A DNA stretch of 64,000 nucleotides from contig CP154954.1 of assembly GCA_039621445.1 (NCBI GenBank), forward strand, positions 4,268,714-4,332,713, in the 5' to 3' direction. The notes under the pieces are model-generated. The model saw only the letters and a program-made list of their open reading frames with translations, searched no databases and had not been told where the DNA came from. Of the stretch, positions 1 through 64,000 are shown piece by piece. Source of the DNA: Euglena gracilis. Its lineage: Eukaryota. Within the stretch, counting starts at the first letter, position 1; the number at the start of each line of letters is the position of its first letter. The translations under genes and the position numbers were made by a program.

Positions 1-283
1 GATTGGTCGATGGTCACAGGATGCCAATAATCAGTTTTTCCCCCTGATATCGACCTGTTGTCGCCGAAGAATTCCAAATTTCTTTGCCCATTTTCCTTTA
101 TTTTTTATTGAGTGTGGGACGGCAGAATATTGTTTTTTTTTATTTCCTTAATGACCTCCCTTCGCCAATCTTGTTTAAAACTATTTATCCATTTTCCTCC
201 TTATTTTTCATTTATCGTTTACCCGTTCGCTGTATAATGCCATGTTTGCTATTCTTGTTGAAAACTATTCATCCATTGTCCCC

Positions 284-445
284 AAAAACGCCATGTCCGC
301 CTGATTTTGCTTTTACCGTTTACCCATTTGCTGTTTTCGCCATGTCCGCCAAACTTGTTGAAACCAAAAATCCATTTGCAACAAAAACGCCATGTCCGCC
401 TTATTTGCTTTTACCGTTTACCCGTTTGCTATTTACGCCATGTCC
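284..445. repeat. Short degenerate tandem repeat (~100-bp period) with core CGCCATGTCC..TTTGCTTTTACCGTTTACCC
   Basis: 'aaaacgccatgtccgcc..ttgcttttaccgtttaccc..ttgct..t.cgccatgtcc' occurs at ~284 and ~384. Confidence 0.7.
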
Positions 446-480
446 CCCAAACTTTGTGTACACAAAGGGATGTTGTTATT

Positions 481-626
481 GGGGAGCGGGGGAGGGGGGT
501 GGGGGGTAGTGGGGAGGGGGGAAGGGGGGTGGGGTGTGGGGGGGGGGGGGGGGCGGGCGGGGGGGGGTGTGGGGGGCGGGGGGGGGGGGGGGGGGGGGGG
601 GGGGCCGCCCCCCGCCCCCCCCCGGG
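481..626. repeat. Poly-G low-complexity tract
   Basis: About 120 nt of near-pure G followed by a C-run. It generates the spurious Gly/Pro ORFs. Confidence 0.9.
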
Positions 627-1341
627 CACAGCCAAATGGACACCACTTTGGGTTTCACCTGGCCTTTATTTGCAACATCACATCCATGCTGATGTGCAGT
701 TTGTCTACCACCTCCCCCCCACGTGACTGTTCGTTCACCTGGTTGAAGATTCTTTAGTCCAATTCAGGATTAAAAGTTGCGGCAAATCCCAATGGGATCA
801 CAATCTCGGGCACAATTCTGGCGTCTGGATAATTCAGGTAAAATCCTGGCTGAATAAATTCATTTTCCATTTCGTTTATGCTCTATGTTGCCTCCCGAAG
901 TCTGTTAATTTTTTGTTACACCTGTGAGTCTGTGAATTAGTCCGTGAGTTATTCCGTGAATTGTTTTCCCCTCTGTGCAAATGGGCAGCAAACGGACAGG
1001 GACTTTGAGTGATAACATACAGTTTAAAATGAAACCGAAAATGGATTTATTCAGCCAGAATTGCACCAAAATTATCCAGAGGCCAGAATTGTATGTAAAT
1101 TGTCATCCCGCTGGGAACATACAACTGACGCCCAGTGGCAGCTTCCGAACCTGTCAGAACGTGAATTTTTTTTGCATCCTCTATGCAAATGGGCAGAAAA
1201 TGGACAGGCTCTGACAGGTTTGGAATAGCATGATCTGCCACTGAGTGCAGTCGCCATGTTTGACATTGAATAACGTTTCTCTTTATAAAACAAAAAAACA
1301 AATTCCCGTTACTACCATGTTCACAACATGCCCTGGCAAAA

Positions 1342-1516
1342 CTGGTTACCTTAGCCTCTGAGGAGGCTCCGCGGAGCCTCCGCGGAGGCTGGTTACCTTA
1401 GGCTCCGAGGAGGCTCCGCGGAGCCTCCTCGGAGCCTGGTTACCTTGAGCCTCTGCGGAGCATGGTTACCTTGAGCTTCCGAGGAGCCTCCGCGGAGCCT
1501 CCTCGGAGGTAACCAA
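1342..1516. repeat. Palindromic hairpin array or small foldback element
   Basis: TGGTTACCTT occurs four times, separated by palindromes such as GAGGAGGCTCCGCGGAGCCTCCTC, and is closed by the inverted GGTAACCA. Confidence 0.8.
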
Positions 1517-2269
1517 AAGGTTAGGATTCCACTTTTGCGGTAGACCCAAATGAAGCCAAATCAAAGGAAATGTCCGGAGACCTAATTTGAAGCCCTTGGA
1601 ACGCCCCATCTACCGGTATTTTGCCGCAACTGGTCGCGTAGCCCGAGGTACTACGGCCGTTTTTCGGCCGATTTTGGCCATTTTGTACACTTTTTTCCAC
1701 TGGTGGACTTAGCCGTTTTTGGCCAAAAAAGTCGAAAAAATTGGAAAAATTTTTTTTGCTCAAAACCCACCCGGAAGAAGTGTTTTCGAGCCGAAAATGA
1801 GCGTTTTTCGACTCCCCTGCCCATCATGACCCATGATGGCCATCATGACCCATGATGCCCATCATTTGGGCATTTCCGGAAATAATGTAAATTTACGTTT
1901 CCTCAAGATATTTTTGAAAAATCGATTCTTGGTCCGATTTTTGGGCCCCAACAAAATGACAGAGTCGGAAGAGGGAGGGGGGGGGCGAACCAATCCTACC
2001 CATTTTGGACCCCTTCGCGGCTGAATGACGCAAGCCTGGCGGGGGATTTGGGGTCAAACGGAGGTGATTCGGAAATAAAAAATCCAGTCGCTCGCAACTG
2101 AATTAAAAAAGGGAACGGAGCCGGGATCATAAGATAATCCGCCGGTTCTCCTGTAGCCCCTGTTCCTGTAGCTCCTGTAGCCAACCTGGAGGGGGTTCGA
2201 ACCCCCCCTTTTCTCCGGGGGTAAGCTTCGCTCGTACCCATGAAGGGATAAGAGCTCAGCAACCCCTCC

Positions 2270-3200
2270 CCCAGAGGGGTCCAGGGGGGGTTGGCTCCTA
2301 ATCTCCAGGGCTGGACCCGGCTGGCACCCAGCAAAAACAGCCTATATCCACTTGTCTTGGTTCCTTTTCCCGCCAAATAATTGAGTTGAGAACCCAAAAA
2401 TCGACCAAAAATGGCCATTTTTTTGTCCATTTTGGACCCCTTTTTGCTTTTTTTCGGTCCAGGCCGGTTTCACTGGCCCTCAAAGATCATATTGCACCCC
2501 CCCCTTTAGTTGCATTAAGGCTTCTTGTCTGTTTATGGCCAGCGCTAACTTTGCTTCTGGCCCAGTTGAGGTGAGTGGCCAGGAACCCCTTACACCAGTG
2601 TTCTATTGTTGCTCCCCCTGGCTGGGTGAGTAATTCTGGTGTAATTCCAACGCAGTGGGGACATACTCTCCTTGTGTGGTTGGTGTGATTCCCGTGGGTG
2701 GGTCTACACCTTTGCACCCCAGTGCTGCTCTTGTCTCCTGCCCTCTTCCCACTTCTCTGTGTTGGAGATGCATGGCACGGGATGCACCTCCCCGGGGGAG
2801 GGGGGGGGGTCTCCCATCTGACAGGCAGGTGTTGGCTGGAAAAATGGGGCTAGCTCGCTGGACCCCCCCCCGGAGGGGTAGGGAGGGGTCCGGCTTAAGA
2901 AATTCCCTGGAATGGGGGCACAGGTTTACAATGTGGCTGAAGACATCAAAGTCAAGTGATCGAATTTATCGAACATTCAAAATATTGTGTAAAATAAAAG
3001 AGTAAAAGGTCTGGCAAGTTCTGTGACAAAAACTCCCAAAGCCCAGATGGACAAAAAATGCATGACATTGCCACAAGTGTCATTTGTGGTTCCGAGTCAT
3101 GATTATTTTGTATTGACATACCCTCCTCAACACTGCGGCCAACTATTTGCCAAACCATGGCATGAACACCAAATGTGTAATCCCATCATGGAGCTATAAG
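2270..3200 (-). repeat. Inverted fragments of dispersed repeat family A, with an unrelated ~300-bp insert at ~2486-2790
   Basis: Reverse complement of ~51160-51850 and ~58230-58760, e.g. 'atgtggctgaagacatcaaa' vs 'tttgatgtcttcagccacat'. Confidence 0.75.
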
Positions 3201-3831
3201 CTGACGAAACGTGCCCCCGGAGCCCTCTATCGCCCCCCATTCGCCGTTTTGGCTGCGGACACGCCTGGCCCGTGTTCCGGCGTGCTTTTGAGGCCCAAAA
3301 CGGCCGTTTTGGGGTGTTTTGGCCCCAACAACCAGAAATGACCCAAACTCCATGGGTTTCTGGGCCAAAACTGGGGGCCAGGGGATCGAAAAACGCTCAT
3401 TTTTTGCTCAAAAGCAGTTTTTTGGGGTCCGGGATGCCAAAAAAACATCGTTTTGGGCAAAAGTTCTTTCGACTTTTTCACCCCAAATGGCCGAAAACAG
3501 CGAAGTCAAAACAGGCCAAAACTGTACAAAATGGCCAAAAATTGCCTGAAAAGGCTGTAACTCGGGCTGGGCGGGGAGTTGCGGGGCAAATCAAAATACT
3601 GTTAGGTTTGACACTTTAAGGGCTTCAATTTCCTTTCATTTTGCTTCATTTTCGACATATTTTGGAAACATCCACTTTTTTGAACCTCAAAGCCGCCCAA
3701 AAAATTAAAAAAAAGGAGGTTTGGGGGGTGGGGGGGGGTCGCTGAGCTTTTGCAATTTGCAATGCTAGTCTTTTCGGCCTTCCATTGCATGCAAATCCCA
3801 TTAAAATCTCAGCACTGTTCAAACAAAACCT

Positions 3832-5240
3832 GGTCCAGCCAGCACTGTTTTTCCAGCTTCAATAAACGGCAAAATCAACTGCAGTGTTTTCACGCATAGA
3901 ATTTCTGGAAAAAAACATTTGAAGGAAAGAAGATCCATCTTAATTCAATTAAGAAGGTACATTGCCTTCGAAAGCTTTCTTCTCTTCAGCAGCCAATTTA
4001 TCACCAGAGGGCCAGTTTTAGCCCGTTTTGCTGTTTTGCCATTTTGCCATTTTGTGTTTTCACACTTTTACCACTCTATTGCCACCAAGAAATGGCTTCA
4101 ACCAGCACTGTTTTGATGGTTTACAAATCACATGCAAAGTGTGCCATTCCAATCAATGAACTACCAAAGCAAACAGGGGAGAAAGGCTGCAGAACTTCCT
4201 ATGACTCGGCCGACAAATATCATATTTGGCGTGTGGACGCTTCCACAACACGTGCTTCACATACTTCGCAGCACCGCATGCACCGCATGATGCCGCAAGT
4301 GCACCATGTGCGGCACTCTGCGCAACAATTTTTGCAACCACCACAACAAGCAAAAAGAATTGGCTAAAAAAGGTTCAAAATTGAAATATTGTTAAAATTG
4401 CAAAACAGCGGCCAAAAATGATCGACAATAGCTTCAAAAATAATTCAAATGGGAAACAACGCCAAAAAAAGGGGGGGAAAGCCAAAAATTGGCAACAAGT
4501 AGGCGAAGATGGAACAAGGACATCAAGAGTCAAAGGTGGCCAAAATGAAAAAATTGGGTGATGTTGGGAATGAGTGAACCTTCCCACACGGTGCACACAC
4601 TGCGCCACGCGGTGCACGCGGTGCCGCACGTGGTGCACGTGGTGTGGCAGCATCCCCCCCGGCCGGCCCTGGTCGTAACCCCGCCTACGGGGATCAGAAA
4701 GGTCGGCCCTGGTTGGCCCTGGTCTGCCCTGGTGGGGACTCGGCCAATAATGCCTCCAAACAGCTAAACCCCAACGACCACAACAATTAAACTTCAGGAA
4801 CTTCAGGGGGGAAAAAGACAAGAAACTGAAAGAAAAATTGCTGATTGTTGGCCCGAGTATCTGTATTTATTTCTGGAAATCACTCTCTGGTGGAAGCACT
4901 TGATGACGGCGTGCGGCAGACCCATGCAAAAACAAAGTCGCCGAGCCTGCATATCATTTTGGCTTATATTTCCAAATTGCATGCAATCCAATGCAACCCA
5001 TCCCAGGAAGGTTGAAACCACCACAACCTTCGGCTAAGCACAGCAATCGCCTGCACGCCGTCCGAGCTGCTCTGGGGCCCGTCCACTCAACCCGCACATC
5101 GGCACCGCAGGGCAGCGACAGAGAGGAGAGCATTTTGTTGAGGTGGCGTGTCTGGGAAAAGGTGGGAGTGGGGGATGGAACGTTGCAAATGCCATCAAAG
5201 TTTGGGATGGGGTCAAGTGCTCCCCCGATGTGTTCGTGTT
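3832..5240 (+). repeat. Dispersed repeat family A, downstream part
   Basis: Colinear with 51852-53075, 58773-59200 and 59710-60010 ('ggtccagccagcactgttttt', 'gtgaaccttcccacacggtgcac', 'aatcgcctgcacgccgtccgagc'). Confidence 0.85.
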
Positions 5241-7513
5241 GGCCAAAACAGACCAAGGGGCAAACTTCCGAATTGCCCACACCACAATTGCATAATAAAC
5301 AGTTTTTGGCAGGTATTTCTGGCAAATGCGAACACCAAATGCCAATTTTTCATGTGGTGGCATGGGAGCCCAAGGATGGAGAAATTCTAGAAAATGGAAT
5401 CCCTCCTCTGTTGTTGGGCGAAACTTGACCAGGTCCATATACATGGGGGGGGGGTAGGTTTGATGCATGTTTTGAAGCGCCTCCCCCGGGGTTCAGACAC
5501 AAACACATCACTAATTTAATCACCCTGATAAAAAGGTACCCTCTCTCCGGGTACCCCCTCCCCGGGCCTTGCTTCCGGTGGTCGACGGCCCAGCCCTCAT
5601 CTGGTGTGGGTCCTGCTCATATCACTCATTCACTGTTTTATTTCATTTTTGGATATTATTATTATTAGATATTTAGATTCAGAAATATTTTAGATTGGCG
5701 ACCTGTGAGGGGGAGAGGGGGGGTTGCCCCACCTGACGACGTTGGGCTGAGCGGAGTCCCTTCCAGAGGGCAAAGGTTCGCCTATTTTGGATTCGAAGAA
5801 AATTTTGTCCCAAAAATTTGACCTTCCATGCCCCCCCCAACCTGGGGGTGGTTGGGTGGTAGTGCAAAACCTCCACCCCATACTAAACAGAAAACTGCGG
5901 GTTGGATGTCAAAGGTTGGGTGGCGCCAACGGACCAACCATTGCCCAACTGACAGCCATGCCTGTTGCCTTTCCAATTCGGACACCGCTGTGGGTGGGGT
6001 AGGTAGGTCTGTCCTGGGAAATGGAGTCTTCAACAGCCTCAAAATGCCTTAAAATATCTTTAAAAAATGCCTTAAAAATGCCGTAAATTTTCAGAAAAAA
6101 ATGCATGAAATATATATTAAAAATAATAATAACTACACCTGGAAAAGAGCAAAAGAGAGACACGTGTGAACGGGTGTCTTGCACGGCTTTCCACACGGGG
6201 TCCGTCCAGGGGTGGAAAGGTCCCTTTCCCACCCGAGAGTGCGCGACTCGCAGCGGCTGAGCGCGTGTGGAAGGCCCGGCGCGCTGGCGGGGCAGACAGC
6301 GCTGGCGGTGCAGACCGGAGGGGGGAGATCCCGGCCAAGTGGCAGAGGCACAATGGCGGGAGGGAGAGACCGCCAGGGTGGGCCGGCGGCGCCCGCGGAG
6401 AATGGGACGCCAAAAACGAGCCACGATTTCACCATTTTCACCATTTTTGTTGGGAAAAAGTCAAACACAACAAAAATGTTCGCCAAATCTGTTTTCGCAG
6501 ATCCCCGTGGTCGTGGGGGGCACTTAGAAACCCGAGGGGGGAGACTGGGCGACACGAGGGGGAATCCGACCCCACTCACTGAGTTCACATCAAAAATATT
6601 TCGCCCGAGTTGGAAATGCAAAAGAAGCACTTCTGTCGATTGGGGCCGAGATTTGTGGATAAGAAATTTAAAATGATCTACCATCCACAATACGCTCCAC
6701 CGCAGAAAAAAAAAACACAAACAACCTAGAAACGAGATGCATGAATAGAAAATTGGTTCCAGACTGAACGTATGGGCCACCTAAAATAAAGTGCTGTTAT
6801 CAAATTGTCAAGAAACAGAACGTTTGTATCATTGGGAACAGAAAGATTTGAAAATTTCGATTTCTGGCAAAAAAAAATTGGTTCCCAAATCAGGAAATTC
6901 TGTTGAATCGAAATCGTTTCTAATCAAAACTCTCAAAATCAACACACGCATGCACAAAAAAACGTTGCAAAAATAAAACAACCAACACAAAAAAAAGCGA
7001 GTTTGAAGAACATGTACCACAACAAACTGTCCAGCCATAAGCCTGGTGGGGGGCTCTGTGGTCCAATGGGGGAAAAAAGAACAATGTGCACCTTGATTAC
7101 CAAAGAACCTTGAATCTGTCTGTTGATTGTCAAAAAGAAAGTGTGAGGTGAAAATTAAGAAGGGGAGACTCAATCCACGAGACTTGCCAAGGCTGGTTCT
7201 CAGCTTCCAAGTTCCTTTTCCGGAAAATGGCACTCCCATGCCTGAGCAACCGGCGGCGCGTCCCACCCTGGGGGTGGAGGCGACCGAGGCGGAAGGCAGC
7301 ACGCGTGCAGGGGCGAGTGAGGGGTCGTCACAGTGCTCAAGGCACCGGACATGACTGGGAGGCGTGTGACCGCGTGACCCACAGTGGCGATTCTCCGGAG
7401 AAGCAGGGGAGACAAGCAGAAAATCCCACTCCTTTGGGGCATCTCTGGCCAATTCAGGAGGGAAGCGTCGAAAAAAAAATTAATCAATCAATCGATCATT
7501 AATTAATTAAGTA

Positions 7514-7785
7514 CCCGCCCTCCCCCCTTGTCGTACGACCGGGTTCCAGGGGGGGGGGTCATAACACCCCCATGACCTGCAACCTGCGACCGGGGGGTGG
7601 TCGTAAATGAGGGGTGGTCATACGACGGGGAGGGGGGGGGCGGGTAAGTAATTACCCCCCCCTAGTCGTATGACCGGGTTCCTGCAACCTGTGACCGGGG
7701 GGGGTCATAACACCCCCATGACCTGCAACCTGTGACCGGGGGGTGGTCATAAATGAGGGGTGGTCATACGACTAGGGGGGGGGGG
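7514..7785. mobile_element. Two adjacent ~130-bp TA-flanked MITEs (7514-7644 and 7655-7785), Tc1/mariner/pogo-like
   Basis: Each has inverted ends (CCCCCCCCTAGTCGTATGACC / GGTCATACGACTAGGGGGGG), flanking TA and a near-identical interior. Confidence 0.8.
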
Positions 7786-8257
7786 TAATCGATTGCTGAA
7801 TAAAATTAAAATGCCCTCAAAAATAAGTGGAGAGTGAGGGATACGGCTGCAGGGGGAAGGATCCCGGGGTGCTGGCGGGCTTGGGCTGCTTTTTTTTCGG
7901 ATGCAAGTCGGTGAAATTTGGTCCAAATATGGTCAAAAGCGGGTGTTAGGGCTTTTATTAACCCCCCCACCAAATAACCTGGTGGGGGGCGCTTCCTCCT
8001 GGCAGCGGCTGAATAACTTGGTTGGGGGAGGGGCAAAAAAGAGTGTTCCAAAAACTTCGGACCCCCTTTTTAGGCAAAATTCCTTTACGGCGCTGAAAAA
8101 TGGACCCAAATAATTTGGCAGGGAGGGGGCAAAAGTTGGTTCCAACAACCTGGCTGAAAAAGGGTGGGTGGGGTCCAGCCAGCATGCACCTCTGGAAGTT
8201 GGACTCCCCTTTGGGGTCCTCAAGAAAACACTGCTTCGGATCCACACACATTTCCAA

Positions 8258-8539
8258 CAGGGTTTTTTTAAGACCGGGGGGGGGGAGGGGGGGTCCCCCC
8301 CCACCAACCCCCCCCCGGGGGGCCCCCACGGGGGGGGGGGGTCCCGGGGGACCCACAAAAAATGGCCGAAAAATAGCGAAAAGTGCTAAAAATAGCATTT
8401 TTTCGGCGCCTGCGGCGCCGAAAAGTATATCCCACCCCCCTCCGGGGGGACCCCACCCCCCGGGGCCGGACCCGGCCGGACCCACCCACCCTACCCCCCC
8501 CCCCTCCCCCCCCGGGGGTCCACGACTAAAAAAACCCTG
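8258..8539. mobile_element. hAT-like MITE with perfect 8-bp TSD
   Basis: TIR CAGGGTTTTTTTA / TAAAAAAACCCTG; ATTTCCAA at both 8250-8257 and 8540-8547. Confidence 0.93.
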
Positions 8540-9419
8540 ATTTCCAAGTGTGCTAGACAATTCCTGAAAGCGGAAATGACGTGTGCCCAGAACTTCAAAG
8601 ATGCAGCTCAAAAAAATCATGCTCCCAGATGCTGCCTGTTTTGTTTATGTATTTCTATCATTGCTTTAATTCGTTCGAATTATGTCATTTTTTTACAGTT
8701 GCTATGATGCCTTTCTCATTTCATATGTCAGTTATTTATTTGAGTTATTTTTATTATTTGTTTGTCCCTATTCTTATTTTTTCTTGAATTTTTTACAGTT
8801 ATTTTTACTTCTTTTTTGATTGGCAATACGTAGCAAGGGCCACTCTGGGGCTTGTACTTTGCCAGCCCTGGATCTGCCAGCTTGAGCAGAGGAGAGTGTC
8901 AGAAATTATTCGAAAATGAACTTCAGATACATCAAAAAAACAGTGATGCCATTCGCCAGCAATGTCATTCATTTGTACATTTCTATTTTTTTTATTATGG
9001 CAGTTCACATTCATGTGCTTTTTTGTTATCTCTTGAATAGATTTTTAAACTTTATTTGGCAACATGCAAAGCCCGGAGAGCCTGATTATTGAAAAGGAAA
9101 AAAAAAAAGATTTTAGCACTGGTATCGAAATTCAAAACGGCGGCTCCCCAGCAGATTTGAGCGGGAAAATGCCAGTGTGCGCACCTTCAATTATTGCTCC
9201 ACGTGGGAGGGTTTCACGGGGGAGGCTAGCCACTCCGCATGCTGATTCTTGGAAAACAGACAAAACATTCATTTTTTTCCCTGGACATCCTTCGCCAAAA
9301 TTTGCTCCCCGGCTTCGCGGCAGCGGGCAAAGGTCCCCAAGCAGGCCCGCCAAAGCCAGGGTTGGGGGGAGGTCCAGCCCCACACCGACACGCCCCCGCA
9401 CGCCCACACCGCGTCCCCT

Positions 9420-12400
9420 AGGTGCCCCTAGCAATGCTGAAATTGAGGGCGTAGGTTGGTTGTGGCATTGCATCCCTGGGGTCTGGGCAAGCCCGTTTCT
9501 GTTTTGACATGTGTCACCAGGGGGCAGATTGCCACCCTCTGCCTAGGATGGGGTGGTCTGGTGAGGTAATTGAAGAGGTTTTGATGAATAGCAGTTTTAA
9601 AGTAAGGGAAAACACAGCAGGTCCTTAAGAAAGACCTCTGTTCAGAAATCCTTGCGATATCGCAATTTTTGAAGTACAGAAATACAATAATAGGTAATTA
9701 GAAGAAGAAAAAAATACAAGCAGCATCTGGGAGCAGGCACAGAGCAACCTTCACTATATTCTCACTTTTGAGCGGCATTGTTTCATCAGCCACTGACTTT
9801 TTTGCAATCATTTGGCAGCAATAATTTGTTCTGCGTCTTCTTCCTGTTTGCGGGCATACCCCATTTTGAGGCCTGTGGGATGGTTCCACTTTTCATGTGC
9901 ACTAGAACACCTCGAAACGTGTGTGAACGCGAGGAAGTGTATTCTTGAGCACCCCAAAAGGGTGTCCAGCCCTCCGTGCACATCCAAAATTTCAACTATT
10001 TGGCATTTCCCTCGGAAAAAATTCGAGCTACCATGCCTGTCAGTGAGGGGTGTGGGGGTGGGGAGCGTAGTGGTGTCAGAGGGTGTGGGGAAAATTTGCC
10101 TGTGGAGGCACCAAATGTTTGCGAACCACGCTGCGTGGCTTGTGAGAATGACGTCTTGATCCACCTCATTCGGAGCAGCTCCCAGACCCAAACTTCCGAC
10201 CCCCCCGGGTTTTTTTTTTCCAGGGCTTAGTTCTTTTTTGCCTCATTTTGTTTCCAACGGATGGAGGCAGGGCGACCATCCAGCACGTCTCCAGCCAGAC
10301 CATCCCCACGTCCTCGCCCGCCTACCACCGTCGCTCCCCTTCCTTGTTTTGTGGAAACTTCATTTTGCATCCGTGAATATGGTCCGGAATTATGCAAGTT
10401 CACGGCGATTACACAAAAGCAAAAAAAGAATATGTTTTCGCATTGATCCCGCCCACCAAGCACCTGTGGCCATCCAGTCGCGCTCAATCACGCCCAGTCA
10501 TGCCCAGTCACGCTCACTCACAACCAGTCCACACACAGACATCCCAGTGCCAAAAAAAGGTTAAAACTGGCCAAAAGAACATTGGCCAAAAAATGGCCGA
10601 AAATACTCAAAAACATGCATAGGAACAAATAGCCAAAGACGGCCAGACACGGACAAAAAGGGAGAAGAAAGGTCTAAACGTGGCCAAAAGTGGCCACATT
10701 CGACATGGAACCTTAGATTACCTTGTGTGACACTTGGTAGAACACTTGTGTGACCTGGGGGGGGTGCGCCATGGCAGGGAGGAAAAAATTTTCGGCTTCT
10801 TCGGCCGATCTTGGCCAGATTTTGGGTGGGTAGGTGGGTGGTTGACCACCCCGGGGGGGGGGGTCGTGGGTGGGTTTGGGCCTGGGAAGAAGTGCCCCCG
10901 GGGTCACTCGGTGGATCTATGCACGGACCCCCCCCCATGAGTGTCATCAAAGCCAGTCACAAACAATAGGGCCCAGTGGTGCCCAGTCATTTCACAGGTG
11001 CTTTCCCGCAAACCTTTGCAATGCATTTGCATGCATTCACTGAAATGGTATCTGATAAAGAGGAATGCGCCACTGGGGGAAGTAGCACAGCCGCCGCAGG
11101 AAGAAAAATGTAGCAGAGCACCCGAACCTCACTACTTCCTTTGGTTGGATGGGCGAACATGAAAAGTGGGGACGAGAGAAAATATCATCGTGGTTCGGTG
11201 AACTCGTTTGATGAAAACCACTGGACTTAAACAAACCCTGTGAAACCAGCTGACGGGCATCTGCAGGGGACTTCACGCAGACGGGCAAGCACCTATAGTT
11301 AAGCCAAAGAGTGGCTCATGTTAGGCAAAAAAAAAAAAAAAAAAAAGCCATGGTAAACAGCTCGTGGAGGCAACTACTGGCAGGATTCCCAGTTTGCGCC
11401 ACTTCCACACCTCAATGGTAGCAAGCTTGCTACAAGGCTTTCGGGCAGCGACTCCCAAAGGAATGGGGAGAGTCTTCTTTGGGAACAGAGTTTTTGGGGC
11501 TTCTAGTGAATTTATTTTACTCCGAAGCATACCGAGCTTCGGTCTGGATTCCACTTACCAAATTCAAAAACTACGACAAGTGCGCAAAATCCGCACATAA
11601 CCCTCGTGACCCAGCAGGCTTGACTTCGAAATTAACTCGCCAATTCAGTATTCAGCAAAACTGAAGAATCCTGGGCCCGAAGCAGGAGAAAGCGTGGGAA
11701 GCTGTATACTTAAATGTCGGCCGGGGGCGATTGGTTTATGGACGCAGGCTCAATCAGTCAAACTTACTACTTTCAACTGCTGAAAGCCAACTCCACTCCT
11801 TGAACCAGAAACTCAGGAAGTCATACACAAAAATATTGAAAACCCCCAAGTATAACCCCCCCAAACACAAAGCCTGCCAATGGTGCCATTCAGGAGAAAG
11901 CCAAAAAAATTTGGGTGGGTGGATGTATGCATTTTTTGGGGAAAAAAGGGATGCACAACAATTTTGGTATAGGTCACCCAGATAAATTTGACGTCCCCCC
12001 CCCCAAAACACACACACACACCTATTGCATTATGAGACCCAGGCTTTGCATTGGGATCCCGGGGGGGCCGAAAACTAGCTAATCGAGAAGCCACTAGCTG
12101 GACCCCTCTCTCCTGGGAAGTCCGGGGTCCGGGTCCACCAGGTCCCTCAACTGGAAAAGTCACACCAACTGTCTGACCAAATGGAAATGGGTTTTTGGTG
12201 TATTTTTTTTCTTCGAATGGTTTTGTTCCAATTTTTGGCAGCTTTTTGGGTTCAAATAAAAAGTTTCCGGTAGCGATCCCCATATGTTGGGAGGGGGTGT
12301 CCGGACCCCCACCCCTCACCTCCATGGCAGGTTTCAAAAGAAGCGAAATTTTTTCCTCTAGCGCTGCGACATCCCAGCAAGACATGAGGGATCGTTGGGG

Positions 12401-15400
12401 TAAAACCCCCAAATTTTTAACAGGAAAAATTTCGCCGTCCCTGACGCTTCGCACCAGGGGTCATATTTGGGGGGTCTTTCCGTATTTCCGAGATTTTCTG
12501 AAAAGCGCTTTATTTCCTGCAATTTTTTCCCATGCACAGGGAAATGCCCGGTTCATCTGCACTAACCGCTTCCTGATTATTGGAACAGGAACAAAACAAA
12601 CTTTGCCATTCTCCCCCAAAAAAATCACTGGTATCGCGGAAATTCGCCAGTGAAGCGTCCAACGGCCGGCTACTTCCAGCGCATTTGATGGGTTAGCGAG
12701 GTCAAACCAGCACGCTGCTGCCCGCAAAGCGGTCAGGGTTGGGGGGGGGAGGAGGTCCGATATAGCCTGGAGTTAGCTCCAAGGCAGGTTGGGAAAGAGA
12801 GTCATTCAACCGGTGGCACACGTGCGCTCCCCAAGCACACAATAACATCCGCGGTAGGTGCCCCTGGCATTTCAATGCTGAAATGCTGAGAGATAGGCTA
12901 AACATTGAGGGCGTAGGTTGGTGGCATTGCATCCCTGGGGTCTGGGCAAGCCCGTTTCTGTTTTTGACATGTGTCACCAGGGGGCAGATTGCCACCCTCT
13001 GCCTCGGATGGCCTCGTCTGGTGCCCTAATTGACCAGGTTTTGATGAATAGCCGTTTTCCAGTCAGGGAACCCCCAGCAGGTCCTTAAGAAAGACCTCTG
13101 TTCAGAAATCCTTGCGATATCGCAATTTTTGAAGTACAGAAAAACAATAATAGGTAATTAGAAGAAGAAAAAAATACAAGCAGCATCTGGGAGCAGGCAC
13201 AGAGCAACCTTCACTATATTCTCACTTTTGAGCGGCATTGTTTCATCAGCCACTGACTTTTTTGCAATCATTTGGCAGCAATAATTTGTTCTGCGTCTTC
13301 TTCCTGTTTGCGGGCATACCCCATTTTGAGGCCTGTGGGATGGTTCCACTTTTCATGTGCACTAGAACACCTCGAAACGTGTGTGAACGCGAGGAAGTGT
13401 ATTCTTGAGCACCCCAAAAGGGTGTCCAGCCCTCCGTGCACATCCAAAATTTCAACTATTTGGCATTTCCCTCGGAAAAAATTCGAGCTACCAGGCGGGG
13501 GAGGGGGGGGGGGGGGGGTGGGGAGCGTAGTGGTGTCAGAGGGTGTGGGGAAAATTTGCCTGTGGAGGCACCAAATGTTTGCGAACCACGCTGCGTGGCT
13601 TGTGAGAATGACGTCTTGATCCACCTCATTCGGAGCAGCTCCCAGACCCAAACTTCCGACCCCCCCGGGTTTTTTTTTTTTCAGGGCTTAGTTCTTTTTT
13701 GCCTCATTTTGTTTCCAACGGATGGAGGCAGGGCGACCATCCAGCACGTCTCCAGCCAGACCATCCCCACGTCCTCGCCCGCCTACCACCGTCGCTCCCC
13801 TTCCTTGTTTTGTGGAAACTTCATTTTGCATCCGTGAATATGGTCCGGAATTATGCAAGTTCACGGCGATTACACAAAAGCAAAAAAAGAATATGTTTTC
13901 GCATTGATCCCGCCCACCAAGCACCTGTGGCCATCCAGTCGCGCTCAATCACGCCCAGTCATGCCCAGTCACGCTCACTCACAACCAGTCCACACACAGA
14001 CATCCCAGTGCCAAAAAAAGGTTAAAACTGGCCAAAAGAACATTGGCCAAAAAATGGCCGAAAATACTCAAAAACATGCATAGGAACAAATAGCCAAAGA
14101 CGGCCAGACACGGACAAAAAGGGAGAAGAAGAAAGGTCTAAACGTGGCCAAAAGTGGCCACATTCGACATGGAACCTTAGATTACCTTGTGTGACACTTG
14201 GTAGAACACTTGTGTGACCTGGGGGGGGTGCGCCATGGCAGGGAGGAAAAAATTTTCGGCTTCTTCGGCCGATCTTGGCCAGATTTTGGGTGGGTAGGTG
14301 GGTGGTTGACCACCCCGGGGGGGGGGTCGTGGGTGGGTTTGGGCCTGGGAAGAAGTGCCCCCGGGGTCACTCGGTGGATCTATGCACGGACCCCCCCCCA
14401 TGAGTGTCATCAAAGCCAGTCACAAACAATAGGGCCCAGTGGTGCCCAGTCATTTCACAGGTGCTTTCCCGCAAACCTTTGCAATGCATTTGCATGCATT
14501 CACTGAAATGGTATCTGATAAAGAGGAATGCGCCACTGGGGGAAGTAGCACAGCCGCCGCAGGAAGAAAAATGTAGCAGAGCACCCGAACCTCACTACTT
14601 CCTTTGGTTGGATGGGCGAACATGAAAAGTGGGGACGAGAGAAAATATCATCGTGGTTCGGTGAACTCGTTTGATGAAAACCACTGGACTTAAACAAACC
14701 CTGTGAAACCAGCTGACGGGCATCTGCAGGGGACTTCACGCAGACGGGCAAGCACCTATAGTTAAGCCAAAGAGTGGCTCATGTTAGGCATAGAAAAACC
14801 AGAAAGAGGCAAAATCAAAGGCAGCCATGGTAAACAGCTCGTGGAGGCAACTACTGGCAGGATTCCCAGTTTGCGCCACTTCCACACCTCAATGGTAGCA
14901 AGCTTGCTACAAGGCTTTCGGGCAGCGACTCCCAAAGGAATGGGGAGAGTCTTCTTTGGGAACAGAGTTTTTGGGGCTTCTAGTGAATTTATTTTACTCC
15001 GAAGCATACCGAGCTTCGGTCTGGATTCCACTTACCAAATTCAAAAACTACGACAAGTGCGCAAAATCCGCACATAACCCTCGTGACCCAGCAGGCTTGA
15101 CTTCGAAATTAACTCGCCAATTCAGTATTTCAGCAAAACTGAAGAATCCTGGGCCCGAAGCAGGAGAAAGCGTGGGAAGCTGTATACTTAAATGTCGGCC
15201 GGGGGCGATTGGTTTATGGACGCAGGCTCAATCAGTCAAACTTACTACTTTCAACTGCTGAAAGCCAACTCCACTCCTTGAACCAGAAACTCAGGAAGTC
15301 ATACACAAAAATATTGAAAACCCCCAAGTATAACCCCCCCAAACACAAAGCCTGCCAATGGTGCCATTCAGGAGAAAGCCAAAAAAATTTGGGTGGGTGG

Positions 15401-18400
15401 ATGTATGCATTTTTTGGGGGAAAAAAGGGATGCACAACAATTTTGGTATAGGTCACCCAGATAAATTTGACGTCCCCCCCCCCCAAAACACACACACACA
15501 CACACCTATTGCATTATGAGAGCCAGGCTTTGCATTGGGATCCCGGGGGGTCCGAAAACTAGCCAATCGAGAAGCCACTAGCTGGACCCCTCTCACCTGG
15601 GAAGTCCGGGGTCCGGGTCCACCAGGTCCCCCAACTGGAAAAATCACACCAACTGTCTGCCCAAATGGAAATGGGTTTTTGGTGTGTTTTTTTTTCGAAT
15701 GGTTTTGTTCCAATTTTTGGCAGCTTTTTGGGGTCAAATAAAAAGTTTCCGGTAGCGATCCCCATATGTTGGGAGGGGGTGTCCGGACCCCCACCCCTCA
15801 CCTCCATGGCAGGTTTCAAAAGAAGCGAAATTTTTTCCTCTAGCGCTGCGACATCCCAGCAAGACATGAGGGATCGTTGGGGTAAAACCCCCAAATTTTT
15901 AACAGGAAAAATTTCGCCGTCCCTGACGCTTCGCACCAGGGGTCATATTTGGGGGGTCTTTCCGTATTTCCGAGATTTTCTGAAAAGCGCTTTATTTCCT
16001 GCAATTTTTTCCCATGCACAGGGAAATGCCCGGTTCATCTGCACTAACCGCTTCCTGATTATTGGAACAGGAACAAAACAAACTTTGCCATTCTCCCCCA
16101 AAAAAATCACTGGTATCGCGGAAATTCGCCAGTGAAGCGTCCAACGGCCGGCTACTTCCAGCGCATTTGATGGGTTAGCGAGGTCAAACCAGCACGCTGC
16201 TGCCCGCAAAGCGGTCAGGGTTGGGGGGGGGAGGAGGTCCGATATAGCCTGGAGTTAGCTCCAAGGCAGGTTGGGAAAGAGAGTCATTCAACCGGTGGCA
16301 CACGTGCGCTCCCCAAGCACACAATAACATCCGCGGTAGGTGCCCCTGGCATTTCAATGCTGAAATGCTGAGAGATAGGCTAAACATTGAGGGCGTAGGT
16401 TGGTGGCATTGCATCCCTGGGGTCTGGGCAAGCCCGTTTCTGTTTTTGACATGTGTCACCAGGGGGCAGATTGCCACCCTCTGCCTCGGATGGCCTCGTC
16501 TGGTGCCCTAATTGACCAGGTTTTGATGAATAGCCGTTTTCCAGTCAGGGAACCCCCAGCAGGTCCTTAAGAAAGACCTCTGTTCAGAAATCCTTGCGAT
16601 ATCGCAATTTTTGAAGTACAGAAAAACAATAATAGGTAATTAGAAGAAGAAAAAAATACAAGCAGCATCTGGGAGCAGGCACAGAGCAACCTTCACTATA
16701 TTCTCACTTTTGAGCGGCATTGTTTCATCAGCCACTGACTTTTTTGCAATCATTTGGCAGCAATAATTTGTTCTGCGTCTTCTTCCTGTTTGCGGGCATA
16801 CCCCATTTTGAGGCCTGTGGGATGGTTCCACTTTTCATGTGCACTAGAACACCTCGAAACGTGTGTGAACGCGAGGAAGTGTATTCTTGAGCACCCCAAA
16901 AGGGTGTCCAGCCCTCCGTGCACATCCAAAATTTCAACTATTTGGCATTTCCCTCGGAAAAAATTCGAGCTACCATGCCTGTCAGTGAGGGGTGTGGGGG
17001 TGGGGAGCGTAGTGGTGTCAGAGGGTGTGGGGAAAATTTGCCTGTGGAGGCACCAAATGTTTGCGAACCACGCTGCGTGGCTTGTGAGAATGACGTCTTG
17101 ATCCACCTCATTCGGAGCAGCTCCCAGACCCAAACTTCCGACCCCCCCGGGTTTTTTTTTTTTTCAGGGCTTAGTTCTTTTTTGCCTCATTTTGTTTCCA
17201 ACGGATGGAGGCAGGGCGACCATCCAGCACGTCTCCAGCCAGACCATCCCCACGTCCTCGCCCGCCTACCACCGTCGCTCCCCTTCCTTGTTTTGTGGAA
17301 ACTTCATTTTGCATCCGTGAATATGGTCCGGAATTATGCAAGTTCACGGCGATTACACAAAAGCAAAAAAAGAATATGTTTTCGCATTGATCCCGCCCAC
17401 CAAGCACCTGTGGCCATCCAGTCGCGCTCAATCACGCCCAGTCATGCCCAGTCACGCTCACTCACAACCAGTCCACACACAGACATCCCAGTGCCAAAAA
17501 AAGGTTAAAACTGGCCAAAAGAACATTGGCCAAAAAATGGCCGAAAATACTCAAAAACATGCATAGGAACAAATAGCCAAAGACGGCCAGACACGGACAA
17601 AAAGGGAGAAGAAAGGTCTAAACGTGGCCAAAAGTGGCCACATTCGACATGGAACCTTAGATTACCTTGTGTGACACTTGGTAGAACACTTGTGTGACCT
17701 GGGGGGGGGGGCGGTGCGCCATGGCAGGGAGGAAAAATTTTTCGGCTTCTTCGGCCGATCTTGGCCAGATTTTGGGTGGGTAGGTGGGTGGTTGACCACC
17801 CCGGGGGGGGGGGTCGTTCGTGGGTGGGTTTGGGCCTGGGAAGAAGTGCCCCCGGGGTCACTCGGTGGATCTATGCACGGACCCCCCCCATGAGTGTCAT
17901 CAAAGCCAGTCACAAACAATAGGGCCCAGTGGTGCCCAGTCATTTCACAGGTGCTTTCCCGCAAACCTTTGCAATGCATTTGCATGCATTCACTGAAATG
18001 GTATCTGATAAAGAGGAATGCGCCACTGGGGGAAGTAGCACAGCCGCCGCAGGAAGAAAAATGTAGCAGAGCACCCGAACCTCACTACTTCCTTTGGTTG
18101 GATGGGCGAACATGAAAAGTGGGGACGAGAGAAAATATCATCGTGGTTCGGTGAACTCGTTTGATGAAAACCACTGGACTTAAACAAACCCTGTGAAACC
18201 AGCTGACGGGCATCTGCAGGGGACTTCACGCAGACGGGCAAGCACCTATAGTTAAGCCAAAGAGTGGCTCATGTTAGGCATAGAAAAACCAGAAAGAGGC
18301 AAAATCAAAGGCAGCCATGGTAAACAGCTCGTGGAGGCAACTACTGGCAGGATTCCCAGTTTGCGCCACTTCCACACCTCAATGGTAGCAAGCTTGCTAC

Positions 18401-19335
18401 AAGGCTTTCGGGCAGCGACTCCCAAAGGAATGGGGAGAGTCTTCTTTGGGAACAGAGTTTTTGGGGCTTCTAGTGAATTTCTTTTACTCCGAAGCATACC
18501 GAGCTTCGGTCTGGATTCCACTTACCAAATTCAAAAACTACGACAAGTGCGCAAAATCCGCACATAACCCTCGTGACCCAGCAGGCTTGACTTCGAAATT
18601 AACTCGCCAATTCAGTATTTCAGCAAAACTGAAGAATCCTGGGCCCGAAGCAGGAGAAAGCGTGGGAAGCTGTATACTTAAATGTCGGCCGGGGGCGATT
18701 GGTTTATGGACGCAGGCTCAATCAGTCAAACTTACTACTTTCAACTGCTGAAAGCCAACTCCACTCCTTGAACCAGAAACTCAGGAAGTCATACACAAAA
18801 ATATTGAAAACCCCCAAGTATAACCCCCCCAAACACAAAGCCTGCCAATGGTGCCATTCAGGAGAAAGCCAAAAAAATTTGGGTGGGTGGATGTATGCAT
18901 TTTTTGGGGGAAAAAAGGGATGCACAACAATTTTGGTATAGGTCACCCAGATAAATTTGACGTCCCCCCCCCAAAACACACACACACACACACACACCTA
19001 TTGCATTATGAGAGCCAGGCTTTGCATTGGGATCCCGGGGGGTCCGAAAACTAGCCAATCGAGAAGCCACTAGCTGGACCCCTCTCTCCTGGGAAGTCCG
19101 GGGTCCGGGTCCACCAGGTCCCCCAACTGGAAAAGTCACACCAACTGTCTGCCCAAATGAAAATGGGTTTTTGGTGTGTTTTTTTTTTTCGAATGGTTTC
19201 AAAAGAAGCGAAATTTTTTCCATGGCAGGTTTCAAAAGAAGCGAATTTTTTTCCTCTGGCGCTGCGACATTTTTAACAGGAAAAATTTCGCCGTCCCTGA
19301 CGCTTCGCACCAGGGGTCATATTTGGGGGGTCTTA
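9420..19335. repeat. Tandem array of a ~3.47-kb unit (~2.85 copies), a mosaic of MITE fragments
   Basis: Identical ORFs recur at 9698, 13158 and 16640 (periods 3460 and 3482). The third copy ends with internal deletions at ~19190-19335. Confidence 0.97.
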
Positions 19336-20361
19336 TTTTTTGAAATTTTGCTCGATCGCAGGGGTGGGCAATTGATATCGGAGGCCTTCGGAAAAATTGC
19401 GGGAACAATGGCCGAAAAATTGCGGGAATTGCGGAAAAGTTGGTCAAAAATGAGCAAATTCGGTTTTGAGAATTAATGCACTTCTGCTGGAGAGGACATA
19501 GAAAAAATTCACAATTTTGGTCATTTTGCAAAATTGATGGAAAATTTGAGCCGTAATTCACACCTTTCCAACCACCAAAAAGGTTCAAAAACATGACTTT
19601 TGGGGTTTTGGGAACAGGCTGGTTTTGGAAATATGGTATTCAGCCAAAAACGGCAAAAATTGCTGAAAATTTTGGTCTCAGGTAAAACCTGGTCTGGGAT
19701 GCGGAGTTTTTCTAGTTAGTAATTATTTCCCAGCAGAAATTGGGGGAAAACCTGTAAAGGCCCAGAGATCGCCAAATTTTGTACAAATTTTGTAATTTTT
19801 GAAAATTTCGGCAAATTTACAACAAAATAACAAAAAAATAACCTCGATTCCCTTCTGGAACGTTCTGCAGTGCCGGAACTCATTGTGGAACGGAGAGGGG
19901 AAAAGGGGCCTTAAGTTTGGTCCAAAACTTGTATAGTTAGAAAATTATTGGGTTAGTTGCAAAATCAGCCAGAAAACTTAAAAATAGGGGGCCTAACTTT
20001 AGGGGGCCAGGTTTGCATGAAAGGAGGGGGGTGGGAGGTGGCAAACACCTGGCATTTTTGTCCATTTTTTGACTAATTTCATCAATTTGGCTGTTTTTGA
20101 CCGTTTGAGGGTTATTTTTTGACCAGTTACCATTTCTGGCCACTTTTAGCGACTGTTGGCCACTTTGTTGCAGAGCTTGCACAATGCGGAGCTGCTTTCA
20201 AAATTTCATATGAATTTTAGACAGTAATGTGTTACCCTTTTTCCTCACCATATATAATTATTCAGCATTTTATTGTAAATTTTTCCATGTTTGGTCATTT
20301 TACCATTTTCTACTGAGTAAAAACACAAAAATAAAATAAAATCATAATCCATATTTATTTT

Positions 20362-20924
<563 letters not shown>

Positions 20925-21276
20925 CAGGCACCTATAGTCAAGCCCAAAAATTTCCCCATTTTAGGCCATTTTAGGCCATTTTAGGCCATTTAAGGCCATT
21001 TTAGGCCATTTTAAGGTATAGGTGGGGATTCTGAAAATCATAATTCTTCGTCATTTTTGTCCCAAAAAAACTGTATCATAACGTGTGCAAACCTTCTCTT
21101 ATTCGGTAAGAAATATACATACAAAAAAGCATGCAAAATTCATGAACAATGTATCAGAACCATGATCAACAAATCTTAATTCATACCCATAGAGGAATTC
21201 TAAACAGTAAGAAATTATGGCAATGAAAATTTTTCATAAAAAACGTTTGACAAATATTAAAAGTTTTTATTTGCGC

Positions 21277-21312
<36 letters not shown>

Positions 21313-21350
21313 CTTTTTTCTTTTTTTTTTTTTTTTTTTTTTTTTTTTCT

Positions 21351-21400
<50 letters not shown>

Positions 21401-22621
21401 CTTTTCATTTTGCAGGATTTCGCAAAAAGAAGCCATTTTTCTAAAAGATGATGCTGTTGCATGGTGAAATTCAATTTGAGAGCTGAGCAAAGCTGAGAGC
21501 AATTCCTCTTCTCCGTGTTTGTTTTCCCCTTTGGGGAAACTTAATACTAAAAAGGTTCATAAACAGGAGAGTATCTCATTCATAATTGTTTGTGGTTGCT
21601 TGGGTCACTTGATCACTCGGCTTGATAATTTGTGGTTTTGGAAAATCCCCAAAACTGTGCTGGTTCGTGATTTGAAGGAATCCCTGGTACGTAACAAAAC
21701 AAATGAGCATGCACATCTTTCAATTGAGATTTTTCCAACATCTTTCGTCTTTCTTTCTTTCCCTGTCTTTTTCCACATGCTTCCAAATTTGCACTGTTTC
21801 ATTATTTGCAAAACAGACATCGTTGCACCAAAAAAGATGGGAGTAAGAAAAAAAATCCAGCTGTCCAAACCTTCAAAATTCAAATACCAAAAGAAGGTTG
21901 GGGACCATGGGGACTGATACTGATACTCACAGTGAATTGCCACCTGTCTCAAATTTTTTGCCACTGTCTCAAAGTATGACTGCAATCTTCTCAAAAGCAA
22001 TTGCAATGTCTCATAATCAGAAAAAAGAAGTGTCCATTGAGGTGGACAGTCAAAGAAAGTCATCCGACAGCCCCGTCAGGAGGGCCCACATTTTAGGCAA
22101 ACCCCTGGCCAACACATTGTACCCATGACGAGCATTATTCGGATCAGACATGGATGTAAGAGAAAGAGACGATTATGAAACAGAAACTTGTCTTCCAAAC
22201 ACAACTGTCATGAGGGCATTCATTCTTGAGAAAAACGGCAATTGTTTTCAGAAAATTGGCAATTGTTTTGAGAAAACTGACAATTGTTTGGAGAAAATTG
22301 GCAATTATTTAGATATAATTGACCAATTACAATTGAGAAAATTGGCAGTTATTTTGATTTCGATACATATTCCGCAAGCAGCTGTAACAAAAGACACCGA
22401 AAGTAATTACCTGAATGGCATCAGTTGTTCACAAAAAAAAATGTTGTGAAACAGAATTTTTTCCATTTTAGGCCATTTTAGGCCATTTTAGGCCATTTTA
22501 GGCCATTTTAGACCATTTTAGGGACCCCCACCTATAGGGGGTCAAAAAGTCATTTTAGGCCATTTTAGGCCATTTTAGGCCATTTAAGGCCATTTTAGGC
22601 CATCTTAGCTATAGGTGCCTG
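20925..22621. mobile_element. Non-autonomous hAT-like element (~1.7 kb) with subterminal TTAGGCCATT arrays
   Basis: Perfect TIR CAGGCACCTATAG / CTATAGGTGCCTG. ACCACCAC lies on both sides, with a phase shift in the ACC repeat consistent with an 8-bp TSD. Decamer arrays at ~20956-21015 and ~22463-22605, internal poly-T at 21279-21405, and a 21-bp tandem at ~22228-22350. Confidence 0.88.
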
Positions 22622-25600
22622 ACCACCACCACCACCACCACCACCACCACCACCACCACCACCACCACAACGACAACAACGACAACAACAACATAATAAT
22701 AATTTTTCGTGTTCACTTAGGGGTATCCCGGATGTGTGTGTATTTTCCTGCTGAGAAATACCACAAGATATATTGCTGTGATTGAGGCAAGAGGAAAAGA
22801 CATCCCAAAAGAACGCTGATATCAAACCAGCCAATCACCAGACCATACCATTCCTTAGCGACCCCCCCGGGGGGGGGGAACTTTCCTGTCTGTAAAAACC
22901 AGTCAGTCACTTTTTTCCCCAGAAACCAGTCAGTCACTTAACCTCCCCTGGGGGGCGGTCACTCTTGAATACGCTTATGTTGGCAAGGCACTATGGTGAT
23001 GCAATGAGTTTGGAGGTATTTTCTCATGTGTGGTCTCACCCAGTTTCAAGATCTTATCTATCTTGAGAACTGTGTCTCGGATCCGATCGCAGTGGATGTT
23101 CTCGAGTGGCAGGCTTTTCTTTTTGGGGTTGTTGTGAAGAGGAGGCAATGAACATCTACCAAAAAATCTCAAAAATTCCAAAATATTCCGCGTCAGGCGT
23201 CAGGCGTCAAGCCAGCCTGAAAGTGACAGCCACTTTCATTTTCGGGCCCACTTCCCACGGAGGGGTCTCGGCCAGAAAACCAGTCAGTCACCCCCCCAGA
23301 GGGTGGGGTGGGACAGGCGTTAAGCAGTGGTATGCATCAGACATTTTTTTTCCCCCGAACCTGGGCAGAGGGGAAAAAAAAGTCGGCAGGAGTTCTTAAT
23401 CACACAGAAAATGCCCAGCAGAATAAGGAAAGAGTTTAAAAATGTCCAAAAAATGATCGGATCGGAACAGAACATAAAACAAATCAGAAATTGAACATTG
23501 ATTGAGTGTGTCTTATCCCTTAGCCGATCTAACGTATGTTCCCATGGGATGCGGTATGCATTCCAGTGGGAGTTGGTCACATTCCGACAGCCATTTTTGG
23601 AATATCGCAGGCAGGAAGACCTAAGCACCTACACGAACAGGAATTTGGAAACAGGGTGTCGCCTGAGGGCTGAGGGGTGTGGCTGGAAAATTTGGGCTGG
23701 ACAAAGGCTACTGGGTAAAAAAAAAGTCGAAACTGCAAAATTTCTGGTAGGACGAATACCTATGCCTACTAGAATTAATATTATTACAAATATATTGTAA
23801 CACGACATAATATAATATGTCCAGAATAATAGATCAACTAATACTATATTATATAAAATGTAAAAATGATAATATTTGATGGATGTATACCTTTACCAAT
23901 TAGAAATAATAATAAAAACTACAAAATAATAGATAAAATGAATAATATTTGTCCAGCCATACTGCTGAAGGAGACAAAAAAGTATGCAAAAAATCAATTT
24001 TTCGACCCAAATAATGCGCTAGCCACTTTTTGCGGCCCATTTTTGTGCGTTTTTTTTTTGGTCTGTATGTAACCCACAAAAGCAAAAAAAAATACGTTAC
24101 CATCCAGCCTTCTTTCTGGGACTGCAAAATAAATCATCGATAGGGGGGGGTGTCCGAGGATGGAAAAAGGCAACTGGCTGGTGGACCCTCCCACCCGGGG
24201 ATGAGGTGCCCTTTGGCTTAAGCGACGCCCTGCCTGGAATGCGAGAGACACCTCGTCAAACAAGTAGGGGAGGGAACAGATGTGGAGATATGGGCCATGA
24301 GCGGATGGGGTGTTTTACACCTGGTGTGGGCACGGCAATAGCAACCAGGGCACGGGGTCTTAGCGGAGGCTGAATGACAGCTGCAAGCCTCGCATCGCCA
24401 GTGAGAGTACGATAATCAGAGCATGGGGCATGCATTCGTCGTTATCCGTAGTTATCCGTAATTATCCGTAATTGCAAAAATGCCTGTGCTGAATGGGAAC
24501 ATCAATGAATGAAACAGAAAGATTGATCGTAATATCGCCTCAGAAATGCCTACAATAAGGAAAATGTCACTGAAAAATGACTAAGTCGGCCAGAAGCAGC
24601 CAGAAATAGCCAGAAGCAACAAAGCGGCCTAAATAAATAAAAAAACTGAGAGACAGAGACACACACAAAAGCCTAAACCAATCAAAAAAAATTCCAAAAG
24701 ACCACAAACAGCTGAAAGCGGCCAGAAACAGCCAGAAATGGCCAAATGTGAGCTAAAGATGGGGAGCAGCCAAAACAGTCAGCAGCAACCAAAAGCAGTC
24801 AGAAATGGCCAAAAGTGACAAAAAAACAGCGGGCTAAAAGAGGCCAGAATTGCCTAAACAGCAGCCAGAAGCAATCAAAGAAGAGCAACAAGATTCAGCA
24901 AAAAAAAAAACGGCTAAAAGTGGCCTATAATTGCCAAAAATGGCCTCAACAATCATGAAATGGCCTGTAGTTGGCAAAAGTGGCCTCAACAATCAAAACA
25001 TTTGGCTTATCCGTAATTATCCACAATTATTAATATTTGGGGCTTTTGGGCTTATCCATAGCTATCCGTAATCATCTGCAATTATTTGTTTCGGTATGAG
25101 TACCAATCCCTGACACAATCCGCTGATTTTTTTGTAAAAAAAATACAATGAAAGAGACAAAAAAAACTCTTTGGTCAAATATTGGTCTTCTTCAATTCGT
25201 CGTCTAGGAAACAACCACTCCAAATAAAATGAGGGAGATTGACGTCGTTCATGAAAGATATGTTACAGAATCAGAAGCCAGGCTCCGTGCCTTGTGGGCT
25301 GACAATAATGGGTAGGTTGAAGGTCAGCTATCACGGGGGGGTTTACTATACTAACTGTGGGTTCGCAATTGGGCTCCAAGCAACTGGTCCGCGGCGTGGC
25401 ATGCTCCTGCTCGATTGCACCCATCAGGTTCATTTCACTTCGTTCTTTGCAACATATGTCAAATAAGCACCATGGCAAACCGGAGCCATCTGAAGTTCCA
25501 TTCCTCTCAACTCTCCTCTGGACTGAAAAGGGTCTCATAATTTGGGGAGGGGACCTTTGCCCGGCCTCGTTCTGCAGCGTCTTTGTAACAAAGGCTGACT

Positions 25601-28600
25601 GGAAGCAACGGGGCGGGGCGGCTTTCCTCCTTCTCCCTCACCCAGCGGACTGCGTAATGACTCAGTTGTATCAGTACTCCACGGCGACTGCTTGAATGGA
25701 AAAAGCGACCTTCTGCAGCAGCAACGGCGCAAACAAACATTTGTCGTTGACAGGCAGCAGACAAATGTGGAAAATGGATGAAATCATATGTTATTTCTAA
25801 CTTAGAACCACATAACAGGCAAACTTGATGCCGGGAGTTGGGAGTTGTATACAAATCAGGATTTTTCAAAGGCCGGGGGGTACCCACTTTTGGGGGTAAT
25901 TAATGGGCTAAAAAATTCGTCAGAGTTTTGTGCCAAAAATACCCAAAACGGGGGGGTCCAGCCTCCGGCTGGCAAAAAGGCTGCTGGCTGGAAACGAGCT
26001 GCTGGCTTGGCTGGGGCTGGGTCGAGGAAAAACAAAAAATCTAAAACATTTTTTTGCCTTCTCGACAGTTTGATGGATGGAGTTAGATCAAATCTGGGGG
26101 TTGTGATAGAGGAAGCTCTGATGAGAAAAAAAATCCAGGGATAAATGAGCTAGGCAGCCCAGTTGGCAGCCGGCTGGCCCGGCCTCCGGCCGGGCTGGTC
26201 CCGACTTTATTTCACTCAACCCCCGGTGGGGGGGGGGGGCTCCCAGCCCGAATTTGGGTTGCTGGCTGGATTTGAGCTGCTGTCTGCCTACCTGTCTCAA
26301 TACCACACTTGCTACACAGCCGCTATGCTGGAGCAACCAGTTCCAATAGAAGAGATCCAGAATCATCCGGGATCATTTATGCAACAATCCATCCCTTAAG
26401 CTGAAATTGTTAAAACATCCTGTTTGCTTCTTTTTGTTTGCCTCATGAAATGTAACAGCTAACTTTTTCTGGTTTTCAGCTGGTCAAATTGTTCAAGGTT
26501 TGTGAATGGGAACAGTGTGCAGTGTGCGACGAAGAACGGTTGCTTGCAAATGTGCCTCTGCTTTTACATCATTTTCACGGATTATGTAAACCGACACGAA
26601 AACGACTGGCGGAAGGAGATAAAACATACAAAAGTGCACATGGAGCAGAGACAAACTATCTGTCACAGGACGTAACCTACCAAACAGGATGCACTACCTG
26701 AGACCGGAACTTCTTTGTTATGCAATAATTTGTAATAATTCACAATGGTTGGTGTGCAAATGAATTGTTTCTCAAAAAACGAACGAGTTCCGGAATTTTA
26801 AAAAGTTTATAAAACTGCGCATCTGTCATCTTCCGGTTTCCTAGGTTTGGAATCGATTTTCCAATTTTTCCACCGTGTGTTTCAAATTAAATATTCTCTA
26901 TACCCAAAATATCAGCCTTCTGTTGCACTTGAGGCGACATTTGCGATGATACAAGTTTTCCATGGACCTGAAGCATGTCCGCCCCCGCCCCAATTCTGAG
27001 GACCCCCCCACTCCCAACTAAGGCTAGTGAAGCGCCAATTTTTTGCAACATATGGTAAAACAGGATTCGCGAGGCATGAAACAAGCAGATTTTTGCTTTC
27101 CCAGATGCGGGGCCGACTTTTGTAGAGCATTAGCAGACACTGTTTCCGACAAAAATTCCCCAACTGCGAGTTACGCTATGGAGACAAGCACTCTAAATCC
27201 AAAGAAAATTGGCCAAGTTTTTTCTGGGCCATTTTAAAGCGGTTTTTTGCTACCCCCCCCCCTGCAAGGGTTTGGGCCAAAAACCGCCTAAGACTGATCG
27301 TGGGGGGGTTCCAACAACGAATCTGCCACATTGTTTTTAAAAAAAGAAACCAGTCTAACCCCCCCCTGACGTGTGGTCGGTCACTCTGGATAGAAACACT
27401 CTAAATCCATGGAAAATATTTTCTGGGTCATTGTAAACGGTACTTTTTTTGCTACCCCCCTCCCAAAGGCAAGGGTTTGGGCCAAAAAAACCTATTACTC
27501 ATCCTTCAGGGGGGGGGGTTGCGACATAGGCCATGCCCACTGTTTTTTCCTGGTACTCTTTTGGGAGGTTATGCAATTTGCACAATGAGGTAGAAATGTT
27601 GCCCCAAAGCTGTTTTATGTTAGGTGTACAACCTCAAAATCGAGTGGGATATTATCCGTTGTCCAATCATTTTTTTTGATAATTCCTTATTTAAAATTAT
27701 CCATCGTTCAGCCAATGTCTCTGGTGACAAACCCCTCTGATAACACAAGGGTTTTTCACTTCGTGTTCCATTCTCAGGCCGAGAGGAAGATGCTGGGATG
27801 TGTCGTCAGCATATGGCACGGGGTCCGTTGGCGCAGTCCCTGGGATCAACGTGACAAATTTTTTCAAATTGGTTTCCTAGCGAACCTGAAAATAATACAT
27901 TGAATACACTGCATTCAAATTCATTTTTTTGTGAAACAATAAGCGAAACTGCGAAGAACGGTCCCTACACAGTTAACGACAAAACATTCACGACATACAC
28001 TTGAAGAACAAATGCCCTAACAACCATGCAACTGGTCGTAAAAATGTTAAACATGAAAAAGACATGTCCAAACTTCTCTTGAGTGTGGGGGGCGTGGGCA
28101 GGTGGGCCACAATAAAATCATTTTTACAAACATGTTTCTCATTATTTCATCAAATACACCAAGCCATTTACTGAACCTGGCGCTCATTATCCGGCTGCTT
28201 CAGACCCAGGGGGTCCAGCAAGCCAAAATAAGAACTGCTGGTTGGGGGGAGGGACGCTGGAAGACGACAAATATCTGTGGAAAAAGAATGAGTGCATTGT
28301 GACTGCAAGGCTCCTCTGAAGAAGTTGAAGAATTTTCTTGGCAAAACCAGGGACAGTCGAAAGAATAGGGGTCATGAACGAAGGAAAAGGTCGCGATTGG
28401 CAGAGGCGTGGCATGGCCGAGGGTGTGGGGAGACTGGCTATCAGTAACAAGCCGCTTCGCTGTCCATCCTGCTGGGTGGAAAGGCACCGAAAATTGTAAA
28501 CGGACCAGCTTGCATCCACTGCTCCAGTGGCACTGTTCGTTCATTCGTTTTGTTTCAGCAGTTATAATTAAGGGTTTTCTGAAGGCGGAGGACCCTACCC

Positions 28601-29306
28601 TCCCAGTCGGGCTGCGGACCTTCCCCCAGGGGGGGGGGTCAGCTGAAATAAAAGGAAAATTGAAGCCGGTTTTGCAAATTTTGAACTTTTTGAAAAAAGG
28701 GTCAAAAATGGCCTGAAATGGCATTTTATTGTGGTTTTTGGATTTTCAGCTCCAAATTCTGGCTCAAAAATGCCAACCCAGTTGGATTTGGGCTGTTTTC
28801 CGCTGGCTGGCTGGACCCCCACTGAACTCCCCCCCCCAGGTGGTCAAGCCAGCCCCTTCCTTCTTTTCCAGCCGGCACCTTTTCCCAGTAGGCGTGTGGA
28901 CCCTCGGGGTGGGGGGGGGGAGGTCTTGAAATCCTGACGTTAGGACTAACAACACAAGGCAAAATATACCAAAGAAATTCCAAAGAAAGGGGGTCAAGCC
29001 AGCACCTGCTTTTCAAACCAACAACTTTTATAACCAAAGAAATTCCAAAGAAAGGGGGTCAAGCCAGCAGCTGCTTTTCAAACCAACAACTTTTCCCAGT
29101 TGGCCTGCGGACCAAAAGGGGGGGAAGGTCCATAAATACTGAGGCTATGCCTAACAACACCAGGCAAAATAGCCCCAAAAGCAAAATTTGTTTTGCCAAC
29201 GTTGCAACGAAATGAACGATGACAGGCATTTCATATCCTTCCCACCAACGATAACAACCTCCCCCCTTCATACAACAACAAAATAGATAAATATTTAAAA
29301 GTGTGA

Positions 29307-31731
<2,425 letters not shown>

Positions 31732-31950
31732 CCAGCACGGACGCGGAGGCGGCAACATCGCAGGTGTGCCACCCCCGGCCTGCCGGAGCTGGTATCTCCG
31801 GCCCTCCAGTTCGGGCCGCACCGGCTGGAGGTGGGCGTGAAAACCGTGCGAGGCCTCCCCCCTCTGCGGCACCCCCCCACCTCCCCTCCCATCCCCTCCC
31901 ATCCCCTCCCATCCCCACCCATTCCCAGAATCCCCCGTCCATACCAATCA

Positions 31951-31953
<3 letters not shown>

Positions 31954-32030
<77 letters not shown>
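31954..32030. repeat. (GA)n microsatellite
   Basis: Direct reading. Confidence 0.95.
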
Positions 32031-32033
<3 letters not shown>

Positions 32034-33060
32034 CCTGGCTCCTTTACCGCTGTGTGCGGAAAAGAGAGAGACACGCGGGAAACCGTGGCCACCACACAAC
32101 GGGTGGAACAAAGTCCCGGCCTTCCTTCCGGGCAACTAGCGCTTGCGAGCCTTCCGAGGCCAGGCGCAGGGGACTGAAGCGCTTCCCCACACAGCCCAAG
32201 ACGGCTAGGGGCTGGGAGTCCGGGGTGAACCGACGCCGCAACCGCCCACGGCGAAAATGATATGGGCTCCCGCCAGCTGACGCGGTTTACAAACATCAGC
32301 TAGGCCACCCCACGCAGCAACCAAGGTGGTGCTTCTCCGCCTGCAAGGGCTCGAGCGCAAAGTCCCGCCCGCACAGCCTCCAGTGCAAGTCGGCACAGAG
32401 GAAAGAGCCACGTGTGGGTGAAGCCCGTGACCCTCCTGGTGAGTCGCGGGTCGGGCTCCCCATACCTTGCTTGGGGTTGAAGCAAGTGGCTCTATGCGGG
32501 CTGTGGCTCCGGGAAGGCTGGCCCATCTCTGGGTGAAGGAGGCGGGCTGACGGGGTGCCAGGACCCCAATCGGCGCCGGCCGTGGACCAGAGTATCCCGT
32601 ATCCCAGAGTGGTGACCACCTTCACGCCAAGGAGTGGGGCGAGTGGCCCCCGGGTCCCCGCTCCTGGCAACCGGAGTTCCTGGGCCATTCCTCAGGTGAC
32701 GGCAGCACCCGAGGGCCATGCATCGCGCGGAGCCGCTCTCCAGGTGGATGCCCAAGGGGCCGTGTCTCGCCCGCCTGGATTGAGCCGTGGGTGGCCCTGA
32801 GGGTCCGCATACCCTTGGGGTCCATGACGCGCCCACCCGCGGAGCATGAGCGCCCCGTCACCAGGCGGTCTGCCCCCACCAGCCGGGCGTCGGGGGCATC
32901 GACAAGGAAGGCCCGGCTGGATCCTAAACCGCCTGGCTCCTTTACCGCTGTGTGCGGAAAAGAGAGAGAGACAGAGAAACACATGTGAAACTGCGGCCAC
33001 CCCATAACGGGTGGAACAAGTCCCAGGGCCCCAGAACCTGTGAGCCTTCCTAGGTCGGGC
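32031..33060. mobile_element. ~900-bp unit with ~130-bp terminal direct repeat (family B)
   Basis: CCGCCTGGCTCCTTTACCGCTGTGTGCGGAAAAGAGAGAGA at 32031 and 32929. The interior is homologous to 43705-44410. Confidence 0.75.
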
Positions 33061-33589
33061 ACAAAGTACCTTTCCTGTGTTTTCCCAAAACAGCAGGGGG
33101 CTTGGATTGTTGGTGAAAATACAAACCCCAAAAATGACCCCGAAACCCCCCAAAATTGGCAATTTTTGGCAAATTTGGTAAAAAATGGCATTTTTGATGA
33201 TGGTCGATCTCAAAAAATGGCCAAAAAAGCAGTTTCTGGGTGGTTTGCGGCCGAAAAAATCGTCCCCGGCAGCTTTCATTTTTCTTCCCCGAAGGGGGGG
33301 TTTATAAGTCCCGGTTTGGTTGGTCGGCCCGAGGGGGGGGGGTTAGTAAGTGGGGGGGTTTATAAGTGGGGGTGGGTTTAATTGGTGAGCTGAAGAATTT
33401 TTAATGTGACACACTGAACACTTGCGCAAATGCGCGCACAAGCAATTGGCCTTGGCTGTGTTTGATGAGATGAGATGACGGTTGCAATACCCCAGATTAT
33501 GTCTGAAATGAAAAATGTCCCTGTTGATTTGCGCAATTGTGCCCACAATTGTTGACTTTATTTGTACAACGACCCAGATGGTGCTGTGT

Positions 33590-33950
33590 TGTAAATCCCG
33601 CCGAATAACATCCCCATGGGGCTATTATTCGGATAATCGGTTAAATTTTCAGGGGGGCTATTATTCGGGGGGGGGTATTATTCGGATTTTTGGATAACAA
33701 TACGGGGGGGGGGGGGCTATTTTTCGGGGGGAGCTCCAAACACATACAAACATCCTTCTCTCCTTCTCTGATCTTCTTCAAGACATTGTCCATGTCAACA
33801 CTGATGAGGTCGACTCAGAAGCATCGCCACCAGTTTGGCCAAAGGCCTCCAGGGGGGGGGGGCTATTATTCGGATTTTTGGCTAAAATATCCGAGGGGGG
33901 CTATTATTCGGGGGGCTTTTATTTGGGGGGTGCTATTATTCGGGGGGGGG
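33590..33950. mobile_element. Degenerate TA-type MITE built of GGGGCTATTATTCGG repeats
   Basis: At least 6 copies of GGG(G)CTATTATTCGG plus the inverse CCGAATAA at the left end. Confidence 0.55.
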
Positions 33951-34218
33951 CGGGCAAGGCTCAATGGCAATGCTTTTGTGCTGTCACCTGCCTGCATTTG
34001 ACATACATGGGGGATGGCAAGGCAGGGTACAGCTGCTATTATTATGTTCTTTTTGTTTGTTGGCTTGCGCAATTGCGCATAAACATTTCCAAAAAAAATT
34101 ATGCGACACAGCGTGCAATGCGCATATACCAAAAGTGGGAGGAGGACGATGACGGGGGTGTGTCATTAGATTTGTGGGTTGATGAAAGGTAGCGTGCTGG
34201 CAGACCTGGGGACGACTG

Positions 34219-37200
34219 ATGGAGTCCTCCCAGGCCAGCAGCACCCACTCACACCGCCGTGGCTACGAGGGTTACAGCGAGAAGGCCGCCCTCTCCGCGG
34301 AGGCTGGGAAGCTGATGGGCCTGCTGGTGAAGGCCCACTTCGTCGTTATCTGCGAGGAGTTTGTGGCGGCGGTGGTGCAGCGCGGTCACCCGCTGAAGAC
34401 GCTGGTGGCGGAGGTAGCCCACACCAGGGTGCCGCTGCGGGCGGAGGGCGGCACAGTGCGGCGCTGCGGACGGAGGGCAGTGCGGCGCTGCTGGAGGAGC
34501 TGGCGCGTGAGCCGCGGCGGCAGCAGATTGCGCTGCTGCTGAAAGACGCCTGGGCGGTGTACCGTGCGCTGCGGCAGCACGCCTGCCCGCGGTCGGCGCA
34601 GCGGGTGGTGGCGGAGGAGCACGAGGCGCCGCTGGCGAGGCACCGGGCGGCCAGTCGGCTGCTACGGCCCAGCGACTGCTCCCACAGGTCGTCCAGTCGC
34701 TCGCACGCCCGCTGCCACCGCCACTGCCGGTTCCCGGAGTACCCGGGGTACCCGTCACTGGAGCAGCTGCTGGGGCGCGTCCACCGGGTGTCCGCACAGC
34801 TGGTGCAGTCCGACCTGCCGGCGTTCCTGGAGCTGGTGTTGGAGATCAGCGCGCGGCCGCTGGACGCGCACGAGCTGCGCATACCGCTGGACGTGCATCG
34901 GACATCACGATGACTGCTCAGAAGTGTTTTTTTTTCTGCCTTACAAATTGATGGACTCGGTGGGTACTGCTGATCACTGATGCTTCTGTATGTAAAATTA
35001 TATTTCTGACTCTGCCACTCTGCCGTCACTGTATGGAAAAATTTTATTGTATGCGCATGTGCGCAAATGCGCACATATTACTCTGACTTACGTGTTTGAA
35101 AAAATATCTCTAAGGGAGCACCCGCTTCTGGCATTAGATACACATGGATGATTTTTGTACTGATTTATTTGTGCAATTGCGCGCAGATACAACTTTCTCA
35201 GTGCTCATTGAAGGACCTCCCGAAGGACTGTGAAATTTTTTTGAAACAATTGATTTGCGCATTTGCGCGCACAAATTGTCCTTGTTCTGAGTGATTGATC
35301 ACGGACACTGACACTGTCCGTTGTGTGGTCATGCTGATGGGGCTGAGAGAACGCACGGTGCCCGGTGTGGTGGCCCTTCATGCTGACGGACGACCGGATC
35401 TCCTCCCATATGGGGATGCTGAAGGTCCTCCGCTTTCTGAGGGACGACGTGCTGTGCCGTGTGAAGGCCCCGCTGCCCTGCTGGTGGACATCAACCTGTG
35501 GTACCGCCACCTGAAGGTGGTGTACGGGCGGGAGTTCTAGCAGTGGGATGCGAGCGAGGCGCTGCGGCAGCTGCCCCCGTATGGTGTGTGGCCGCTGCAC
35601 GGCGCGTACAAGCAGGTGCCGACCATGCTGTACCGCCGCCTGCTGCCGCTGTTCCTGTTCCTGCAAGGGGGCAAGATGGTGCACGGGGAGCAGTGGTCCA
35701 CAAACCCGAAGGTGCGGGTGCTGGAGATGTGGGTCTGCGCCATACTGATGGTGCCGACGGACCGCCCTGCCCGCCTGCGACGGCTGTTCCGGACCCTGCG
35801 ACGGTGACAGGACACGTGGCGCCGGAGGTGGAGCGACGCCGGCAGCTGATGCAGCAGGCCCAGCGACGGAAGGAGGAGGCGGAGAGGCAGGCTTCCCAGA
35901 AGGTGCGTCACACGGAGTCCAGCGCCAAGATGCAGCGGGCATGGCAGTCGGGCAGCTGGGAGATGGAGTGCATCCGCCTCTGGAGGAGAGCCGCCGGAAT
36001 GAGGCCCAGGAGAGGCTGGACCGGGACCTGGCGGTGGCGCAGGCGCTGGAGGACCTCCTGTTGGTCTGGCCTGCTTCGCGTTGGCAGGTGCGGGAGTGCC
36101 ACTGGGAGGAGCGGCGGCCGCAGACGGGCACACAGGCGCGGAAGGTGCTGTGCAACGCCCTGGCGATGCTGCTCCACCTGGAGGCGCCGACCCCGGGACA
36201 CCGTGCACGCGGCCACTCGGACTACGTGCGGACGCTGGCGTGTGCGCTGCTGATGTGGGATCGGTGGCACGAGCAGCTGCCCGCCTGTTGCTTCTCGGAG
36301 GAGTCAACGAGGCGACGCTGAGCAGGCTGGGCAGGTCCATGCAGCACCACCCGGAAGCAGTGGAGGTGGAGGACGTGATGGACCTGTACCTCCTGGAGAG
36401 GCAGGGGCAATACGGTGCCCGGGAGCTGAAGGCGGCAGGGGTGGACCGGCGGTGGATGGCGGACTGCCTGTGGAACCTAGACTACCTGCTGGACAGCAGT
36501 GAGCTGTGGCCTCCGTTGGATGCCCCCGACTGGCTGGTGCACGAGATCGTGAGGTTCGCCTCGGTGAGGGGGATGTGTCTGAAGAGCATGCGACAGCTGG
36601 AGGACCTCGATGCGGACGTGGGGGGAGGAGTCGGAGGATGAGGCGGTGGTGCAGCAGTGGCCGGATGGTTGGACGGAACTGCCATCCCTGCTGGCACACG
36701 ATGTCGGACCGAAGGGCGAGACGGTGCTGAAGGATATCCCGCAGTATGCCCTGCAGATGTTATTGAAGGACCAGATGCCCTCCGCCGACGCCACGACGGA
36801 GCTGGACCAGCTCTGCTACGACGCGCAGGCTGGCAGCAGTCACCGGGCCCAGTCGGAGTTGGACTCCTACCAGGTGCACTTGGACAGTGTACATGGGCGC
36901 CGCCGTCCACGCCAGGAGAGAGCAGCTGGTGAGGTAGCAGTCAGATTCACAGTGAGCTATAGCTTCGAGAGGACCATTCACTATGAGACATTCATGCTTC
37001 AAATTGTACAATGAAGAAGCGTTCATTGAAATTTGCGCATTTGCGCTCATCAAAAACAAACATATGTCCATATGGGTTACGTTGTGACACACAGAATAAC
37101 ATCAGTCTCGTTGAAATTGTGCTGTATCAAACAAAATATGTTTTTATTTGCGAATTTGCGCAAATAAAAAACATTTTGTATGCAAAAAACATACAGGCGG

Positions 37201-37740
37201 AGCCTTCAGTGGGCGTACATATCAAATGAATTATACCGATGTCCTGCGTGAACAGTCTGAAAGCCTGATAGATAGCAACATATAACAAGACACGCCTGCA
37301 CTTTGTCGTATGCTCAGTTTGAATTGAATTGCTTGAAAAAGAGATTGTCACAAACAAGAGAGGGTTAGAAGGTACGGTATGTCAGAAACTCTGCATTTCT
37401 CAGAGTACTTGCTTTTTTTTTTGCAAATGCAAATCACACCTCCTCCTGAACAAAAATAATACGTTTTTTGGGCGCAATTGCGCAAATCAACATTCCACTT
37501 CAAAAAAATATTGGGTGAATACGCGCTGAATCTGCCAGCATCTGCGGCTGTGGAGTCCTCATCCGAGGAGTCGTTGCCCGAGCGACCAACTCGGCGTTCG
37601 CGGTTCGAGTCCGTGGTGGGCGGTGAGCTACCTCCTCAAAAAGGGCGTTCGGACACCTGCGGAACCTGCACGGCGTGGCGCAGCCTCCAGCAGCAGGGAC
37701 ATGGTGCCACCTAGGGCACCGCCGGGTGTGTACGTCCCGT
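34219..37740 (+). pseudogene. Broken multi-exon gene 1, unknown product, possibly related to DDE transposases
   Basis: GC3-rich blocks at ~34219-34913, ~35295-36928 and ~37539-37740 are separated by AT-rich spacers. There are several frameshifts and an in-frame TAG at 35538-35540. A phase-compatible GT-AG intron fits 36929-37538. Confidence 0.6.
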
Positions 37741-39591
37741 CAGTTCCCTTCGAGGAGTGCAACTGAAAGATTTTTCTGACGAGGCGACAGCTCAACAACT
37801 TTGGACACAATTTAGGGTCAGTCAATACGCAATTTCGACGCGCACAAGGCCCAAAATAAAAAAAATCATTACTTCTCTCCGCACACGTTCTGCACTTCCC
37901 AAAAACCAGGCCTACGGTTTCCCAACCGTCAACTGCCAATGGTTTAACAATTTCGCAATTAGAATGCGTGACGTGTAACCCCCGGTTTGTGTTGGGCAGT
38001 TTTTGACACAGATAAACAGTTGCAGAATACAGAAACATGGCATACACACACACACACACATGTATCCATACCCCCCCGTCACGAACCAGGAACCAGGAAT
38101 AATTCATTCCTGGGGTTCTGTCATGGTGTTTCACTTTTTTTTTCCAATTTTTGCCCAAAAAATGCCTAAGTCGGATGATTTTTTTGCATAATTTGGGCGG
38201 ATTGCCTACCGGGGGTTAGACGACCTTCCAGTGTGGATGTTTCAGTTGTCGAATGCACAATTCAATCCAGGGCGAGAAAGCCACCCTTTTTTGGAATGCC
38301 GCCTTGCCTCAGGTCACACACCATGGCCGACCCTGCTGGTATCCCCCCGGAGGGGGAAGTCACTGTCCCCGGGAGCCCAGGTCCGAGGTGGGGGTGGCTG
38401 GAGCGGAGCCCGCCCCGGCCCCGGCCGCGGCCGCGGCTGCGCAGGAGGAGAAGCCCGCCGCCAAGCCGGGGCGAGTCCGCCCCCGCGGAACCGCCCGGAG
38501 CCTGCCCATCGCCGAGGTGTACAAGGAGGAGGTGAAGAAGTGGGTCACCAGCGCAGGGACGAAGCTGCCGCTGGACGTGCTGCACGTGGGCTCAACTAGT
38601 CCGAGGGGCAGACGCGGCCCCTGGACAACATGGAGGTGGAGCGGAAGCTGCGGCAGCTGCAGCTAAACCCCCCACTGGAGATGGTGCGGGTCACCGTGTG
38701 GCAGAAAGACAGTATGTTATGTCTTGTGTCTGTGTGCGGATGTGTCATATGTGCCTTTTGCATTGGCCCAATTTATTTGGAGTCGGTTTGCGGAATGAAC
38801 ACAATTTTTGCGAACACATATGGACAAGTCTTTGTTGTATTGTATTTGGGTTCTGGTTTGATTTGCGCATTTACGCGCACATACACACCATGCGTTGATT
38901 TGCGCATTTGCACGCACACACACGCGCAATGTGTTGTTTTGTGCATTTGCGTGCACATACGCACACCTGTTCTGTTGATGCGCGCTGCTGCACACACATT
39001 CCATTCATTCTCTTCACAGAGGACAAATACGTGCTGGTCAGCGGGCAGCACATCACGTGCCCGCTGAAGTGGTGGGCGGAGAGCTTCCGGGCCCGGAAGC
39101 TGAACCCGCCGAAGGGTTCATCCTTTTATTTGTTTGTTTCTGGTTTTGCTTCCCCTCTCGTGCAGCCCCTCCCGTGCAGCCGCTCTCGTGTAGCCCATCT
39201 CATGCAGCCACTCTCGTGCAGCCCCTTCTGTGTCTGAAATATGCATCAAATGAAGTACTATGGCCAGGGCAAGTATGTCCTGGCTACCGTGCCCCACAAC
39301 CTGACGCCGGTGCACCTGCGGCGGGCCGCCAGAGGCGACGTCCAGGCCATCCAATCTGCGGTGAAAGAGCTGTCCATCCCGCGCCAACCTTCTGGCGAAG
39401 GGGAAAGACCTCTCCCCGTGCCGGCTGTGCGGCTAGCGGCGGCCTACCGGCAGGCCGGGTGGGACCGGTCCGTCGCACAGGCGTGATCCCACTACATTCA
39501 AATTACTGCAGCTTGATGCCATAATTGATGCCATTGTGCATTTTTTTGCTTTTGCGCGCACCAACACAATGGATCCATGGTGAGTGCTGGG

Positions 39592-39631
<40 letters not shown>

Positions 39632-39937
39632 GTCATCTGCGCAGGGCGACGTCATCAAGATGTGCGCGCCGCTGCAGCGGCTGGTGGAGGAGACCCCGGA
39701 GGCCATGGCGGGCCTCCTCAGTGTGGAGTCGGCGCTGGCAGCGCGGGGCCGCACGCTGCTGTCTTCGCACATGCGGTCCCTCCGGCGGCGGCTGACGCCC
39801 GAGGTGGGCGGCCAGGCCAGTGGGGGAGGAGAAGGCGGTGCGGTGCCTCCTGTACAAATCCGGTGGGAAGGAGGTGCCGGTGGAGGCGCTGGGGGCCGCG
39901 GTGGGCCTCGTCATCGTGGAGGTCAACCACAACACGG

Positions 39938-40175
39938 GCTCAGGATTCTGTTTTTTTTCCTCAATGTGCTCTTCGTTTTTTGTTTGCACATTTGCCCGCA
40001 TCAAAAAAATTTAACACGAGTATCGTTCCAGAAGTGGCCTTCTGCAAGCACTTTCCTTTCAGAATGTGACAATGTTCGTTGATTTGCGCACTTTCACACA
40101 ACTTTTAATGCGCGCACTTGCGCAGATGAAACGACCCTGTGCAGGATGCATCAGATTGAACAGAATCCTGCAGCC
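39938..40175 (+). other. Euglenid-type non-conventional intron (238 nt)
   Basis: CAG at +4..+6 and CTG at -8..-6, within a perfect 12-bp inverted repeat CAGGATTCTGTT (39941-39952) / AACAGAATCCTG (40159-40170). Removal joins VEVNHNT-V-LSELVRRLAGLLPIVIYGR in frame. Confidence 0.8.
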
Positions 40176-41301
40176 TCCTGTCCGAGCTGGTCAGGCGTCT
40201 GGCTGGCCTGCTGCCGATCGTCATCTACGGCAGGACGGGGGCGGTGTCAGCCGTGGAGACGGCGGAGCAGCGGCTGGCGCCGGGACGGAAAACGGCCATG
40301 GTGGACGTCTGGCTGCGGCAGGGCGGCCTGGGGGTCGCCCGCAAATTCGACAAGCGGTCCATGGTCGTGCTCTTCGGACCGGGAGACGTCGAGCATACCA
40401 AGGTCATCCTGCATCCGGTGCAGAAAGGTCCTGGGTTTTAAGCAGTCTGTGCGAATGGACCAGAGTTGTAACATTTGCGCAAATGCGCCCAAATTATTTG
40501 CAATCAGTGTTCTTTCTGTTATGTTATGTTGTATCTGTTGTGTGCTCCCTCGCAGGTGCTGCCGAAGGTGGAGTGGGACGTGGAGTCCAACTGCGGGCTG
40601 GGGCTGCACTGGCTCTGCGTGGAGTGGCTGTGGCGCAGGGTGGTCCGCCGGATGGTGGTGGCCAACGCCATGCTCATCCAGGCCACCGACACCGCGGTGT
40701 CGGCCCGTGTGGCGGCCTGGGCTGCCAAGCCGCCCGAGGTGCTGGTGGTGGTGGAGGACTCGGCCAGCAGCCTGGAGGAGGTCGCCCAGAGTGTGGGCAA
40801 CACGGTGACCCTGCCCTGGCCCGTCCCCTCCGCCAGCTGCCGCTGCTCCTGGCTGCGCTGGAGGCGGGGGACCCGCTCTGGGTGCCCCTGGAGAATGCCG
40901 CCCTGAAGGACAAGCTCTGGCTGGCCACTGAGGACACGGGGCGAAAGGCGAAGGAGTCCGAGGAGCGGCGCGAAGGGCGAAAGAGTCTGAGGAGCGGCGC
41001 CGCCAGACCAAACTGCAGCAGGAGGAGCGCCGCAAGCAGAAGCTAGAGCAGCGCCAGAAGGAGGATGGTGACAAGAAGAAGAAGCGTCGGGAGTAGGAGG
41101 TGGAGAAGAAGCCCAGGCCTCCAGGTCGAGGAGGTGGACAGCCCAGAGGAGGGCGATGTGGAGATGACCGCCCCCAGCCAGGAGACCCTGGAGTTGACCC
41201 TACCTGCCGCCAGCAGCCAGCCGGAGGAGGCCAGCCCGGTCATCGTGCCAGTGGCCGAGCAGGCGGAGGAGTCCGACGACAGCAACAGCAGCGACAGCAG
41301 C

Positions 41302-41774
41302 CAGGGGGGGGGGGGAAATGCGCTCGCTCGGCCTCGGAAAAAATGCGCAAAAATACGCAAAAATGCGCAAAAAAATGTGCAAAAATGCGCATTTTTGGAA
41401 AAAATGTGCAAAAATGTGCAAAATCCGAGAAAAAATGCGCAAAAATCACGAAAATGCAAAAATTACCCAAAAACATGCAAAAATGGCACCAAATTTGGAG
41501 AAATTATGTAGAATAATGAGGAAAATGTAAGTTTCAAAAAAAAATTGAAATTTTCAAATTTTTGCAAAAAATTGCACAAATGGTCAAAAAATGCGAAAAT
41601 TTTGGAAAATCACGAAAAAATGTGCCAAAAAGCAAAAAAAAATGCGCTGAAAAAAAATGCGCAAAAAAAGTGCGAAAAATGCGCAAAAATGCGCATTTTT
41701 GGAAAAATTGAAAAAAATGCGCAAAAAATGCGCAAAAAATGCGAAAAAATGCGAAACGCATTTCCCCCCCCCTG
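41302..41774. mobile_element. CAG...CTG MITE inserted in a coding exon, 7-bp TSD
   Basis: TIR CAGGGGGGGG..GAAATGCG / CGCATTTCCCCCCCCCTG; CAGCAGC at 41295-41301 and 41775-41781; interior made of AAAAATGCGC repeats. It interrupts a Ser-rich run (SSDSS|SGTSS). Confidence 0.92.
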
Positions 41775-43689
41775 CAGCAGCTCCGGCACCTCCTCGTCCC
41801 TGGCCAGTGAAGCTCTCGCGCTCCGACCAGTGGAGGGAGAAGTGGAAGAAGAGGAGGAGGACACCATCGAGCAGACCACCCCCGGGATCAGGAAGCCAGA
41901 GCCGCCAAAGCGGAAGGAGTGGAAGGTGAGAAGAAGGGAGGAGGAGAAGAAAGCGGAGGAGAAGAAGGGGGAGGAGAAGAAGGGAGAGGGCAAGGGGAAG
42001 GGCAAGGGCAAAGGCAAAGAGGACACCAGGTGGAAGGCGGCGGGGCTGGTCCGTCCGCCCGGGCCGGGTGAAGCCCTCAAGGGCCCAAAATCCTACCACC
42101 TCCTCGACCGCAAGAAATACCCGGTGATGTAGCCAATGATCGAAGCGGCCATCGCCAAGGTAGCGGCGGAGGCGGCGGCGGCCCGGGAGCCAGCTCCAGA
42201 GGAGGCAGAGTCGGAAGAGGAGCAGTCCGAGGGGAGGAGCCACCGCCTCCACCACCACGACCAGCCCCAGCCGCTGCGGCCAGGAGCACCGTCCGTCGCG
42301 GCTGAATCCGGGCGGGAAGCCGGCTGCTGCCTCAGAGAGCCTCGCCAAGCGGCTCTCCAAGCACAAGAAGTGAGACTGGCTGTGGGCTTGTCTCCTCGGT
42401 CTTCTTTTTTTTCAATTCCCCTGCTCATTTCACAATTTACCTCAGCATCTTATGTTTTGTAAAATGTCCATGGGCGCATTTGCGCAATTGTCTCTGGTTC
42501 AATTGATTCATTCTCTCAAAGCCCTCAGGCATCACAAAAACCCCGCTGTCGTTGTGTACGTGTACGCCACCCACCCCGGCCGTCCACCACCTCCAACCCA
42601 TCGTCGACAGGGTCACCCACCTGCTGCTCCTCATCCCGTTCTCCCTCCGCATCACCTTCCCTTTCCCTGCCAGGGGGTGGAATTAAATTTTTTTGGGGTT
42701 GGTGTGACTTGCACATCCCCTCTTGTGGCTGCACCCCCTCTCGTGCCCTGCTGTCCCTCTCACCCGTGCCACAGAAAAATATCCCTCCTCAAGTCCCACC
42801 TCCCACTCACAACCAGCGCGACGGAGTGTGGGGCGGCCCCCCCCCCATCCTGTTCAGCCTCCAGGGGCAAGCATATCCCGCCGGGGGCTTGTGTTGTTTA
42901 TCGGCCTTTTCAACCCGGTCCCTTTTTAACTCCTGTTTCCCTCCCTATCCCCTCTCTCCTACACCGGCCCACACACATTCGGGTGTTGACTTGCGTAATT
43001 GCGTGCACAAACATTGTTCATCAATTTTTATGCCTCACAAAAACACAAAAATCAAAGTCATGGGTTGCACGCACACACACCAATGTCAGTGTCCCCCCAA
43101 GCCCCCACTGACACCCCCTGTGGGTGTCTCACACCGGCTGCCCTGACCGCACCTTCCACCCCCCCCCTGCGCACCTCTGCACCCTCCGCAACTCTCCCCC
43201 CTGTACCTCTTCACCCCCTTCCCCCGTCACACCAGACCCACCGACCCGCAACCCCCCCCCCAAAACCCTGTCACCCAGTCCCCTGCTTTTCTTCCAAGTC
43301 CTAAAAAATCCCAGTCCCAGGGGTAAAAGTAGCAACACACACTCCGAGGCACCGGGAGGGAACACACTGCTGGCGACACTACTTTCCCAAAAAATGCTCC
43401 GCGCACTCAAAGTGGCGGGCAGGGTCCCGGTCCCTTGGTGCTTTTTTGCTTTTTTTCCACTTGGGCGGGCAAGGTCCAGGGGGTTTGGGGCCACAAAATC
43501 CTCCCCAGCACCCCTCAAAAGCACCATTTTTTGCCAAAATCCTGGGGGTCACTCCACCAAAACCAAAAAATGGCTTCGTTTTTGCCCTTGCTTGCCGGCG
43601 TGTTTCTTCGTCCCCCTCACCTTCACAGCCGGAATCAAAAAATTCGGGAATTTGCGCATATGCGCAAATCAACATAAAAATCCTTAAGT

Positions 43690-44630
43690 GCGAATCCGGC
43701 CGCCTTAGTCCAGGGATGAGCCGAGACCACAACCGCCTACGGCGAGGACACAATATGGGCTACCGCCAGCTCAGGCGATAGACAAATATGAGCAGGCTCC
43801 CCATGCAGCAACCGAGAAGGTGCACTCGGCCTCCAAAGACTCGATCGAGTGCAAGGTCCCTCCCGCACCGCCACAAGTGCAAGTCGGCACCAGGGAGACA
43901 GCCACATGGGTGATGCTCCTTACCCTCCTGGTGAGACGCGGGGCAGGGCGCCCCACGGTCCCTGGACGAGACCCCTGTCCCTACATGGTGAGTAGGGGGT
44001 CGGGATCCCCATAGTGGCTCTATGCGGGTCGCTCCAGAAAGGCTGACCCGGATCTGGGTGGAAGAGGCGGGCTGATGAGGTAGCCAGGACCCCGTCCGCG
44101 CCGGCCGTCGACCAGAGAATCCCAGAGGGGCTGACCACCTTCATGCCTAAAGAGAGGGGGTTGTGCCATAAGCCCCCAATCCTGGGCAACAGCACATGGG
44201 CCGTTCCTCAGGTGTGAGTTGCTCTCCACAGCTCCAGGTGGGTGCCCAAGAGACCATGACTTGCCCGCTTGGATCGAGCTGTGGGTGGCCCCGGGGTCGG
44301 CATACTCTTGGGGTCCATAACTAGCCCACCCGCACAGCATGCGCGCCCAAAAACAAGGCGGTATGCCACCACCAGCCGGGCTTCAGTGGCACATGGCCCG
44401 GCCGGTTCCGAAACCGCCCAGGTCTTCGGACCTGACCGCTGTGTGCGGAAAGAGAGAGATACACGGGAAACTGCGGCTACCACACAACGGGTGGAACAGG
44501 TCCCGAAGCGATTTCCCACAGGCACATTAGAGCCTGTGAGCCTTCCTAGGCCGGGTTTAAGGAATGTTCCATGCGCTTCACCTCACTGCCAAGACAGTAC
44601 GGGGCTTGGAGTCCAGGGGTGAGCCGCGCC
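43690..44630. mobile_element. Second, diverged and circularly permuted copy of family B
   Basis: Starts at the equivalent of ~32215, passes ACCGCTGTGTGCGGAAAGAGAGAGA at ~44435, and ends again at 'ggagtccaggggtgagccg'. Confidence 0.75.
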
Positions 44631-46019
44631 GAAAAGGCCTTGGTTGGCCCTCCGAAAAAAGGTGCTGTCCCGGAGGGTGCCCCGTAGGTAATGGAGCAGC
44701 CATTTTTCCGTCCCGCGCTGCCTTGTTTTTGGGGCTCGTTTTTTTCAGCACCCCCCTCCCCCATTATGGGAGGAAGACGCAGAGCTCGTTCTTAACGGTC
44801 TGCACCAGACAAAAGCAGTTGGGGACGAGGGTTGGCAGGGTCGTCACCTGTGACGACGCCCCACCTGCCAGCCAGGGGCGAAACCGCAACACAGACTGAC
44901 AACACACACGCCCAACACCGACTGACAGCACACTTCCCCGCAAGCACACTGTCGGGTCGGTAAGGAGTTCCTCCCAAGGAGTTCCCCCAGCAACACCGAT
45001 TCAGAAGAAGGATTTACGCAGTGACCCTGCGTCCCATGGAGCTTTCCATGGCATTTTGCCCAGAATTGCATGGCGCGGTTGTTTCGCACCCCCATGCCTC
45101 GCCCCCAGCGCCCCATTTTGTGGGCTAAACCCTGGGCAGCTCCTGCTGAGCAACCGACGGCTCAGGTCACCCCCTCCCCCAGGGGTTGGTGCTGCGACCC
45201 CAGAACCGGCGGCTAAGAATTGAGTACTCGCGCCCCAAGCCTTCGGGTGTGTTCCGTATTTTTTTTGGCAATTTTTGCCCTTCTCCGCACCGAAAGGGCC
45301 TTGACTGACCCAACCCAAAGGGTGTTGTCCCAGAGGGTGCCGCGTAGGTAGTGAAGCACACACTATCGGGTTGGTGATGATTTCCCCCAGCCACACCAAT
45401 TTATAAAAGAGAGAGAGAGAGAGAGACATATTCCCAAAGCATACTGTACAATTCAGTACATGACGCAGAAGCCTGGTTGTCTTGCAATTCAGTGGGGCAG
45501 CCCTCGTCAGAGGGTTCTGCTGTGAAATTGGGGGGCTCCTCAAGAATGGGGGCTGACTGTGGTGTAGAATACAATTCGGCAATCGCATCTGTTTGGCACA
45601 CGCAGTTGCACTGTCGTAACAAAGTGTAACACCTGAATTGAGAGCCAAAACAGACAAATTCAAACACATTCAAAAAACAAAGATGGAAAAACTTGACAGT
45701 ATGAAAGAAGGAAAGTGTACAAGGAAAGAAGGCAAACTGTACGTGTACTGAAAACGGTCCTGACATTTCCATAACAAACAATAAAAAAATATAAATAACC
45801 AAACATTATGTCATATGTATTTTTTGAGAAAAAATTTTCATTTAAAACCTTCACCAAACACATTATGGAATACTCTCGGAAGCGTAAGAGAACGTTCTTT
45901 TCCATCTCCTTTCTATTTCTATCTCAGTCAGAATCTGTTCCCACTGTTCAGCTGGACAACAACTCCAGCACTGGCAGTTGTGTGGTTTTCATGATAAGGC
46001 GAAATCGGTGGCAATCAAC

Positions 46020-46275
46020 AGAGCCACACGACCACCGTGGAGGCACGGGTGGCGCGGTCACCGCCGGGGTGAGCGGAGGGCTCCTGCCAAATGGACCGTG
46101 GGTCCCAACGCTGCTGTCCGAGCTGGTGGGGCTGGAGGGAGTGGGGTGTCCCAGGTGAGGCCAGGGTCAGTCAGAGAACAGCTGCCTGCTTCTGACACAC
46201 ACACACACACACGGAACAAATCATATCATTGTTCTGAATTCCTACTGTTCCGCTATTGTTAGCAAGAACTCACCA
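46020..46275. repeat. Dispersed ~250-bp repeat, second copy at ~56446-56662
   Basis: Both copies share 'gagccacacgacca', 'cctgccaaatggaccgtgggtcccaac' and 'ttgttagcaagaactcacc'. Confidence 0.85.
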
Positions 46276-46387
46276 AGTTGTAGCGAAGAATCCAAATTGT
46301 AGCGAATTTCGAAAATAAAAATGCCAATGGGGGGAACCCTAATCCCCTGCCCCATGGGAGAATGAACATTCGGTGCAATTCAAATGT

Positions 46388-46666
46388 TCATATATACATA
46401 TACACACATATTATATTACACACACATATATACACACACATTATATATACAAATATATAATATATATATTTTATACACACACTTAACATATACACATATA
46501 TAATAGAGAGAATATATATATCTATCTATCATATACACACATTATATTATACACATATATAATATATAATATATATATTATACACACATTATATACACAG
46601 AGAGAATATATAGAAAAAAATATACACACACATAATATACACATATATAATATACATAATATAATA

Positions 46667-46708
<42 letters not shown>

Positions 46709-46746
46709 ATATATATATATATATATATATATAAGTATATATATAT

Positions 46747-46786
<40 letters not shown>

Positions 46787-46963
46787 GGAGAATGAACATT
46801 CGGTGCAATTCAATTATTCATATATACATATACACACATATTATATTACACACACATATATACACACATTATATATACAAATATATAATATATATAATAT
46901 ATATATTTTATACACACACATTACATATACACATATATAATATATATATATAATATATATATA
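46388..46963. repeat. (TA)n/(CA)n-rich microsatellite field with internal duplication
   Basis: Direct reading; 'ggagaatgaacattcggtgcaattcaa' occurs at ~46357 and ~46787. Confidence 0.9.
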
Positions 46964-47751
46964 CACTCAGTTACAAAAGTCTTCATACCCCTGGCGTGTC
47001 AAAAGTCTTCATACCCCCCACTTTTTTCAAATTTTGTGGACAAAGTTGCGAAAGATTTCTGTTCACCTCTGCACTTCCTCAAGCAGAGCCATATGCATCC
47101 TGCAGCACACACGCCATCACGAAGGCAGGATTTGAGTTGCTGGGTGCTGTGTTGTGCTCTCCCTGAGGTAGGCACTTTCCAGCGGTTTGTTACAACAAAG
47201 CCACAGCAAAGGTGTGTGGCAGATTGATCACAGCTCAGCAACATGAGTTATTCATCAAGTCAGAGGGTGCAATGCAAAATATGATGGAAAACGATGAAGC
47301 AACACACGACCCCCCCACACCCACGAAACAGGGGTGGGGGTGGTCGACCCCCACCCCCTACCCACCACCCTGGCTGTTTGGCCGATTCCTGCTATTTAAC
47401 TACTTGCTGCCACTTAAATATTTTTGTGTCGGTGTACGCATTTGCACCCACCGTTTGATTTAAAGCTTGGGCTAAAGCCATCCGTCCAAGTTGACAATCA
47501 AAGTAAAGCATACTCCTGTGTTACAATGGCCGCCATAATTACCTTGTTCGGGCTATGTATCAAAGGTGGTGGTACAGGGTAATGATCGTTGGCACATGTG
47601 AGAGAAAAGGCAATCAACAATAACCAACTTTGGGGCCAAATGACCCAGTGTGTGGTGTGTGGGGTAAAGGAGTTTCAGATAAGCACATGAATGTGCATTA
47701 AACATAACAAACACATGAGCATGCTCGCACATACATACGCGCACGCTCACG

Positions 47752-47847
<96 letters not shown>

Positions 47848-49329
47848 CGCACACACACGTTCACACACCGACACAAACACAAAGCAACACGGCATAATAT
47901 AAATGAAACCCAACAGTCACAACCACACCACACTGCACCACACCACACGCAACACACAAAATGCACGTGGCACGTGCAAGCCGCAGCATGGCACATTTGG
48001 AATAAACCCCCCCTCTGAATATAACGACGGGTCGTTATCTGACTTTTCAGTTGGTGGAAAATCCAGAGGGGGTCGTTATAAGTGGGGGGTCGTTATCAGA
48101 GGGGGGGGGTTTGCTGTTTTCCCTACCGCAGCTATGTCTGACACGCTTTCTACAATCCATCCACCTGGGTTCACACCTCAGTTGATGACGTTGTAAAGAA
48201 GTTTGATGAGGATGTGCAAGGGTCCTCTGTAGGCTCTGCTCCTCCGCCCACCCTGACCACGCCCCTGTCCAAGCAGCGGTCGATCCGCTCATACTTCAAG
48301 TAAACACTGGTGAGCCTGGACGCTCTTACGTGAGATGCATCATCTGACCCGTGCTTTCTGCTCTTTGTCAACCATGGGTCGTTATATTTCTTTTTTTTTG
48401 GTGGAAATTCCAGGATGGGTCGTTATAAATGGGGGGGTTCGTTATCAGACGGGGGTCGTTCTAAATGAGGGGGGGGTTTAGCTGGTAAAATGGCCTGCTG
48501 TTGATCTGAGCACCTGGGAGTATGTCTGGAAAGTTTTCTTCAATTCAAAGTTCCAAAGACGACCTCTAGGATGCCATAAACACGGTGGCAAAAGGTACAC
48601 CTGCAATGGGTTTTGCACCGGGGGGTCCAACCAGCCACCAGCACCTTTCTTCCAGTCAGCACCTCCCAACCAGGCCCCCGAGGTTGGCTGAAATAAAGTT
48701 CACGCAAGCCCAACAAAGCCACCCTAGATCTTAAATTTTTTTTTCGGCACAACGCGCAAAATTTTTGAAAAGGGAGATCAAAAATGGCCAGCAATGGCAC
48801 TTTTGGGTGGCTTTGGGTTTTCATCTCCAAATATTGGTTGAAAAATTACAACCCAGCTGGATTTGGGCCTGTTTGCCCGTTTTTGAGGAACCCGCCGGGC
48901 AGGGCAGAACGAGAATCGGCCAACCAGGGTGGTGGGTTGGGGGGGGTCAACCACCCCCACCCCTGTTTCGTGGGTGTGGGGGGTCGTGTGTTGCTTCATC
49001 GTTTTCCATCATATTTTGCATTGCACCCTCTGACTTGATGAATAAATCATGTTGCCGAGCTGTGATCAATCTGCCACGCACCTTTGCTGTGGCTTTGTTG
49101 TAACAAACCGCTGGAAAGTGCCTACCTCAGGGAGAGCACAACACAGCACCCAGCAACTCAAATCCTGCCTTCGTGATGGCGTGTGTGCTGCAGGACGCAT
49201 ATGGCTCTGCTTGAGGAAGTGCAGAGGTGAACAGAAATATTTCGCAACCTTGTCCACAAAATTTGAAAAAAATGGGGGGTATGAAGACTTTTGACACGCC
49301 AGGGGTATGAAGACTTTCGTAACTGAGTG
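46964..49329. mobile_element. ~2.37-kb non-autonomous Tc1/mariner-like element with ~400-bp TIRs, inserted in TA repeats
   Basis: 46964-~47388 is the reverse complement of ~48913-49329 (CACTCAGTTAC...GTAACTGAGTG). Mirror ORFs at 46999/49049 and 47036/49066. TA present on the left, degenerate on the right. Confidence 0.88.
48005..48478 (+). mobile_element. Internally deleted pogo/Tigger-like transposon retaining a C-terminal PIP box
   Basis: TA|AACCCCCCCTC...GAGGGGGGGGTT|TA ends. Frame 48142-48303 ends KQRSIRSYFK*, matching QxxIxxYF. A pyrimidine tract, CAG and ATG lie at 48117-48136. Confidence 0.72.
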
Positions 49330-49512
49330 AGAGGGTATATATGTATAGAGAGATATATAGAGAGAGAGAGAGATATATAGAGAGAGAGATATAGATATAT
49401 AGGAGAGATAGCGAGAGAGAGAGAGAGAGAAGAGAGAGATAGAGAGAGATATAGAGATATAGAGAGATAGATATAATATATATCTCTATATATACTCTAT
49501 ATATATATTAGG

Positions 49513-49563
<51 letters not shown>

Positions 49564-50127
49564 CGATTATATACACACACTTTAGATATACACATATAAA
49601 ATATAATATATATATTATACACACATTATATATACACATATATAATATAATATATATATATTATATACACACACATTATATATACACATATATAATAATT
49701 ATATATATTATACATGTATATATATATTATGTATTATATATATTGCAAGTGTTAAATTTAGTACCCCTGGTGGGTACTAAACTTAACACCAGGTTGGCAA
49801 CCCCCCTTAATTGAAGGATTAGGGTTAGGTGCGCTAATTGGCTATGTTTTGCTACAGGGCTATGCTGCGCAACATAGCCCTGTAGCGCAACATAGCCAAG
49901 TAGCGCAACATAGCATGTGCGCACCTAAACCTATACCATCAGTAACGGGGGTGGCGAAGCTGGTATCAAATTTAGTACCCCTCAGGGGGGGTACTAAACT
50001 TATATGTATATATATGTATATGTATGTATATGTATATATATATATATGTATATATGTATATATGTATATATATGTATGGATATGTATGTATATATATATG
50101 TATGCATATGTATGTATATGTATATAT

Positions 50128-50200
<73 letters not shown>

Positions 50201-50524
50201 GCTCATGCGTTCATATAGCTTCATACGAAATTATTTACGCTTGTCAATATACAGACACACACACTCCAGCACACATGTATATATATGTATATATATGTAT
50301 ATATATGTATATATATATATATATGTATGTATATGTATATATATAAATATTATAATATATTATATTATATTATATATACATATATATACATATACATATA
50401 CATATATATATATATATACATATATGTATATGTATATATATGCATATGTATATATATGTATATATATGTATATATGTACATATATGTATATATATGTATA
50501 TATGTATATGTACATATATGTATA

Positions 50525-50559
<35 letters not shown>

Positions 50560-50690
50560 ATATACATACATACATACATACATATATATATATGCAGCTC
50601 ATGTGTTCATATAGCTTCATACGAAATTATTTACGCTTGTCAATATACAGACACACACACTCCAGCATACACACACACACACACACACCG
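49330..50690. repeat. (GA)n/(TA)n/(TATG)n microsatellite field
   Basis: Direct reading. A unique ~75-bp segment is duplicated at ~50197 and ~50593. Confidence 0.92.
49755..50000. mobile_element. ~245-bp foldback element with hairpin-tipped TIRs
   Basis: ~78-bp imperfect TIRs, each starting with TTTAGTACCC-loop-GGGTACTAAA; central palindrome GCTACAGGGCTATG..CATAGCCCTGTAGC. Confidence 0.8.
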
Positions 50691-50744
50691 TGAAAGGAAG
50701 AGACAGAGAGGGAGTCCTCATAACCACTCTTTCTCCCAAAAGAG

Positions 50745-53075
50745 AACCCTGCAGCGGGACATATCAGCCAGGGAATGGAGGCCGGGGCTAACGGAGATGA
50801 ACGTGGTTGTCGTTGGGGATGTCCTTTCGTCTTTGAAGAGCCGTTGCCGCCTTGGAATAATAAGGTGGCCGCTTTTTGACTGAGGGATGACTCATGAAGG
50901 TTTGGACTTTGTTGGAATGCATTTTTTTCTGGCGAAATGCGGCAAAAAAAAGACAGAAAAAACAACAACAACACGACACCCTCTATATATACCACCTGAA
51001 CAAGTGGCTTGGATGCTTGGAGTTCTAATGGTAATAAATGCACCTTAGCTATCTGCAACAGCCCTGACGACTCGCACGGTCAAGTGGCGGTGATGGGACT
51101 GCAAGAGCTTCAGCAGCCTCAGGCCACTGTGCAAAAGTGGTCCCCTACACGGCTCCTAATAGCTCCATGGTTCATTCCGAATTTGGTGTTCTAATCATGG
51201 TCGGCCTAGCCGGCACGTAACTGGCCGGAGGTTGAGAAGGGAATGTCAATACAACAAAAAAATCATGATTCAAAACCACACAATGATACTTGTGGCAATG
51301 TCATACATTTTCTGGCTGTCAGTGCTGGGAATAATTGCCACAGAATGTGCCATACTTTTTGCTCTTCTTCTCACACAGTATTTTAAAGGTTCGATAAATT
51401 CAATTACTTAACCTTTTGATGTCTTCAGTCACATACACCTGCGTCCCCATTCCAGGGAATTTGTTAAGCCAGACCCCCCTACCCCCCCCCCCGGGTCCAG
51501 CAAGCCAGCACCGTTTTTTCAGCCAACATGTGCCAGCAGCCAACGCCTGCCATTCATATAGCGGGCACTCCCCCCCAAGAGTGGGTGGGAGTGATGAGGG
51601 TGAGTGTCAATAATATCTTCGCGGGCCAGCGAAACCGGCCTGGACCAAAAAATTGATAAAAAAAGGCCTAAAATGGCCAAAAATGGCCATTTTCCATTTT
51701 TTGATCGTTTTTTTTTTTTTTGTTTTTACCTCAACAAGTTGGCTGAATAAACCCCAACACAGGTGGATTTGGGCTTTTTTTTTGCCTGCTTTTGGGTGCC
51801 AGCCGGGTCAGCTGATTAGGACCCACCCCACTGGACCACTCTGGGGGGGGGGGTCCAGCCAGCACTGTTTTTCAAGCTTTAATAATTGGCAAAATCAACT
51901 GCAGTATTTTCATGCAGAGAATTCCTTGAAAAAGACTTGAAGGAAGAAGGAAGATGCATTTCATTCAATTATGAAGGTGCATTGTCTTTGAAAGCTTTCT
52001 TCCTTTCAACTGTTTTATATATAATTTATCCCCAGAGGTCCAGTTTTAGCCACCCATTTCGCCACAGTGACCCATCAACTTTCAAGTAATTTTAGCCATT
52101 TGAATTCGAAACCAATTTCCCCATTTTGAGCCATCCTTTGAAATTTGCTCCATCTGAGCAATCACACGCTATTCCATCTTCGTGTTCTTACCACTCTATA
52201 AGGACCAAGAAATGGTTTCAACCCGTAAATTTTGGTGGTTTACAAATCGCATGCAAATTGTACCATCTCAATCAAAGAAGAAACAAAGCTCCAGCCAGCC
52301 AAAAGGGAGGTTTGAAGCTCAGGCGGGGGATACAGACGCTGGCTGTAAAAAAGGGTGTAGAAAATCAGTGAACCTTCCCACACGGTGCACACAGTGCGCC
52401 ACGCGGTGCACACAGTGCCGCACGTAGTGCACGTGGTATGGCAGCATCCCCCCCGGCCGGTTCTGGTCGTAACCCCTCCTATGGGGATCAGAAACGTCGG
52501 CAATGTTTGACCCTGGTCTCCCCTGGTGGGGCCGACTCGGCCAATAGTGCCTCCAAACAGCTAAAGCCCCAACTACCACAACAACTGAACTTCAAGAATG
52601 AAATTTCCAGGGGGAAAAAATACAAGGAACTGGAAAAAAATGCTGATTGTTCGAGTATCTGTATCTATTTCTGGCAAGCACTACGATGTTTGTTACGATG
52701 TTTTTTACGATGTTTCTGGCGTGCGGCAGAAACATACAAAAAACACAGTCGACTATAGTCGACCTGCGCACTATTTTGTCGTATATTTCTAAATTGTATG
52801 CAATCCAACGCGACCATAAAAAGCATACCCATCCACGGAAGGTTGATACCACCCCAACCTTCGGCTAAACACGACAATCGCCTGCACGCCGTCCGAGCCG
52901 CTCTGGAGCCGTTCCACTCAACCCCCACATCGGCACTGCAGGGCAGCAACAGAGAGGAGAGCATTTTGTTGGGAGGATGGCTTGCCTGTGAAAAGGTGGG
53001 GGCAGATGGAACGTTGCAAATGCCGTCCAAGTCTGGGATGAGGTTAAATGCTCCCTCATTGTGTTTGTGTTGGCC
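50745..53075 (+). repeat. Dispersed repeat family A, most complete copy
   Basis: Homologous blocks at 57015-57262, 58060-59200, 62925-64000 and 2270-5240. Confidence 0.85.
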
Positions 53076-56000
53076 AAGGAGGAAACTTCAGGACCGATGT
53101 AGACTCCATTGTCTTTAGGGGGAGAATGAGCCACCCAGACAAAAATGACTAAAAGGGGGCTTTGTTGTAGGCCAGCAACCCAGGTGGAGGCGTAACCAAA
53201 AAAAGCAAGGTCAATGACAACCGAATCAGGGTGTTGATAAATGACCCCCCCCCCCCCGAGGGGGGTCAAGCCAAGAGGCTGGAAAATTTGGGCGGGCTGG
53301 AAAAAGCCGCTGGCTGACCCCCTACAAGGGTCCCGGCCTGGAGCTGAGCCTGGACAACTTTTTCCCGACCCATTTTCGCCCATTTTTGTACCGAAAAGCG
53401 AAAAATCCGTTAACGCCAGCCGCCCTTCAGGTGGCTGGACGTTAAATAAATATCATTGATGGTGGGGAGGGGGGTCCGGGGCTGGAGAAAAGCTGCTGGG
53501 AAAAGGGTGGGCTGGTTGGATCCTCCCGGGTTGTTGGGTCAAATGTTGGGTCAAACGCCCTGAGCTGAATAATAATTAAAAACAACCAAGGAATGAACGA
53601 AAAGTTGTCATATTGCTAAGAACAAAATTCAAAAAAATGCACAGCCAGAATACAAAAACACAAAAAAAGCCAAGCAGATACGATAAAACAAAATATTTTT
53701 CTTTTCTGAAGCACACAACAATACTCCCCACGACAGTAGCTCCCTCGAGCACAGGCAGCCATCTCAAATGCGAGTTGTCACTAAAACCTGCTCTTCCTCC
53801 TATCGAATGATAGACTTTTAAATAATCATTGGCTATAGAAGAACAACTGGACAGCAACAAATGCGTGAGCGAGCAGGGTCATGTTCTGCTGGAAATGGGC
53901 TGGGACGTGCTTGTTTTGATTCGATGGATGGCATTTTTATTTATTTGTTTATTTCCGGAGCCCCTTGCAATGCAGAAAATAAGAATAAGCATGGATGAAA
54001 ACTACAAGAAAATTTACAAATTACGAAGAAATGGGAAAACCGCATTTAAAAATTCAAACTTTCAGGAAAAAATGACATCGATGAACCCATCATTCATTTG
54101 AAGATCGGCAAAAAAGTCACCAAAATGTTCCAAAAATGGTAAAAATGGTCTTCAGCTGATCTTATACACTTCGAAAAGACCCTGAAGTTTGAATGTTATT
54201 CCCATGAGAGTGGGTCCCTTGAATAGTTTCACCCAGCTGCGGGCCACGCCCTGCCCTCCCTCCCCTCTCCCACCTCGACTCCGGGAGCTAACCCAGCCGC
54301 AGGCTTCGTTGCCCCGCCCTTTCTCACCACGACTCGGCCAACAGATTGTGGGTTGGTCACTGTTGAGCCAAGGTGGGCTTGTTGTATGCTTAGCAGTCTT
54401 ACCAGTCTGGATTTTATCACAGCCTGCCTAGCCAGGGCTGGGTAGCCAGGGCTGCTCTCCAGCAAAGACTTGCTGTGGATCTTTTCCCACAACCTTTTAC
54501 ACCCGAAAATGCTTTTTCAAAGAGCACAAATCACAACTTTGGACTTTATTCACAATACCTGAACAATGTTCCCCACCCCTCGAAGAGACACAAGTGAAAT
54601 TGTGTTTTGCCACCACATTAACACCGTTTAACGGGAGACCTGCCCCGAGGTTGGTCGATCTATGGAATCAGTGATGGGAACTGGTGCAGTGTTCGGGACT
54701 GTCAGCCCTCTCCTGGCTGGAAACTTATTTTGCAGGTTTGGTGTGTTTTTCTGTAGAACGAGGACCACCTTTCTGGAACAAAAGCCAGCAAAAATTCTCT
54801 TTCATGCAATTTTCCTGGCATTGAATTCACTTATGTGTGCAGGCAGCCGCACAATCTCCATTACATAAAATCATGTACAATTTTTTTGCATTTTTCTCTG
54901 ACATTATTATGTGTAGTTGTTCTGTTTTTTTTGTAATTTCAGCATTCATTTCACACAACTGTGAGGCCAATTTTTCCGAATTCATCAGCAGGTCGTCTTT
55001 ACCCCTCGGCACTCTCCGGTCATGTTGTCATGTATTCAGCACCGTTCCCTGCGATTTGCTGTTGTTCTCTCAAATGAGCCTCCTGTTATTTTGGAAAACG
55101 GAGGAAATTTGCCGTCTCTGTTTCCAGAAGCCCACCTAGACTGCCCCATAGCACCTCTAAAGATGTTCTTTCAGAAAATACTCAGACAAGCACCGGCTTA
55201 ATTGTGAATGTTTGTTGATGGCAGGAGAAAATTGCTAATCGGATTATTTGTGACAGCTTAGCTGGGATTTTGGCCGGTGACATGCCAGGGTATGCAATCT
55301 TTGTGGCATTGATGTGCTTTTTTTTGCCCCGTATGGCAGCTTTGTAGGCGTCCTGTCTCGCTTTCAATTGCGGATATTTTAGTTTGATTGAAATTGGTAT
55401 TGCAATTGTAAATTCAATAAATTCCCATTCTAATTGTAAGTTAATTGTAATTATAAAATCAGCTCCAGGGATTGTTTTGTATTTTGCTTTGTGGCCAAAT
55501 TGTTAGGCACTGGAATTTCACACCAAGGCAATGCCCTTACCTTTGCAGGACCCCAGGCGAAATAAAAGATGTGCTGGGCTTGGCAACGTTGACCACCCAC
55601 ACCACAATGGTGTGCAACATGCAGTTTTCCAGGATGGGAGCCTCACATATTACCGGCCAATTTTCCTCCAGCAGTGCCCCTGGCCAGGAAATCACTGGAT
55701 GACTCATTTTGCAAGTGCTCCGTGCACGTCGGTACTCTCTGGTTTTTCCTGCGGTGCTTGGCAGCCATGCTTCATCCTTTGCACTCTGACGAAAAAAATC
55801 ATGCAGAATATGGCAGTCAGCCTAGTGATTTTCGGAGTTGGATGTCTAAACTTAAGGGGCAGTTACCCCCATTCCAATGCTCTTTAACAGAAGCTTCAAG
55901 CTATTGGAATTTTTTTGACAGCTTTGGGGTTTTATAAGCGCACCAAAAGCTGAAGAAATCAGCTTGTATCCGTTGATTCCCCAGCATTCCCCTTAAAACA

Positions 56001-58059
56001 AAAGCTTATGATCTCATTAGAGGGAGATGGATACAGCAATGCGGCAATTTCGGTCGCATATATGTATTTTCAAGGTGTATGCATATGTATCCAACCAGAA
56101 AGTTTGCTTTGCAGAATTTGGAAATCGGCTCCCCAATTCTTTGAGGGAAACCTGGCACCCCCCTGGGTCTGAGTTGGGTGCTGCATTGGCTTTTGGTCGT
56201 TTTTTTTTTCACACCTACAGGTTGCCCCCGTTCACAGTCCAGAGCCTCTTCAAATATTTGGCTGGCCTCATAGTCGTGCCGCTCATTTTTTTCAGCCAGC
56301 ACTTTTATGAATATGTTTTTTAATTGGCGGTATTTTTTTAAAAAAAAAACCCACCTTTCTGTACTGTAACCGCTGTTATTGTGGCCCTGTTCCCTAGGAT
56401 CGTCAAGGCTTCGATCATGCTGTGTCATATGCTGCACAAATTGATGGAGCCACACGACCACTGTGGAGGCACGGGTGGGAGTGGAGGGGTTCCTGCCAAA
56501 TGGACCGTGGGTCCCAACACTGCTGTCCGAGCTGGCGGGGCTGGAGGGAGTGGGATGTGCCAGGCGAGGCCAGGGTCATACCGCCTGCTTCTAACACACA
56601 CGGAACAAATCATGTCATTGTTCTGAGTTCTCATTGTTCCGATATTGTTAGCAAGAACTCACCCTATCTCAGTTCTAGTGAATTATATCGCCAAATAATG
56701 GACCCATGGCCGGGGACTTCGTGAATCCAGGAATTTTATGCCCCCACACCGCTGACAGGGAAACCAAAAAAACAACAACCAGAAAAACATCAATTTTCTT
56801 CCAAAAAAAATAACATAGACAACAAACATATTTTAGCAAAAAAAAATGACCAGAACAAAAAAATTGAGGAAATACGAACAAAAAATAAAATGTCAAAAAG
56901 GTGAAAATTCTGGAATTAAATGAAAATGCGCATATCATTATTTCTACTTTGGAAATTTTTAATCAAATGATGAACCTCCCAAATTATATGCCTCTGTCCC
57001 CTGGCTTCGGACAAAATTATTTACGCTTGTCAATATACAGACAGGAGAATCCTGCAGCGGGACATGTCAGCCAGGGAATGGAGGCCAGTGCTAACGGACA
57101 TGAACGGAGATGTCGGTGGGCATGTCCTTGAAGAGCCATTGCCTTTTTGGAATAATAAGGTGGCCGCATTTTGCCTGGCGGATGACTCATGGAACAGTTC
57201 GCACTTTGTTGCAATGCATTTTTGCCAAACGAAATGCGGCAAAAAAAGACAGAAAAAAACTAACAATGCGACACGGTATCATAAACCACCCAAATGGGAA
57301 GACATTCAAAAGTTTTCTGACAGACAACGGCGGTGGATCAACAGTTTGCAAAAGTACTCAATCACACACTGGATTCAATCCAACTGGTCAACCACAGATG
57401 GGGGAGTTGGTCCATTTGTCCATATATCAGAGGAAAGCTAGATTCCAGATGGATTGGACCTAGAATCATCAGAGCCCGGGAGGAAGAGAGGAGTCATGTT
57501 ATTGAACATAAACCCGAGATATTTTGTTGTAAGGTGTTCTCTGTTTAAGGAATACTCACTCAACAAAAGTTGATAAACAGGGGGGTCGATTTTTCTTTCA
57601 ATTTTCAGAATCAATAAAATCCTTCCACGGATATGGAGGGGTACAAGGATCCGGACCAGAGGGGTTCGTGGTGTTCTCATATGCACTAATTTTTTCAAAG
57701 TGTAAACTGGTGACACTTGCTTGTTTTATTTAATAACAATGCTATTTCTTCTGAAAATTTATGTTGGCTGTATGGACTTTGATGGAGTCGTTGAATGCAA
57801 ATTTCTGATTTGTATTTTATGTATTGTTATGTATGGCACGTATTGTCTGGGTCTTGTATTGTCTGGGGTGGCTCTTGGGGTTGCACATTTGTGGAAGCTT
57901 ATAGCATCGGGTTGCATCCGTTTTTGAGGGGTTTTGGGGGTAAAAAAAATACTAAAATTCTAAGCTGCACTCCATGACCCATGGTTCCACGAGGTGCTTT
58001 CAGCCCCTTGTGATTATAAAATAGTTATAAAATGGTGTAGAACCCAACAAATATATCTT

Positions 58060-60010
58060 GGCTTGGAGGCTTGGAGTTCGAATGGTAGTAAATACACCAG
58101 AGCTATCTGCAGCAGCCCTGCCGACTCGAATGGTCAACTGGCGGTGATGGGATTGCAAAAGCTTCAGCTGCCCCAGACCACGGTGCAAATGTGGACCCTT
58201 ACTAATAGCTCTGTGGTTCATTCCGAATTTGTTCTCTAGCCAGCCCAAGGCGGCAAAATAATTGGCCAGAGGTTGAGGAGGGTATATCAAATACAATTCA
58301 AAACAACACGATCATATTTGTGACATTCTCATACATTGTTTGGCCTTCTGGGCTCTGGGAATTTTTGTCACAGAATGTGCCATGCTTTTTTGCTCTTTTT
58401 GCTGGAATTTTTGATGTCTTCAGCCACATTTGGAAAACATGTGCCCTCATTCCAGGGAATATCTTAAGCCAGATCCTTTCCTACCCCCCCCCCCCCCGCG
58501 AGGTGGGGAGTGGTGAAGAAGAGCGAGTGGGAGTGGTGAGGGTGAATGTCAAAAAAACGAAACCGGCCTGGACCGAAAAAAGAAATTGATAAAAAGGGGT
58601 CCAAAATGGCTAATGGCCATTTTCCATTTTTGGTCAATCTTTTGGCTGAATAAGTTGGCTGAATAAACCCCAAAACAGGTGGATTTGGGCTTTTTTTGCC
58701 TTTGGGGTGCCAGCCGGGTCCAGCCCGGCAGCTGATTAGGACCCACCCCACTGGACCACTCTAGGGGGGGGGGGTCCAGCCAGCACTGTTTTTCCAGCTT
58801 TAATAATTGGCAAAATCAACTGCAGTATTTTCATGCAGAGAATTCCTTGAAAAAGACTTGAAGGAAGAAAGAAGATGCATTTCATTCAATTATGAAGGTG
58901 CATTGTCTTTGAAACATTTCTTCCTTTCAAATGTTTTATATATAATTTATCCCCAGAGGTCCAGTTTTAGCCACCCATCAACTTTCAAATAATTTTAGCC
59001 ATTTGAATTCGAAACCAATTTCCCCATTTTGAGCCATCCTTTGAGATTTGCTCCATCTGAGCAATCACACGCAATTCCATCTTGGTGTTCTTACCACTCT
59101 ATAACCACCAAGAAATGGCTTCAACCGGCAAAATTTTGATGGTTTACAAATCACATGCAAATTGTACCATCTCAATCAAAGAAGAAACAAAGCTCCAGCC
59201 AAAAGGGAGGTGTGCAGCCAGGCAGAGGGTGCAGGTGCTTGCTGTAAACAGGGTGCTGGCTGGATCCCCCCCATGAATGGTTCCCCTCCGGCTTAAGACA
59301 ACCCCTGCTTCAAGCACAAAACAAAGGGCACTTTTTATATGAACCTCGGACAAATTCAGATTGGTTGGCCATATCTCCTTGTTTTTGGGTTTCTGAATGT
59401 AGTTGATCATGGAAGAAGACAGAGACCCTAATAGCTGCATTTTTTTCAATCGCTTTTTCCTCTATGCATTATCCTCGTGACATCTTCTTTACACTGACTG
59501 ACTGACAGTTTGTCTGTGGAAATCATCCTGTGCATCACCCTGTGGAGGATCTTCCTGATTAACAATGCCATAATTTTAACTTCATCGATCTTCTTCCTTT
59601 CTTCACGATTCACTTGCTAATTCCCTTCACGATTCACTTGCAGTGCAAACAAGACAAAAAATTCAGAGAATGAAGAGAGGGAGAATGCTTTCACCAAAAG
59701 GGGCGGGGTAGGAAAGGAACAGGGGAGAAAAGCTTCACACTCACTTCCTGTAACTCGGCCAACAAAATTCATATTCGGGAGTGTGGACGCTTCCACAGCA
59801 CGTGCATCACATGTTTCACAGCACCGCGTGCACCGCATGGTGCCGCAAATGCACCACGTGTGGTTCTGTGCCACCATACCTGCAACCACCACAACAGGCA
59901 AAATGAAATGGCTAAAAAGGTTCAAAATTGAAATACTGTTAAAATTGAAAGCCAGTGGCCATAAAATGACTGACAGTAGCATCAAAAATGGTTCAAATGG
60001 GAAAACACAT
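58060..60010 (+). repeat. Dispersed repeat family A copy
   Basis: 58690-59200 closely matches 51770-52310; 59710-60010 matches 4170-4460. Confidence 0.85.
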
Positions 60011-60593
60011 GCAACAAAGCGGGTTGACTGGGTATTCTTGTTGCATCATGCAGTGGGTGCACAGCATAAACACATGCATGGCCCCCCGAGGTCAGGGTCA
60101 TCCCCCCAGTCATGGCCCCTTTTTTGTGTACCATATGAGTCACCTTTTGGCTCCGTTTAATGGGCCCAGCCAGGTGCTTGGGATCTTCTGCCCCGTCACC
60201 GGAATACCACATGTTGATGTACTCATTGCTCACCCTAGCGTTGTCGGTTCCATCCACCCCAATGGCCACCAAATGCTTGCCATCAATCCTACCCAATTTG
60301 GACCCCTTCGCGCGTGAATAACTCGGGCCCAGCGGGGAGTTGGGGTCAAACGGATGTGATTCGGAAACTAGAAATTCAGTCGCTCGCAACTGAAAAAAGA
60401 ATCCGGGAACGGAGCCGGGATCATGGTGATAATCCGCCGGTTCCCTATGTATCCTGCAACCTTTTTTGACCTGATGGAAAGGGTCAAAAAATAACCCATT
60501 GTTGTGCATCCCTCCTGGCATCCCTCTTTGCAGCAATCTTTGGGGCCATAAATCCAGAAGAAGAATCTGTGCATGGAAAACAAATATCTGGTT

Positions 60594-60748
60594 ATCCGGT
60601 GGGATCCGGTGGGAACCCACCAGTCAAATGGTCAAAAAATACCCGGTGGATCCGGTGGGATCCGGTGGGATCCGGTGGGATCCGGTGGGATCCGGTGGGA
60701 TCCGGTGGGATCCGGTGGGGTCCGGTGGGATCCGGTGGGATCCGGTGG
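60594..60748. repeat. (GGATCCGGTG)n decamer minisatellite
   Basis: About 10 tandem units at 60648-60748 plus 2 units upstream. Confidence 0.92.
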
Positions 60749-62924
60749 CTGTCCTTGCCGGCACACAGCCAAATGGTCGCCCTGAACAACCTTACGTTGG
60801 GCTGCAGTGCATGGTGCAAGGAGCACTGTGCCCCACAATTAGGGTCAACACAGGGGATTGTGTCTGGTTCCATACACACGGGGCTCACTGGGTTGGCACC
60901 TCGAGAGCGAAACATGTCCACCACCGCCTCCTTCGACTTCCCAAAAACGGTTTGCAAACATAGAATCATTTCCCAATCCAAATGAAGTCAAAGAAGCAAA
61001 CAACATTGGTCAGTCCATGCCCAAAAAATTTATCCTGGCCCTTGAGACCGTGAGTCAGGCACACGCACATCATTAAAGACCATGGGTTTCCGGTGGTGCC
61101 ATATGCCCTATTCCACTGTGTCGCACCATGGGAAAATGGATGAGAAAGGGACTTCAGTGACGGGTACCCTAATTCCCAAATGCGATAAGCAGTCTTTCAT
61201 GGCATGAGTAAAACGTGGGTGAATGTGCACTTGCGCAAAAAAAAAGGGTCCTGTGCCTTTCTTTAAATTACAGCCCACTCCTGAATTTTGTACTCTCAGG
61301 TGGGCAGGCCACCACCCACGCCAACTCCCCACCGCCTGGCCTGGGTTTGAAACCACACAGTTCAAGGGTAGACCTCCCTGCGAGGATCGAATGTTGTCCG
61401 AGGACGAGGCAGTCCTGGTGCGAAACACAGCAGAGGAGGACCACCACCTGTGGCCTTGCTGGCAACAAACGTCACCCACCACAGAGAACCCTTATTTATC
61501 ATGTACTCAGAGTCGACGCTCCAGCACTGAAAACAACGCCTGGCCGCTGGCCGCTGTGAAGTCCAAGGAAAGCACATATGCACACACTCTCTCCACGCAC
61601 CTTATCCGCAATGGCTGCAGTCAAACATAGCACATTGGGGTGAATGCGCACATGCACATTCCCATCTTGTGTCTCCCCTTAAAGCACGCTGGCAGGAGGT
61701 TGGTGCGAGGGCCATGTCAAACAACCCAGCCCAGAACACAGCCCAGGAGACATACACCCTCCTCTGGCAGCATCCACCAGTGCAATAATGCCTCTAGGGG
61801 TTGCCCTGGCATAATGTTCTGCTGGCACTGGGTTCAGGTGTGCGAGACACAACTCCCCACAACACAGAGAATGTGCACATGTGCACTCCCCCTCATGGAA
61901 TGCACAGGTGCGCACTCTTGTGGATGCCCAGCGTTGCTCCTATCCCGCTCTCTCAGATAGAATCACACCCAGCCAGCGAAGGAATGGCCTCAAGAGTGCG
62001 CATGTGCGCATTCTTGTGCCTCGTGCAACCTTGGACAGGAGCCATTTTGTATCGTTTGTGAGGGTTGTTTGGAGGGTGCTCTGTGGCAAAAAAAAGGGGG
62101 TTGGAGCGGGGTTCCGCTCCGGAGCTTTAGGAACCAGTGGCGCACAGGAAACGCGTACAAACCAGTCCCCCCCCCTCCATACCCAGCACCCCATCCCAAC
62201 CGTCAGACCTAAACACAGGTGGTCCCACATGGTGATGTGCTGTGGTGCCTTTGAGAAGGCGCAGAGCGGACACCGTGCACGCTGGAGGGATGCTATGCCT
62301 GCATGTGTTTTGGAGGGGTGAAATGCACCAAGCCCTCCTTTACAAACACCTGGCATATGTTTAAAAACACCGTCACCCACCACTCTCTGAAATCATACAA
62401 ACCACACAATTAACTGCACACCATCGCCCCCTCGTGCGCTGCTTCCAACGCAGGTCACAGAACCTCCCCTCCACTCTAATCATAGAGATGACGGTACCTC
62501 CTTCCTACAACCACCCCCGGGAGCCACAATAACCGCCCAAATCTTCAGGAAAGGGCGCTGATGAAGATGGGGTGAATGCGACTGCGCATTCACTGGCACC
62601 ACAAAAAGGAAGGGACAGCAACAGGTACAACGGCTTCAACTGACCAAGATTCTTCCTTGTGAAACAGCGTTTGTGTCGCACCCACTTCGCCAGACGGGGT
62701 TTTCCCCTCGGTCGGCAGAGGTGGTAAACCATCATTTTCAAACCGAAAAAAGTCGGTTTACCCAGGAAAAAACCCCGGGGATCGAAAGCAGTGGTACCCA
62801 TTTTCGTACTACGGGTTTCAGTTGGCAGGTGCGCTGCCCCGTCAAGTGATGGCAACACACTTGGTCAAGATCGCGCAAATGCGCAAAAAACCACCAAAAG
62901 TGAAAAGTGCATTCCCGGCCGTCT

Positions 62925-64000
62925 AAGGTGCACCTTAGCAATTTGCAAAAGCCCTGCCAACTTGGATGGCCAACTGGCCGTGATGGGATTGCAAGAGCTT
63001 CAGCAGCCCCAGACCACTGTGCAAATATGGTCCCCTACACGGCTCCTAATAGCTCCATGGTTCATTCCAAATTTGGTGTTCTGGCCACTGGTCGGCTTTA
63101 GCCGGCATATGATGGGACAGAGGTTGAGGAGGGTATGTCAAAACAAAGCAATCATGATTCAACACTGATATTTGTGTACATTCACATACATTTTTTGGCC
63201 GTCAGGGCTCAGGGAATATTGTCACAGAATATGTCAAACTTTTAACTCCTTTTGTCACACAATGTTTTGAATATTCGATAAATTCAATTACTATGACTTT
63301 TTGATGTCTTCAGCCACATAGAAAACCTGAGCCCCCCAGGGAATTTATTAAATCGGATCGCTCAATACCCCCCCACCGAGGGTCCAGCAAGCCAACATCG
63401 TTTTTTCGGCCAACACCTGCCATTTGGAGTTAATTGAATGGAGGACCCCTCGGGGGCACTTTTCTTCCAGCTTCAATGACAGCAGAATCAACTGCAATAC
63501 AGCATTTTCATGGAATTTCTGGAAAATATATGTCGGAAAGAAGATGCATTTCATTCAATTAAGAAAATACATTGTCTTCAAATGCTTTCTTCTCTTCAAC
63601 AGTCAATTTATCTCCAAAGGGCCAGTTTTAGACCTATTTTGGCATTTTGCCATTTTGCCATGGTGAGCCATTTTTTCCTGCAACTTTCAAGTAGTTTTGG
63701 CCATTTGAATTTAAAACCAATTTAACCGTTTTGAGCCATCATTCGAAACTTACTCCATCTGATCAATGGCGCGCAATGTTGGTGTTCCTGTTTTCCCACC
63801 CTTTTACCACTCTGTTACCACTCTATTACCACTCTATCACCACCAGGAAATGGCTTCAACCGGCACTGTCTTGAGGGTTCACAAATCACACGCAAATGGC
63901 ACCAACCAAGGCTCTAGACAAAAAGGAGCTGGGAGAGGTGCAGGTGCTGGCTGGACCCCCCACAAATTGGTTCCCCTCCAGCTTAAGGCAACCCCTGCTT
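62925..64000 (+). repeat. Dispersed repeat family A copy running to the window end
   Basis: 'gtgatgggattgcaagagcttcagcagcc' and 'ggtcccctacacggctcctaatagctccatggttcattcc' are shared with 51090-51190. Confidence 0.85.

Follow-up and report, generated by a model that had tools for sequence, protein, structure and literature searches.

The window, by which we mean the whole 64-kb stretch of Euglena gracilis DNA analysed here, carries three elements (E1 to E3) bounded by a 5' CAG and a 3' CTG, a candidate nonconventional intron (I1), and two genes, one of which (gene B) is the host of both I1 and E3. Judged by its intron type, it looks like euglenid nuclear DNA. The features are as follows.

8250..8257 and 8540-8547, no strand assigned: left and right copies of the 8-bp target-site duplication of E1, ATTTCCAA, read directly.
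8258..8539, no strand assigned: E1, a non-autonomous inverted-repeat element of 282 bp, with 13-bp repeats at 8258-8270 and 8527-8539.
20925..22621, no strand assigned: E2, a non-autonomous element of 1697 bp, with 13-bp repeats (CAGGCACCTATAG) at 20925-20937 and 22609-22621.
34267..36912, plus strand: gene A, a decayed copy of a protein family of ~800 aa known only from environmental contigs.
37540..42600 (approximate), plus strand: gene B, with a strong codon-position GC signature.
39938..40175, plus strand: I1, a candidate nonconventional intron of 238 nt, recognized by coding frames and end motif.
40418..40555, plus strand: a conventional GT-AG intron of gene B, 138 nt, GTGCAG…pyrimidine tract…CAG, read directly.
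41302..41774, plus strand: E3, an A-rich element of 473 bp within coding-like sequence.
41299..41779, plus strand: the excision span predicted around E3 by the N3-CAG…CTG-N5/R code, 481 nt, the next base (41780) being G.

The code of nonconventional splicing in Euglena has been defined experimentally as N3-CDG…CH'G-N5-6/R, with CDG at positions +4 to +6 and the complementary CH'G at -8 to -6 or -9 to -7 (PMC12501133). As reported there, the donor spacer is strictly 3 nt, an N5/G acceptor is preferred, an N4 acceptor spacer yields ~20% of the wild-type transcript in the assay, synthetic 50-bp sequences obeying the code get spliced, and the full code fits 61.2% of nonconventional introns (PMC12501133). 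In E. agilis, nonconventional introns account for 71.8% of all introns. Proposals of a MITE source date back to 2013, but in the 2025 genome paper the origin "remains unclear"; the 2013 paper stated that transposable elements were not identified in euglenid genomes. The original prediction for this stretch of DNA noted that a transposon origin had been suggested in general; such a proposal does exist, but the wording understates it, since a MITE origin, the reading of CAG and CTG as terminal inverted repeats, and junction repeats resembling target-site duplications are all in print (PMC3935182, PMC11282704). In a search of the main texts of openly available papers, we found neither a published connection between the 3+5 spacers and either an 8-bp duplication or hAT elements, nor a paper mentioning both euglenids and the hAT superfamily.

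E1 and E2 lie at sites without coding signal, i.e., they are free and non-genic; like E3, they are real transposon-like insertions. The inverted repeat of E1, CAGGGTTTTTTTA, matches at 13/13 positions, and the interior contains many G/C homopolymers and is self-folding. Its flanks, ATTTCCAA/ATTTCCAA, match at 8/8 positions in unique sequence, and the duplication is compatible with the Hermes-type pattern nTnnnnAn, duplications of 8 bp being a hallmark of hAT elements (PMC10368747). When E1 is folded as RNA, its ends pair in the minimum-energy structure as well as in the centroid (z = -5.48); on the plus strand, a purine is missing at the position that the splice code assigns to the start of the downstream exon. 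A metagenome scan with the first 20 nt of E1 returned 8 loci, none with the far-end motif of E1 and most with bacterial-coding-like sequence beyond the match. In E2, the inverted repeat also matches at 13/13 positions, and the ends are composite, each being a direct copy of a ~100-bp unit with (CCATTTTAGG)n. Subterminal short repeats are present, and the interior contains a 126-nt T run and 21-bp tandem repeats. Both flanks of E2 read ACCACCAC and lie within an (ACC)n microsatellite, where the match extends to 11 nt. Thus, the claim that E1 and E2 both have 8-bp target-site duplications is upheld at E1, whereas at E2 a match of 8-11 nt in such a context is not a measure of duplication length.

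Of the 982 inverted-repeat pairs of at least 10 bp in the window, 19 are flanked by a direct repeat of at least 5 nt; these comprise E1, E2, four pairs in the internal repeats of E3, and 13 in a TA-rich region at 46.3-50.6 kb. When all 64 terminal trinucleotides were scanned for pairs with at least 11/12 repeat matches (n = 1986), flanks matching at 7/8 positions or better were found in five pairs, and 2 of the 21 CAG pairs, namely E1 and E2, were among them. The other three were rejected as artefacts (a palindromic tandem at 1376-1414, a pair inside E1, and a pair inside E3). One hundred block-wise Markov shuffles produced one such pair in total. Real elements that combine inverted repeats with a flanking duplication are limited to E1, E2, and E3 in the 64 kb, and they stand far above chance. 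The original prediction had placed all three correctly; their inverted repeats measure 13, 13, and ~18 bp. The stems of E1, E2, E3, and I1 all begin with CAGG. Members of the hAT superfamily commonly have CAG…CTG ends and 8-bp duplications, and the CAGG…CCTG ends, 13-18-bp inverted repeats, and duplications of 8 bp or near of the three elements constitute a hAT-like pattern. The expectation of a sequence family shared between introns and free MITEs was not borne out in the window, where the four have no mutual similarity beyond these first 4 nt and no likeness to other intron-like segments beyond a short TGCGCA motif. No second copy of E1, E2, E3, or I1 was found in the window, in which each is single-copy, nor were the empty-site paralogues that had been suggested as a check. 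No transposase domain, such as the BED zinc finger or the hAT dimerisation domain, was found in the 186 open reading frames of at least 72 aa across the window, nor was any Pfam domain found in the open reading frames of E1 to E3.

E3 consists largely of (AAAAATGCGC)n-like repeats, and its ends read CA-G12-AAATGCG and CGCATTT-C9-TG. Perfect 16-nt arms lie at 41307-41322 and 41757-41772, and the two copies of the 16-18-bp inverted repeat differ in G-run length alone. It is abutted exactly by a direct repeat, CAGCAGC/CAGCAGC, at 41295-41301 and 41775-41781, which matches at 7/7 positions; in the 8-nt register, the flank match is 0/8. The codon-position GC of the two flanks in frame 1 is.68/.48/.88 and.62/.46/.80, that of the reference exons is.72/.45/.88 and.70/.48/.97, and coding periodicity reaches both junctions, in frame 1 on either side. 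As RNA, E3 folds with its ends paired in both the minimum-energy and the centroid structure (z = -7.05). The predicted excision span has the code motif (CAG at 41302-41304, CTG at 41772-41774, and a 16-18-bp stem) and, with G at 41780, a purine at the start of the downstream exon. Frame continuity requires the loss of 480 nt, e.g., 41299-41778, and removal of 481 nt shifts the frame and leads to a stop at 41929. E3 as assembled is not scarless because its duplication is 7 bp: the 3+5 rule takes 481 nt where the frame needs 480. The predicted scarless removal therefore stands as arithmetic, in that 3+5 equals one 8-bp copy and agrees with the published code, but not at E3.

The same-frame coding signature on both sides agrees with the prediction that E3 is a fresh insertion in an exon, but the repetitive context of its 7-bp repeat and the possibility that gene B is dead tell against it. 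E3 could instead be an established nonconventional intron whose 7-nt repeat stems from a serine-codon microsatellite, or a neutral insertion in a pseudogene. The flanks do lie in a repetitive, AGC-rich serine-codon context, cagcaacagcagcgacagcagc/…/cagcagc, (AGC)n-like, so some of the 7-bp match may be owed to this context instead of to a duplication. The interior of E3 also shares the TGCGCA motif with other intron-like GC dips: the window holds 52 copies (expected, ~15), with 9 of them in E3 and 33/52 in 33-46 kb. Gene B shows about four abrupt frame changes (~39.75, 40.83, 40.95, and 41.08 kb), and no homologue, Pfam domain, or transcript-derived protein was found for it. Its neighbour, gene A, looks like a pseudogene, with at least four frameshifts, a deletion of 4 aa, and one in-frame stop. 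Given the decay of gene A and the frame changes of gene B, the host of E3 may itself be a pseudogene, in which case splicing of E3 would be irrelevant. We nonetheless consider it rather unlikely that E3 is anything other than a recent exonic insertion, in view of an inverted repeat that is perfect save for G-run length, a 7/7 repeat that abuts it exactly, and a coding periodicity that continues up to both junctions.

I1 has the anatomy that was predicted for it. Its N3 is GCT, followed by CAG at 39941-39943, a 12-bp stem in which CAGGATTCTGTT pairs with AACAGAATCCTG at 12/12 positions, CTG at 40168-40170, and an N5 of CAGCC. This stem is the sole inverted repeat reported in 39800-40300, and the ends of I1 pair whether the minimum-energy or the centroid fold is taken (z = -3.19). 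As 238 equals 1 mod 3, removal of I1 would join frame 1 upstream to frame 2 downstream, and the conventional intron at 40418-40555 is flanked by frame 2 on either side. Judged from these signals, gene B appears to contain both intron types, GT-AG and the candidate nonconventional I1. A purine is absent at the start of the exon downstream of I1 (T, a pyrimidine, at 40176). The view of I1 as an aged intron with a decayed target-site duplication was not borne out, as its flanks match at 3/8 positions in the 8-nt register, which is the chance level.

We favour the reading that E1, E2, and E3 are three mutually unrelated MITE-like insertions whose ends equal the intron code, so that exonic copies would be spliced out, and assign it a probability of about 0.55. 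The element ends, 5'-CAGG…CCTG-3', coincide with the Euglena cis code (3 nt, CAG, stem, CTG, 5-6 nt, purine). Were such an element to land in a transcribed exon, the nonconventional machinery would cut from 3 nt upstream to 5 nt downstream of it, and the excised span would exceed the element by 8 nt; for a duplication of 8 bp, this would restore the original mRNA exactly. It is the combination of code-like ends and an 8-bp duplication by which an exonic insertion would leave no scar. On this scheme, E1 and E2 would be free copies, E3 an insertion in the coding sequence of gene B, and I1 an ordinary nonconventional intron. By implication, E1 to E3 would be mobile and multi-copy, E3 would be spliced, and such insertions would be a source of nonconventional introns. 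A more general proposal, which we advance tentatively and at somewhat less than even odds, is that nonconventional introns are largely the RNA-level footprint of one transposon class with CAGG…CCTG ends and 8-bp duplications. The 3-nt and 5-nt spacers would then together make up one copy of the duplication, every new exonic insertion would be born scarless, E1 and E2 would be free members and E3 a recent genic member of the class, and the "slidable" junction repeats of 84% of Euglena introns would be decaying duplications. What is new here is the 3+5=8 geometry together with the free copies; the MITE origin itself is an already published hypothesis.

Alternatively, E1 to E3 are ordinary hAT-type MITEs that resemble introns by coincidence, the introns having arisen otherwise (by double-strand-break repair or by conversion of conventional introns) and CAG/CTG being a splicing requirement only. 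The lack of a sequence family common to I1 and the elements, the chance-level flanks of I1, and the one-nucleotide departure of E3 from the 3+5 rule are all consistent with such a coincidence, as is the observation that CGG-CCG, CGG-CTG, and CTG-CAG ends likewise satisfy the code (PMC12501133) but were found on no element in the window. Gene A provides a further point, because its one homology-supported intron (445 nt, ~34905-35352) is non-GT-AG yet without the CAG/CTG code. Break repair, moreover, is the explanation given by Milanowski 2016 for the 8-nt junction direct repeats of a strain-specific new nonconventional gapC intron of E. agilis (PMC4770533). That these repeats are exactly 8 nt long nevertheless argues against coincidence, as do the published spacer lengths, which total exactly 8, and the junction direct repeats present in 84.4% of E. 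agilis introns (PMC12501133). Since every real inverted-repeat-plus-duplication element of the window also has CAGG…CCTG ends, we regard a mere coincidence as rather improbable. A reversed direction, in which excised intron circles are reverse-transcribed and reinserted to give the intergenic copies, finds a precedent in intron RNA circles reported to have full-length ends (PMC11282704, PMC12501133), but is highly improbable, because a reinserted circle would keep both spacers, N3 and N5, and could not account for an 8-bp duplication abutting CAG/CTG exactly, as in E1, and because E2 is 1.7 kb long with composite ends at a microsatellite site.

The origin and removal of euglenid nonconventional introns have been in question since their first description. 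Free elements whose ends conform exactly to the splice code, together with a duplication of 8 bp, make the MITE hypothesis quantitatively testable: it predicts that 8-nt matches in the 3+5 register are in excess and that introns and intergenic DNA have element families in common. Public genomes and RNA-seq data allow both predictions to be checked. If the hypothesis is true, a dedicated RNA excision pathway in Euglena would neutralise transposon insertions at birth and thereby permit massive intron gain.

Comparable systems differ from the present one in several respects. Introners of Micromonas and Aureococcus, and of the dinoflagellates Polarella and Amoebophrya, are likewise DNA-transposon-like, with inverted repeats and duplications, become introns, and lose one duplication copy with the element; those of Amoebophrya have 8-20-nt inverted repeats, 3-5-nt junction repeats, and non-canonical ends (PMC7789003, PMC11282704). 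As described, however, introners are many near-identical intron copies, mostly spliceosomal, with GT/AG partly derived from the duplication, whereas E1 to E3 and I1 form no repeated family in the window, and they would be removed by the euglenid pathway, which is a separate one, depends on a stem, and has a 3+5 offset. MITE-derived introns of the tunicate Fritillaria borealis are also non-GT-AG, with inverted repeats, duplications, and species-specific positions, but use an adapted U2 spliceosome and have AG-AC and AG-AT end motifs (PMC11282704). With hAT MITEs (Ac/Ds and Hermes relatives), E1 to E3 share short inverted repeats beginning with CAG and a lack of coding capacity, and the resemblance extends to the nTnnnnAn fit of the E1 duplication and the subterminal short repeats of E2. 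They differ in that no hAT transposase or excision footprint was seen in the window, that the E3 duplication is 7 bp, and that the length of the E2 duplication is masked by (ACC)n. Compared with euglenid nonconventional introns (Milanowski et al. 2014, 2016; Nomura et al. 2025), E1 and E2 are unlike in being non-genic, E3 in needing a loss of 480 rather than 481 nt, and I1 and E1 (plus strand) in having no downstream purine, and excision is here a prediction from sequence. They are alike in the layout of I1 and of the predicted E3 span (N3-CAG, a paired stem, and CTG-N5), in the pairing of the ends on folding, and in the presence of conventional GT-AG introns in gene B as well.

Three inverted-repeat elements with CAG…CTG ends (E1, E2 and E3) and a candidate nonconventional intron in gene B (I1) are present in the window, and direct reading of the sequence confirmed all four positions of the original prediction.

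Elements and candidate nonconventional intron (window coordinates)
8258-8539: E1, 282 bp; begins CAGGGTTTTTTTA, with the exact reverse complement at the other end; both flanks read ATTTCCAA
20925-22621: E2, 1697 bp; 13-bp repeat CAGGCACCTATAG; within an (ACC)n microsatellite
41302-41774: E3, 473 bp, inside coding-like sequence; ends CA-G12-AAATGCG and CGCATTT-C9-TG; flanks CAGCAGC, 7/7 match
39938-40175: I1, candidate intron; GCT + CAGGATTCTGTT … AACAGAATCCTG + CAGCC

As a set, E1 to E3 are real and well observed, and we put the probability that they are transposon-type insertions at about 0.85. The stems of all four features start with CAGG. Terminal repeats of hAT transposons typically begin with CAG. 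Work on Hermes shows that hAT elements produce 8-bp duplications with an nTnnnnAn preference (PMC10368747), a pattern that the E1 duplication, ATTTCCAA, fits. The flanking match of E2 is 8-11 nt long and gives no information on the length of its duplication, because E2 sits within the (ACC)n microsatellite. The two ends of E2 (20925-21030 and 22527-22621) are direct copies of a ~100-bp unit that has CACCTATAG…CTATAGGTG at its own limits and (CCATTTTAGG)5-6 inside; E2 therefore looks composite, a 1.5-kb core with a small element on either side. The folded RNA of E3 has paired ends (z = -7.05).

An unbiased scan of the window found 982 inverted-repeat pairs of at least 10 bp, 19 of them with a flanking direct repeat of at least 5 nt. 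These 19 comprise E1, E2, four pairs within the internal repeats of E3, and 13 in the TA-rich stretch at 46.3-50.6 kb. When all 64 terminal trinucleotides were scanned, 1986 pairs had at least 11/12 repeat matches, and the flanks matched at 7/8 or better in five. Two such pairs, E1 and E2, are among the 21 of CAG type; the remaining three are artefactual: one pair lies within E1, one within E3, and the third is a palindromic tandem at 1376-1414. Perfect 12-bp inverted-repeat pairs number 316 in the window; 100 block-wise Markov shuffles averaged 26, and together gave a single pair with a flank match of at least 7/8. It follows from these scans and the shuffles that, of the elements with inverted repeats and a duplication that can be detected in the window, all the real ones end in CAG…CTG.

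In E. agilis, 71.8% of introns are nonconventional, and junction direct repeats occur in 84.4% of introns (Nomura et al. 2025, PMC12501133). The splicing code described there is 5'-N3CDG…CH'GN5-6|R, with a donor spacer of strictly 3 nt and an acceptor spacer of preferably 5 nt (one more being tolerated), followed by a purine; wholly artificial 50-bp sequences that obey the code were spliced in E. gracilis (PMC12501133). The ends of E1 to E3 were shown to satisfy this code. Under the 3+5 rule, excision runs from 3 nt before CAG to 5 nt after CTG and removes the element plus 8 nt, so that an exonic copy flanked by an 8-bp duplication would, on the strength of published knock-in results and simple arithmetic, very probably be excised without a scar.

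The one such element within exon-like sequence departs from this expectation by a single nucleotide. E3 does lie within exon-like sequence, as originally proposed: the codon-position signature continues in frame 1 on either side up to the junctions, and third positions are nearly all G or C in the last 11 codons before the element and the first 8 after it. With E3 and one 7-bp repeat taken out (480 nt), a Ser/Glu-rich reading frame of natural appearance is restored, whereas the splicing code would remove 41299-41779 (481 nt), with a frameshift and a stop at 41929 as the outcome. As assembled, E3 is therefore no clean case of scarless 3+5 removal, and this one of the three supports of the original prediction is off by one nucleotide. 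The offset would be accounted for if an 8-bp duplication had lost 1 nt at one of its junctions. A one-base shift of the element boundary, tried as a way to obtain an 8-bp duplication, gave 7/8 at best and implies a 1-nt junction deletion. An N4 acceptor at E3 (41778|A) would preserve the frame; in the published assay, an acceptor spacer shortened by one gave only ~20% of the wild-type transcript (PMC12501133).

Removal of I1 (238 nt) is of the length needed to join coding frame 1 upstream to frame 2 downstream. Its 12-bp stem is the sole inverted repeat reported in 39800-40300, its ends are paired in both the minimum-energy and the centroid RNA structures (z = -3.19), and it fits the N3/N5 code save for a T as the first base of the following exon. 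In the 3+5 register, 3/8 flank positions are identical, which is the chance level. The description of I1 as an aged intron with a decayed target-site duplication thus finds nothing to support it, the decayed duplication being an assumption and not an observation.

Milanowski et al. (2014, PMC3935182) put forward the idea that nonconventional introns derive from MITEs and stated that euglenids had at that time no known transposable elements. In gapC, an intron that just one E. agilis strain carries shows direct repeats of eight nucleotides at its junctions, which the authors of that study accounted for by break repair (Milanowski et al. 2016, PMC4770533). A 2024 review treats CAG/CTG as terminal inverted repeats and the junction repeats as resembling target-site duplications, and in its passages on these repeats mentions neither 8 bp nor hAT (PMC11282704). 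More recently, the origin of these introns was said to remain "unclear", with MITE-like elements suggested (PMC12501133). The elements described herein, still no more than a candidate introner system, turn the published hypothesis into a sharper, testable geometric prediction. It is plausible, if somewhat short of probable, that elements of this kind gave rise to nonconventional introns in the past.

Beyond low-complexity matches, E1, E2, E3 and I1 share no similarity with one another or with the rest of the window, and the window holds no empty-site paralogues. Pfam searches of its 97 + 89 open reading frames returned nothing relevant to a transposase, and Rfam gave 0 matches. A metagenome scan for further copies of E1, using its first 20 nt, hit eight loci, none with the far-end motif of E1 within 1.5 kb; in seven of the eight, the match is followed by coding-like sequence of bacterial appearance by eye, and all eight were rejected as copies.

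One weak link between E3 and intron-like segments is the hexamer TGCGCA, with 52 copies in the window versus ~15 expected (~3.5-fold over-represented). The stretch at 33-46 kb holds 33 of the 52, most of them within the GC dips that resemble introns in genes A and B (adjoining plus-strand coding-like loci), conventional introns included; nine are in E3. This palindrome often stands within TTTGCGCAAA or ATGCGCA, is dense in 33400-43700 and 60000-64000, and clusters in AT-rich segments of intron-like character, whether conventional or nonconventional, as well as in E3. Two copies often make up an inverted repeat, as at 37031-37049 and 37469-37487.

A plus-strand codon-position GC signature (GC3 ~0.9, GC2 ~0.45) is confined to ~34.2-42.6 kb of the window. 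E1 and E2 fall outside it, which fits an intergenic position.

Coding-like loci and their introns (window coordinates)
34267-36912, plus strand: gene A
~34905-35352, plus strand: sole intron of gene A, 445 nt; not GT-AG (best homology fit), without the CAG/CTG code
~37.5-42.6 kb, plus strand: gene B, host of I1 and E3
38713-39019, plus strand: conventional GT-AG intron of gene B
39118-39251, plus strand: conventional GT-AG intron of gene B
40418-40555, plus strand: conventional GT-AG intron of gene B

Gene A aligns colinearly, over residues 5-781, with a protein of 799 aa seen only on environmental contigs. A HMMER search with a gene A exon gave 12 homologues (P0001-P0012; JGI/IMG and ENA), the best with 76% identity and all annotated "hypothetical". 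The copy in the window has lost 4 residues, is interrupted by one in-frame stop and changes frame through at least four frameshifts; judged from these lesions, it looks like a pseudogene. No Pfam domain was found in it; a DUF6589-like assignment from protein atlas language-model features (0.92, 177/256) was not confirmed by hmmscan, and its AlphaFold model is poor (mean pLDDT 49.5). Three word searches with gene B exons returned no homologues, and gene B has no Pfam domain.

About ten abrupt reading-frame changes, seven of them -1, interrupt GC-rich coding blocks of genes A (34460-36620) and B (39750-41100) where there is no intron-like sequence. Examples in gene A are a G missing at GAGGAG|TC (36303) and a 6-G run at ~36620. 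At least one of the changes in gene B falls within a G run, and another between 29-nt and 30-nt copies of a duplicated AKESEERR-coding unit (~40937-40995). In both genes, the changes are due either to decay into a pseudogene or to assembly errors in the form of homopolymer indels. Short nonconventional introns were rejected as the cause of those in gene B, since the GC-rich coding sequence offered nothing beyond weak CDG/CHG pairs of a chance-like kind. A candidate 65-nt GT-AG intron (39580-39644, GTGAGT…(TG)n…CTGCGCAG) stands just past an in-frame TGA at 39485 and ahead of an ATG-containing frame-0 exon; alternatively, this is an acceptor for the spliced leader. What is treated as gene B may in fact be two genes.

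Several other repeats and blocks were recorded. A ~3.46-kb unit is repeated in nearly three tandem copies at 9436-19199 (97.5-98.3% identity), with neither a coding signature nor a Pfam match. In the block at 29400-33200 (3.8 kb, 60-78% GC), open frames are long on both strands, codon-position periodicity is almost absent and Pfam gave no match. A direct repeat of ~750 bp (32310-33059 and 43801-44555, 74-78% identity) surrounds the 11.5-kb segment with genes A and B and could represent old LTR-like ends or a dispersed repeat. A long inverted repeat (46964-47388 and 48913-49329) shows no flanking duplication at the CAG/CTG located 4 bp inside its ends. Its 425-bp arms (95.8% identity) are separated by a ~1.5-kb spacer, TA/TG-rich microsatellite lies on the outer side of each arm (46.39-46.96 kb and 49.33-50.6 kb), and the repeat may be a foldback-type element.
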